A program made the translations under genes and the position numbers. Under the pieces are notes generated by a model. That model was given only the letters and a program-made list of their open reading frames with translations, was not told the origin of the DNA and made no database searches. Below, in pieces: positions 1 through 64,000 of a stretch of 64,000 bases of DNA. Numbering within the stretch: position 1 is the stretch's first letter; each line of letters opens with the position of its first letter. The DNA is from Okamejei kenojei (Eukaryota), in the NCBI GenBank assembly GCA_035221665.1, contig CM069154.1, positions 5,208,001-5,272,000 of the forward strand. Reading direction: 5' to 3'.

Positions 1-324
1 TTTTTCTCAGGAGAGATTACCTCAACTTCTCCAAATGCTAAATTGGACAGTCACTCTGGTGCTTCCTCATTTGAGATGCCCACCTGTTCCCAATGGCTGG
101 CTCTCACAGGTTTTTTCTTTGAATGTGCTAAGATTTAGATTCAACATTTCCCATTGCAGTGCGTGGAGGGAGTGCCGTGTGTCTTTGATGGACACTAAAT
201 GCTGGAGTAACTCAGCGGGTCAGGCGGCATCTCTGGAGAGAAGCAATGGGTGATGTTTCAGGTCGAGACCCTTCTTCAGACCAACAGTCAGCGAGGGAGG
301 AAGTCAAGAGATATGCAAGTGGTA

Positions 325-620
325 AAGCATTTAGCTGATCTGCTGTCAAGTCACTGAGAAAGTTCACCTGGAGATAGTTTGCACCAGAATAGTGGAGCAA
401 ACTCTCTGGTCCAGGGCAAGAGTTACCCCAACACCCAAGATCAACAAGGCCAGCTGTCGGATCATTTTCTACAGGGAGTTAGCTGTGTGCAATTTGGCTG
501 CGCACAGCATCACAACAGTCATTAGTGCAGGAAAGAACAAGTCTGCAAGCACTTTATCTTTAGCAGCTCGTAGCCCAGTAGTCTGCTCTGTGGCTCAAAA
601 TAATTCAAGGTGTTAGTAAA
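325..620 (+). mobile_element. Old Deu-domain SINE remnant (SacSINE1-like); related pieces at about 5250-5590, 6190-6490, 12430-12585 and 13070-13225
   Basis: Recurring degenerate motifs GTACTGAGGGAG..GGAGGTG, GGTTC(A/G)A.TCCCA.TCCAGA and GGGAG(C)TT.CTGTGTGCAA.TTGGCTG resemble my recollection of the DeuSINE consensus. Confidence 0.45.
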
Positions 621-1084
621 TAATTCTGAAGAACAGATCATAAGTTAATTAGTACTAGGAGCAGAATTAGGCCATTTGGCCCATCAAGTCTACTCTCCAC
701 CATTCAATCATGGCTGATCTATCTTTCTGTCTTCTCCCAGGACTCCTAACACCAGTACTGATCAAGAATCGATCTATCTCGGCCTTAGAAATATCTATAG
801 ACAGCCTCCACAGCCTTCTGTAGCAATGAATTCCACAGATTCACCACCTAACTAAAGAAATTCCTCCCCATCTCCTTCCTAAAGGAACGTTCTTTAATTC
901 TGAGGCTGTGACCTCTGATCCTAGACTCTCCGCAAGTGGAAACATCCTCCACCATCCACTCTATCCAGGCCTTTCACTATTTGGTAAGTTTCAGTGAGGT
1001 CCACAAGGCAAGGCAAGCTGCAGATATTCAAGGCAATGGTATATAATTCTAAAGGACAGAGCATTTTGTAAAACAACGATTTAC

Positions 1085-1181
1085 CTGATGTGAGACCAAC
1101 AGCGACAAGAACCAACAGAGCGACTGTTCCCCTGGATCTGGGCCGTTTCTGGTGGGTGAATTCTCCCTGTCCCACCGCCAT
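1085..1181 (-). CDS. Leader (signal peptide) exon of a CD300/pIgR-like receptor gene that continues left of the window
   Basis: ATG at 1181 opens MAVGQGEFTHQKRPRSRGTVALLVLVAVGLTS-G: basic stretch, hydrophobic core, then a phase-1 donor TCAG|GTAAAT at 1085/1084. The phase matches the V exons, and a paralog lies upstream of the V exons at 19137-25614. Confidence 0.7.
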
Positions 1182-1230
1182 GTCTCGGCTGCGTTGGATC
1201 GGTTTGGACCCTGCACTGCGTTTGAGTTGT

Positions 1231-1240
1231 CCTCTTCCTC
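1231..1240 (-). promoter_or_regulatory. Possible ETS/PU.1-type GAGGAAG box about 50 nt upstream of the leader ATG
   Basis: Minus strand GAGGAAGAGG, retained in the paralogous copy near 25665-25673. Short motif, may be chance. Confidence 0.2.
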
Positions 1241-1723
1241 ATTCACAACAGAAGTCAAACAGTCAATTCCCGTTTGCTCAGGAAATGACTTTGCAGTGGT
1301 TCGAGACTAAGTTGGTGACTCACTTGCCACCTCCCCCAGCCTCCTCACCACGGACAATGCACCTATCAGGAGTGGGCTGCAATGCTCTCCTGTTGCCTGG
1401 ATTGGAGTATCTCCTCAAAGCTCTGCTTCATCCTGGTGACGTTTGCCCGCTTGTCAGGCACTCTGTCCACCACCGCAAACATTCCCTTGCCCACCACCTC
1501 AACCCCCTCCCTCAAATGCGGGCACACTGTGTCTGAACATGTATGGGATTAGGAGGCAGAGATCAGCCATGCTTGAATGGCGGAGGAGACTCGATGGGCC
1601 GAATGGCCATATTCTACTCCTGGAACGTGTGAACTTGTGAACTATTTGCCCACCTCAAAATGCGTATCACTAATTTGTCCAGCCTTCCTCAGCTTCTCAT
1701 GGTTTGAAACGTTACCCGGGAGA

Positions 1724-2175
1724 AATAGGGCAATGAGGAAACATTTTTTCACACAGAGTGTTGTGAGTCTCTGGAATTCTCTGCTTCAGAGAGCGGTGGA
1801 TGCCGGTTCTCTGGATACTTTCAAGAGAGAGCTAGATAGGGCTCTTAAAGATAGCGGGCTCTTCCAGATGACTTTCTCATGCACTTACTATCCTATCTAA
1901 CTCTCTCTATTCTTCTTATTCTTCCTCTTCTTAAAATATAAAATAAGGAGTGGTACAGGAAATGTATTATGTTATTTTTGGCTTATATCATTGTAATGTA
2001 CATTACTTCTAATAAAGACATTAAAAAAAAAAAAGATAGCAGAGTCAGGGGATATGGGGAGAAGGCAGGAACGGGGTACTGATTGTGGATGATCAGCCAT
2101 GATCACATTGAATAGTGGTGCTGGCTCGAAGGGCTGAATGGCCTACTCCTGCACCTATTGTCTGTTGTCTATTGT
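1724..2175 (+). mobile_element. CR1/HER1-like LINE 3' end interrupted by a 5'-truncated L1 3' tail (about 1858-2033)
   Basis: CR1 tail (..RKHFFTQSVVSLWNSL..; ends ctattgtctgttgtctattg). The insert ends AATAAA plus poly(A) and is flanked by a duplicated AAAGATAGC. Confidence 0.75.
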
Positions 2176-3352
2176 AAAATGCGATCAGATAAGTCAACTC
2201 ATGTCACCAGATAAACTCCTTGAAAGACAATTCAAATATTTGAGCATCGGAGACCAGGTAAAGCTTAGTTTGAGGATGTGATTCATAAAATCATGGAGTG
2301 ATACAGCACGGAAACAGCTTGCCAATGCCGATGAAAATGCCCCGTGTACGCTAGTCCCTCTTTAGTTTAGTTTCGTTTAGAGATACAATACGGAAACAGG
2401 CCCTCTGGCCCACCGTGTCCGCACCATCCAGTGATCCCCGCACAGACATATGGAGTAACTCAATGGGCCAGGCAGCATCTCCAGAGAACATGGATAGGTG
2501 ACGTTTTGGGTTGTGACCCTTCTTCGGGCTGATTGTAGTAGGGGGGAGAAAGCTGGGAGAGAGGTGGGGGAAGGATGAAGCCTGGCAAGTGATAGGTGGA
2601 TACAGGTGAGGGAGAGAGGGTTATTGGCTGATGGGTGGACGATGGCCAGAGATGGAAAGAAGATAAAAGGCTGTGAGATATGGAGAGAAGAGGCATGAAA
2701 TGTGAAGCTGGAAGAAAGGATATATATATGTGGAAAGGGACGGAGGTTAGGGGAAAGGATTGTTGTGGGTTAGTTACTTAAAACTAGAAAATTCAATGTT
2801 CCCACCATTGGGTTGCAATCTGCCCGAGCGGACTATCAGATATTACTGCATCTGTACTTCCTTGTGTCTTCCTGTTTCTCAACCTATCTTGAAGTGAGTT
2901 GCTAGCATTGTGTTGTCACACTGCTACACTGGTGATGGAGAGGCTTGTTCTGGGTGATATTTGTGGGGTTGGGTTTGCTGTAGGTGGAACTGCAACCACC
3001 CCCAGAGACCCTGGTTCGATTCTGACTTCCGGCGCTATCAGTGTGGAGATTGCACGTTCTCCCTGTGACCGTGTGGGTCTCCTCTGGGTGCTCCGGTTTC
3101 CTCCCACATCCCAAAGACGTGTGGCTCTGTATGTTAATTGGCCCTCTTGTCGAATTGCACTCAATGTGTAGGGAGTGCATGCAAAAGTGGTGTAATGTGG
3201 GACTAGTGTGAACGGGTGATCGATGGTCAGCGTGGACTCGGTGGGCCGAACGGTCTGTTTCCATGCTGTATCTCTAACCAGCATGTGATTCCATGCCAAA
3301 TTCTAACTGACAATGGTGCTGTGAAGAACCTTGAGACTTTTCCATCACCTTT

Positions 3353-4620
3353 AAGGCACTGTTGAAATGCAAGTTATTGTTGCATTATTGCAAATAATTG
3401 CTCAAAAAACCTTTAGTCAGAGGGTGATGAATCTGGGGAATTCAATAGAGAATAGACAATAGGTGCAATAGTAGGCCATTCGGCCCCGGAGTGGACTTGA
3501 TGGGCCGAATGGCCTAATTCTACACCTATCATCTATGACCTTTTTACACGGCAATTTAATTGGTAATAAAGTTAAACGTTCACATTCTGGAGAGCCAGCT
3601 TTCAGTTCTAATCTATGTACTGCTGTCTTTTGGGTGAATGTCAGGATGTACAGAAGTGTCTGCAAACATTGGTGCCTTTTTGAGGTAGTGACTCCGATAA
3701 ATAAAAAGTTTGGAGCTTAGTTCCAGAGGTCACCCCTCACCCTGCCACTATGTCCTACAGTGGTATAGGACAGGCAGCACACCCTCCCCATTGACGAACA
3801 AGGAGCCTCTGTGTGGAGATACAGATAAGGCACTGCTGAAATGCAAGTTGTTGTTACATTATTGCAAATAATTGCTCAAAAAACCTTTAGTCAGAGGGTG
3901 ATGAATCTGGGGAATTCAATAGAGATTAGACAATAGGTGCATGAGTAGGCCATTCGGCCCTTTGCGCCAGCACCGCCATTCAATGTGATCATGGCTGATC
4001 ATCCCCAATCAGTACCCCGTTCCTGCCTTCTCCCCAGATCCCCTGACTCCGCTATCTTTAAGAGCCCTATCTATCTGTCTCTTGAAAGTATCCAGAGAAT
4101 GTCTGTGGATATTTTTAAGGCAGAGATAGATGGACTTAATTAGTACAGGTGTCAGAGGTTCTGGGGAGAGGCCGAAAAATTGGGTTAGGAGGGAGAGATG
4201 GATCAGCCATGATTGAATGGCGGAGTAGACATGAAGGGCCGATTGGCTTAATTCGACACCTATCACCTATGACCTTATGACAAAAATTCAGCCATCTTCA
4301 TTTATGTTGGATTACTTTCATCATTATTCAATGTGCAGCGTTTTACACGGCAATCCAATAGGTAATAAAGTTAAAAGTTCACATTCTGGAGAGCCAGCTT
4401 TGAGTTCTAGTCTACATACTGCTGTCTTTTGGGTGAATGTCAGGATGTACAGAAGTGTCTGCAAACATTGGTGCCTTTTTGAGGCAGCTACTCTGATAAA
4501 TAAAAAGTTTGGAGCTGAGTTCCAGAGGTCACCCCTCACCCTGCCACTATGTCCTACAGTGGTATAGGACAGGCAGCACACCCTCCCCACTGACGATCAA
4601 GGAGCCTCTGTGTGGAGATA
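3353..4620. repeat. Local tandem duplication (3353-3827 and 3828-4620); partial further copies near 6920-7140 and 26315-26350
   Basis: Both units start aaggcactg(t/c)tgaaatgcaag and share a ~270-bp block ending ggagcctctgtgtggagata. Confidence 0.85.
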
Positions 4621-7546
4621 GATGATCAGATCAATCCAGGTCATGTTCATAAGTTATAAGAGCTGAATTAGGACATTCGGCCCATCAAGTCCACTCCGCC
4701 ATTCATTCAATCATGGCTGATCTAACTTTCCCTCTCGACCCTATTCTCCTGCCTTCTCCCCATAACCCCTGACACCGATACTAATCAAGAATCTATCAAT
4801 CTCCACCTTAAAAATATCCATTGACTTTGCCTCCACATCCCTCTGTCGCAATGATTTCCACTTGATTCACCACCTTCTGACTAAGGAAATTCAATCTCAT
4901 CTCCTTTCTCAAAGTATGTCCTTTTATTCTGAGGTTAGTGCACAGATTCATCACCCTCTCTCTCGAGGGTGTCTTGGGTGACTTTCCCAGGCTAACTGAG
5001 CCACACCAAGGGCCAGCGTAGACATCCAGCGAAAGGTCAGTCTGTGGCAGGGTGTGGTGGAGATGCCCCTCTAAATAAGGGAAGGTATTCCACGCCAGTG
5101 GTCCACATGAGTGGCGAGGTGTGGGGTAAATTTGTGTAATTTGTGTAAACAGTATTGAATGTATGTTTCGCCTCCGAGAACGTCGGATGGAGTTTTGTTA
5201 GGATCATGTATTGTATATATTTATTCCTCGAATAAAGTATATTTTGAAATTCAAACAAGAAACGGAGTCAGAGAGTTGTTGGTTCAACTCCCACTCCTGA
5301 AGCCCGAGGACTGAGGGAGTGCGGTACTGAGGGAGCTCGCCACGGCTGGAGGTGAAGTCACTTTGCCGAGGCATTTAGCTGATCTGCTGTCTGCTCTGTG
5401 GCTAAACATAATTCAAGGCGCTAAGTAAATAATTCTAAAGAACAGAGCATTTTATAATGGTTCGCACCAGAATAGTGGAGGATCTCCTTGTTCTGGGGCA
5501 AGAGGTATCCCATCAACCAAGGACACCAAAGTAATCTGTAGGATAGTTGTTGTTTTTTAAAGGGAGCTTGTTGTGTAGTAAAATTAGATGCACACAAGAC
5601 TGCAAGGGCGGAAATGTCGAAATAAGGAACTGCAAATGCTGGTTTATACCAAAGATAGGCACAAAGTGCTGGAGCATCTCAGGGGGTCAAGCAGCTTCTC
5701 TGGAGGATGGGTACCATTTCGGGATGGGACCCTTCAGAGTGGTTCTGACCTCCGAACTACCCCATTCGAGACCTTGGAACTATCTTTAATCGGATTTTAC
5801 TAGACTGTATCTTGCACTGAACATTATTCCCTTTATTCCGTACCGGTACCCTGTGGATGGCTTGATTGTAATCGTGTACAGTGTTTTCACTGACTGGATC
5901 GCGTAGAGCAGAAAAGCTTTTCACTCCACCTCAGTACACGTGACTATAATAGGTTAAACTAAAGAGGTTGCCACAGATTCCTTGAATGCAAACATGACAA
6001 GTCATCGTGGTGCTTCCTCATTTCAGAAGCGGTTGGGTTTCACAAGCTTCTTCTATGTGTGACCTGTGGTCTAGGTTCAACATTTCCCACGCTGTTTCTA
6101 GCAGGAGTCCTGTGTGAGTTTACCACGCTAACCGAGCCACACCAAAGCCCAGTGTTGGGTTCTACAGTGCAAGCTCAGTGGGTGAGTTAGAGAGATGTTG
6201 GTTCAGTTCCCACTCCAGAACGCCGAGCACAGAGGGAGAGCTGTACTGAGGGAGCTCCGCATTGGAAACATAGAAGCATAGAAAATAGGCGCTGGAGTAG
6301 GCCATTCGGCCCTTCGAACCAGCACCGCAATATGATCTTGACTGATCAACCTAAATCAGTATCCAGTTCCTGCTTTCTCCCCATATCCCTTGATTCTGTT
6401 TTATCCTAAGCGCTGTGTCTAAAGTTGCTGGAGGTGCTGTCACTGTGATGAGGCATTTAACTGGCCTGCTGCTCTGCTGTCTGCTCTCTCCAGCCTGCTC
6501 TCTCTCTTCAGTGTGGCACGGTGCTGCAGCGGTTAGCTGCTGCCTCACAGCGCCAGAGACCCGGGTTCGATCCTGACTACGGGTGCTGTCTGCGTGGAGT
6601 TTGAACGTTCTCAATGTGACCTCGTGGGTTTCCTCCAGCTGCTCCGGCTTCCTCCCACATCCCTAATACATGCGAGTTTGTAGGTTAAATACCTCTGCAA
6701 GATTGTCGCAAATGTGCAGGGAATGGATGAGAAAGTGGGATAACAGAACTAGTGTGTACAGGTAGACAAAAATGCTGGAGAAACTCAGGGTTTTTATCTA
6801 CCTTCGCTTTTCCAGCATCTGCAGTTCCTTCTTAAACACAGTGTGTACAGGTGATCAATGGTCAGCGTGGACTCGGTGGGCCAATGGGCCTGTTTCCATG
6901 CAGTATCTCTAAACCAAACTAATTCTACTCTTATCACTTATGGTCTTATGACAAAAATTCAGCCATCTTTTATTACATTGGATTATTTTAATCATTATTC
7001 AATATGCAGGGTTTTACACAGCAATTCAATTGGTAGTAAAGTTAAAAGTTCACATTCTGGAGAGCTAGCTTTGAGTTCTAATCTATGTACTGCTGTCTTT
7101 TGGGCGAATGTCAGGATGTACAGACGTGTCTGCAAACATAGGTACAGAAGTTAACCATTTGCTCCATCGAGTCTACTTCGCTATTCTTCTAACGTGTGTC
7201 CACAGTTCAATACTTGTAATCATTTAACCGTTTTTATATCCCCATTGCTCAATGGTTCAATGGTACTTTAGCGGCACCCGATCCACCGGCTGCTGCAGGG
7301 CCTCCAGCAGCCCACTCGCACTCCGCCCACACCTCGACCCACCAACGCACCCTTTTCCCCTCGTCTCCCATGGCTGTCTCCATGCGAGGTGAGGCCCCAC
7401 CCAACCAGCTCACCGACGCTGATCCTCTCCTCCCTCCACCACTGCTGACCCCATCTCCAAGGTCTAGGTTGTTTTTTTCCTTGAATAACAATTAAAACAC
7501 AGTTTATAATCACTTCCATCAAATTTTACCCAAGGAAATGACCCAG

Positions 7547-7822
7547 GGCGGCACAGTGGCGCAGCGGTAGAGTTGCTGCCTTACAGCGCCAGAGACCCGG
7601 GTTTGATCATGACTACGGGTGCTGTCTGTACGGAGTTTGTATGTTCGGCCTGTGACAGCGTGGGTTTTATCCGGGTGCTCCGGTTTCCTCCCACAATCTA
7701 AAGACGTGTAGTTTTGTAGGTTAACTGGCCTCTGTATAATCGTAAATTGTCCCTCGTGTGTATGACAGTGCGAGTGTACGGGGTGATCATTGGTCGGCGC
7801 GGACTTGGTTGGCTGTAGGGCC
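7547..7822 (+). mobile_element. HE1-like tRNA-derived V-SINE (representative; other copies near 2990, 6515, 12590, 17870, 27497, 41797, 49810 minus, 51770, 53262, 54425, 57360 minus, 62460)
   Basis: GGCGGCACAGTGGCGCAGCGGTAGAG..GGTT(C/T)GATC A/B boxes, conserved central domain; intact copies end in a ctaaa-type tail. Confidence 0.85.
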
Positions 7823-7824
7823 TA

Positions 7825-9485
7825 CAGTGCCCTCCATAATGTTTGGGACAAAGACCCATCATTTATTTTATTTTCCTCTGTACTCCACTTTTTGAGATTT
7901 GTAATAGAAAAAATCACATGTGATTAAAGTGCACATTGTCAAATTTTAATAAAGGCCATTTTTACACATTTTGGTTGCACCATGTAGAAATTACAGCAGT
8001 GTTTATTCATAGTCCCCCCATTTCAGGGCACCATAATGTTTGGGACACAGCAATGTCATGTAAATGAAAGTAGTCATGTTTACAATTTTGTTGAAAATCC
8101 TTTACATGCAATGACTGCTTGAAGTCTGCGATTCATGGACATCACCAGTTACTGGGTGTCTTCTCTGGTGATGCTCTGCCTGGCCTGTATTGCAGCCATC
8201 TTTAGTTTATGCTTGTTTTGGGGCGAGTCACCTTCAGTTTTCTCTTCAGCATATAAAAGGCATGCTCAATTGGGTTCAGAATGACTTGGCCACTCAAGAA
8301 TTGACCATTTTTTCACTTTGAAAAATCCTTTGTTGCTTTTGCAATATGTTTGGAATCATTGTCTTACTGTAGAATGAAGTGCCGGCCTATGGGTTTTGAG
8401 GCATTTGTTTGAACTTGAGCAGATAGAATGTGTCTATACACTTCAGAATTCATTATGCTACCACCATCAGCAGTTGTATCATCAATGAAGATAAGCGAGC
8501 CAGTACCTTCAGCAGCCATACATGCCCAGGCCATAACACCCCCACCACCGTGTTTCACAGATGAGGTGGTATGATTTGGATCTTGGGCAGTTCCTTCTCT
8601 TCTCCATACTTTCCTCTTGCTATTAATCTGATATGTTAATCTTCGTCTCATCTGTCCACAAGATCGTTTTTCCAGAACTGTGGTTGCTCTTTTAAGTACT
8701 TTGTGGCAAACTGTAAACTGGCCATCCTATTTTTGCGACTAACCAGTGGTTTGCATCTTGCAGTGTAGCCTCTGTATTTCTGTTCATGAAGTCTTCTTCG
8801 GACAGTCGTCATTGACAAATCCACACCTGACTCCTGAAGAATGTGTCTGATCTGTCGGACAGGGTGTTTGGGGGATTTTCTTTATTATAGAGAGAATTCT
8901 TCTGTCATCTGTAGAGAATTCCTCTGTCATCTGTAGAGAGGTCGTCCTTGGTCTTCCAGTCCCTTTACGATTAGTAAGCTCACAAGTGCTCTCTTTCTTC
9001 TTAATGATGTTCCAAACAGTTGATTTCGGTAAGCCTAATGTTTGGCTGGTTTCTAACAGTTTTTTTCTTGTTTCTCCGTCTCATAATAGCTTCTTTGACT
9101 TTCATTGGCACAACTTTGATCCTCGTGTTGATAAACAGCAATAAAAGTTTCCAAAGGTGATGGAAAGGCTGCAGGAAAGACTAGGTGCTGAGAGCTTTCT
9201 TATACCTGCATTAAGGAGGCAATTAAACACACCTGAGCAATTACAAACACCTGTAAAGCCATGAGTCCAAAACATTATGGTGCCCTGAAATGGGGGGACT
9301 ATGTAAAAACACAGCTGTAATTTCTACATGGTGAAACCAAAATGTATAAAAATACCCTTTAATATAATCTGACAATGTGCACTTTAACCACCTGTGATTT
9401 TTTATCTTACCAATCTCAAATTGTGGAATACAGATGCAAATAAATAAATGAAGCGTCTTTGTCCCAAACATTATGGAGAGCACTG
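7825..9485 (-). mobile_element. Decayed Tc1/mariner transposon, IR/DR (Sleeping Beauty-like) type
   Basis: TA|CAGTGCCCTCCATAATGTTTGGGAC ... GTCCCAAACATTATGGAGAGCACTG ends; ~230-bp TIRs with an internal repeat of CCATAATGTTTGGGACA; transposase fragment VKHGGGGVMAWACM..FILQ at 8364-8651. Confidence 0.92.
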
Positions 9486-9583
9486 TTTGTCCACACTTTA
9501 TCTTCATAATTCTAAAGTAAATTCCCATCACTCCCAATTGAATTTAATGTGAACACCAAAGTGAAGAGATTGCAAGCTTTTAC

Positions 9584-9690
9584 CTTTTAAAGTTGTCACA
9601 CAGCAGGTGGAAACTGGGAAGAGAAGCAGAACTCGAAAAAGTACCCAGCGTAACACACTCCAAACACGGCGAACATTCAACACGATGACC
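9584..9690 (-). CDS. Putative transmembrane exon with intramembrane Arg (activating-receptor type)
   Basis: Acceptor TTTCCAG|G, donor AAAG|GTAAAA; encodes VIVLNVRRVWSVLRWVLFRVLLLFPVSTCCVTTLK; lies downstream of the V exons on the same strand. Confidence 0.6.
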
Positions 9691-9885
9691 CTGGAAATCC
9701 AAGGAAATATTATTACAGAGTTATCGAAGATTAACACTGGGAATTTTGTTTCATCATATTGCACACGGAATCATTCAGTGTGATCCAAGGTTGTGGCGTA
9801 GACATTGGTGAGATGTTTATATCGCAACATGCACCCATTCCTTGGAGGTGTTCCATGACTACATACATTAACAACTTAGATTAGA

Positions 9886-11882
9886 TTAACAACAAGAAGG
9901 CAGCAACTGACAGTCAACACACCAACCTGGAGGAGTATTCTGCGTCTGCGTCTGCTTACATGGAAAAGTGTGTCACCAAGACCATCACTATACAGGCCAA
10001 CCAGAAACCCTGGATGACCCCTGAGGTACGTGGAATGCTGAGAGCACGAAATGCCGCGTTTAAATCCGGTGACTTGTTGGCACTCAGATCCGCAAGAGCC
10101 AACCTGAACCGAGTCATCAGGCTGGCAAAGCGTGCCCATGGTCAGAAAATCCAGAGCTTCTTTCATGACCCAATGAACGCCAGGCGCATGTGGCAGGGAA
10201 TCAAAACAATCACGGACTATAAGACTGCTCCACCACCCTGTGAAGACAACATTAACTTCCTCAATGAACATAATATATATTTTGGACGGTTCGAGGCATT
10301 CAACAACACTCCTGCGAGAAAAGGTATTCCTCACTGTGATGAACAGGCACTCACTCTTGATACAGTGGATGTCCGGAGGACCCTAAAAGGAGTGAACACA
10401 CGGAAGGCAGCATGCCCTGATAACATACCACGTCGGGTGCTCAGAGAATGTGCTGATCAGCTGGCACATGTCCTTACTGACATCTTCAACACCTCGCTGA
10501 ACCAGGCTGTCGTCCCATCATGTTTCAAGACTGCCACCATCATACCAGTGCCAAAACAATCCGCAGTAACATGTCTCAACGATTACCGCCTGTAGCACTC
10601 ACTCACATAATGATGAAGTGCTTCGAGAGGCTGGTCAGGGACCATATTACCTCCAGACTTCCCTCCACACTTGACCAATACCAGTTTGCTTACAGGCCAA
10701 ACTGCTCCACAGAGGACGGCATATCCTCCGTACTCCATCTGAGCCTGGAACATCTAGAGGAGAAGAACACACATGTGCGAATGCTGTTCGTGGACTTTAG
10801 TTCAGCATTCAATACAATTATCCCTCAGCACCTGGTAAGCAAACTGGGTCCATTGGGCCTCAGCACCCCCTTGTGTAACTGGCTACTGGACTTCCTCACT
10901 GACAGACCCCAGTCAGTGAGGGTTGGAAACACTTCTAACATCATCTCACTGAGCACCGGCTCCCCTCAGGGCTGTGTCCTGAGTCCACTGCTGTTTACCC
11001 TGATGACCCACGACTGTTGTGCCAGGTTTAGTACAAACCACATCATGAAGTACGCAGATGACACAACAGTGGTGGGCCTTATCCGGGACGACAATGAACT
11101 GGCTTACAGGGAGGAGGTGAAACAACTGGTGGACTGGTGCAATATGAACAATTTGATCCTGAATGTTGAAAAAACAAAGGAGGTCAACTTCAGGAAAACC
11201 GGTCACATACCACTTCACATTAATGACAGCGATGTGGAGTTGGTCTGTAGCACTAAGTTCCTGGGGGTGCAGATCACTAACAGTCTGAACTGGTCAGAAA
11301 ACATCGCATCATTAGTTAAGAGAGCACAGCAGCGTTTGCACTTTCTGCGCCGGATGAGAAGAGCTCACCTCCCCCATCCCGTCCTCACTACCTTCGACAG
11401 GGGCACCATAGCGAGCATTCTGACCAGCTGCATCTCTGTCTGGTTTGGGGCCTGTAAAGCCTCCGACTGGATGTCCATGCAGAGAGTGATGAGGACGGCT
11501 GAAAAAGTTATCGGGACTTCTCTCCCCTCAATCGGGGACATTGCGAGTAAACGTTGCTTGTCTAAGGCCAGCAGTATTATAAAGGAGCCCACACATCTCC
11601 ATCATGTTCACTCTGCTGCCCTCGGGCAAATGATATTGTAGCATAAGGAGCAGAACGGCCAGGTTTTGCAACAGCTTCTTCCCCCGAGCCATCAGACTCT
11701 TGAATGCCATGTGATAGGCTGCCACCATTATCTATTTTATCTTTTTATCCATTTTATTCATTTTATCCTTCTGTTATTTTTGTGTTGCACAGGGAGCCAG
11801 ATGCATCAAAATTCTGTCTAGAATTGCATTTACTGATGTATTTCTGAATTACAATAAAGTTTTGATTGATTGATTGATTGAT
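9886..11882 (+). mobile_element. 5'-truncated Rex1/Babar-like non-LTR retrotransposon
   Basis: ORFs 9960-10595 and 10520-11641 (one frameshift): [38 protein letters not shown]; ends AATAAA plus (GATT)n. Confidence 0.9.
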
Positions 11883-14245
11883 GTTCATGTTGCTGGTCAG
11901 ACACGAAAACATGTCCTTTGACCCAATTTCCCCACGCCGACCAAGATGCCCTTATCTACACTAGTCCCATCTGCCAGCCTTAGATGTTAATGTTGGAAGT
12001 ATGATTAACGAGTTTACAGATTACACCAAAATTGTATCATTTTGGATAGTACGATAATCATAGACCACAGAGGGATGAGAAGCAACTGGTATGTTGGGCA
12101 GAGCAATGCCAGCAGGTATTGAACCGTGATAAGTGTGAAGTTATTTGTTTTTGGCATCAAATAAGGGTAGACATTCACAATGGTAGGGCCACTGGGTATA
12201 CTAAGGACAGAGGGACTTTAGTCAGGGCCAAGGAGTATTTATCAATGGACTGGAATGTGATCAGCCAGGCTTACTCGAAGTACTGGGACTGATTTTACCG
12301 ACAACAGGATACGTTCCCCCTCTACTCAAACTGTCACAACTGAGAAAGGTTGCAGATGGTCACAATCTGCACCCCCCCCCCTAAAGAGAACATTAAATGT
12401 TTAAAATGATGTTCTGTGCCACTTTAGTGATGTGTGGGAGATGCTGCAGTTGGGAGCGCTCTAGCTCTGTGTGGGGAGATTCTTGGTTCGAATCCCAATC
12501 CAGAGATTTGAGCAAGGATCCTTCCTAGGCCACCTTAGATGGACCAAGCCCCTTGATCTAGACATGAGGCTCGCCCATTGAGATGTCAGCGCAGCGGTAG
12601 AGTTGCTGCCTCACAGCGCAGGAGTCCTGGGTTCGATCCTGACTACCGGTGCTGTCAGAGCAGAGTTTGTACGTTATACCTGTGATCACAAGAGTTTACT
12701 CCGGATCCTCCAGTTTCCTCCCACATTCCAAAGACGTGCGGGTTTGTAATAAATTGTCCCTAGTGTGTAGAACAGAACTGGTGTATGGGGTGATCGCTGC
12801 TCAGAGCGGTCTCGTTGGGCCAAAGGGTCACGCTGTATCTTTAAACTGAGCTGAACTGAACTGAACTAATTTGTTCTCAGATGAGGCTGAGTTGGCTCTT
12901 TGAATTACTAACCTGTTTGGAAAAGTTGAAACGAGAGACTCAGTGGAACTTGCTGCCTCGGTGGTGATGATCATATCTGGGCGGCTTGTTTGAGTCCCTT
13001 GTGGAGATAAAGTGAATGATGTTTTTTAACATTAAATGTCTGAAAGCACGTTCTATGCCACTTTCGTGAGGTGTGGGAGATGCCTCGGTTGGGAGCGTTC
13101 TTGCTCTGTATGTGGAGATTCCTGGGTTCAAATCCCAATCCAGAGATTTGAGCAAAGATCCTTCTGAGGCCACCATAGATGGACCAAGCCTCTTGATCTA
13201 GACAGGAGGCTCGCCCATTAAGATGCCACCGGATGGTCGCAAGCATTCAGAGACTTTTTTCATGCCCTTCAGAGTCCCACAGGCTGTGTTATCTTCCTGC
13301 TGCTAGAGTTAGGCCCATGTCTTCTACGTTGGTGATGAACTTGGGAGCGGGAGGATCCATGGACTATTTTCATTACGCGGACTGAATTGGAAATAATGCA
13401 ATTTGGTTGGAGGTATCTACCTGAAACATTAATTCTCGTGCTCTCTCCACAGATGCTGCCCGGCCTGTTGAGTATCTCATCTTGTACAGTTTGTGTGGCT
13501 CAGTGTAAAGTCTATATCACTCATCTCATGAGGATTCTTAGTTCATAAGTTCATAAGTGATAGGGGCAGAATGAGGCCATTTGGCCCATTGAGTCTACAT
13601 CGCCATTCAATCATGGGTGATCTATCTCTCCCTCTCAACCCCATCCTCCTGCTTTCTCCCCATATCGCTTGACACCCGTACTAATGGAGAACCTGTCAAT
13701 CTCCACCTTAAAAATACCCAGTGACTTGGCCCTCATTGGAAACACGGTAAAAACTTTTCCCTGTAGGTCGGTACAGACGACAACAATAAACTGAGCTCAT
13801 GAATCACCAAAGTTTGTGAGACACAAGGAATTGCAGGTGCTGGAATCTTGAGCAAAACACAAAGTGCTGGAGTAACTCAGCAGGTCAGGCAGCATCTGTG
13901 GAAGGAATGAATAGACGATGTATTGGCTTGGGACCCTTCTTCAGATGTTGTGTGCGTGGTGGGTGTGACAGTGACGGGCAGGGGGAGAGGGTGAGGGGGC
14001 GGTTCCCACCCCCCCCGCCCCCCCTTCCCCAGTGAGGGGGAACCAGAGGTTCTGGTCCCGGAGAGATCATCTTTGGGGAAACGAGCCACCAGCAGCAGAA
14101 CCGCCGGTCCCCATTGATGACCACCCCCCCCCCCACCCCCACGGACCCCCGGGGATGTGGCACCGAGTCACCGTCAGGACCAAGGCCGGAATTCCCAGGC
14201 TGGAATTTTCACATCTGGGAGAGTGAGGAGAGATCGTCAACGTAC

Positions 14246-14566
14246 CTTCAGAAACCTTCAATGAGATGGATGTCCTTTCATCGAAGTTCAATGGTATGTC
14301 TATCTCACACCAGTAGCGTCCTTCATCACTCTTCTCCAGGTTGTCGATGGTTACTGAAACTATCCGTTGTGTTTTGTTATCAGTCATCGATGTTCTCCCT
14401 CGTCGTGGGTCATCAGTATAAACCACGGTCTTAGATAACAGGTAATAATCACCTTTAAGCCATCGCTTCCTGTTGTCACTGTATTCCCGACCATACTGAC
14501 ATTCCAGAGTGACCGACTGCCCCAACTCTCCCCTCACCTCCTTGGGTCCAGTTATTCCCCTTGACC
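14246..14566 (-). CDS. Ig V-set exon, CD300/pIgR-like (intact, 321 nt)
   Basis: Acceptor CCAACAG|GG and donor GAAG|GTACG, both phase 1; ITGPKEVRGELGQSVTLECQY..W..GRTSMTDNKTQRIVSVTIDNLEKSDEGRYWC..ISLKVSE. Confidence 0.9.
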
Positions 14567-15442
14567 CTGTTGGCACATTAATGATGAAAGATCACTCACA
14601 CTGCAGCAACACAAGCTGAGTTTTAACAAAAAACATGTCATTTGTGCTGTCCAGACAGGTTCATGGTTTCGCATAGATCATGTGTAGCAAGGAACTGCAG
14701 GTGCTGGTTTACACCAAAGGAAGACACAAAGTGCTGGAGTAACTCAGCGGGACAGGCAGCATCTCTCGAGAAAAAAGATGGGTGTCCTTTTTGGGTCGGG
14801 ACCCTTCTTGATCTCCCGGTTGCCAACCCTGTCAACGTCCCTTCCCATTCCCACACTGACCTTTCTGTCCTGGGCCTCCTCCATTGCCATTAATGGAGAA
14901 CCAGTCAATCTCCACCTTAAAAATACCCAGTGACTTGGCCCTCATTGGAAACACGGTAAAAGCTTTTCCCTGTGCGTCGGTACAGACGACAACAATAAAC
15001 TGAGCTCATGAATCACCAAAGTTTGTGAGACACAAGGAATTGCAGGTGCTGGAATCTTGAGCAAAACACAAAGTGCTGGAGTAACTCAGCAGGTCAGGCA
15101 GCATCTGTGGAAGGAATGAATAGACGATGTATTGGCTTGGGACCCTTCTTCAGATGTTGTGTGAGTGGTGGGTGAGACGGTGACGAGCAGGAGGAGAGTG
15201 TGAGGGGGCGTTCTACCCCCCCGCCCCCCCTTCCCCAGTAGGGGGGCACCAGAGGCTCTGGTCCCGGAGAGATCATCTTTGGGGAAATGAACCACCAGCA
15301 GCAGAACCGCCGGTCCCCATTGATGACCACCCCCCAACAGACCCCCGGGGATGTGGCACCGAGTCACCGTCAGGACCGAGGCCAGGAATTCCCAGGCTGG
15401 AATTTTCACATCTGGGAGAGTGAGGAGAGATCGTCAACGTAC

Positions 15443-15759
15443 CTTCTGATACCTTCAATGAGATGGATGTCCTTTCATCGGAGTTCAATGATATGTCTAT
15501 CTCACACCAGTAGCATCCTTCATCACTCTTCTCCAGGTTGTCGATACTGAAACTATCCGTTGTGTTTTGTTATCAGTCATCGATGTTCTCCCTCGTCGTG
15601 GGTCATCAGTATAAACCACTGTCTTAGATAACGGGTAATAATCACCTTTAAGCCATCGCTTCCTGTTGTCACTGTATTCCCGACCATACTGACATTCCAG
15701 AGTGACCGACTGCTCCAACTCTCCCCTCACCTCCTTGGGTCCAGTTATTCCCCTTGACC
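15443..15759 (-). pseudogene. Ig V-set exon copy with a 4-nt deletion frameshift
   Basis: 317 nt versus 321 nt; tcgat----actg at about 15545 where the paralog has tcgatggttactg; splice sites intact. Confidence 0.85.
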
Positions 15760-16009
15760 CTGTTGGCACATGAATGATGAAAGATCACTCACACTGCAGC
15801 AACACAAGCTGAGTTTTAACAAAAAACATGTCATTTGTGCTGTCCAGACAGGTTCATGGTTTCGCATAGATCATGTGTAGCAAGGAACTGCAGGTGCTGG
15901 TTTACACCAAAGGAAGACACAAAGTGCTGGAGTAACTCAGCGGGACAGGCAGCATCTCTCGAGAAAAAGGATGGGTGTCCTTTTTGGGTCGGGACCCTTC
16001 TTGATCTCC

Positions 16010-16180
16010 CAGTTGCCAACCCTGTCAACGTCCCTTCCCATTCCCACACTGACCTTTCTGTCCTGGGCCTCCTCCATTGCTAGAATAAGGCCACATGCAA
16101 ATTGGAGGAACCGCACCTCATATTACGCTTAAGTAGTTTACAACCCAACGGTTTGAACGTTGAATTCTCTAATTTTAAGT
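16010..16180 (+). mobile_element. Penelope-like element fragment (GIY-YIG C-terminus); similar pieces at about 2770-2835, 39285-39345, 40310-40465 (minus) and 50116-50215 (plus)
   Basis: Translates as PVANPVNVPSHSHTDLSVLGLLHC*NKATCKLEEPHLILRLSSLQPNGLNVEFSNF, the typical end of a Penelope ORF. Confidence 0.7.
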
Positions 16181-16589
16181 ATCTTCTACTAACCTGCTCC
16201 CTCCCCTCCCCCCTTGACCCTTTTCTCCACCCTGGTGGGTGAGGGGCCGGTTTCCCCCCACCTGCCCCAGTGAGGGGGCGGCAGAGGTTCTGATCCCGGA
16301 GCGATCGTCTTTGGGGAAATGAGCCTCTGCAGCAGAACCGCCGGTAGCTGGGACCTCCCGTGGGGCTGGTGTCTGACAGTCCCCCCCCCCCTACCCCCAT
16401 ACTGCTCCTGGGACAGTGGGCTGTTGGTGTGTGGCCCCATAGGCGGGACCCCAGTAAATGAGGTATCCACCCCCCCCCCCTCACCCCGATCCCCGGGGAT
16501 GTGGCACCGAGTCACCGTCAGGACAGAGGCCGGAATTCCCAGGCTGGAATGTTCACATCAGGGAGAGTGAGGAGAGATCGTCAACGTAC

Positions 16590-16913
16590 CTTCTGAAACC
16601 TTCAATGAGATGGAGGTCGATTCAATAGATGAGTCTCTTCCCGTTTCTATCTGACACCAGTAGCGTCCTTCATCACTCTTCTCCAGCTTCTCGATGGTTA
16701 CTGAAACTATCCGTTGTATTTTGTTATCAGTCATCGATGTTCTCCCTTGTTGTGGGTGATCAGTAGAAACCACGGTCTCTGGTGACCGGTTATCATAACC
16801 TTTAAGCCATCGCTTCCTGTTGTCACTGTATTCCTGACCATACTGACATTCCACAGTGACCGACTGCCCCAACTCTCCCCTCACCTCCTTGGGTTCAGTT
16901 TCTCCCCTTGACC
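16590..16913 (-). CDS. Ig V-set exon, CD300/pIgR-like (intact, 324 nt)
   Basis: Phase-1 acceptor and donor; EVRGELGQSVTVECQY..RKRWLKG..DEGRYWCQIETGRDSSIESTSISLKVSE. Confidence 0.9.
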
Positions 16914-19172
16914 CTGTTGGCACATGAATGATGAACGATCACTCACACTGCAGCAACACAAGCTGAGGTTTAACAATAAAAAACATGTCATTTGTGCTGG
17001 GTACACAAAAGGCTGGAGAAACTCAGCGGGTTCAGCAGCATCTAAGGAGCGAAGGAGATGGGCAACATTTCGGGCCGAAAGCCTGTGCTGTTCAGACAGG
17101 TTCATGGTTTCGCATAGATCATGTGTAGCAAGGAACTGCAGGTGCTGGTTTACACCAAAGATAGACACAAAGAGCTGGAGTAACTCAGCGGGACAGGCAG
17201 CATCTCTGGAGAAACTGACGGGTGATGTTCCCTCACCCATTCCTTCTCTCCAGAGATGCTGCCCGGCCCGCTGAATTACTCCAGCATTTTGTGTCTCTCT
17301 TCTTTTGCATAGATCCTGTTGCACTTTAATGCTTTTCCCACTGGTGTTAATTCCCATTTCACCGGGATTGTTCCCCAAGTTCCAGTGAAAGCAGAACTGC
17401 TCCTGAATCTACCTGGCGCCCAGATCCTCCTTCCCTGTGGGCGTGGCTTGACCCGAGTGGTAGTCATGTGACACGCCAACATGTCAAGCCAACGTGTCTC
17501 TCACTCTGACCCACCCTGTGTTCAATCTCACTACAACCCACTTCCCCATTGAACTAGTAGAAACAAGGAACTGCAGATGCTGGTTAATGCACAAGAGGAC
17601 ACAAAGTGCTGGAGTAACTCAACGGGTCAGGAACTATCTCTGGAGAAAGTGGAACTCTCTGGGTGAACAGGTTTTTCCTCATCTGAGTCCTAAATGGCCT
17701 ACCCCTTATTCAGGTCTCAACCCTAAACGTCACCTATCCATGTTCTCCAGAGATGCTGTCTGACCTGCTGATTTACTCCAGCACTTTGTGCTTTACTAAA
17801 GCTGATTAGCCAGCTGCCTGTGATGGCTCAGCGGGTCAGGCAACATCGCTGGAGAACATGTTACGGGAGAGACATGGTGGCACAGGGGTAGAGTTGCTGC
17901 CTTACAGCGCCAGAGACCCATGTTTGATCCTGACCTCGGGTGCTGTCTGTACGGAGTTTGTACGTTCTCCCTATGACAGCGTGGGCTTTCTCCGGGTGCT
18001 CCAGTTTCCTCCCACACTCCAAAGATGTGCAGGTTTGTAGGTTAATTGGCTTTTGTTAAAATTGTAATTTGTTCCTTGTGTGTAGGATAGGGTTAGTGTG
18101 TCAGGTGATCGCTGGACGGCATGGTTTTGATGGGCCAAAGGGCCTGTTTCCGTGCTGTATCTCTAAAGTCACTAAAGGAAAGTCACCAAGAGATGCAGCT
18201 TGACCTGCAGTGTTACTCCAGCACTTTGTGTTTTAATAAAGCTGAATAGCCAGTTACCTGTGGTGACTCAGCAGGTCAGGCAGCATCTGTGGGGAACATG
18301 GATAGGTGACGTTTCAAGTCAAGTCCATGAGATACTGCCTGACCTACTGAGTTACGCCAGCACTTTGTGCCCCATTGAACTAAACTTCCCGGCCTGTGGT
18401 GGAAGCTGGATCTGCCACTGATGTTTCAAACTCCACGTCCACCTGGAATATTCATGAGGTGTCTTTTTCACACAAAGGGTGGTGGGTGTATGGAACAAAC
18501 TGCCAGAGGAGGTAGTTGAGGCAGGGACTATCCCATCATTTAAGAAACAGTTAGACAGGTACATGGATAGGACAGGTTTGAAGCGACATGGACCAAACGT
18601 GGACAGATGGGACTAGTGTTGCTGAGACATGTTGGACGTTGTGGGCAAGTTGGGCCAAAGGGCCTGTTTCTACACTGTATCACTCGATGATTCTAACACA
18701 TGTGAAACTCTGCAGATTCAGGAGCTGGGGTGGAGACACATCATCAGATCAGTCCAGGTCCGCTCACAAGCCACAAGACAAATGCTTTGAAGGAGAACTC
18801 ACAGCCTGGGGAAAGCACAGTGTGAAGAACAGCTTGAGCAGCAGAGTCTGTTGTAAGGCAGCTGGTTTTTCTCAGAAGGGAGAGGTTACCACAACTTCTC
18901 CAAATGCTATATTGGACAGTCACCCTGCTGCTTCCTCATTTGTGACACCCGCCTGCTCCCAATGGCTGGCTTCCGCAGACCACAACTGCTGATGGAAGTC
19001 TCTACAGGAACTAACGAGTGTTGAGCAATTCATCATCAGCTCCCCACACAGTACAGAGAGGTCTGTGGTTACAAATAATTCAAGGCGCTGGTAGCTAATT
19101 GTAATGAACAGAGCATTTTGTAAAACAACGATTTACTGATGTGAGACCAACAGCGACAAGAGCCAACAGAGT

Positions 19173-22100
19173 CTTTTTTTAAACCTTTTCAAGTTTTTTG
19201 TCCATCTCCTTTGTCATTTCATTGATCATTTCTGTGAATTCATTCTTCAAATCTTCCGATAATTTCTTGATCTTGTTATTAATATTTAAATTTGTTTCCT
19301 GTTGGAATTCTTTCAATTGATTATTCATCTGGTTCATCTGGCTGTTCATCTGGCTGTTCATCTAGTTCATCTGGCTGTTCATCTGGTTTATTTCTTCCCT
19401 TAAACCAGCAATCTGTTGAGAAATAAAAGTTTTCAATTCCTCACCTTCCTATGGAGGAAGTATTGGAACAACAGACGGCTGGTATAAAGAACCTTGAAGA
19501 AGTAGCTGATACAAGTGCTTTGACTACAGCAAAGTTGCTTACAGAAAATGAACGTCTAACGAACTTGCTGACTAAAAATAACAGAGAAATGTACTGAGCT
19601 AGAAGGACGCCAGAGAAGACAAAATCTGAGAATTGCAGGGATTCTGAAGGACGAGAGAAAAATGAAGATCCTCGAGAATTTACTGCAAACTTACTGCAAC
19701 GTGTTCTATCTCTGGAAGAAACGCCTTTATTAGCCCGTGCTCATAGAGTCAGCAGACGTCGGACCAGACCAAACGCCCCCCTCCAAGACAAATGATTATA
19801 AAGCTACAATATGACTTTGTCCTGGATGAGATTATGCGAAAAGCTTCGAGAAACAGAAACCTGGTATTTGAAGGACAAAGGATCAGTATCTACCGAGATT
19901 ATCCACCAGAGGTTGCCAGGAAACGGAAAGCATTTAATGAAGCTAAAAGTCTCATGAGGGATGTGGAAAACCTGAGATATGGTTTTGAATTACCCAGCTA
20001 CTTTAAGAGTTACTTTTAACGACGCGGAACATTTCTTTACCACCCCAACAGCAGCACTGGAATTCGCCCGGCAGTTCAAGACCTGAAAAATATCTACAAG
20101 TGAATATACTGACTCTCACTACTTTTAGAGATTTTACACGGATTCTCAACATCCTGCAAGATCTTACAAGATAACGTTGGACTGGACGGAATGGACAATG
20201 TCGAATGGAATCGAGAGAAAAAACTGGATCGGAAAAGCGTTATCTGGATATTAATAATTAGTCTCATCACATAACTAATATAAATAAATAACACAAATAT
20301 TAAAATCACAACGCGGTATTATTATTAGTATTATTTTTACCAATTAAGATTGTTCACTACTACTAATCACTACTACTAATAATTAACAACTAATGTTTAT
20401 TTAATGAATAGAGTTAAATATAGCGATGGATCTCATTTGGAGATCTTTCCTTATAACAGCAATTTTTACCTTGAATTTTAGTTTTTCTTTTTGTTTTACG
20501 GGATTTTTTATCCTTTTTTTTTTCTTATATAGCTTTTTCATTTTTCATGTTTAATATTACTTAGATTTTTAAATTAATTCTAGATATAGACACTTTTATA
20601 TCTTTAATCAGTAGAATTTGATAAATGTCTCCTTTTTTTTCTGTTTTCCCCCCTTTTTTTGATGAATCCTACCCTTTTTCTTTTTTTCCCTTTTTCTTTT
20701 ACCCTTTCCTTTTTTTTTTTCCCTTAATGTTATACCCCCGGTAAAATATTATTATGGAATAATAATTCTTTAAACCTAGGAGCTGGTCAAGTTAATAACA
20801 TCAACGACGGTAGCCATGCTAGTATGGCTAGCACTAACTGCAACTACTCTAGATGTAGTTTTTTCTATCTTTAAGCACACCACTAACCTCTTAATCTATC
20901 CTTTACTTTTCTTTTATACAATCTATTGTGTTTTTCAGTTTGAATGGAGTTACACATTGGACCAATGGAGATATATTCGTGTGGGACATAAACAAAATTT
21001 AAAATTCATCTATTCGATGTTCGGGTGTAAGGTTGGGTCTGTCGGGCTGATCCTTAGACTCTATTGTAGACCTCCATAAACATAAAAATGCAAGACTTAA
21101 AAAGGAATACGGGGAATGAGGGATTAACGTTTTGTAGTTGGAATGTTAAAGGTATTAATGAACCGATAAAGAGAGGAAATGTATTGACACATTTAAAGGC
21201 AACTAAAGCTGATGTAATTCATATTCAAGAAACTCACTTAAAAAAAGACGCCGAATATAGGTTGAAAGCTAAATGGATAGATAAAATGTATCACTCTTCT
21301 TTCACGCATAAATCAAGAGGCGTAGCAATATTATTTCGTAAAGGTACTTTATTTAAGCATACATCAACTATAACTGATAAAGATGGCAGATACATTATAG
21401 TGATAGGAGAATTAAACACAGAAAAAATGATTTTTGTTAATATATATGGACCAAATTTTGATAGCCCATTGTTTTTTAAGAAAGTACTTAACAATATTCC
21501 GGAATTAACACAATATAATTTAATAATTGGAGGAGATTTTAATTGCACACTAGACCCTTACTTAGATAGATCTACAAAGCAAAGAAAAACTAAATCACAC
21601 TCCAGTGACTTATTAAACGCATATATGCAAACGACTAACATTAAAGGTGTTTGGAGAACAGAAAACCCTACTGGACGAGAATACTCTTTTTACTCGCCAG
21701 TACATAAAACCTATTCAAGAATAGATTATTTTTTGGTGGACGCAAAACTTATTTCACTTACTTATGAATCCAAATATCATAACATTATAATTTCAGATCA
21801 TGCGCCATTAACATTTAAGATTAAAATAAATGGTAAAACAGAAAAATCAGGACAGTGGAAATTTAACCCACAAATTTTAAAAAATAAAACTACTCAGGAA
21901 TATATCACAACTCAAATTAAGATTTTTTTTTTAAACAAATGATCAACCAGAAATATCTTGCTCCTTATTATGGGGAAACATTCAAAGCATATCTCCGGGG
22001 AATCATGATCTCCTCACAAGCATTCCATAATAAAAAGATTCGGAAGGAACAACAAGATTTGGAAAGGGAGATTAAACAATTAGATATACAGAATGCAACA

Positions 22101-25100
22101 AAACCAGATATAATATTACACAATAAAATTGTAGCACTGAAATATAAATTAAATAAAATACATACAGATCAAGTTGTAAAACTTTATCAACATACCAAAC
22201 AATTACAGTTCGAATTTGGAGATAAACCCCAAAAATTATTGGCTCGACAATTAAGGAAAATGGAAGCTGAAAAAATTATCCATAGGATTAAATCACATAA
22301 TGACGAATTGTTAATACAACCCAAAGATATTAATGAAAGATTTATGCAATATTATAAAAACTTATACACTGCTAAAATAACAGTAAATAAAACAGAAATA
22401 GAAGCATTTAAAAAAAAAATGTAACCTGAAAGGATTGGATTTACAAAATAGAGAATTACTAAATGCTGATATCTCAACAAAAGAAATCCAAGAATCTATT
22501 AGATCATTAAAAAATGGTAAAACACTGGGACCAGATGGTATAGGTTCGGAATTTTATAAAATATTTCATGATCATATGGTTCCACGTTTGAAAATCATTA
22601 TATGAACAGATATACACACAGCAGAAATTACCAGAAACGTTGAATGAATCTATTATAACACTTATACCTAAAATAAATAAAGACTTGGATGAACCAGGAT
22701 CATTTAGAGCAATAGCTCTATTAAATACTGATCAAAAGATATTAACAAAAATACTAGCACAAAGGCTAAGTTCAGTTGTCAACGAATTAATCCATCCCGA
22801 TCAAACAGGATTTATACCAAAAAGATATTCCTCATACAATCTAAGACGGTTATTCAATATTATATATTCGAAAAGAAGTAATAAAAAAAGACTTAGTAGT
22901 CATTTCGCTTGACGCAGAAAAAGCTTTTGATCAAGTGGAATGGCCTTACCTATTTTCGGTTATGGAAGCTTTCAAATTGGGAGAGAAGTTTGCTACTTGG
23001 ATTAAATTGTTATATACAAATCCGACAGCTAGAATAACAACAAACCGAATGTTATCAACTAAATTCAGTTTATCTCGAGGTTGTAGACAAGGTTGCCCTT
23101 TATCACATTTATTGTTTGCACTCGCAATAGAACCTCTCGCCCAGAGGGTGAGATTACATCCGGAAATACATGGATATGATACTAGAGACACTAAAAATAA
23201 AATCTCCTTATATGCGGATGATGTATTACTTTATATCACTGAACCAGAAACAAGTATCCGAAATTTGTTAAAACTAATAACGGAATTCGGATCTTTCTCA
23301 GGATACAGTATTAATTGGAATAAAAGTGAACTCATGCCAATAACGGTGAATAACTTACATATATTACAACAATTCCCTTTTAAGATAACAAACAAAATAT
23401 TAAATATCTTGGGATTTTCGTTACAAAAAGATTTGACTCTTTATTTAAATTTAACTTCCCCCCATTATTGAATAAATTAAATAAGAATATTTTATACTGG
23501 AAAAGCTTACCTATTTCAATGTTAGGTAAAATTAATGCAATAAAAAATGATCTTTCTCCCCACAATTACTATATCTATTTCAATTAATTCCGATATATCT
23601 CCATAAACATTTTTTCAAAAAAGTAGATTCTCTAATTACTAACTTTATCTGGGATTATAAGAGCTATAGAATAAATAAAAAACACTTATGTAAACCCAAA
23701 ATAAATGGAGGATTAGCACTACCAAATTTTATGTTTTATTACTGGGCAGTCAATATTAAAAATATAAATTTTTGGCTAGAAGAAATAGATAATAAACCAA
23801 ATTGGTTAAAATATGGAAAAAAGAAGATTGTTCTCCATTTGAAATTAGCTCTATAATATTTGCTAACACTAACTTAGCTAAGAAAATTTATAGTGAAAAT
23901 CCGATAATAGAAAACGGAATCCGCATCTGGAAACAAATAAAGAAAACATTAAAACCAAAATCTATACCATTATGTCTTACCATCGCCAATAATGTTACGT
24001 TCATACCTTCAATGATGGATAAGGCTTTTTTACAATGGAAAAATAAAGGAATTACTAAGATGGGTGATCTTTATAAGGAAAACTCTTTCCTTTCATTTCA
24101 AGAGTTACAACAAACTTATGGACTACACAATAAAGAATATTTTAGATATTTACAAATCAGAAATTATGTTTCTGCAAATACACAAGAACATAGAAATAGA
24201 AAGACAGAAATTTTAGATGAATGCTTGAATAAACATCCAAATACGGAAAAAATGATATCATATATATACAATATTCTATTGGAAAGTGATGTTCCATCAA
24301 CAGAAATATATAGACAGTCTTGGGAAAATGAATTAGGCCAAATTATAAGGCCAGAAATATGGGATGAAAGTTTACAACATATACATCATTGCTCGTTAAA
24401 TGCTAAACATTCCCTTATACAGTTTAAAATACTACATAGATTACATTATTCCAAATCTAAATTACATAACATTTTTCCAAAAGTATCCTCTATATGTGAT
24501 AAATGTCAAAACTCAGAAGCAAATTTGTCACATTCATTCACTAACTGTATAAAAATTGCAAAATACTGGAATGAAATATTTAAGATAATTTCGAATGTTG
24601 TCAATATAACTTGACTCCTGATCCAAAGTTAATAATACTTGGAATACTAGAAACAGACCAACTAATAACAATGAACCAAAGAATTTTTATCGACTATGGT
24701 TTAATAATTGGGAAAAAATTAATACTAAAATTTTGGAAAGGCCCACATCCCCAACAATCAAAATGTGGAACACAGAAATGTCGGAGACACTTCATCTGGA
24801 GAGATTGAGGCTTGTCCTAATGGACAGGTTAGATCTCTTCAGAAAGATTTGGTCTCCATATATTTAATATTTACAGGGTCATAATGGTTCGGCACGAGGG
24901 CTTGACTGAGACCTGAATATTTGAATGGATGAAGGAATATATATAATAAATCATGAATATATCTCCAAGGACGGATTAATGATTAATACTCCATTCTCCA
25001 TCAAACTTTTCGCACTATTTTTCTCTATTTTTTCATACTTTATAAAAAATTAGAAAAATGTATAGAAACACATAATCTGAAATTTTTAATATCAATACGA

Positions 25101-25538
25101 ATATAAATATTACTAATATCATGAAAGTATTATTAGTATCATGTATTTTCAATTATATAAAATATATAATTTTAAATTTTAAAATCAATGATAATACAAA
25201 TATTATTAAACAGTATGAAAATATAATAAATATCATGAAGGTGTTACTAGTATTATGTATTTTCAATTATATAAAATATGGTCTTACATTTAAAAATCAA
25301 TGACAATACAAATATTATCAACAATACGAATATATCACTAATATTATGAATGTATTACTGGTACCCAGTATTTTCAATTATATAAAATATATAGTCTTAA
25401 AATTTTATAATCAATGATAATACAAATATTATTAACAGTACGAATATATCATTAATATCATGTTATTTTCATCATTGCAAAATAATGTACTTTGTTATTA
25501 TTTTGTTTCTATAATAAAAATAATCAACAAAAAAAAAA
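19173..25538 (+). mobile_element. Near-full-length L1-clade LINE with an inverted 5' segment (19173 to about 19450)
   Basis: ORF1 remnants 19451-20086; ORF2 APE endonuclease (SWNVKG, QETH, GGDFN, SRIDY, SDH) from 21088; RT (QGCPLS, YADD); poly(A); 15-bp TSD AAGAGCCAACA(G/T)AGT at 19158-19172 and 25539-25553. Confidence 0.95.
25070..25465 (+). repeat. AT-rich ~110-bp tandem repeat (3-4 units) in the L1 3' UTR
   Basis: Repeated AATCAATGA(T/C)AATACAAATATTAT..ATGAA.GT.TTA.TAG..ATTTTCAATTATATAAAATAT. Confidence 0.8.
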
Positions 25539-28500
25539 AAGAGCCAACATAGTGACTGTTCCCCTGGATCTGGGCTGTTTCTGGTGGGTGAATTCTCCCT
25601 GTCCCCACCTCCATGTCTCGGCTGCATTGGATCGGTTTTCGTCCCTGCACTGCGTTTGAGTTGTCCTCTTCCTCATTTGCAACAGAAGTAAGTCAATTTC
25701 CGTTTACCCAGGAAACGACTTTGCAGTGGTTCGAGAATAACTTGGATACTCACTTGCCACCTCCCCAAGCCTCCTCACCACGGACAATGCACCTATCAGG
25801 AGCTCGCTGCAATGCTCTCCAGTTGCCTGGATTGGAGCATCTCCTCGAAGCTCTGCTTCATCCTGGTGACGTTTGCCCGCTTGGCTGGCACTTGGTCCAC
25901 TACCGCAAACATTCCCTTGCCCACCCCCTCAACCCCCTCCCCTAAATGCGGGCACACTGTGTCTGAACTTGTATGGGATTAGGAGGCAGAGATCAGCCAT
26001 GTTTGAATGGTGGAGTAGACTCGATGGGCCGAATGGCCAAATTCTACTCCTGGAACGCGTGAACTTGTGATCTGTTAACCCACCTCAAAATGCGCGTCAC
26101 TAATTTGTCCAGCCTTCCTCAGCTTCTCATGCGTTGAAAATTTATCCAGGAAAAATAAGACAATGCCAAACGTGCTCAGGTAAGTCTTCTCATGTCACCA
26201 GATAAACACCAGATAGATTCTTAATTAGTAATTAGTACATGTGTCAGAGGTTATGGAGAGAAGGCAGGAGAAAGGGGTTGGGAGGGAGAGATAGATCAGC
26301 CATGATTGAATCGTGAATGTCTTTTGGGTGAATGTCAGGATGTATAGACGTGTCTATACATAGGTGCAGAATTTGGCCATTTTGGCCATCGAGTCTACTT
26401 CGCCATTCAATCATGGATGATATATCTTTCCCCCTCGATCCCATTCTCCTGCCTTCTCTCCACAACCTTTTGTCACCCTGAGTAAACCTGTCAATCTCCA
26501 ATTGAAAAATATCCATTGACTTGGCCTCCACAGCCGTCTGTGTCAATGAATTCCACAGATTCATCACCCTCTGGCTAAAGAAATTCCTCCTCTAGTGGTC
26601 ACGTTAGATTGGACATAGGTGGGGTGTGGTGATGCTGTAGGGTCAAGGTGATGAGATTTGTACATCTCCAACTGGTGAACACCCTCTCTGGCCCTCAAAA
26701 GCTAAACGATGATTATTTTGCGTCATTCCATCAGAATAATAATATTGATATAATGATTACCCATAATTTTTATCTTATTCTTCTAACGTGTGTCCACAGT
26801 TCAATACTTGTAATCATTTCACCGGTGTTATATCCCCATTGCTCAATGGTTAAATGGTACTTTATTGTCTCATGCACTTGGGTACAGTGCAATTTATTTT
26901 GCATAGAATTCAGTAAAAATCTTACTTTATATAAGCACAGCTGAAGCTAAGGACAAGAGTGTATTAATAGCAGATTATATGATACAGTACACAAGAGTTG
27001 CCACATTTCTGGCGGTATCATATATACTTAAAGGTCAAATTGGTTAAAAAGCTATTTTCTTATTTTGGGCTTAAAGGCCCGTTGTCGTGGAGACGGCATT
27101 GGGTGGGAGTTGCAGGTTTCGTCCTGGCCTGGCGATGTTGTCGGTGCCTCCACCACCGCTCCGTGCTGCTGCAGGCCGTGTCCAATCCGCTCGCTCGTCC
27201 CCGATCACTGTGGGACCTCCAGCGGCACCCGATCCACCGGCTGCTGCAGGGCCTCCAGCAGCCCACTCACACTCCGCCCACACCTCGACCCACCAACGCA
27301 CCCTTTTCCCCTCGCCTCCCACGGCCGTCTCCATGCGAGGTGAGGCCCCACCCAGCCAGCTCACCGACGCTGATCCTCTCCTCCCTCCACCACTGCCGAC
27401 CCCATCTCCAAGATCTCGGCTGTTTTTTTCCTTGAATAACAATTAAAACACAGTTTATAATCTCTACCATCAAATTTTACCCAAGGAAATGACCCAGGGC
27501 GGCACAGTGGCGCAGCGGTAGAGTTGCTGCCTTACAGCGCCAGAGACCCGGGTTTGATCATGACTACGGGTGCTGTCTGTACGGAGTTTGTATGTTCTGC
27601 CTGTGACAGAGTGGGTTTTCTCCGGGTGCTCCGGTTTCCTCCCACAATCCAAAGACGTGTAGTTTTGTAGGTTAATTGGCCTCTGTATAATTGTAAATTG
27701 TCCCTCGTGTGTATGATAGTGCGAGTGTACGGGGTGATCATTGGTCGGCGCGGACTTGGTTGGCTGTAGGGCCTACAGTGCCCTCCATAATGTTTGGGAC
27801 AAAGACCCATCATTTATTTATTTGCCTCTGTACTCCACAATTTGAGATTTGTAATAGAAAAAAATCACATGTGGTTAAAGTGCACATAGTCAAATATTAA
27901 TAAAGGCCATTTTTACACATTTTGGTTTCACCATGTAGAAATTACAGCAGTGTTTATACATAGTCCCCCCCCATTTCAGGGCACCATAATGTTTGGGACA
28001 CAGCAATGTCATGTAAATGAAAGTAGTCATGTTTACTATTGTGTTGCATATCCTTTACTGCTTGAAGTCTGTGATTAATGGACATCACCAGTTGCTGGGT
28101 GTCCTCTGGTGATGTTCTGCTAGGCCTGTATTGCAGCCATCTTTAGCTTACGCTTGTTTTGGGGGCGAGTCACCTTCAGGTTCTCTTCAGCATATAAAAG
28201 GCATGCTCAATTGGGTTCAGAATGATTTGGCCACTCAAGAATTGAAAATTTTTAGCTTTGAAAAATTCCTTTGTTGCTTTTGCAATATGTTTGGAATCAT
28301 TGTCTTGCTGTAGAATGAACTGCCAGCCTATGAGTTTTGGGGCATTTGTTTGAACTTGAGCAGATAGGATATGTCTATACACTTCAGAATTCATTATGCT
28401 ACCACCATTAGCAGTTGTATCATCAATGAAGATAAGTGAGTCAGTACCTTCAGCAGCCATACATGCCCAGGCCATAACACCCCCACCACTGTGTTTCACA

Positions 28501-28874
28501 GATGAGGTGGTATGATTTGGATCTTGGGCAGTTCCTTCTCTTCTCCATACTTTGCTCCTGCCATTAATCTGATATGTTAATCTTCGTCTCATCTGTCCAC
28601 AAGATATTTTTCCAGACCTGTGGTTGCTCCTTTAAGTACTTTGTGGCAAACAGTAACCTGGCCATCCTATTTTTGTAGCTAACCAGTGGTTTGCATCTTG
28701 CAGTGTAGCCTCTGTATATCTGTTCATGATGTCTTCTGCAGACAATAGTTGTTGACAAATCGACACCTGACTTCTGAAGAGTGTTTCTGATCTGTCGGAC
28801 AGGTTTTTCTTTATTACAGAGAGAATTCTTCTGTCTTGGAGGTCTTCCTTGGCCTGCCAGTCCCTTTGCGATTA

Positions 28875-31800
28875 ATTAAAAAAATATATGTATTTTATTT
28901 TATTAGAAGTATGTACAGCAATATGGCACCAAGGTGCCTAATATATATTGACATATTACTTTTTATGTACAGCATCTTTTTTTTGTAAAATATTTTTATT
29001 AGAAGTAAATACATATTAAGAAGAAATAACATAAAATCGAAAAAAAAGGAAACATATTATTCGTCACATACATTCTTAATATTTTTAAAATTTACGGTCA
29101 TTCTTATTTATACTTCTATATTTTTTATTATTTTATAACAGTAGGAAATAAAGAGAAATAATAAAAAGAAAACGAAATAAGAAAGAAATAAAAAATCAAT
29201 AAAATGAGTGGAGTATTAAGCAAGATATTCTTCATTGGAGATATGTTCGTGATCTATTGTATATAATTCTTCATCTATTCCTTCATTCAGGCTTCAGTCA
29301 GGGCCTCGAACCGGACCACCTTAACCCTTTAAGTATTCAATAAATGGAGACCATATTCCTCTGAATTGATCTAACCTGTCCATTAGGACAAGTCTTAATC
29401 TTTCCAGGTGAAGTGTCTCCGACATTTCTGTAATCCACATTTTGATTGTGGGGGATATGGGACCTTTCCAAAATCTTAGTATTAATTTTTTACCAATTAT
29501 TAAACTATAACCAATAAAAATTATTTGTTGTGTTGTTAGTAGCTGATCCGTTTCTAATATTCCTAATATAATTAATTTTGAGTCTGGAATTAAATTTGCA
29601 TTAACTACATTCGAGATTATCTTTAAAAATTCTGTCCAAAAAATTAGTAATTTTTGTACAATTTTGTGAATGAATGCGTTAGATTAGCTTCTAACTGTTG
29701 ACATTTATCACATATAGCAGAAACATTTGAGAAAATTCTGTTTAATTTGGATTTTGAGAAGTGTAATCTATGTATAACTTTAATTGTATCAAGGAGTGTC
29801 TGGCATTTAATGAGCAATGGTGTATATGTTGTAAACTTTCATTCCATACTTCTATACTAATTGTTTGATCTAATTCGTTTTCCCATGCTTGTCTATATTT
29901 TTCTGTATTTGGTAAATCATTTTCCAGTAAGATATTATAAATATATGATATTTATTAGGTATTAGGGGTTCAGTATTGATGTGGATAGAGAACTGGCTGG
30001 CAAACAGGAAGCAAAGAGTAGGAGTAAACGGGTCCTTTTCACAATGGCAGGCAGTAACTAGTGGGGTACCGCAGGGCTCAGTGCTGGGACCCCAGCTATT
30101 TACAATATATATTAATGATCTGGATGAGGGAATTGAAGGCAATATCTCCAAGTTTGCGGATGACACTAAGCTGGGGGGCAGTGTTCGCTGTGAGGAGGAT
30201 GCTAGGAGACTGCAAGGTGACTTGGATAGGCTGGGTGAGTGGGCAAATGTTTGGCAGATGCAGTATTAAATGTGGATAAATGTGAGGTTATCCACTTTGG
30301 TGGCAAAAACAGGAAAGCAGAATATTATTTAAATGGTGGCCGATTAGGAAAAGGGGAGATGCAGCGAGACCTGGGTGTCATGGTACACCAGTCATTGAAA
30401 GTAGGCATGCAGGTGCAGCAGGCAGTGAAAAAAGCGAATGGTATGTTAGCTTTCATAGCAAAAGGATTTGAGTACAGGAGCAGGGAGGTTTCTACTTCAG
30501 TTGTACAGGGTCTTGGTGAGACCACACCTGGAGTATTGCGTGCAGTTTTGGTCTCCAAATCTGAGGAAGGACATTATTGCCATAGAGGGAGTGCAGAGAA
30601 GGTTCACCAGACTGATTCCTGGGATGTCAGGACTGTCTTATGAAGAAAGACTGGATAGACTTGGTTTTACTCTCTGGAATTTAGGAGATTAAGAGGGGAT
30701 CTTATAGAAACTTACAAAATTCTTAAGGGGTTGGACAGGCTAGAATGCAGGAAGATTGTTCCCGATGTTGGGGAAGTCCAGGACAAGGGGTCACAGCTTA
30801 AGGATAAGGGGAAATCCTTTAAGACGAGATGAGAAAGACTTTCTTCACACAGAGAGTGGTGAGTCTCTGGAACTCTCTGCCACAGAGGGTAGTTTGAGGC
30901 CAGTTCATTGGCTATATTTAAGAGTGAGTTGGATGTGGCCCTTGTGGCTAAGGGGATCAGAGGGTATGGAGAGAAGGCAGGTACGGGATACTGAGTTGGA
31001 TGATCAGCCATGATCATATTGAATGGCGGTGCAGGCTCGAAGGGCTGAATGGCCTACTCCTGCACCTAATTTCTATGTTTCTATGTTTCTATGATATTAA
31101 TTTTTCTGTATTCGGATGTTTATTTAGACATTCATCTAAAATTTCTGTCTTTCTATTCCTAAAATCTGGTGTATTTGATTTAACATAATCTCTAATTTGT
31201 AGATATCTAAAATATTCTTTTGACTGTAATCCATAATTTTGTTGTAATTCCTGAAATGAAAGAAATAAACTTTCCCTGTAGAGATCACCCATCTTATTTA
31301 TTCCATAGTTCTTCCATTTAAAAAAAACCTTTATCCATCAATGAAGGTTTAAAAGTAATGTTGTTTACAATTGGAAGAGCCACTGGTATACTCTGTAATT
31401 TTAATGTTTTTTTTAATTGTTTCCAAATACGTATACCACTTTCTATTATTGGGTTTCCTCTATAAATTTTCTTATGTATTTTAGTGTTAGCAAATAAAAT
31501 CGAGCTAATTTCGAAAGGTGAACAGTCTTCCTTTTCCATTTTTAACCAGTTTGGTTGTTTATCTACTTCTCCCAACCAGAAATTCATATTTTTTATATTA
31601 ACTGCCCAGTAATAAAACATAAAATTAGGCAATGCAAAACCTCCATTCATTTTTGATTTACATAGATGTTTTTAAATTATTCTATGGTTCTTATAATCCC
31701 AAATAAAATTAGCAACTATAGAGTCCACTTTCTTAAAAAAAATTTTAGGAAGATATATCGGGATCAGTTGAAACAAGTATAATAATTGTGGAAAAAATAT

Positions 31801-34800
31801 CATTTTTATCGCACTAATTTTACCTAGCATTGAAGTAGGTAATGTTTTCCAATATAGGATATTCTTAAGTAGTTTATTCAATAAGGGTGGGAAATTAAAT
31901 TTAAATAAAGAATCATATCTTTTTGTTACATAAATTCCAAGATATCTGATTTTTTTCATTTGCTATCTTAAAAGGATATTGTTCTAATATATGTAAGTTA
32001 TTTTCCATTATTGGCATAAATTCACTTTTATTCCAATTAATTCTATATCCTGAAAACGATCCAAATTGAGTTATTAAATCTATTAAGTTAGGAATACTAA
32101 TTTCAGGCTTTGTGATATAAAGTAATACTTCTTATTTATTTATTTTTTTAATAATGGAAAAGTAAAAGAGAGTAGAAAATAAAAGATAGAGAAACATGTG
32201 AAAAAGAAAACAGTGTGAAAAAAGAAAATTGAGAATGAAAAAGAAAAAAAAGAGAAGAGTAAAGAGTAAGAGATTAAGGAGATCATTATCTATATTTTTG
32301 ACCATCCCTCACCCAATCCTGAAACAGTTAGCTTCTATGGTTTTGTTGCACCACATGCTTCCAATAAATCGACAAATGGAGACCAACTCGTTAAAAATTG
32401 GTCTGATTTATCTATTAGGAGGAATCGCATTTCCTCAAGATGTGCAGTTTCCAACCACGTTTGAAATCCACATTTTAAGCATTGGTATGGTTGTATTTTT
32501 CCAAAAGTTTTTTTGCCGTTATTAACCCATAATTTAAAAAAAAATTGAGATGAGTTCAGTTTATTCCCATCTTCCATTACTCCAAATATAATAATTTCAG
32601 TATTAGGTTCCATTTTAATCTTAAATAATTTTGTAAATATTTCAAAAATATCACTCCAGAATTTATAAAGTTTTATGCAGGAGACAAAAGAGTGTGTTAT
32701 AGTTGCGTTTTGGGATCGACATTCATCACAAATGGGGGAAGTATTTGGATAGAATTTATTCAGAATTTATTCAGTCTACTTATATTTTGATTAATATAAT
32801 CTATGTAAAATTTTAAATTGAATTAAATTATCTTACATTAATCGAATATTTGTGTATATATATCAAATACTTTTCTCATGTTCCTTCTTAATTTTTATCA
32901 TTAATTCTCGTTCCCACTCTTCTCTAAGTGTCTCTTTCGATGGTAAATCTATATTTAAAATACTACTATATAAATATGATATTAATTTCTGTGTCAGCCT
33001 TATTGTTCATTGCTTCTTCCAATGGTTCTGAAGTTATGTTTTGATATCTTTGTATGTATTTCTTCATGGTCACAGATCTGAAGATATTTAAAATATTGGT
33101 TATTTTTCAGTATAAATTTTAATTGTAGTTGTTGGAATGATAACAGATTTCCCATTTCATACATATCCCCATTGATCCTTATTTATCTCCCCTGGATTCT
33201 TTCCCTTCGCATTGACCGCTTTTCTCCATGTTTTATCTTAAGATCCTTTTATTTGATGATTTAAATGAAGGATTATTCACTATTAGCATTAATAATGATA
33301 GGTTTCTTAATTTTTATTGTTCTTTTTATGTTAATTTTTGTTAGAATTAAGCACAATAGTGTGGTACTTAACTACCTAATACATACATACATACATATTT
33401 ACATTCTTGTACAACTTCATACTTTTGATTTAATAATAAAAGAACAGTGAGAGAAAAAATAAATAGAGTGTCGGAATAGATAGTCAAGCGAGTAGAAACA
33501 GAAAGCAAAAGAAATAAAGGACAGAGATAAGAAGTTAAAAGATTGAAAGAAAAGGAGAAAGTAAAGAAAAGAAAGATTGGGAGAGATCTACCTATCTCAT
33601 ATTTTTGCCCATCCATCACCCGGTTCTAAACCATTTAATTTCTAAGGTTATGTTATGTTGCACCATATGCTGTAAAAAGTTGATAAAAGGAGACCAAATC
33701 TTTAAGAATAGGTCTACTTTGCCTAATAGGAGGAATCTCATTTCTTCAAGATGTAGCATTTCAGACATGCTTGAAATCCACATCTTGAATGTTGGCGTAG
33801 GTACGTTTTTCCAAAATTTGAGTATGTTTTTTTTGCTGTTATTAGACCGCAATTAAGAAAAGCTTCTTGGAATATAGTTAGTTTACTTCCCTCTTCCATT
33901 ATCCAAAGATAATCAGTTCTGTATGGGGGTTCAATTTTGTGTTAAATCGTTTGTAAAAATTCCAAAAATTTCATTCCAAAATTTATACAGTTTTTGTACA
34001 AGAGACAAAGGAATGTGCTATAGTGGCATTTTGAGTTAGACATTTATCACAGATGGGGGGAAACATTTGAAAAATATTTTATTCAGTCTAGTTTTCGAAT
34101 AATAATATATTAAAATTGTAAATTGAATTAGGTTATGTCTTACATTCATTGAACATTTATTTACATATAATAGATTTTTATCCCATCTATCGTTCGGAAT
34201 TTTTTATCTATAACTTGTTCCCAGTCCCTTCTAATTGCCTCTGTCGTTGGTGTTTCTATATTTAGAATGATATTATATAAGTAGGATATTAAATTGCTTG
34301 ATTCTGCCTTTCTATTCATTCCTTCCTCCAATAAAATCTGGGGTTATTAAAGTTTGATATCCTTGTATATACTTTTTCAAATAATCTTGAATTTGAAGGT
34401 ATTTGAAATATTGATTACTTTTCAAATTATATTTTAGTTGTGTAATTGTTGGGAATGATAAAAAATTTCCCATTTTCATACATATCTCCCATCGTTTTAA
34501 TTCCTATTCTTTCCCAATGGATAAACGTTTTTTATCGATAATGGATGGTTTGAATGAGGGATTATTAGCTATTGGAGAAAGAAGCGATATTTTCTTAATT
34601 TTAAAGTTAGTTTTATTTGTTTCCAAATTCATATTATACTATGAATAATTGGATTCTTCTTATATATTATATTGTTCAGTTTTATCGGGGAAAGAAGGAT
34701 CGCTCCTATATTATAAGGGGAACAATCCTCTTTCTCCATTCTTATCCAATCTACCTGTTGGGCAGAACTGTCCAACCAGTAGATTATATTTTTAATATTC

Positions 34801-35226
34801 ACTGCCCAATAATAATACAATAAGTTAGGGAGTGTCAGTCCCCCTGATTCTTTAGATTTACACAAGTGTTTTTTTTTAAATTCTGTGTGATTTATAATCC
34901 CATATGAAATTTATAATATCAGAATCTAGTTTTTTAAAGATTTTTTTAGGTAAGTATATTGGTATTGATTGAAATAGGTACAATATTTGTGGTAAGATCA
35001 TTTTTATCGCGTTTATTCTGCCTATTACATTGGCAGTGTTTTCCAGGTTTCTTAATTTTAAGGATAATTTTATTTGTTTCCAAATTCTTATTGTATCATG
35101 TATAATTGGGTTATTCTTATATATTGTGTTGTTCAGTTTTATCGGGGAGAAGGGGATCGCTCCTATATTACAAGGAGAACAGTCCTCTTTCTCCATTCTT
35201 ATCCATTCTGTCTGTTGGGTAGAACT
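28875..35226 (-). mobile_element. Stack of three 5'-truncated L1 elements (outer 28875-28985, 32129-33314 and 35045-35226; inner about 28986-32128; inner 33315-35044)
   Basis: Outer TSD GTCCCTTTGCGATTA (28860-28874, 35227-35241); inner TSD AGGTTTCTTAATTTT (33300-33314, 35045-35059); several minus-strand ORF2 C-terminal fragments and 3' tails. Confidence 0.85.
29959..31089 (+). mobile_element. 5'-truncated CR1/HER1-like LINE inserted in an L1
   Basis: [22 protein letters not shown]; (TTCTATGT)n tail; flanked by TATGATATT(T/A)ATT. Confidence 0.92.
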
Positions 35227-35560
35227 GTCCCTTTGCGATTAGTAAGCTCACCAGTGCTCTCTTTCTTCTTAATGATGTTCCAAACAGTTGATTTCGGTAA
35301 GCATAATGTTTGCCTGATGTTATTCTTGTTTCTCAGTCTCATAATGGCTTCTTTGACTTTCATTGGCACAACTTTGGTCCTCATGTTAATAAACAGCAAT
35401 AAAAGTTTCCAAAGGTGATGGAAAGACCGGAGAAAAGACTAGGTGCTGAGAGCTTTCTTATACCTGCATTAAGGAGGCAATTAAGCACACCTGAGCAATT
35501 ACAAACACCTGAGAAGCCATGAGTCCAAAACATTATGGTGCCCTGAAATGGGGGGACTAT

Positions 35561-35696
35561 TTTCTTCTTTCGTATAACGTGCACAGCCTAAAGTTGTTGG
35601 ACAACTTGTGCTCTTTGATCTTCCGTTTGTGCACGTTTAGTTGATTGCATTAGTCGAAACAGGGCGGACCATGTGAAGGTTGCAATCTTCCACCCC
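35561..35696 (-). mobile_element. ~135-bp short retroposon inserted in the Tc1 TIR
   Basis: TSD GGGGGGACTAT (35550-35560, 35697-35707); AAG-type tail; homologous to 48026-48162. Confidence 0.75.
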
Positions 35697-35862
35697 GGGG
35701 GGACTATGTATAAACACAGCTGTAATGTCTACATGGTGTAACCAAAATGCTATGGAGGGCACTGTATGTCCACACTTTAACTCTATAATTCTAAAATAAA
35801 TTCCCATCACTCCCAATTGAATTTAATGTGAACACCAGAGTGAAGAGATTGCAAACTTTTAC

Positions 35863-35969
35863 CTTTTAAAAGTTGTCACACAGCAGATGGAAACCGGGAA
35901 GAGAAGCAGAACTCCAAAGAGTACCCAGCGTACACACCCCAAACACGGCGAACAATCAGCACAATGTCC
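35863..35969 (-). pseudogene. Paralogous TM exon with a 1-nt deletion in the membrane segment and a 1-nt gain near the donor
   Basis: Corrected reading DIVLIVRRVWGV(L)RWVLFGVLLLFPVSICCVTTFK; same splice sites as 9584-9690. Confidence 0.55.
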
Positions 35970-36367
35970 CTGGAAATCCAAGGAAATATTATTACTTCCA
36001 CACAGAGTTATCAAAGATCAACGCTGGGAATTTCTTTTCATCATATTGCACACGGAATCATTCAGTGTGATCCAAGGTTGTGACGTAGATATTGGTGAGA
36101 TGTTTATATCGCAACATGCACCCATTCCTTGGAGGTGTTCCATGACCACATACATCCCACACTGGAAAGGAATTCTACAACATAGACAACTTGGTTCCAG
36201 ATCATTATAGATAGGAAAGTTTAGAGGAATATAGACCAAACATGGGCAGGTGGGACTGGTGTAGATAGGGCATCTTGGTTGGCATGGGCCAGTTGGGCTG
36301 AAGGGCCTGTTTCTGTGTTGTATGTTGCTATGTTCACACTGACTGATGATTCTGATCACACACTTAC

Positions 36368-36424
36368 CTTTGCATCAGTGTCCCCTTGTTCAACCTCTGG
36401 AAGAATCCTGCTTTTATCCAATTT
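36368..36424 (-). CDS. Candidate 57-nt internal exon of the receptor gene
   Basis: CTAG| acceptor and consensus AAG|GTAAGT donor; open in phase 0 (KLDKSRILPEVEQGDTDAK) and phase 2 (NWIKAGFFQRLNKGTLMQ); non-repetitive sequence. Confidence 0.4.
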
Positions 36425-39400
36425 CTAGTGTTTTATAAATTACAATATAGGAGGGTCCTTAGCCCTGATTTAATATCATTGTTCCAGCCTTCGTCACACC
36501 AAATGGCTGAGTTTGCAGAGTGTCATGATACCTATTTAACTCTTAGCTCGGATGTTATCAACTCAGTGGTTATTCTGCATGAAACACATTCACTGCAGGA
36601 CAGGGCAGGAAATGAATCTGATTCTTGTGGTTTGGATGCATACTGTCATTACTGACTAAGCCATCAGGGGGAGCTGTTTGCACATATTTAACTTGCTCCA
36701 CCTTTACTCTGCTTGTATAATTTTTAGCTTCCCACCATGTGTAGCCGTTATAATAATCCTGAAATCCCTGTAGGAAAGAATATTAATGACTTAATAATCC
36801 AGTAATTTGCAGCGCTACGAGAGTGACTTGTTCCTTGGGTTCTCATCAAAGTTATCATCTGACATTAATTCTGTCATGAAGGTGAACAGGTAGTCATTCA
36901 ATGCATTCCTTCTGTAAACCACCATCTTGCAGGTCCTTGTGTCTCTATTCATTAAATGAATTCAGGAAAGCTTCAAGGTGTTGACAATGAACATTCAAAA
37001 TAAGATCATTGCCTCCGGGCACCACACCCTGCATTTACTTGCATTGCATGGCACAAATCCACTAATAGTCTGCTGTTTAATGTTTCCATGTGTGGTACAG
37101 AGTTGTACAGCATGGAAACAGGCCCTTCGGCCCAACTCGTACATGCCGATCAAGATGCCCCATCAAGTTTTAAACTAACCAGTCAGTACAAAAGCAGCTT
37201 TAAATATCACTGTGTTACCAAAAAACAAGATGTGAAATGGTTTTGTTTGAGAATTTCAGTTTTGCGTTTCCCTCTCCCTCTAGTGCTACCCTTGTACGCC
37301 TTAATATATCGGCACAAAAATGACTACATTTCCGATCGTGAATCGTTATCAATCAGGCAAAGAAAACTAAAGCTTGCATCTGTTAATTCGGTGGGGAAAA
37401 ATAAGTTTGACAGGTCAGTCTTCGAAATCTGGTAATTTATATTTTGACAAAATCAAACTGGGACAAGATTGTGCCATATGGAGTCCGTGGCCTCTGAATC
37501 CTCGTGGCTTCTTATTCCACACACACTTGGTGCATACAACACGCACACAAAACATTTTCCAGATTATGTACCGTTTGTGATGGAGCTTTTTTTAAAAAAA
37601 AACACCAGCAAAATCTTGGTGCATTTTCAGAACCTTATGCGAGCACTAGATGGTGACCTCTCAATGCTGTGGGTTTTATGTCTTTGCGGTTGGATACCCA
37701 ATCGTGGGACCAGAAAGTACTTTCACTCCAGTTACATGAAAATATATATTTAAAAAAAAATAATAAAGAATTTAAAAATCATTATATAAACACAAGTTGC
37801 TTTTACTCAAAAATGCCTCTGCTGTTTTATGTGACGTGACAGAGATGAGACGAACTATGTCAAAACTAGGAACTGCAGGTACTGGTTTACCAAAAAAGAC
37901 GCAGAGTGCTGGAGTAATTCAGCAGGTTCATGCAAGGTCTGTGGATGACGTGGACAGGTGAGTTTTGGGTCAGGACTCTTCTTCAGACTACATTGGTTAA
38001 ATTATTCGCTTTTTTCCAACAATCTATCAAATAACCCCCTCGCCTATGTTCGCCTGTTACCGGCCCTGCTCTGTCCTACCCCTCTTTCCCAGCTTTCTTT
38101 CTTGTCCTCCCCGCAATCAGTCTGACCCAAAACGTCACCGATCCAAGTTCTCCAGAGATGTTGCCTGACCCGCTGAGTTACTTCAGCACTTTAAGTCTTG
38201 AGATGAACTCTCACTATTAAAGTATTGATATGGCATCATAAGCAAGAAATCTTCACCTGTCACGTTTTGTTCAGATGCTGTATCTTTACTAGTCCCACCT
38301 GCCTGCATTTGGCCCATACCCATCTAAACCTTGTTAGGGAAAGGTGCTTAGGAATTATAAATAGGATTTGCAGATTAAAAAAATCTGTTGCAAATGAGAT
38401 GTGAAATCAGCAGAATTGATTAAATGAAACTGTTGAATCAGAATGTGTTTTGCTGCAGGGCGAGTTAGCGAGATAAAGGCCTTTTGGCCCAAGTCGTCCA
38501 TTCCTAACTTTTTAAACCTTTTTTAATTTGTTTCCTTTGGTTCTTGATTTTCCCTCCTCTGGTGAACGACTCTGTGCATTCACCCTATCTATTCCCTTCA
38601 TGATTTCATACACCTTTATAAACACCCCTCAGCCTCCAGCAGTCAAAGGAACCTCTCCCTACAGCCCAGGCCCTCAAGTCCTGGCAGCATTCTCGTAAAT
38701 CTTCTCTGTGTTTCTTCCAGCTGAGTGACATCCTGTAGCAAGATTGACCAAAACTGAACACACTTCCAAATGTGGCCTCACCAATATATTGTACAACTGT
38801 AACAAAGACTGGAACAAAGAATAAAGTGATCGTGTCTGGAAGTTGGGGACCACTGAATGGAAGTGTTCTGAAAGCCCAGGCTTGCTTCGATCTGAAGAAG
38901 GTTCCAGAACGGTGCCTGTCCATACCCTCCACAGATGCTGCCCGAACCGCTGTATTCCTCCAGCATTTGTGGTTTTACTCAAAATTCCAGCATTGCATTT
39001 CCTTGTGTCTCACTTTCTTCGATCAGTGTTGTGTGACTCACATGACCTTGGTAAGAAAGAATGTGCTGGAGTTGGTGAGGCAGCATCTCTGCGGAACATG
39101 GATGGGCAATGATTTGGGTCGGGACCCTTCTGGGGGCTTGGAACATTGTGGTGTGGGCACAGGTACAAAGGTAAGGCCTCTGCTGAGGACTGAGTAGAGA
39201 AATCAGGGCAAGTTCAGCTGGGGAACAGGGGAGGGAGATGTGGGGGAGAAAGGGGAGGGGAAGTACGGGGTGTTAGCGGTTGCGTAAAATTGGAGAATTC
39301 AATGTTCATACCATTGGGTTGGAAGCTCCCCATTCAGAATATGAGCAGCATTGCTGCTGGAGATTACTTTCAAGAGTGCATTGTTTGAATTGTTAGTGCT

Positions 39401-42189
39401 TGAAATGTTTCCTCTATTTAATAATTCACTATTATAAAACTATTATCACCATATATAACCATTCTACCTCAATATGTTACCCATTCCTTCTCTCCTGAAG
39501 TGCTGCCTGACTCGCTGAGTAACTTCAGCATCTTGTGTCTATCTTTGATTTAAGCCAGCATCTTCAGTTCTTTCTTGCACACTTCCTGAATCCTATCCCT
39601 TTATCATGCACGCTCTTTGTATAACTTTAGCCTATTGTTCCCTGCTTCCTAGTTACAGTATTGGGGGACCATCAAGACGCTCAGTGACTAAACTTACCTG
39701 TTGTTTTGATTATATAAAATGTTTAAAATCATTGCTGTATAAAAACTGATCACTACAAGTGTCGGAAACAAATGTTGTGTGGGAGTGAAGATAGACACAA
39801 AAAGCCAAAGTAACTCAGCGGGTTAGGCGACATCTCTGGAGAAAAGGAATAGGTGACGTTTTGGGTCGAGACCCTTCTTCAGACTGATAGTCAGGGAGGG
39901 ATGAATTTTTTAGAATTTTAGAATAACGTTGATTGTCATTTGAACCTAAGTTCAAACAAAATTACGTTTCTGCAGTCATACAAACAAGAAAAAAAACCAA
40001 GACAAATAATTAACACAATTTACATAAACACCTCCTCACTGTGATGGAAGGCAAAGTCTTGTCTCTCCGCTGTCTCTCCTCTGTTCTTTATTCTTCTCCC
40101 GATGTTGAATGAGCAATATGAAAAGGTAGAACAAATGAATGAAATGAAAAGACAAATCAAAGCCACATTGATGATCAAGGAAACATGGAGCCCACAATGA
40201 TCCATTGTTGGCTGTGGAGAAGGTGATAAGGAGTGAGACAGTGAAACTCTGCAGGATGGCAGTTAACCAATATGACGACTAGGGTGGGCGCAGAGGGGAT
40301 GCAAGGGGTACCTGAAGTTGGAGAAATCAATATTCATACCGCTGGGTTGTAAGCTGCCCAAGTGATAGATGTTCCTCTAATTCGTGTGTGGCCTCACTTT
40401 GACAGTGGAGGAGGCCCAGGTCAGAATGGGAAGGGCAGTGAAAGTGTTTAGCAACAGGGAGTTCACATTGTGTGTTGTTGTACATCGTGTGGTTTGCTGC
40501 AGCCACAGTCCTTGAATCAGTAACTTCCTGTCTGCTGTAGATCTGCCCACATGCAAAACCAGCATCAATATAACTGAGCTGAGCACTAGTTTTAACCACA
40601 GATCTTTGGTTTTACCAAGAATTTAACCACCACCGCAGTCATATAAGGGCTGCTTTGTTCTGACGATAAGAATGATTGGTCAAAGCTGTTTAACAAAAAG
40701 TTAAGTGGCCAATGGATGAATTATTTAAAGTCTCAATTATCTTCATCTAATTTGGACATTAGCTCATTGATTTCTTCAGACTTCGAGACTTCTGTTACAT
40801 GTTTGATTATTTAAAAAAAGTTTTTTCCCTTTTCTTTAATGGAATGCTGAAGTTAATAATGAAATTAATCTCAAATAGATTTAAGATTAGCACAGTGGCG
40901 CAGCAGGAGAGCTGGTTTGATCCTGACCTCCGGTGCTGTCAGTGTGGAGTTTGCACGTTCTCTCTGGGTCAGTGTGAGTTTTTTTTTGTCTGGGTGCTCT
41001 GATTTCCTGATTTACAGAGGACAATTGGCCTCTGTAAATTGCACCTGGTGTATAGGGAGTGGATGAGAAAGTGGTTACGTTTTGTTCAAGAAAGAACTGC
41101 AGATGCTCAAAAAATCAAAGGTAGACAAAAATGCTGGAGGAACTCAGCGGGTGAGGCAGCATCTATGGAGCGAAGGAATAGGTGACGTTTCGGGTCGAGC
41201 CCCTTCTTCAGACTGTGTAACAGAACTAGTGTTAACGGGTGATTGATTGACGGTTGGCATGAACTGGATTTCATGCTTTATCTCCAGACTCCAAACAAAG
41301 CCCAATGTGCCGATATGGGGGAGAGAAATCCTCAATGATATTTAAGAGCCCTGTCCCAAATAACAATAACAAGTTCAGATTTGTTACCTTTGCTTTCTCT
41401 CTGATTTATCTTGGTGTGGGATTAACTGGTTTATGCCAGTCAATGTGCCAACTGCATGGATAATGTTTCCCCATCTCTGCTAGACGCCACACATGAAACA
41501 ACTTGCACAACTCTGAAATGGGGCCCTTCGATCTGTCACCTCCAAGCGAAACCTTGTACTCTGATCTAGTTTGCCTGCAGTAGGTCCATTTCCGTCAGTG
41601 CTTTGCATACTTAAGGGTCTAAATATAATACAGTAAACCTTTGTTGTAACGGGGAGAGTTGTGTCCGTTATAGCTGATTGTCTGCTACAACAGAGTGTGC
41701 TATGTGGCGTTTCATGTGTAGAGACCCAACAATAACATTTAGGCTGAGCAGGGATTGCACTGACAGAGGCTCCTTTTTTCAGCTGAAACATTAAAGCACG
41801 GTGGCGCAGCGGTAGAGTCGCTGCCTTACAGCTACAGCGCCAGAGACCCGGGTTCGATCCTGACTACGGGGTGCTGTCTGTACGGAGTTTACACCTTCTC
41901 CCCGTGACCCGCTTCGGTTTCCTCCCACACTCCTAAGACGTACAAGTTTGTTGGCTAATTGGCTTGGTATAAATGTAAATCATGAATAGTGTGTGTGTAG
42001 GATAGTGTTAGTGTGCGGGGATCGCTGGTCGGTGCGGACTCGGTGGGCCGAAGGGCCTGTTTCCGTGCTGTATCTCTAAACTAACCTAAACTAAGCAAAG
42101 GTCCAAGGGCGAGGAAGTGGCACGGGGTGGCGTCGGCAGCCAGGCCTGGCAGTGAAGTTCGGTCAGTCTCTCCGCTATAATCGGTGCGA

Positions 42190-42585
42190 TATAAAGAGAG
42201 GGGATCTTATTGAAACATATAAAATTCCTAAGGGATTGGACAGGCTAGATGCAGGAAAAATGTTTCCTGTGTCGGGGGAGTCCAGAACCAGGGGTCACAG
42301 TTTAAGAATAAGAGATAGGCCATTTAGGACTGAGATGAGGAAAATCTTTCTCACCCAGAGAGTTGTGAATCTGTGGAATTCTCTGCCACAGAATGTAGTG
42401 GAGGCCACTTAACTGGATGTATTCAAGAGAGAGTTAGATATTCTTAGGGCTAATGGAATCAAGGGATATGGGGAGAAAGCAGGAACGGGAACTGATTCTG
42501 GATGATCAGCCATGATCATATTGAATGATGGTGCTGGCTCGATGGGCCGAATGGCCTACTCCACCTATTTTCAATGTTTCTATAA
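42190..42585 (+). mobile_element. CR1/HER1-like 3' fragment
   Basis: RGDLIETYKI..RGHSLRI..RVVNLWNSLP followed by the shared 3' tail. Confidence 0.85.
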
Positions 42586-42816
42586 AGAGGTCTGTAAAAA
42601 CAAGGTGTTTCCTGTAATTGTATCGGACTCCACCACTCATTTATCATTCAAGTCAGGATGTGTGACTTGATGGGGAACTTGACCGTGTGGTCCATCAACC
42701 ACTTTCTTCAAATCAAATTAAAGAACACTTTTCAGGAACTTCATGAGTTCCCCAAGTTCAAAACCAAATGACACGTCAATTTAAAAAAAATATTCATTCA
42801 TAAGGTCATAAGTGCA

Positions 42817-45800
42817 TAAGTATGATATGGAGTGGAGCTAACTGAAATTAACATCTACGGAAGTTTACAAGAATCATTCCACCAGGGGGTGGGATACACC
42901 CACAGCATGCCTATATGCTGTGATTTGTGACGTTTTTAAATTTTTTTTTAGCTTGTCTATTACACTCTTTATCTATCTTTTTTAAGGCAATTTTTCCTGA
43001 GAGATACCTGCAGAGGCTTGGAATTGGGCTCACCACCCAGCAACTAAAAGGCTTATTTTAAATATTGTGTTACTCCATTTGAAACAAGGGAAACCATGTA
43101 AGCATTAATGCAAGACGATCCTTCTAGGAAAACTGGAGGAATCACCTTTTGTAGTTGGAATGTTAGGGGCGTTAATGAGCCAATTAAAAGGGATAAGGTC
43201 TTAGCCCATCTAAAATCTATTAATACTGATACAGGAGATGCATCTTAAGGATGGTGCTCATAACAGGCTGAAGGCTAATGGGATTGGTCAATTATATCAT
43301 TCTACTTTCCTCTCTAAAGCTAGAGGTACTGCAATCATAATTCGTAAAGGCACACCATTCAAACACAAAGCCACCATAGCCGATAAGGAGGGTAGGTACA
43401 TTATAGTATCTGGGGAGTTATATTCAACCCCACTTACTATGGTGAATATCTATGCCCCTAATTTTGACAACCCACAATTTTTTAATAAAATAATTAACAT
43501 AATCTCAGACTCCACCCAGCAAAATCTGATAATTGGAGGAGACTTCAATTGTGTACTGGACCCATATCTGGATAAATCTTCACAGCAAAGGAGATATAAT
43601 ACAAAATCCAGCGAACGTCCTAAACACTTACATAAAAATATAAACATAACCGACGTATGGAGGATTGTTAATCCATCCGGAAGAGAATATTATTTGTATT
43701 CAGCCGTTCACAAAACGTATAAACGTATTGATTATTTTCTGGTGGGCACAAAATTGATCCCTTTTACAATTAATCCCAAATATCATAATAATATTATTTC
43801 CGATCATTGGCCATTAACATTCTCCTTAAAATTAGAAGGAATGCATAACAAAAAAATGTTCTGGAGATTTAATCCACAAATATTAACTGATTCAGTTTGC
43901 TGTGAGTATCTGAAGCAAAAGATGGAACGATTTTATGAGACAAATGACACACCTGGTATTTCGGCCTCTTTATTATGGGAATCTTTTAAGGCCTTTATTA
44001 GAGGTTCTATTATCTCATATCAAGCGTATAAAAATAAAAAAAAACAGGATGGAACAATTGGAATTAGAAGAACAGATTATACAGCTTGATTTAGAAAATG
44101 CTACTGATCCATCTATTGTCAAACCTAATAAGATAGCGGTGTTAAAATTCAAGTTTAATCAAATTCTTTCCGCACGAATTATTAAGTTATTTGGTGATAA
44201 AACCGCATAAACTTCTGGCACATCAGCTGAGAAAAATGGAAAAAAGATCACACCATCCAAAAAATTAGATCAGAAAAAGGTGAGCTGCTTACACTCCCTA
44301 AAGATATTCATGAAAGATTTTTACAATTCTATCGTAATGTATACACATCTAAAACTTCATAAGAAACAATACAGATTAAAAACTTAGTTGACAATTGCAA
44401 CCTTCCATCACTCAATGCAGTGGAACGAGAAGAATTAGGAGCGCAGATTAAAGTAAAATATATTGAAGAGACCATTAAATCACTGAATAATCGCAAAACT
44501 CCAGGCCCAGATGGGTTCAGTAATGAATTATATAAAAAAATTCATGAATTAATTTCCCCTCGTTTACAAGCCCTTTATATACACGCATTTAAAGAACAGA
44601 CGTTACCACAAACTTTAGCCAAATCAGCTATTACATTGATACCCAAAAAAGACAAAGATCTTGGAAGAGCCAGGATCATATACAGCAATAGCTCTTTTAA
44701 ATGCAGACCAGAAAATATTAGCTAAAACCCTGGCAAGAAGACTAAGTAAGTAAATCAGTAAATTAATACACTCTGATCAAACTGGGTTTATACCTAAGGG
44801 ACATTCGTTCAATAACTTGAGATGCTTGTTTAATATAATGTACACACACAGAACGATAAACTTATCAATTATTTCTTTAGACGCAGAAAAAGCATTTGAC
44901 CAAGAAGGATGGGAATATCTCTTAATAAGAGATCTCTTAAAAGAGATATATAATATCTCTTCACAGTGTTGCAAAAATTCCAACTAGGAGAAAATTTTAT
45001 TTCATGGATAAAGTTGTTATATAACAATCCGACTGCCAGAATACTGACTAGTCAAACTCTGTCACCTAAATTTCAATTATCCAGGGGCAATAGGCAAGGG
45101 TGTGCTTTATCACCAATGTTATTTGCCCTTGCTACAGAACCCTTAACTGAAAGTATAAGAGTACATCCAAGCATTCATGGTTATAACACTAAATATACTA
45201 ATAATAAGATTTTGTTATGTGCAGACGATGTAATTTTATATATTACCAACTCCCAAGTCAGTATCCCAAATATACTAAACCTCATAGAACAATTTGGCTC
45301 CTTCTCAGGGTTTAGAATAAAACTGTAACAAAAGTGAAATTATGCCGATAATACCTCAAGACCCTTCACATCTCCTAAAATTTCCCTTTAGAATTGCTAC
45401 TGAAAATTTTAAATACCTTGGAGTCTACGTGACTAGAAAATACCCCTCTTTATTTCAAGCAAATTTTCCACCATTAATCACCAAATTAAATGTCCTTATT
45501 CAATTTTGGAAAACACTTCCAATTTCCCTTATAGGTAGAGTAAATGTCATAAAGATGATTTTCCTTCCACAACTCCTGTACCTATGTCAATCAATACTGA
45601 TTTACCTCCCTAAAAACTTAAAAAAAAAAACTTGACTGTGATTACAAACTTTATCTGGGATTATAAAACTCATAGAATTCGTAAACGACATTTATGTAAA
45701 CCTAAAGAAATCGGTGGACTGGCTCTCCCTAATTTTCTTCCATATTATTGGGCAACTAATATTAAAAATGTAATTTACTCGTTGGACGATACATGTAAAC

Positions 45801-47165
45801 TGGTTAAAAATGGAGAGGGAAGATTGTTTGCCTTTCAATATAGGCGCAATTCTTCTCTCTCCAATACATCTGAAGACCTCAATGTATGAGAAAAATCCGA
45901 TAATCCATAGTATCTTACGAATTTGGAAACAGTTGAAATCAACCCTCAATTTGAGAAATTTATCTCTTCTTACCAATCGCCAATAATCCCTCTTTTAAAA
46001 AACCGTCTACTTTAGACAAGGCATTTGCTCAATGGGAAAGCCAAGGAATTAAAAATCTGGGAAATCTTTATGAGAAGGGGACCTTCCTTTCGTTTCAAGA
46101 ATTACAGGTGAAATATCATTTGAAAGATATCGTCAGATATTTTCAAATATGAGACTACGTGAAAATATACACCCAAGATTGCCACTCTGTGGGCCCAGAT
46201 ATATTAGATGAATGCATGAACAGAAAGGCGGATACAGATAAGTTAATATCCTATTTCTACAATACCCTTTTTTAATGTACATATCCCATCGTTGGAAATA
46301 ATTAGGCGAGCATGGGAAGATGAATTAGGTTTAACAATTTCTAAGGATAGTTGGGAGGAAAGTCTTTTATATATACATTACTGTTCTCTTAATGTTAGGC
46401 ACCCCCTAATAAAATTTAACATACTGAATAGACTCTATTATTCAAAGTCTAAAATGAACAAGATCTTCCCAAATGTCTCTCCTATCTGTGATAAATGTCT
46501 CCTCCAAGATGCGGCTGTAACCCATTCTTTTGTTTCCTTCACAAAATGACAAAACTTCTGGAGGGAATTTTTGATATCTTTTCCGAAATACTTAAAACTA
46601 AATTAGATCCCGATACAAAACTGATCACACTAGGTATGTCAGAGGCCTGTTCTGAGCTAACGATATTTCAAAGACGTTCCCTTAACAATGGCCTGATGAC
46701 GGCAAAAATATTAATACTCAAATTCTGGAAACAGACAACAGTCCCTACAGTGAAGATGTGGATCACAGACATGTCCGAGACACTACATTTGGAAAACATT
46801 AGGCTTGTCTTGGCGGAAAAAACAGATCAATCTCTTAAGACATGGACAGCCTTTACCGAATTCTTAGAACAATAGTATGGTGCAAAACAAATTTAAATTT
46901 AAATCCGATGCTGGGTTGGATGAGGCGGGCGGCGGGGACGAGCGGCAGATTTTCTTTTGTTCTTCTTCAATCAACCTTTTCAATTTCTACTTTTTTTCTT
47001 GTTTTCTCTTTCTTTTCTTTTTCATTTTTTCATAATTTTAGGTGATAAGGTTAAAATTGAAGCTGTACAATAATTGTCTAATTTTAGATGCCAAATGTTT
47101 TATCTCTGTACAATTGCTTCTAATAAAAATAAAATAAATACATTGAAAATAAAAACAAAACAAAG
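42817..47165 (+). mobile_element. L1-clade LINE (full but frameshifted ORF2, no ORF1) flanked by ~210-bp direct repeats
   Basis: Endonuclease from about 43108 (SWNVRG, GGDFN, RIDY, SDH); RT (QGCALSP, CADD); AATAAA and A-rich tail; repeats at 42603-42816 and 47168-47373. Confidence 0.92.
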
Positions 47166-47838
47166 CGAGGTGTATCCTGTAATTGTATCGGACTCCACCA
47201 CTCATTTATCATTCAAGTCAGGATGTGTGACTCGATTGGGAACTTGGTGACCCTGTGGTCCACCAACCACTTTCTTCAAATCAAATTTTCAGGAACTTAA
47301 TGCGTTTCCCCAAATTCAAAATCAAAAGATACGTCAATTTTTTTAAATATTCATTCATAAGGTCATAAGTGCAAGGAGTAGAATTAGGCCATTCGGCCCA
47401 TCAAGTCTACTCCGCCATTCAATAATGGATGATCTATCTCACCTTCCTAACCCTATTCTCCTGCCTTCTCTCCATAACCTCTGACACCTGAACCTATTCT
47501 GCAGAATCAGAGTGAACATTAACAGTCGAAGAGCAGAGAACTCAGATGGTTAATTGGAAAGGAAGGATGAAAGGAGTTTGGTTAACTTTCGATCAAGGTC
47601 TGGTAAAAAGGTAAGTTGGAAAAAAAAATTAGCACATTAATCACAATAGTCTTTTTTCTAAGAGTTCTCGGACAATTTATTTGTTGCTTTGCTGGTACAT
47701 ATGACAATTAAACACACAGGAGGTTAAGGGGTGATTTTATAGAGGTGTTTAAAATCATGAGGTGAATTGATGGGATGAATACACGGAGTCTTTTGCTCAG
47801 AGTGGAGGAATCGAGAACCAGCGGGCATGGGTTCAAGG

Positions 47839-48206
47839 CAAGGGTTCCCAACCTGGGGTAAATTTCGCCTACCCAGGGAGTAAATATGTTGATTCTGGAT
47901 TTATTTATACATATTTATTCTCATTGATTGATTGTGTTTGGTTCTGGTATACCGGTATCTGTTCATCATCAGTTGTTCATAAATAAGTGAAATAACATTG
48001 GTATGTGCTATTAAAGTTGCCAGCAGGGTGGAAGATTGCAACCTTCACGTGGTCCGCCCTGTTTCGACGAATGCAATCAACCTGGCGTGCACAATCAAAT
48101 AAGATCAAATAGAACAAGTAGTCCTACAACTTTAGGATGTGCGCGCCATACGCAAGAATAAGAAAGTTGCCGGGGTAAACGGGATGAAAAAGGTTGGGAA
48201 CCCCTG
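47839..48206. mobile_element. Non-autonomous hAT-like MITE inside a CR1 fragment (about 47715-48355), itself containing a short retroposon (48026-48162)
   Basis: TIRs CAAGGGTTCCCAACCT and AGGTTGGGAACCCCTG; 8-bp TSD GTT(C/T)AAGG at 47831-47838 and 48207-48214; inner element flanked by AAAGTTGCC. Confidence 0.8.
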
Positions 48207-48361
48207 GTTTAAGGTGAGAGGGGAAAGATTTAAAAGGTACCCGAGTGGCAACTTTCTCACTCAAGGGGTGGTGGTTTCTATCGAACGAGCTGCCAGAGGA
48301 TGTAGTTGAGGCAGTGACTAAACCAACATTTAAAAGACACTTGGACAGGTACATCCCAAAC

Positions 48362-48534
48362 ATCAGCCATGTTTGCCCGATGTTTCTGAGTAATGTATTA
48401 AATAAATAAGTTGCTTAAATTGTTGTGAGGTAAATGAAACTTTCACTACTTGTAATTTACTTAACTTTATTTAAGCTTTAAGCCACTTATTTCTTTAATA
48501 CATTACTCAGAAACGTCTGGCAAACATGGCTGAT
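48362..48534. repeat. Inverted repeat with 58-bp arms and a 57-bp spacer
   Basis: 48362-48419 is the reverse complement of 48477-48534 with about 4 mismatches. Confidence 0.9.
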
Positions 48535-49413
48535 TCCGCAGGCCTTTCCCGCCCGAAATACTTTGCACATGCACACACTCCGGGAATGTCCTGCGCATGC
48601 GCCATACTCTAGAAGAACCCCGCACATGCGCCCACTTCATTCTCCCCTCCTATTTATAAGTTGAGACGGTCAGGAGGTTTAATACATCTTGATGACCGTC
48701 GCAGAACTGGAGCTTCCTGAGGTGGGTTGTTAAAATAAACATATTATTCCAATTCATATCAATTACAACACAACATAACTTAATCTCAAAGAACTGCAGA
48801 TGCTGCAAATTGCCCTTTAGTCTGTAAGGACTAGATGCGAAAATGGGATAACATAAATCTAGTGTGAATGGATGATGGATGGTTGGCATGGACTAGATGG
48901 GCCAAAGAGCCTGTTTCCATGTTGCATCTTTCAATTCAATTAATATGTATATTAACAAGAGGTTTAGAAAGTCTGTCTCAGTGTAATAAACATAAGAGTG
49001 AAATATTTGGTAATAAATTCCACAATCAGAGATTAGTAAGAAGGTAAAACTCAGGCGAATATCAGGACACGGTTTGGGGAAAGCTTTGAAGATACGAGGT
49101 TGGAGGAGATGAGAAGAATTAGAAGGCAGTGGAGGCCAAGTCAATGGATATTTTTAAGGCAGAGATTGAAAGATTCTTGATTAGTACGTGTGTAAGGGGT
49201 TATGGGGAGAAGGCAGGAGAATGGGGTTGAGAGGGAAAGAGAGATCGGCCATGATTGAATGACGGAGTAGACTTGATGGGCCGAATGTCCTAATTCTGCT
49301 CCAACAACTTACGAGAATGGAGAGAGATACGTGAAATATAATATCAGTAAAGACTGTTTGTATGCTGAATATCTACATAAATGTTGAGACAGACATTTTA
49401 TGTCCATTGATAC

Positions 49414-49727
49414 CTTTAAACATCGCGGTTTTAGCCTGTGAGATCCCAATGTCGACTGGTGTCCTGGCCCCACACCAATATTCCCCCACATCTCCTTCAT
49501 CAGTGTTCCTGATCGTGATAGCAAAGTTGTTGAATTTGTTCCCACTGATTGATAATTTGCTGCTGTTGTAGTGATGAGGTGTCGCTATGATGCGGCAACT
49601 ATTCACAGAGACGACTTTACACAAGATTTCTCATATTCTTCAAATTGCACCTTGTACCGGCAATGTATAGTGGTGGCATTGCCCATTACGCCCTTGACTG
49701 TGGTACGGTTTAGTATCCGTGAATCTG
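49414..49727 (-). pseudogene. Ig V-set exon, CD300/pIgR-like, with an apparent 1-nt deletion at about 49626 (real or assembly error)
   Basis: 314 nt between a NAGNAG acceptor and AAAG|GTATC; TVKGVMGNATTIHCRYKVQFEEYEK/(x)LCKVVSVNSCRII..FAITIRNTDEGDVGEYWCG; both the B-F and the C-C' cysteine pairs are present. Confidence 0.8.
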
Positions 49728-50317
49728 CTGTAATGGAAACAAAATGAGGGTATGAGAGATCAGAGATGCTGACTGTTGACTTTAGTCGGGAAGAGCCAAG
49801 GATCCACAAACCTTAGTTTAGAGATACAGCCCACCGAGTCTGCACCGACCAGCGATCCCCGCACATTAACACTTTCCTACATACACTAGGGATGAGTTAT
49901 AATTTTACTCAAAGCCTACAAACCTTGGAGTGTGGGAGGAAACCGGAGCACCCGGGAAAAACCCACGAAGGTCACAGGGACAACGTACAAACTCCGTACA
50001 GACGGCACCCGTGGTCAGGATCGAACCCGGGTCTCTGGGGCTGTGAGGCAGCAACTCTTCCGCTGTGCCACGGGGTGGCTCCCTCACTAATGGGATGCTG
50101 AAGATGGAGAGTTAACGTGAGGCCATGCGCAAATTGGAGGAACAGCACTTCATATTTTGCTTGGTTCGCTTACAACCCAGCAGTATGAATGTTGAATTCT
50201 CCAACTTTAAGTAACTTCTACTAACACTCCACTCCCCTACCCCCTTGCCCCCTTCCACCCTAGTTCTACCAACTATTCCCCAGCTCCATTCTTTCAGTCT
50301 GAGGAATTGCCCCGACC

Positions 50318-50750
50318 CGGAGCGGCTGGGCTTGTACACTCTGAAGTTTAGAAGGATGAGAGGGGATCTTATTGAAACATATAAGATTATTACGGGTTTG
50401 GACACGCTAGAGGCAGGAAACATGTTCCTGACGTTGGGGGAATCCAGAACCAGCGGTCACAGTTTATGAATAAGGGGTAAGCCATTTAGAACGGAGATGA
50501 GGAAACACTTTTTCACACAGAGAGTTGTGAGTGTGGAATTTTCTGCCTCAGAGGGCGGTGGAGGTCGGTTTTCTGGATACTTTCAAGAAACAGCTAGGTA
50601 GGGCTCCTAAAGATAGCAGAGTCAGGGGATATGGGGAGAAGGCAAGAATGGGGTACTGATTGGGGATGATCAGCCATGATCACATTGAATGGCGGTGCTG
50701 GCTTGAAGGGCCGAATGGCCTACCCCTGCACCTATTGTCTATCGTCTATT
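50318..50750 (+). mobile_element. CR1/HER1-like 3' fragment inserted in a Penelope-derived element
   Basis: LGLYTLKFRRMRGDLIETYKI.. plus ctattgt tail; the host element resumes at GACCCAAAATGTCAC. Confidence 0.8.
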
Positions 50751-51070
50751 GACCCAAAATGTCACGTATTCAATTTCTCCCGGGAAGCTGCCTGTCCCGC
50801 TGAGTTACTCCAGCATTTTGTGTCTATCTTCGGTGCACACCAGCATCCTTCCAACACACCTTTGTAAGTTAAACGCGCTTAACAATCGGTAGACACAAGG
50901 AACTGCAGATGCTGGAATCTGCTGGAAAGCGTAGAAAGTGCTGGAGTAACTCAGCAGGACGGGCAGCACCTCTCCATAACAATCAGCATGCTCATTATGG
51001 CACAGCAGTCCAAGTGTATATTATCAGTGAAGCATATTATCAGTCTTAAAATCTTCGGAAAACCTCTTAC

Positions 51071-51382
51071 CTGTGAATACATCCAGCACGACAATATCTG
51101 AAACATGGATTCCATTTGTCTGAATAGTTCCACACCAGTATGTTCCTGCATCATTCTTCTGAAGTTGACTTGTTACAAAAACAGACCCATTGAGTCTTCT
51201 CATTGATATCCTTCCACTACGGTTCTCATCTTGCTGAGTGTTGACTATTATTTGACACTCTTTTCGAGAATAGGCTTTGCACCAGCTGACAGGTCCTGTT
51301 TTCTGAGCGTTTGGACATTCTATAGTCACTGTTTCTCCCTCGCCAGCTCTTATCGCCATCAGGTGAAGCTGTGCTAGGGAAC
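51071..51382 (-). CDS. Ig V-set exon, CD300/pIgR/TREM-like (intact, 312 nt)
   Basis: CCCAACAG|GT acceptor, ACAG|GTAAGA donor, phase 1; AGEGETVTIECP..SWCKAYSRKECQIIV..GRISM..LQKNDAGTYWCG..VVLDVFT, with the family C-C' disulfide. Confidence 0.9.
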
Positions 51383-54300
51383 CTGTTGGGTGAAATTTAA
51401 TGCTGGAGATTTTTACAGAATCACATCAAAATATTCCCATAACCACCCCCCCCCTCCCCCCGCCAGACATAATTTCATGTTCATAAGTTATAGGAGAACA
51501 TTTAGGCCATTCGGTTCATCGTCTGTCCCGCCATTCAATCATGGCTGATCTATTTCTCCCTCTCAACCCAATTCTCCTGCCTTCTCCCCATAACCCCTGA
51601 CCCCTTTACGAACCAAGAATCTGTGAATCTCCGCCTTAAAAATACCCAATGACTTGGATTCCACAGCCATCTGTGGCAATGAATTCCACAGATTCCCCAT
51701 CCTCTAAAGAAATTCATCCACAACACCTTTGTTCAGGTATGTCCTTTGTAACAGGTACAGGTACAGGACAGTAGCGCAGGGGTAGAGATGCTGCCTTACA
51801 GCGCCAGAGACCCGCGTACGTGTGCAGTCTGTACGGTATTTGTACGTTCTCCCTCTGACCTGGTTTTCTCCGGGTGCTCCGGTTTCCTCCCATACTCCAA
51901 AGACGTGCAGGTTTGTAGGTTAATTGGCTTCGGTAAAAATCGTTCCTAGTGTATAGGATGGAACTAATGTGTGGGGTCAGCTTCGACTCGGTGGGTCGAA
52001 GCGCCTGTTTCCACGCTGTATCTCCAAACTAAACTAAAACGTCCTGTTATTTTGAGGCTGTGCACTCTGGTCCTAGACTCTCCCACCAGTGGAAAACATC
52101 CTCTCCACATTCACTCTATCTCCAGGCCTTTCACTATTCGTTAAGTTTCAATGTCCCCCTCATCCTAAAATGGGAGGTGGGAGGAAACTGGAGCATCCGG
52201 AAGAAACCCATATGTGACGGGGAGAAACTCCACAAAGACAGCATCCGAGGAAGGATCGTACTGTAAAAATCTTCTGTGCTGCATCTTCACTTTAAAAGCA
52301 TAGAACAGTACAGCACAAGAACAGGCCATTTGGCCCACAATCACCATGCTGAACATGATGCTATGACCAACCCCTATCTGCCTGCTCATCATCCATATCT
52401 TCCCATTCCCTGCATATCCATCTGCCCCTACCAAGGACTCTTAAAAACTGATTGACATAGTGGGGCATTCTCCCCATCCCCCTCCCCCCACCGCAGTCAG
52501 TCTGAAGAAGGGTCCCGGCCCAAAATATCACCTATCCATGTTCTCTAGAGATGCTGCCTGACCCGCTGAGTTACTCCAGCACTTTGTATCTTTTTTCTCT
52601 TACATGCATGTGCCAGTCCGAAAGTCTCTTAAATCCTCTGTTAAATCCCAGACTCTTGTCACAGTTCGTTTTAACTCTTGCTAAAATGTAAAGTTAATTG
52701 GTTCCTTTCTAGGCTCCTGGTCCTTTGGCTGAACAGCAGCGTATCATCACTTATTTAAATAACAAGAGCTAATCTTCACGTTAACATATAACTGCGCTAT
52801 GGTTCCATGACCATGTTGATGGGGCAGAATTAGGCTGTTCGGGCCATCATGTCTACTCTGCCATTCAATCATGGCTGATCTATCTCTCCCTCCTAATCCC
52901 ATTCTCCTGCCTTCTCCCAATAAATGCTGGAACCCGTATTAATCCGGAATCTGTCCATCTTAGCTTTCAGAAACAGCAGAAAGTAAAACATCGTGGTTCC
53001 AGAGAGAGAGAGGTCCTTGTTTGCCAATGAAGCGGTCTCATTCACTTTGGGGGATTAACTGTGGTTGGCAGAGGTTTGGACAGAAGACAAGCTGAACTGA
53101 AGCAGGTTTCCAGTGAGGGTATCCACAACTTGCGTGGTCATATCCCAATCCTGCCATCCTTAAAGATCAGTGTTGGGAGATGCACTTTTAAAATTAATAC
53201 TTTGTAATCCAATGTAGAATAAGGAACATTGACAAACAACCTGTTTTCACAACTTGCTGAACTTACAGCGCCAGAGACGTGGGTTCAATTGTGACTATGG
53301 GTGCTGTCTGTACGGGGTTTGTTCGTTCTCCCCATGACCGTGTGATTTTCTCCGGGTTGTTCCGGTTTCCTCGCACTATCCAAAGACGTGTGGATTTTGT
53401 AGGTTATCTGGCTTCGCTAAGTTGTAGATTGTCCCTAGTGTGTCGGATAGTCCTAGCGTTACGGGGTTGTCTCCAGAGAAGCTGTCTGACCCGCTGAGTT
53501 ACTCCGGCTTTTTTGTGTCTACCTTCGGTTTAAAACCGGCATCTGCAGTTTCTTTCCTAAACAGTTGAAATGATTCCTTCATGGCTGGGAAGAGTGCTGA
53601 TAAGATTTATCAGGATTTTTACCAGGACTCGAAGTTCTGAGCTACAAGGAGGATGTGTCTCACCCTGGCCACTCCCTCTTCTCCCCTCTCTCATCAGGCA
53701 AGAGGTACAGAAGTTTGAAAACGCACACCTGCGGATTCACGGAGTTTCTTCCTTCCTTCATGTTATCAATGAAACGGAACCTTCTTATTACTAACTAGAG
53801 AGTGATCCTGACATACCCATCTACCTCATTGGAGACCATTGCACCATCTTTAATTGGACTTTACTGGACTAACTTGCACTAAACTTACGGTATTTCCCTT
53901 TATCCTGTATCTGTACACTGTGGGTGGCTTGATTGTAATCACGTATTGTCCTTTAGCTGACTGGATGGCATGCCAGAAAAAAGTGTTTCATTGTGCCTTG
54001 GTCCATGTGATAAACTAAATGATAAACTAAACTAAATTTGGATAATCTAGGACTTTATATTCCTTGGAGCACAGGAGGCTGAGGGGTGATCTTATAGAGG
54101 TGTATACAATCATGAGGAGGAATTGATAGGGTGAGTTCAGAGTCTTTTACCCAGAGTAAAAGGGGAATCAAAATCCAGACAAGTTTAAATTGAGGGGGGA
54201 GGGATTTAATAGGAACCTAGGGGCAAGCTTTTTCACTCATGTGGATGTGAATGTGGTGGGTATATGGAACGAGCTGCCAAAGGAGGTAGCTAAGCGAGCT

Positions 54301-55216
54301 ACAATAACAAGACAATTGGGACAGGTACATGGATAGGAATGGTTGCTGTGGTTTACATGCTGCAAGTCCTCTCCTATCTCAATGTAGACAGACTTGGAAT
54401 ATCTTAAGGTATCATAATATCTTGGGGTGCAGTGGTAGAGTTGCTGCCTTACAGCACCAGACACCCGGGTTCGATCCTAACTACGGGGTGCTTGGTCTAT
54501 ATGGAGTTTTGTACGTCCTCCCCGTAACCTGCGTGGGTTTTCTTCAGGATCTCCAGTTTCCTCCCACACTCCAAAGACGTGCAGGTTTGTAGGCTAATGG
54601 ACTTGGTGTAATTGCAAATTGTCCCTGATGTGTAGGATGGTGTTAGTGTGCAGGAATCGCTGGTCGCCGCAGACCTGGTGGGCCGAAGGGGTTGGTTCAA
54701 TAGACAATAGACAATAGACAATAGGTACAGGAGTAGGCCATTCGGCCCTTTGAGCCAGCACCGCCGTTCAATGGCTGATCATCCCCAATCAGTACCCCGT
54801 TCCTGCCTTCTCCCCATATCCCCTGACTCCGCCATCGTTAAGATCCCTATCTCGCTCTCTCTTGAAAGTATCCAGAGAACCGGCCCTCCCACCGTCACTG
54901 TTCCTCTAAACTAAAACCAAACTTAGAAAAGCCAGTGTCAGCTGAGTGGCCTTTCAGTAATAAGGAGAGTACTGTGCCTTGAATTTCAATGGGCAGTTCT
55001 GGTTTTGGTTTTGCAGTTTTGAGCAATTTGTTATTGGTATGAGTAAAAATGGTGATTGTGCAATGAATGCAATCATTTACTGCATGTCAGCGGTGCTGGG
55101 AAAGTGTCAAGCATAGTGTGACCAGGAACGTGAGCTCCAATCGCAGAACTTTACATTGCGAAGATTGTAAGCATGATTGACTCAGGGTAAGAGAGTCAAA
55201 GGTTATGGGGAACCAC

Positions 55217-56720
55217 TCGCGAATGTGAAAACGAGGAATTATAGACCAGTTAGTCTTACATTGGTAGTGGGGTAGATGCTGGAATTGATTATTAAGGATG
55301 TTATAGCAGCGCATTTGGAACGCAGTGACAGGATCGGTCAAAGTCAGCATGGATTTATGAAGGGGAAATCATGCTTGACTAATCTTTTGGAATTTTTTGA
55401 GGATGTAACAGGTAGAATGGATAAGGAGGAGCCAGTGGATGATGAGTATCTGGACTTTCAAAAAGCCTTTGACAAGGTCCCACACAAGAGATTAGCGTGC
55501 AAAATTAGAGCACATAGTATTGGGCGTAGGGCATTGACATGGATAGAGAACTGGCTGGCAGACAGGAAGCAAAGGGTAGGAATTAACGGGTCTTTTTCAG
55601 AATGGCAGGCAGTGACTAGTGGGGTGCCACAAGGCTCGGTGCTGAGACCCCAGTTATTTACAATATATATTATCAATTTAGATGAGGGAATTAAATGTAA
55701 ACATTACTAAGTTTGCGGATGACACAAAGCTGGGTGGCAGTGTGAGCTGCAAGGAGGATGCTAAGAGGCTGCAGGGTGACTTGGATCGGTTTAGTGAGTG
55801 GGCAGAGGCATGGCAGATGGAGTATAATGTGGATAAATGTGAGGTTATCCACTTTGGTGGCAAGAACAGGAAGGCAGATTATTATCTGAATGGTGTCAGA
55901 TTAGGAGAAGGGGAGGAGCAACAAGACCCTGGGTGTGCTTGTACATCAGTCACTGAAAGTTAAGCATGCAGGTACAGCAGGCAGTGAAGGAAAGCCAATC
56001 ATTGGCCATCATTGCAAGAGGATTTGGGTTTTGGAGCCAAGGAAGTTCTACTGCAGTTTGTACAGGGCCCTGGTGAGACCACACCTGGAGTATTGTGTCC
56101 AGTTTCGGTCTTCCTAATTTGAAAAAGTACATTATTGCTATTGAGTGAGTGCAGTGTGATGTTCACCAGGTTAATCCCAGGATGACAGGGACTGACATAT
56201 GATGAAAGAAATGGTTCAACTGGGCTTGTATTTGCTGGAAAATTAGAAGGATGAGTGGGGATCTTATTAGAAAACATTAAACATTCTTGGAGGATTGGAC
56301 AGGTTAGATGCAGGAAAAATGTTTCTCGATGTTTGGGGAGTCCAGAAACCAGGGGTTATTGTTTAAAAATAAGGAGTATGGGCATTTTAGACTGAGATGA
56401 GGAAAAATCTTTTCACCCAGAGAGTTATGAATCTGTGGAATTCTCTGCCACCAAAGGCAGTGGAGGCCAATTCACTGCATTGTATTCAAGAGAGAGTTAG
56501 ATTTAGCTCACTTAGGGTTAAGGGAATCAGGTGATATGGGAAATAGCTGGAACGGGATACTGATATCACTGAACCTTAATTGGTGCATGTGGACAGTAAA
56601 TGTGAACTTGAATTTGATTTTTGGATGATCAGCCATGATCATATTGAATGGCGGTGCTGGCTCAAAGGGCCGAATGGCCTACTCCTGCACCTATTTTCTA
56701 TGTTTGATGTTTTCTATGTA
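55217..56720 (+). mobile_element. 5'-truncated CR1/HER1-like LINE
   Basis: [40 protein letters not shown]; ttctatgt tail; many indels. Confidence 0.92.
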
Positions 56721-58977
56721 CTGTTCAGTACAAGTATCACTATACATAAAGCACTTAGGACATATCTTAGATAAGCATCTCAGATACAGTACAAGTGTAT
56801 AGCACTGGTGCATTGAGACAGTGTGCAGAGTTTAGCTCCCATACCTGCAGGAAAACCACAGTGAGGGCATTTTGTGACAGTGCTGCACTGATAGTGAAGC
56901 ATTTTAAAAAAATTTTTGAAAACTTGAAAAACTGTTAAAATTACAACTAAATGTGTCCTGTTCTCCTCTGCTAGACGAACAAGAGCAATGAGAATTGCCA
57001 GCAGAAATGTGGTGTGTTGTTTAAATATTTAAAGTTGTTTGGATGGTCAGTAATCAATAATTGCATTCAATCAACCCCCCACCCCTCCTCACCTGTATCC
57101 ACCCATCACTCAACCACATTTTGTGCCCCCCCCACTCCCACGCCTCTTCCCAGTTTAATAATCAGAGGCTTTTTCACGAGGGTCAGCACGGTGACGCAGC
57201 GGTAGAGTTGCTGCTTGGAGGACATTGCTATTGAAACAACTTCTCTTTTCCACATGAGTAGTGAAGCTCGATTGTAGACCGATGGTCCTTATGATGCAGC
57301 TGACTTTGCTTCAAGCTGTTGATTTTTCCCATTTCTCATCTAATAATGTAATGCTTTAGTTTGTGTTTTAGTTTAGAAATACAGTGGTGGAAAACGGGTC
57401 CTTCGGCCCGCTGAGTCCACATCGACCAGCGATCGCCCACGGCACTAGTTCTATCCTACACACTACGGGCAATTTACAGAAGCCAATTAACCTGCACATC
57501 TTTGGAATGGGAGGAAGGCCAGAGAAAGCCCACGCGATCACAGGGAAAACGTACAAACTCCACACGGACAGAACCCGTGGTCAGGATCGTAGCTGGGTCT
57601 TCTGCGCCTGCAGCATGAGGGCAGCAAAATCTACCGCTGTGGCACTTTGCTTTAGACTTTAGAGAGATAGAGGCCCTTTCGGCCCACTGAGGCTTTTAGA
57701 TAGTATGGTATGGTACGGTTATTTGTCATGTAACGAGGTACAGTGAAATTCATTTTTGTTACATTTCAGTACAAGTATAAGATAGGCACATGGACATGCA
57801 GGGGGTGGAGGGATAGTGGACTATGTGCAGGCAGATGAGATCAGTTTAACTTTGGCCTCATGTTTTTTGGCCCATGGACAATGTGGGCCGAAGGGCCTGT
57901 TCCTGTGCTGTTCTGTGTTCTACGTCCATCCGCAAAACCACCTTCGACAAAGTCAGTAGGATCTTGGGCTCACCAGGTATTCAGAAGACAAGTGTACTTT
58001 ATTGTATGCTTACAACATCTCCCATGTCATCTGTAGATGTTTCACTACAAAACATTTGAACATATTTACACAATCTCTCACTTGCGATTCCTGTTCTTCA
58101 TACACATATTTGCAAGCCACTGCGCTTCGCGTAAACATTCACAAAATACAGGGAAATTAAAGCAATGGAAATTAAAGCAATTAAAGCAGTGGAAAGCACG
58201 TGGTCCTGTTTCCGCACTGTCTGACTCTGTGACTTAGTAACAGAACTGTTTTTCTTGGTAAACTGGATGGTGGAAGGTCAACCAGTGAGTTTTAACAACA
58301 AGCCGACAGTTTTGTGTCCAACAGTACATATACATATTTATTTTTTAATCACAAATTAATAGCAGTTCAAATTCCACAGCTGTTCTAATTGAGGCAAAAG
58401 AAAAATGGTGGAAAATCTCAACATGTTCGGCGGGCATTTGTGGAAGCGGAACGGAGTGATGAAATCCCTGGAATAACCTGCTACTGACGGTAGGGATTAT
58501 TGAGGCTGGATAATTAGGGGTATTTAAAGAAGGAGTTTGAAGGGGCAGGGAGTCGAGGGCATTGAGGAAACTGAGGGACACAGGAGAGGAGATGAGGTTG
58601 GAGGCAGATCAGCCATTATTGTGTTGAATGGTGGATATTGGCTTGAAGGGCTGAATGGCTATTTCTGCTCTTATTTTCCCTACGTTGAATACTAACTCAA
58701 CAAGAGACATACAGCACGGACCAGGCCATTTGGCCCAATTTGTCCTTGCCAACCATCTCTTGATATTGGGGGTCCCTACCACTTACCCGCATTTGGCCCA
58801 TATCCCTCTAAACCTTTCCTATCCATGTAATCTATCCAAATGTCTTTTTAAATGTTGTTAATATTCCTGCCTCAAACTACCTCCTCTAGCAGCTTGTTCT
58901 TACACCCACCACTCTGAATGAAAAGGTTGAACCTCGGGTTCCTACTAAAAATCTTTACCCTCCACCTTAAGGTCACG

Positions 58978-60379
58978 AAACTATCATGTATCTCTGTTTT
59001 TCTATCTCCATCAGGTGCTGCATGACCTGCTGAGTGTTTTTTTCATTTTCATTTTCGGCACGGATATTGTGGGCCGAAGGCCTGTTGTACTTATCTATGT
59101 TCTATCTTTTATCAGATTCCCCAAATCTGCAGTTATCTGATGACCATGCACTGTTCTTGGTGAGATCTGAACGCAAATGTCTGGATTTGTGGGTAAGCAA
59201 AGACAATTTTACCAGACTGTCCGTTTCAATGCATTCTTGGTGTTCTTCCGGTAGAATTAAATTATTATCTGTGGAAGAATTGTGGCGTAAACAAAACTTT
59301 GCGGCCCTTGGCTCTTGGCTTGTCCCTTGTGTGTTCAGATCCTGGAAGGTTCATGTAAGTTATTCTCCTTGCTAAGCTTGAGGGAAACGCGTTGTCACGG
59401 TGGTATAAATGACAGGGGTTGCCTATTGGAGTCAAGTGAGAAAACATAATTACTTTAAAGATAGTGTCAGAAGGTAGACAAAAATGCTGGAAGAAAAAAA
59501 CTCAGCGTGTGAGGCAGCATCATGGAGGCGGAAGGTTTAGGTGACGGTTGTCGGGTCGAGGGACCCTTTCAGTGAGTACTGGGGAAGTGGGCGGGGGGTT
59601 ACAGAGATAAATTGTTAGGGTTTTACGACCCGGAAACGTCAACTTTTCCTTCGCTCCATTAGTGCTGCCTCACCGCTGTGTTTTTCTCCAGTCATTTTTG
59701 TATAACTTCGATTTTTTCCAGCATGCATGATGTTCTCTTCTTAAAGATAGTGTCAGGAGTGTGTTATTGTCATACTTGTCTCAAGTTGTGTTGTGGAGGA
59801 GGAGGAGAGGGACACAATACACACACAACACACACGTAAAAGTGGCAAAAATGAATAAAAAACCTATACCCCCAAGGGATAATTAGTTGGACCATATTTG
59901 GGGGTGATTGTGTTTAATAGCCTCATGGCTGTAGGGGATGATAGCTGTTCCTGAAACCTGGGGACGTTCCAGTTTTGTGGATGACGATGGCAGTGGTTGA
60001 AAGGAGGGAGCGCGGCCAGGGTTTGCTAGGGGGTCTCGATGGCTGCTGTCTGCCTTTTTTTGAGAAACAGGCATACAAAAATTCAGAGGTTAACACTCTG
60101 GGAGAAAAAGGAATAGTTGGGCATTTTGGGTCGAGAACCTTACGTTCAGACCTAAACATATATTAACTTAGTTTAGTTTTAGAGATGCTGATTGGAAACA
60201 GGCCCCTTGGCCACCAAGTCACGTGACCATCAGTCCCAACCCATTCACCAGTTGTTTCCATGTTATCCGCTTTCGCATCCTACCACACTGGGGGGCAATT
60301 TACAGACAGCAATTAATCTTCAAACTGACCGTCATTGGAATTGTGGGAGCAAAACCGGATCACCCGGGAGCAAACCGGC
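58978..60379. repeat. Left arm of an inverted duplication; reverse complement of about 62555-64000
   Basis: Unique and repeat segments are colinear in reverse complement, with dense small indels. Confidence 0.9.
59258..59422 (-). CDS. Terminal cytoplasmic exon with ITIM-type motifs (indel-corrupted)
   Basis: Acceptor CTCCAATAG|GCA; reads ATPVIYTTVTT, then across indels TYMNL and VYATIL. Confidence 0.6.
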
Positions 60380-60879
60380 NNNNNNNNNNNNNNNNNNNNN
60401 NNNNNNNNNNNNNNNNNNNNNNNNNNNNNNNNNNNNNNNNNNNNNNNNNNNNNNNNNNNNNNNNNNNNNNNNNNNNNNNNNNNNNNNNNNNNNNNNNNNN
60501 NNNNNNNNNNNNNNNNNNNNNNNNNNNNNNNNNNNNNNNNNNNNNNNNNNNNNNNNNNNNNNNNNNNNNNNNNNNNNNNNNNNNNNNNNNNNNNNNNNNN
60601 NNNNNNNNNNNNNNNNNNNNNNNNNNNNNNNNNNNNNNNNNNNNNNNNNNNNNNNNNNNNNNNNNNNNNNNNNNNNNNNNNNNNNNNNNNNNNNNNNNNN
60701 NNNNNNNNNNNNNNNNNNNNNNNNNNNNNNNNNNNNNNNNNNNNNNNNNNNNNNNNNNNNNNNNNNNNNNNNNNNNNNNNNNNNNNNNNNNNNNNNNNNN
60801 NNNNNNNNNNNNNNNNNNNNNNNNNNNNNNNNNNNNNNNNNNNNNNNNNNNNNNNNNNNNNNNNNNNNNNNNNNNNNNN
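60380..60879. other. Scaffolding gap (500 N)
   Basis: Run of exactly 500 N. Confidence 1.
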
Positions 60880-61670
60880 TTGAAGTATGGTTGTGTAAAG
60901 TTGGAGTGGATTTAATTGAAGTTTAGGCGGTGGTTTACGGAGATTATATAGAACCTGCTGAAAGAGAAAAGTATTGACGGGTATAAGGATATTTAAGAAA
61001 CGCAATATTAAGATAATTAAGGAAGTTGACAGTGGCATCAATGGAAAAGATTAAAGAACCCAAGGATAACTACAAAATTGTTCATCCCTGTCTGGTGAAA
61101 AAAATAAAACTGGAGAAGTCAATCTCGAAGTGACTGATGAGTAAAGTCACGAAGTGTTAAGATCCAAATGAAGAGGCATATAAATTTGGCCAAAAGAAGT
61201 GGCAAAACCAAAGGACTGGGAGAATGTAGATCTCAAACAGGGAGATAAAGGGGTTTAATTAAAAGGGTGAATAAGACAAGAAAGAAAGCTTGCGGGGAAT
61301 ATAAAAACAGACTTTCTAAAACTTTCTTCTTTAGGTATTAAAAAGGAAAAGATTTGTGAAGGCGGAAGTAAGTCCCTTACAGTCCAAGAGACAGGTGGAT
61401 TTATAATGGGAAACAAGGGAATGACAGAACAGGTTTAAACTAGTACTTTGGTTCGTTTCACTGAGGAAGACACAACCAATCTCCCCGGAAATACTGTGGG
61501 GTCCGAGGATTCTAGTGGGATGGAGGAAATTAAGGCAATCCACACTAGTCAGTAAAATGGGTGTTTAGGGTAAACTTTTAGGACTGAAGGGCCAATAAAT
61601 CCCCCAGGAGCCCCCCCCTGATGGTCTGCGAACCCAATGTACTCAAGGAAGCAGCCCTAGAAATCGGTGA
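60880..61670 (+). mobile_element. CR1-like LINE internal fragment, low-quality sequence
   Basis: Degenerate tether region ending in KSPGPDG-like coding (aaatcccccagg..cctgatggtctg..gtactcaaggaa). Confidence 0.7.
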
Positions 61671-62056
61671 AGGGTAAAAATCACAAACAGCGAACCATCA
61701 AATGAGTGAGCCCGGCGAAACCCCACTTTCCCCAGAATGCGGGAACTCCTCATGGTTGACCAATGAAGGCGACTTCCTTCTTTCCCCCGGCAATCACCCC
61801 ATCAACCCGCGAACATGTGGCGGACATATGGCGACTTGTGGCGACTGGCATTGTCACCCCCTCCTGCAGTCGCCTAAAAAGTCTCCTCCTAAGTGGGACA
61901 AGGTAAAAAAAAAAGAGAGAGGCCCATTAACTTTTCATGAAAAGGTGCATCAATAAATGACATCACTAGGGATAAAAAATGCATTAACATGTATCCTTTT
62001 TTGCGTGACTTCAAATGAAGTCCATATGAGAATTAATTATCAGTTATATTTTTCAG

Positions 62057-62142
62057 GGCAGGCTCGAAATGGTACAGAGAAGAAATTATGAATCAGGAAA
62101 ATCCAGCAGAGAAGAGTTTCACATCAAATCAATTCACTCACG
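62057..62142 (+). CDS. Candidate cytoplasmic exon upstream of the plus-strand ITIM exon copy
   Basis: Strong acceptor TTATATTTTTCAG|G and donor ACG|GTAAGA in non-repetitive sequence; frame uncertain because of read errors. Confidence 0.35.
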
Positions 62143-63549
62143 GTAAGAGGGCAATGCCCACACAGCATGTTATGGCCGCAGGGAAATAAAAAACAAAACA
62201 AGAACCTTACTGGATACATTAGTCCCTGAACGGCCGCACATCACATGACCTATCGATCAACTTGACTACCTTTTGACTGCTTATAACATGGGCACCTTTG
62301 TTTTTTTTTTGTATGGGGGTGGGTGGGGGGGTGGGGGGGAGGGGGGTGGTGGTGGGGGGGGGGGGGGGGGTTGGTGTGTTGTTGGTGAGGTGTTGGAAAT
62401 GAATCGTTACCATCCTTGTCGGTCGGTTTCCCTTCGTCGCTCTGGACTTGGGAGGACCCAGGCAACCACAACTCAACGCAACAACATCTGGGTTCCATCC
62501 TACCTCGGATGTTGTCCCTGTGCATGTTTGCACGTTCTTTCCCCTGTGACCGCCCCCCGGGTTTTCTCCGGGTGATCCGGTTTGCCCCACATTCCAATGA
62601 CTGCAGGTTTGTAAAAAAAGCTTAATTGGCTTCTGTAAATTGCCCTCCAGTGTGTAGGATGCGAAAGCGGGATAACATGAACAAAACTGTGAATTGGGTG
62701 ACTGGATTGGTCTTGGGGGGGGGGGGGGGGGGGGACGGTGGACTTGGTGGCCTAGGGGCCTGTTTCCTTCAGCAATCTCTAAACTAAACTAAGTAATTAT
62801 TTTAGGGGTTCTGACGAAGGGTCTCGACCCCAAAAATGCCACCTATTCCCTTTTTCCCCTCTCCAGAAGATGTTACTATTACTCACTTTCCTGCATTTTT
62901 GTGATGCTGTTCTCAAAAAGGCAGTCCCAGCAATCAATCAATCGAGGACCCTCACACCCTGGCCGCTGCCTCATCCTTGTCCACCTCTGCCAATCGGCAG
63001 TCCCAAAAACTGGAACGTACCAGGTTCAGGAACAGCTTCATTCCCTACAGCCAGAGCTATTAAACACAACAACCCCCAAATATTGGTCCAAACTAATTAG
63101 TCTTGGGGGCATTGGTTTAATCTTTTTTTTTGCACTTTTACGTGGTGTGTGTGTTGTGTATGTTGTGTCTCTCTCTCTCTTTCCTCACACATCTGAGACA
63201 TATGACAATAAAACACTCCTGACACTATCTATTAAGAAAGAAACTGCAATCTGGAAAATCGAAGGTAGACAAAAATGCTGGAGAATCTCAGCGTGTGAGT
63301 CAGCATCTATGGAGCGAAAAGGAATAGGTTACGTTTCCGGGTCGAAACCCTATCATTTTATCTCTGTAACCCCCCCCCGCCCACCTCCCCTGACAACAGT
63401 CCTGAAGGTCTCGACCCGAAAACGTCAACCTAAACCTCGCTCCATTAGATTTCTATGGCCTCACACGCCTGGGGAGTTCTCCAGCATTTTTGTCTACCCT
63501 ACTGCCACTATCTTTTTAAGTAATTATGTTTTCTCACTTGACTCCAAAG

Positions 63550-63715
63550 GCAACCCCTGTTCCATTTATTACCACCGTGACAACGACGTTCCCCCAGCTA
63601 GCACGGAGAATACTTACATGAACCTTCAGGATCTGAACACACAAGGACAAACCAATAGGCAAGGTGCCGCAGAAGTTGGTGTACGCAACAATTCTCACTG
63701 ATAATAAATTAATTT
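63550..63715 (+). CDS. Inverted second copy of the ITIM-bearing exon (indel-corrupted)
   Basis: ORF track shows PASTENTYMNLQDLNTQGQT..QGAAEV and, in the next frame, LVYATIL. Confidence 0.55.
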
Positions 63716-64000
63716 CAAGCACCAGAGAACACCAAGAATACAATTGGAAACGGACAGTCCTGGTAAAAATGTCTTTGCTTACCCACAAATCCAGACATTT
63801 GCGTAGATCTCACCAAGAACAGTGCATGGTCATCAAGATAACTGCAGATGTGGGGAATCTGATCAAAGATAGAACATAATAAGTACAACAGGCCCCTTCG
63901 GCCCACAATAATCCTGCCAGAAAATGAAAAATGAAAAAACACTCACAGTCAGGCGCTCCTGTGGAGATAGAAAAACAGAGATAACATAATAGTTGTCGAT

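Follow-up and report, generated by a model that had tools for sequence, protein, structure and literature searches.

The 64-kb window, by which we mean the whole stretch of skate DNA analysed here, carries on its minus strand five V-set Ig exons, leader exons, two exons encoding a transmembrane segment with an arginine (Arg-TM), two short-tail exons and one stalk exon. All five V-set exons have an AG acceptor, a GT donor and phase 1 on both sides. An intact leader exon at 1085–1181 (minus strand, ATG at 1181) has a phase-1 donor after 1085, in agreement with the first-pass annotation, which had given the leader and V exons phase 1 and had started its cluster at 1085. This leader is 94–97% identical to residues 1–33 of the A. 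radiata proteins P0001 and P0002 and is the leader of the downstream neighbour gene, whose body precedes the window. The exon layout gives about four gene units, as had been proposed. These are the leader at 1.1k, a three-V unit from 25.6k to 7.4k, a two-Ig unit at 53.0–49.4k together with orphan TM and tail exons at 35.9k and 27.4k, and a TM-like exon with a tail at 59.8k and 59.3k. As assembled, none of the roughly four units is complete. An assembly gap (N) at 60380–60879 leaves runs of X in the ORFs spanning it, and every exon and gene model was kept to one side of this gap. The earlier placement of all exons on the minus strand holds for the V, Arg-TM, tail and stalk exons and fails at 62.9–63.7k, where a plus-strand inverted copy of the 59k features is found. 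Besides the receptor exons, the 64-kb window was found to hold LINE and transposon ORFs but no host gene of a non-Ig type.

The leader exon of the three-V unit is split on the minus strand into a 5′ part at 25539–25614 (ATG at 25614), with one extra G in a G-run compared to the 1.1k leader, and a 3′ part at 19136–19172, which holds the donor region and is one G short by the same comparison. Between the two parts lies a full-length L1-like LINE on the plus strand (19173–25538), with endonuclease and RT ORFs, a poly-A at 25.53k and a flanking 15-bp target-site duplication, ACTnTGTTGGCTCTT. The homology between 1026–1120 and 19078–19171 (90.5%) resumes exactly past the LINE, and the duplication linking 1107–1735 to 25539–26165 covers the 5′ leader part. 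Three V-set exons follow on the minus strand: V16 (16590–16913) and V14 (14246–14566), both intact and phase 1-1 and differing from each other mainly in two loops, and between them V15 (15443–15759), a recent copy of V14 (97.5% identical) in which a 4-nt deletion shifts the frame. V14 is 72–76% identical to A. radiata CMRF35-like molecule 3. A Ser/Thr-rich stalk exon (12913–12997, minus strand, phase 1 to phase 2) was identified by tblastn to P0001/P0002 and is shorter than that of the relatives. The Arg-TM exon (9584–9690, minus strand; …VWSVLRWVLFRVLLLFPVS…) is 107 nt long, one nucleotide short of the 108 nt needed by the frame of the annotated skate relatives, with a T absent from the T-run before the donor, and it has a second Arg where the relatives have Gly. 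The short cytoplasmic tail exon (7410–7479, minus strand) was identified by tblastn to the P0002 tail; aligned with the copy at 27.4k, it shows an in-frame TAG in place of that copy's GAG. The unit would represent a three-V, Arg-TM, short-tail gene built like L. erinacea XP_055510911 and knocked out in the assembly by the LINE in its leader exon, with a frameshift in the middle V exon, V15. The 4-nt deletion, the TAG, the LINE junctions and the 1-nt lesions outside 48.9–53.1k are taken from the assembly sequence alone, and the LINE could be haplotype-specific.

The orphan exons on the minus strand are a second Arg-TM exon at 35863–35969 (107 nt, one T absent mid-exon) and a tail exon at 27361–27430, which was aligned with the 7.4k copy and is open (KKTAEILEMGSAVVEGGEDQRR*). 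A duplication of 7270–8906 and 27221–28835 spans the two tail copies, and the orphan exons would be duplicates. Neither a stalk exon nor a matching V exon was found in the window upstream of the Arg-TM copy at 35.9k. Both TM exons encode the Arg, and no Tyr occurs in the tail KKTAEILEMGSAVVEGGEDQRR. The activating-type parts claimed for the locus are present as Arg-TM and short-tail exons that match annotated relatives, and assignment to an activating type is well supported at the level of sequence. The TM motif LRW..FG.L.L.PVS is common to the window and the Callorhinchus (chimaera) protein P0059. For the multi-V Arg-TM type, this motif is kept from chimaera to skates, and domain number has been repeatedly reshaped by tandem exon duplication.

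The two-Ig unit begins with a leader fragment (52971–53015, minus strand; …DLSLSGTTMFYFLLF) that matched P0003 weakly by tblastn (E 0.054). Its homology ends where a dispersed repeat starts, read depth jumps at about 52988, and no usable donor for the fragment was seen in the sequence. The first Ig exon, V51 (51071–51382, minus strand), is intact, contains an extra Cys pair (WCK…C) and is 78% identical to L. erinacea LOC129708894. The second, V49 (49414–49727, minus strand), is frameshifted as assembled and open once a base supported by reads is included: two DNA read sets show an additional base after 49625, supported at full depth. The V49 frameshift being absent from both sets, 1-nt lesions in the window are unreliable; the read check itself covered 48.9–53.1k. 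Read contigs differed from the window at four sites in the V51 exon; their source may be a different individual or a very close paralog. None of the sequencing runs recorded as RNA was found to contain the stretch. Over 48.9–53.1k the RNA-labelled runs, one of which is probably DNA, yielded nothing but repeats and a single low-depth contig of 230 nt within the V51 exon, and no exon-exon joints were found in them over this interval. Downstream of the second domain (D2), no fitting stalk, TM or tail exons of the two-Ig gene were found in the window. Without a stalk exon, V49 and the TM exon at 35.9k have incompatible phases, which leaves a link between them unsupported. We propose that the two-Ig gene is an ortholog or a close paralog of L. 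erinacea LOC129708894, with sound Ig exons and a leader seemingly cut by the repeat.

The Pfam V-set cut-off was exceeded by V14 (E 5e-14), V16 (E 2e-15) and V51 (E 1e-10), and the frameshifted copy V15 as well as V49 also matched. These matches, together with the splice sites, bear out the proposed CD300/pIgR-like cluster with leader, V-set, TM and cytoplasmic exons. The D.G.YWC-type motifs DEGRYWC, DAGTYWC and DVGEYWC were read directly in the V domains, as is expected of V-set domains with the canonical B–F disulfide. When V16 was compared to the PDB with phmmer, it matched CD300LF (CLM-1) at 2.5e-15, pIgR at 1.6e-31 with five domains summed, and antibody VL at 1e-9 or weaker; the best single domain was that of CD300LF, with 59.9 bits compared to 38.7 for the best pIgR domain. 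V51 matched pIgR at 8e-24, CD300 at 3e-7 and FcmuR at 7e-3. The best solved relatives are thus CD300/CLM and pIgR, as the first-pass annotation had supposed, and by sequence similarity the V domains belong with CD300/CMRF35-like proteins and pIgR rather than with other IgSF groups. A grouping with TREM/NKp44 was rejected, since NKp44 (1hkf) reached only E 9e-6 with V16 and 9e-3 with V51 and no TREM chain was among the 60 best matches. The extra Cys pair (W-C-[KR]…C, C–C′ region) is present in V51 (SWCKAYSRKEC) and in the read-corrected V49 (FLCKVVSVNSC; …EKFLCKVVSVNSC…), where it is of the CD300/pIgR kind. V14, V15 and V16 lack it (RWLKG…, no Cys), as do the skate relatives P0001 and P0042. 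In a domain tree of chondrichthyan relatives, V51 is paired with the D1 domain of L. erinacea P0003 (support 89/79) and V49 with its D2 domain (94/88), each pair sits in the corresponding batoid clade (99/99 for D1 and 100/99 for D2), and V14, V15 and V16 fall inside a skate CLM3-type clade (97/93).

The remaining unit lies beside the assembly gap. A TM-like exon and a tail exon (59230–59882, minus strand) encode PQIW… followed by a hydrophobic run that is partly (TG)n-encoded. They are contained in the left arm of an inverted repeat (58976–60376), which ends at the gap, 4 nt before it, and the right arm (62560–63998) carries the plus-strand copy of both exons and reaches the end of the window. 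ITIM-like motifs are found in different frames, as ITYMNL and FVYATI in the minus copy and NTYMNL and LVYATI in the plus copy. Against a set of 162 proteins, the tail with these motifs aligned weakly and locally with shark tails (E 0.13), and a word-based protein search with it returned no match. The case for an inhibitory part in the window is weaker than had been claimed, as the motifs need frame jumps and lie in two inverted, noisy copies next to an assembly gap; judged by sequence, an inhibitory type within the window is weakly indicated. The TM-like exon and ITIM-like tail would form the 3′ end of an upstream gene.

The two arms could represent a true, ancient palindrome in which the decayed 3′ end of an ITIM receptor was duplicated, leaving two real pseudogene fragments. 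They are only about 80% alike, and about 1.7 kb of sequence plus the gap separates them, whereas the arms of a simple fold-back read would abut. However, the arms differ by 136 indel events and 83 substitutions, or 1.64 indel events per substitution, and 124 of the 136 events are of 1–2 nt, like raw-read noise. All other duplicate pairs in the window show 0.07–0.23 indel events per substitution. The arm substitutions comprise 63 transversions and 20 transitions, a three-to-one excess of the former, whereas transitions prevail in five of the six other pairs, and one arm stops exactly at the scaffold gap. A real palindrome is thus unlikely. Because the differences are mostly 1–2-nt indels, like raw-read noise, the inverted copies are probably one real copy seen twice, a conclusion drawn from error statistics and not from reads.

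With a probability of about 0.75, we conclude that the window covers part of a skate cluster of CD300/CMRF35-like ('pIgR-like') immune-receptor genes, whose growth and decay proceed through local duplication. The window would contain a three-V unit broken by a LINE and a frameshift, a two-Ig unit, orphan Arg-TM and tail duplicates, and the 3′ end of an upstream gene present as two noisy inverted copies that are most likely one real copy. The segmental and exon duplications, the transposon matches and the orphan exons are consistent with the birth-and-death locus that had been proposed. A fully working paired-receptor locus, encoding functional activating and inhibitory receptors and with all breaks due to assembly errors or haplotype variants, is the picture drawn in the first-pass annotation and an unlikely reading. 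In its favour, two DNA read sets lack the V49 frameshift, and over some 1.5 kb of unique sequence the reads contradict the assembly at roughly two fixed indel positions, a rate at which all five 1-nt exon lesions could be errors. However, base-calling errors do not account for a 6.4-kb LINE with poly-A and target-site duplication in a leader exon, the 4-nt deletion in V15 lies outside any homopolymer run, the leader homology at 53.0k is lost at a repeat boundary, and the two-Ig unit is without fitting stalk, TM and tail exons. It would be more surprising still if one of the genes were the skate polymeric-Ig receptor proper, the transcytosis receptor for polymeric IgM, and we regard this as very improbable from the sequence. 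RefSeq calls the relatives 'polymeric immunoglobulin receptor-like', the units contain tandem pIgR-type V domains (three and two), and pIgR is the top PDB match when its five domains are summed. However, the 'pIgR-like' names are automatic, V16 finds its best single domain in CD300LF, V14, V15 and V16 are without the extra Cys pair, and the three-V unit has a TM Arg and a tail of about 25 residues instead of an uncharged TM and a long sorting tail.

Returning to the decaying cluster, the cluster is real, but its copies are interrupted, incomplete or garbled by assembly errors, and it is an ordinary member of its family. The first-pass annotation overstated the point in calling these receptors poorly characterised in elasmobranchs, as at least eleven chondrichthyan species among the matches listed already have RefSeq models of the family, named 'pIgR-like' or 'CMRF35-like'. 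A limited literature search found no published description of these models. Annotation of the family already exists for related skates, rays and sharks; the window adds another member and is not a discovery.

The analysis shows sequence, exon structure and homology, whereas ligand binding, adaptor pairing and expression are inferred. In intact family members, the V domains would bind ligand and the conserved TM Arg would pair with an acidic residue of an ITAM adaptor (DAP12-, FcRgamma- or CD3zeta-like), leading to activation, while members with an uncharged TM and ITIM tails would recruit SHP/SHIP phosphatases, leading to inhibition. It is a long shot that the multi-V Arg-TM receptors form an activating, adaptor-coupled pIgR/CD300 branch binding polymeric IgM; if they did, they would be a pIgR precursor or the cartilaginous-fish counterpart of Fcalpha/muR.

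The closest known relatives of the three-V unit are L. erinacea XP_055510911 (P0042, 468 aa, 'polymeric immunoglobulin receptor-like') and A. radiata 'CMRF35-like molecule 3' (P0001, P0002). They share with the window the leader MAVGQGEFTHQ…, the V type (61–76% identity), a Ser/Thr stalk, the TM motif VLRWVLFG.LLLFPVS and the tail …TLEMGSAVVE.GE.QRR, and P0042 resembles the unit at 14–17k in its three tandem V domains. In contrast to these proteins, the window copy has the LINE in its leader, the 4-nt deletion in the middle V, a shorter stalk, a second TM Arg, the TAG in its tail and its own recent V14/V15 duplication at 97.5% identity. The two-Ig unit resembles L. erinacea LOC129708894 (P0003, 283 aa) and the batoid and shark two-Ig 'pIgR-like / CMRF35-like molecule 8' proteins, which have the same D1 and D2 types with the extra Cys pair in both; identity to P0003 is 78% for D1 and 85–89% for D2, and the exons are phase 1. 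In relatives, the same ectodomain is followed by an uncharged TM and ITIM-like tails (Pristis P0006) or by an Arg-TM (Hypanus P0010, Mustelus P0004), whereas no TM or tail exon was found downstream of D2 in the window.

Mammalian CD300 genes form a clustered multigene family whose members have a charged TM or ITIM tails. The skate family shares this organisation, including the stalk followed by the TM. The solved CD300/CMRF35-like structures (CD300LF/CLM-1, CD300A, CLM-6) share the V-set with D.G.YWC with the window, and the extra Cys pair with V51 and V49. However, mammalian CD300 proteins have one V domain, whereas the skate V14–V16 type has one to three in tandem and has lost the extra disulfide, and the charged residue of the skate family is an Arg near the outer third of the TM. 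pIgR (solved for human, mouse and a two-domain fish pIgR) likewise has tandem V domains of the same subtype arising by exon duplication and gave the best summed PDB score, but the window genes differ from it in their charged TM and in having no long sorting tail, with about 25 residues in the three-V unit and its annotated relatives.

The window was vertebrate DNA with abundant LINEs and other repeats, and a tblastn search of it with open V-like ORFs gave five Ig exons, all on the minus strand. Three of them, V16 (16913-16590), V15 (15759-15443) and V14 (14566-14246), lie at 14-17k in a tandem repeat with a 1.2-kb unit and belong to a three-V unit, and V51 (51382-51071) and V49 (49727-49414) are the first and second Ig exons of a two-Ig unit. 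The first-pass annotation had called V-set exons, and an HMM check bore this out, with all five scoring as Pfam V-set. Each exon was preceded by AG, followed by GT and had phase 1 at both borders. Homology searches were carried out with single exons rather than joined spliced models. Among solved structures, V16 matched CD300LF/CLM-1 with an E-value of 2.5e-15 (59.9 bits, one domain) and pIgR with an E-value of 1.6e-31, which was summed over five domains with a best single domain of 38.7 bits; antibody VL and NKp44 structures scored far below both. V51 matched pIgR first and CD300 members next. The extra Cys pair typical of the CD300/pIgR group was present in V51 and V49 but absent from V14, V15 and V16.

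The remaining exons were placed by mapping skate proteins onto the window, ordered 5' to 3' on the minus strand. The leader exon of the three-V unit was found in two parts (25614-25539 and 19172-19136), and the V exons were followed by a stalk exon (12997-12913), a transmembrane exon with an Arg (Arg-TM, 9690-9584) and a tail exon (7479-7410). The build of this unit recurs in XP_055510911 (468 aa) from Leucoraja erinacea: leader and tail agree, and between them lie three tandem V domains of this type, a stalk and the TM motif VLRWVLFG.LLLFPVS. The V triplet is thus a real architecture and no quirk of the assembly. Two Amblyraja radiata proteins named 'CMRF35-like molecule 3' were 72-76% identical to V14 in a protein word search. 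In a domain tree, V14 and V15 were mutual closest relatives (100/98) and all three V exons fell inside a skate clade. Tandem duplication of V exons is ongoing in the CD300/pIgR-like family. V14 and V16 differed mainly in two loops, and their dN/dS of 2.2 was based on few changes and was not taken as proof of selection. G-rich tracts with long G-runs followed each of these exons within the 1.2-kb repeat (14040-14170, 15230-15360 and 16260-16500); assemblies tend to have indel errors in such tracts, which may also favour unequal crossing-over.

As assembled, the three-V unit is broken. A plus-strand L1-like LINE of 6.4 kb (19173-25538) interrupts its leader exon, and homology to an intact leader at 1181-1085, for which the rest of the gene lies before the window, picked up exactly beyond the insertion. 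The element, which appears to have inserted fairly recently, was near full-length. It comprised an ORF1-like coiled-coil region and ORFs for endonuclease and RT that were broken into five pieces; its poly-A tail stood at 25.53k, and its 15-bp target-site duplication contained one mismatch. In addition, V15 lacked 4 nt, the TM exon was one base short ahead of its donor, and the tail read TAG at a position where the duplicate tail has GAG. Segmental duplications link the low and middle parts of the window (1107-1735 with 25539-26165, 7270-8906 with 27221-28835 and 9472-9868 with 35751-36155). Tc1/mariner-like transposase remnants (…HGGGGVMAWACMAAEGTGSLIFIDD…) were located at 8364-8651 and 28176-28592, inside the second of these duplicated segments, so the transposon landed before the segment was duplicated. 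The Tc1/mariner label came from direct reading of the sequence, and a Pfam search with the transposase-like ORF at 28.2k gave no match. Four further LINE fragments with RT or endonuclease ORFs were found on the plus strand (9960-11641, 29976-30643, 43238-46875 and 55276-55963), antisense to the receptor genes.

In the two-Ig unit, V51 paired in the domain tree with the first Ig domain of L. erinacea LOC129708894, and V49 paired with its second. A leader fragment was mapped at 53015-52971, and its homology ended where a dispersed repeat starts. The stalk, TM and tail exons of this unit were not found between 36k and 49.4k, where dispersed repeats were all that tblastn (queries: C-termini of six relatives) and blastn (query: the 9.4-19.2k unit) detected. 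Another Arg-TM exon (35969-35863) and another tail exon (27430-27361) lie farther along the strand. Direct splicing of V49 to this Arg-TM exon was considered and rejected, since phases 1 and 2 require a stalk exon between them. Both exons were treated as orphan duplicates.

V49 was frameshifted in the assembly of the window. To compare the assembly with DNA reads, Logan contigs from two runs, representing two samples and two studies, were used over 48.9-53.1k only. Both runs carried one extra base behind 49625 at full depth, and with this base V49 was open, read …EYEKFLCKVVSVNSC… and matched LOC129708894. The frameshift is thus an assembly error or a private allele. The same two read sets also departed from the assembly at 51410, where there was a 1-nt indel, and at 4 sites in the 312-nt V51 exon. 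These differences suggest that either the assembly contains indel errors or the reads come from another individual or haplotype. Overall, about two fixed indel sites were seen in about 1.5 kb of unique sequence compared, and at that frequency the five 1-nt lesions in other exons are unreliable as signs of decay. Single-nucleotide frameshifts were therefore rejected as pseudogene evidence after the reads had contradicted the one in V49. None of the sequencing runs that contain this stretch was recorded as RNA, and two runs guessed to be RNA gave only repeats and a single low-depth contig over 48.9-53.1k.

Assembly quality also bears on the high end of the window, where an inverted repeat has the 59k features on the minus strand in one arm (58976-60376) and the 63k features on the plus strand in the other (62560-63998). 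The placement of all exons on the minus strand by the first-pass annotation thus holds for the 59k features, a TM-like exon at 59.8k and a tail at 59.3k, but not for their 63k counterparts. The left arm stops 4 nt short of an N run (60380-60879), and every sequence reading stayed on one side or the other of this run. The arms were set apart by 136 indel events, of which 124 involved 1-2 nt, and by 83 substitutions, mostly transversions; the ratio was 1.64 indel events per substitution. The six other duplicate pairs in the window had 0.07-0.23 indel events per substitution, with transitions exceeding transversions in five. The differences between the arms look like uncorrected long-read noise, and the best reading of the sequence is that a single real locus appears twice in the assembly, at a contig end that was poorly polished. 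The right arm reaches the end of the window, and the redundancy may extend further.

Each arm encodes a 'PQIW'-type TM-like stretch, partly from a (TG)n tract, and a tail with two ITIM-like motifs in different frames. The second half of this TM-like stretch (…CVLCVYCV…) comes from microsatellite-like (TG)n and (TC)n tracts (59796-59835 and 63147-63186), which makes the TM call in the arms weaker than hydrophobicity suggests. A protein word search with the TM and tail ORF at 62901-63698 (plus strand, residues 55-266) gave 268 candidates, none with E ≤ 1, a result that does not show absence, and the tail matched shark tails weakly. Activating-type and inhibitory-type parts had both been proposed for this cluster. 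The Arg-TM exons with short tails agree with the former, whereas the inhibitory type is only hinted at in the window because the motifs are split across frames, the arms are noisy and the tail matches are weak.

A full HMMER search with V51 retrieved 468 proteins. LOC129708894 was the best match, followed by RefSeq models named 'polymeric immunoglobulin receptor-like' or 'CMRF35-like molecule 8' from Mustelus, Narcine, Pristis, Hypanus, Heterodontus, Heptranchias, Hemitrygon, Scyliorhinus, Pristiophorus and Callorhinchus. The existence of these models means that the CD300/pIgR-like family is already known to annotation pipelines in chondrichthyans. In the literature searched, no paper on the chondrichthyan genes or their adaptors was found, and a 2014 survey by Akula and Hellman (PMC4016189) reported that the shark data then available had no PIGR homologue.

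Taken together, the Ig, leader, Arg-TM and tail exons confirmed the receptor cluster as observed, and its interpretation was supported in part. The window holds a genuine but unremarkable segment of a receptor family that is known and machine-annotated; the segment is partly decayed, and assembly artefacts in it mimic decay. The window itself adds little biology, and its units are broken or incomplete. Indels are among the errors of the assembly, and a contig end is probably present in redundant, inverted form at the N gap; pseudogene calls based on frameshifts in this genome therefore need read support.

The retrieved relatives support pairing at the level of the family. The D1/D2 ectodomain type, with a first and a second Ig domain, was joined to an Arg-TM in relatives from Hypanus and Mustelus and to an uncharged TM with three ITIM-like motifs in a relative from Pristis. 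In a crude scan of the retrieved relatives, a charged TM was combined with a short tail in 24, and an uncharged TM with ITIM-like motifs in 30. The TM of a Callorhinchus relative, ILRWIFFGVLALCPVSV, has the motif common to the skate Arg-TM exons, which speaks for conservation of the Arg-TM as an interaction surface. The family shows that activating/inhibitory pairing on a shared ectodomain dates to the base of jawed vertebrates, as does the Arg-TM motif, which is conserved from chimaera to skate. Pairing of a charged TM with an ITAM adaptor has a known basis in CD300, TREM and NKp44, and by analogy with these receptors the Arg-TM would also pair with an ITAM adaptor.

Follow-up and report, generated by a model that had tools for sequence, protein, structure and literature searches.

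Modular domain immune-type receptors (MDIR) were reportedly described from the clearnose skate by Cannon et al. in 2006. In excerpts of PMC3031540, skate MDIR form a multigene family whose members, activating or inhibitory, have Ig domains like those of CD300, TREM and the polymeric immunoglobulin receptor (pIgR), and the CD300 V domain is given a second cysteine pair and a WC motif in strand C (PMC3031540). The protein accessions ABC86796, ABC86797 and ABC86799 for members of the MDIR1-5 set are from the same paper. CD300f, also named CD300LF, CLM-1 or IREM-1, uses both SHP-1/2 and Grb2 according to excerpts of PMC7247439. The motif YxN is a Grb2 motif in the parts of PMC4810170 that concern the catfish LITR, and teleosts have a pIgR-like multigene family (extracts of PMC9321927). 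Our literature search, which covered few subscription papers, found no description of the receptor gene or tail considered here, and MDIR were mentioned only in PMC3031540.

The window analysed is a 64,000-nucleotide stretch of scaffold C24 of the skate Okamejei kenojei, in which a sequence-only reading had noticed two inverted, damaged copies of what looked like one inhibitory receptor tail. Six-frame translations confirmed both copies at the places given, in opposite orientation and neither of them open. We hold with high confidence that both stretches represent the last exon of a CD300/pIgR-like membrane receptor of the skate, a protein that likely damps the activation of immune cells, and that the two copies were most likely broken by contig-end read errors. 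The receptor gene is part of a large CD300/pIgR-like receptor cluster, of the kind called MDIR in skates (MDIR being known here by description), and is an ordinary further skate gene of a known receptor kind, already annotated in related skates.

By the description of MDIR, the likeness consists of a multigene family in which the number of CD300/pIgR-like Ig domains varies (1–3 IgV exons per gene here), and of ITIM-bearing and tyrosine-free members standing side by side in the skate cluster. No MDIR-named protein was among the 30 and 18 hits of our searches, nor among 17 proteins looked up by name. Also comparable are proteins that RefSeq names "polymeric immunoglobulin receptor-like" (XP_055510917.1 and XP_055510916.1 from Leucoraja erinacea, XP_078276598.1 from Rhinoraja longicauda), which agree in part order and share the tail (identity 96% and 80%, respectively), but possess 3–4 IgV domains instead of the 1–2 in the tail-bearing genes here; the name is an automatic one. 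pIgR, a single-copy transporter binding polymeric Ig, resembles the skate receptor as its best whole-sequence PDB match, in its tandem V domains and in that presumed PIGR-region markers are found on the same scaffold. However, these markers are 3.3–4.1 Mb from the cluster edge, and the skate genes form a multigene cluster with an ITIM tail.

CD300f shares with the skate receptor a related V domain, an uncharged membrane helix, and ITIMs combined with a Grb2 site (excerpts of PMC7247439), whereas the skate tail is without a YxxM/PI3K site and has only three tyrosines. YxxM was absent from all 14 tail windows listed, while the Grb2-type YxN is present as YMN, its Y and N invariant in 8/8 aligned sequences. 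In contrast to CD300, the skate V domain has no second disulfide (0/23 segments), the cluster is not on the contigs that carry Tweety or EBP50 markers, and the number of V domains is variable. The receptor is therefore not CD300f, as it has neither YxxM nor the second V disulfide and lies among other neighbours. What the sequence-only reading called a CD300f-type tail stands as a likeness of layout and falls as a statement of membership.

Intact relatives of the broken exon were found in the same genome. A DNA search with the tail exon returned 7 matches from 7 candidates. All of them lie within the interval 5.12–5.72 Mb of C24, and they comprise the two window copies and five others. Four of these five (L002–L005) are open, each a 51-residue exon ending in a stop, and the fifth (L006) is frameshifted and lies 11 kb from another gap. 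The corresponding protein search gave 6 matches from 9 candidates, 4 of them stop-free and near full length. With four open copies on the same scaffold, merging the two damaged ones, held earlier to be the only way to recover the tail, is not needed; the merged peptide itself agrees with the intact exon at 40 of its 42 specified residues, and the three tyrosine motifs share one frame in the clean copies, as Y6, Y21 and Y43 of 51.

The nearest clean copy, g5124, is an intact six-exon gene in which all introns are GT-AG and which encodes an open 301-aa protein, composed of signal, IgV domain, Ser/Thr stalk, uncharged membrane helix and a 77-residue tail. It has the anatomy of a type I membrane receptor, with an Ig ectodomain and an uncharged helix. 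Its IgV exon matches Pfam V-set (E 3e-14), and the best solved relatives of this domain are pIgR and then CD300f (E 1.3e-16) among 62 PDB sequences matched, while the tail matched 0 Pfam families. There are exactly three tyrosines in the tail, all in the last exon, within VIYTTV, TYMNL and VVYATI, and VIYTTV and VVYATI are present in the 4 open copies. Both fit the ITIM consensus, although VVYATI, which ends in Ile, fits only its broader form. The clean copies thus bear out the prediction of two ITIM-consensus motifs around a Grb2-type YxN on an Ig receptor.

This layout is conserved well beyond the skate. Across 8 aligned sequences, from rays and one shark, Y6, Y21, N23, E40, V41 and Y43 do not vary. 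The ITIM-YxN-ITIM pattern occurs in 18 of 180 fetched proteins, all of which had been picked as relatives, and lies no more than 5 residues from the protein end in 15 of these 18. Rays and three sharks are among its bearers, as are bichir, paddlefish and a turtle "CMRF35-like molecule 1", whose tyrosine spacings are 14 and 21, compared with 15 and 22 in the skate tail. The last three tyrosines of CD300f resemble the skate tail in order and spacing as well. When the tail was shuffled, two ITIM-like motifs with a separate YxN arose in 117 of 100,000 cases, and a chance motif is rejected by these shuffles together with the conserved tyrosines.

When the tail alone was used as query, one protein among 14 candidates was retrieved, XP_055510917.1 of L. 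erinacea, over 98% of the exon. It has the part order of g5124 with three V domains, and the g5124 model is 77% identical to it over 287 aa; tail identity in Pristis is 51%, compared with the 80% in Rhinoraja. The expectation that automated annotation would probably miss the tail holds only in part. XP_055510917.1 is a RefSeq model and carries the tail, so automated annotation caught it in this relative, whereas two relatives' models with the same membrane exon lack it: Amblyraja XP_032898105.1 has a tyrosine-free end that matches the downstream acceptor discussed below, and the Rhinoraja model P0004 runs on into other sequence.

Table 1. Features of the window discussed in the text (window positions; a clean copy is an open copy of the tail exon elsewhere on C24).
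Feature	Position	Strand	Remarks
Last coding exon (ITIM-YxN-ITIM tail), copy 1	59258..59422	-	10 insertion and 2 deletion events relative to clean copy
Last coding exon, copy 2	63550..63712	+	6 insertion events relative to clean copy
53-nt cytoplasmic exon preceding tail exon, garbled copy	62057..62142	+	AG acceptor and GT donor still recognisable
500-N scaffold gap between both copies	60380..60879	.	Upstream (membrane and Ig) sides of both copies face the gap
Mirror of ~44 kb, left arm	16470..60376		Right arm runs from window 62560 to ~34 kb past window end
Candidate second acceptor, ~235-240 nt past tail-exon start	59130..59205 (~59180)	-	Prediction only; also ~63795 (+) in copy 2
Sister gene, same family	7413..25604	-	Signal exon, three IgV exons (one frameshifted), stalk, Arg/Trp-bearing membrane exon, short tyrosine-free end
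Two Ig exons, next cluster gene (other type)	49430..51359	-	~8 kb downstream of copy 1

In the assembly, both window copies (Table 1) stand apart from any membrane or Ig exon, and the gap between them went unmentioned in the sequence-only reading. Upstream of the minus copy, 957 nt remain before its contig ends, and the plus copy lies 2670 nt inside the next contig; in the clean paralogue g5124 the membrane exon is 5001 nt upstream of the tail exon. The inverted pair within the window (58976–60376 vs 63998–62560) shows 81% identity with 138 gap openings, and the mirror on the scaffold sets C24:5224470–5268376 against 5305809–5270560.

We consider it slightly likelier that the two window copies are one locus assembled twice than that they are a true inverted duplicate pair. 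In the latter case, to which we give a substantial but lesser probability, the receptor reading would hold, but the copies would be two separate, real genes on the arms of a genuine inverted segmental duplication, and the centre common to both, with the membrane and Ig exons, would have dropped out of the assembly. Two genes would fit the divergence of the arms, about 9–14 substitutions per kb in the better bins compared with 12–23 between clean paralogues, as well as the mirrored next gene, which has three IgV exons on one arm and one on the other; a real head-to-head switch of gene direction also exists inside one contig near C24:5.655 Mb. However, both arms terminate at the same gap, the window copies agree with each other at 17/18 diagnostic sites and are both nearest to g5124, three short plus-strand contigs lie between two minus-strand contigs, and other gap ends in the cluster overlap sequence elsewhere, in blocks of 30 kb and 12 kb, as false duplications do (C24:5330680–5360380 vs 5603924–5574354 and C24:5377701–5389965 vs 5505719–5518130). 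The agreement at diagnostic sites and the contig-end overlaps therefore point to two haplotypes, or to false duplication in which a short contig was given the wrong orientation. Given overlaps of 12–30 kb at contig ends, several of the annotated cluster copies may be redundant. The minus copy was also considered as the missing end of a gene without a tail that opens the last contig (from C24:5574354), and this joining was rejected because that contig end fits g5361 at 16/17 diagnostic sites, whereas the window copies fit g5124.

As to function, analogy with CD300a/f and the teleost LITR suggests that, once ligand is bound, the tail would be phosphorylated by a Src-family kinase. VIYTTV and VVYATI would then engage both SH2 domains of SHP-1 or SHP-2, and nearby activating signals would be quenched. 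YMN could dock Grb2 for a second, context-dependent output, and the tyrosine-free sister genes with an Arg/Trp-bearing membrane exon are, by their sequence, candidate activating or decoy partners of the receptor. By this analogy, for which excerpts of PMC6258681 and PMC4415817 on CD300a/f also served as a basis, the receptor likely works like CD300f, through SHP-1/2 and perhaps Grb2.

It is improbable, in our judgement, that the tail serves mainly as an activating or trafficking signal (through Grb2 docking, or YxxPhi endocytosis as in an antibody transporter) and not as a phosphatase dock. The V domain is indeed closest to pIgR by sequence, RefSeq calls the relatives pIgR-like, and YxN is kept as strictly as the ITIM tyrosines. 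But a paired-receptor design would account for the pair of ITIM-consensus sites, whose −2 residue is hydrophobic, as well as for the uncharged helix and the sister genes lacking tyrosines, and the turtle CMRF35-like molecule 1 has the same end.

Relative to g5124, the minus exon carries 10 insertion events, 2 deletion events and 5 substitutions; in the plus exon there are 6 insertion events, 0 deletions and 2 substitutions, and no indel event is common to the two. Insertions repeat a neighbouring base in 8/9 cases in the minus copy and 5/6 in the plus copy, as counted in a slightly different alignment within the exact limits of the sequence-only reading, hence 9 minus-copy insertions. Compared with the nearest clean copy, the contig of the minus copy falls from 88 indels per kb at the gap to 4–7 per kb at 7–12 kb, the clean paralogues g5124 and g5403 differing by 0–16 indels per kb. 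The last kb of contig contains 39–89 gap openings at 8/8 ends of the four gaps in a 654-kb region, and 10 kb from the gap there are 1–21 in 6/7 measured ends and 77 per kb in one; the contig of the plus copy stays indel-rich well past its end. An indel pattern that fades from contig ends is typical of thin long-read consensus. Because the indels have no common position, repeat bases, fade from the gap and show the same excess at all 8 ends, the garbling of both window copies is most likely due to contig-end read errors, as judged from this indel pattern, and "error-laden" was a fitting description of them. That the copies are instead genuine pseudogene fragments, decayed after duplication, is very improbable, for although other broken exons are present in the cluster, indels here outnumber substitutions within the exon (12 vs 5; 6 vs 2), are biased toward insertions, strike introns as well as exons, vary in number with the distance to the gap and are found again at 8/8 gap ends.

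Public sequencing runs were examined for splicing of the tail exon, with 4 of 23 listed runs aligned to the stretch containing the tail, 53-nt and membrane exons. X15 and X16, which belong to one study, each yielded one contig that spans 600–963, so that its last base falls just before the exon edge (964). Both contigs carry 17 other letters and 10 gaps relative to g5124, exactly the difference between g5723 and g5124, while g5361 differs from g5124 by 6 letters and 0 gaps and g5403 by 28 and 28. The depths of the X15 and X16 contigs, 6.67 and 6.72, recur within the 53-nt exon, at place 2147. Another 88 letters, equal to 53 + 35, belong to the X15 record, the depth of the membrane-exon bin implying about 32 nt. 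By comparison, the DNA run X1 continues past both exon edges; the X17 match spans 757–920 and is free of gaps. Deduced from contig depths and ends, in runs whose RNA status is guessed (X16 was flagged as "probably DNA"), this suggests that the tail exon of paralogue g5723 is spliced to the 53-nt exon. The same public contigs suggest that it is probably spliced also to the membrane exon, and RefSeq models join the tail exon with the membrane exon. The g5723 copy, matched by these contigs, has a frameshifted IgV in the assembly.

A strong candidate acceptor, with a pyrimidine run and CAG, lies 235 nt past the start of the tail exon in clean copies and is present in 6/7 copies. Its predicted use would yield a tyrosine-free end like that of XP_032898105.1. 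In g5723 a 10-nt deletion removes it.

The cluster extends over at least 0.8 Mb of C24, from about 5.10 Mb to beyond 5.94 Mb, and contains many signal-IgV-stalk genes with 1–3 V exons each, compared with 1–5 in relatives. Within 654 kb there are five sets of membrane helix and ITIM tail, one of them frameshifted, and 10 matches to the second membrane exon, the one bearing Arg/Trp; in relatives, a tyrosine-free end comes after this exon. In the window, Arg/Trp membrane exons are located at 9591–9686 and 35868–35968 (minus strand) and short tyrosine-free ends at 7413–7481 and 27364–27432 (minus strand); the 35868/27364 pair has no Ig exon of the same type upstream in the window. An Ig exon of the type of the next gene follows 6/7 tail copies. 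This next gene, with two Ig exons, is a second inhibitory-type gene whose own end has the three-tyrosine layout IAYSTV, IYSNL and VEYSAL; its tails are found at C24:5418555 and 5739941 (plus strand), and a third such end at C24:5798637. Much of the window otherwise consists of decayed LINE-type frames (9885–11641, 21070–24614, 43214–46875, 55276–56355) and many SINE copies, the LINE and SINE family labels being ones that we assume.

In the IgV type of the cluster, none of 23 genomic segments (window 14244–16911; C24:5.13–5.71 Mb) has a Cys following the Trp. Both cysteines persist in relatives from stingray, devil ray and zebra shark, and more distant V exons at C24:5.77–5.94 Mb retain the second cysteine pair. 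The loop at the place of the lost second cysteine pair is the most variable part of the IgV.

On its left, the cluster has as nearest neighbours an AMP deaminase gene and an AdoHcyase-family gene (L070–L074, L080–L082; C24:4.97–5.09 Mb). In human, AMPD2 and AHCYL1, which may correspond to them, are 1p13 genes located close to TMIGD3, a CD300-like gene. The flank scan covered 150 of 1209 candidate frames, 148 of them in the left flank, and gave 11 Pfam matches, namely 6 to AMP deaminase, 4 to AdoHcyase and 1 to ALKBH8_N, the last probably a retroelement remnant; up to 5.95 Mb no right-hand end of the cluster was met. Matches to SARG, PFKFB and Pre-PUA, which presumably mark the PIGR neighbourhood (pIgR lying, as we assume, beside IL10/FCAMR/C1orf116), are at C24:0.98–1.84 Mb, 3.3–4.1 Mb from the cluster edge. 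A genome search for the IL10 family gave 0 matches, its control being likewise silent. Tweety and EBP50, for TTYH2 and NHERF1, are presumed to mark the CD300 neighbourhood; Tweety matches were on C22 and C23, EBP50_C matches on C22, and none on C24, these being two markers only with paralogues unseparated. The flanks that we take to be those of TREM, NFYA and a FOXP-type gene, were rejected as bracketing the cluster, with NFYA at C24:7.66 Mb and FOXP-type matches at C24:42.9 Mb.

A broader evolutionary scenario can be offered as a doubtful one. It holds that the ITIM-YxN-ITIM last exon is an ancestral jawed-vertebrate, CD300f-like tail kept from sharks to turtles, that the skate cluster lies on a chromosome with PIGR- and TREM-region markers and not at the CD300 locus, that its V domains lost the second disulfide, and that the acceptor 235 nt downstream would let most copies switch to a tyrosine-free decoy end, this acceptor being deleted in one expressed copy.

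For this assembly, gene counts and "pseudogenes" of the cluster are unreliable, since it is spread over five contigs with four gaps and overlapping, indel-rich ends. The positions of the cluster and its markers are mapping evidence that bears on how the CD300, pIgR and TREM clusters arose. The finding itself is of modest value, adding a concrete predicted inhibitory receptor of the skate with a deeply conserved three-tyrosine end.
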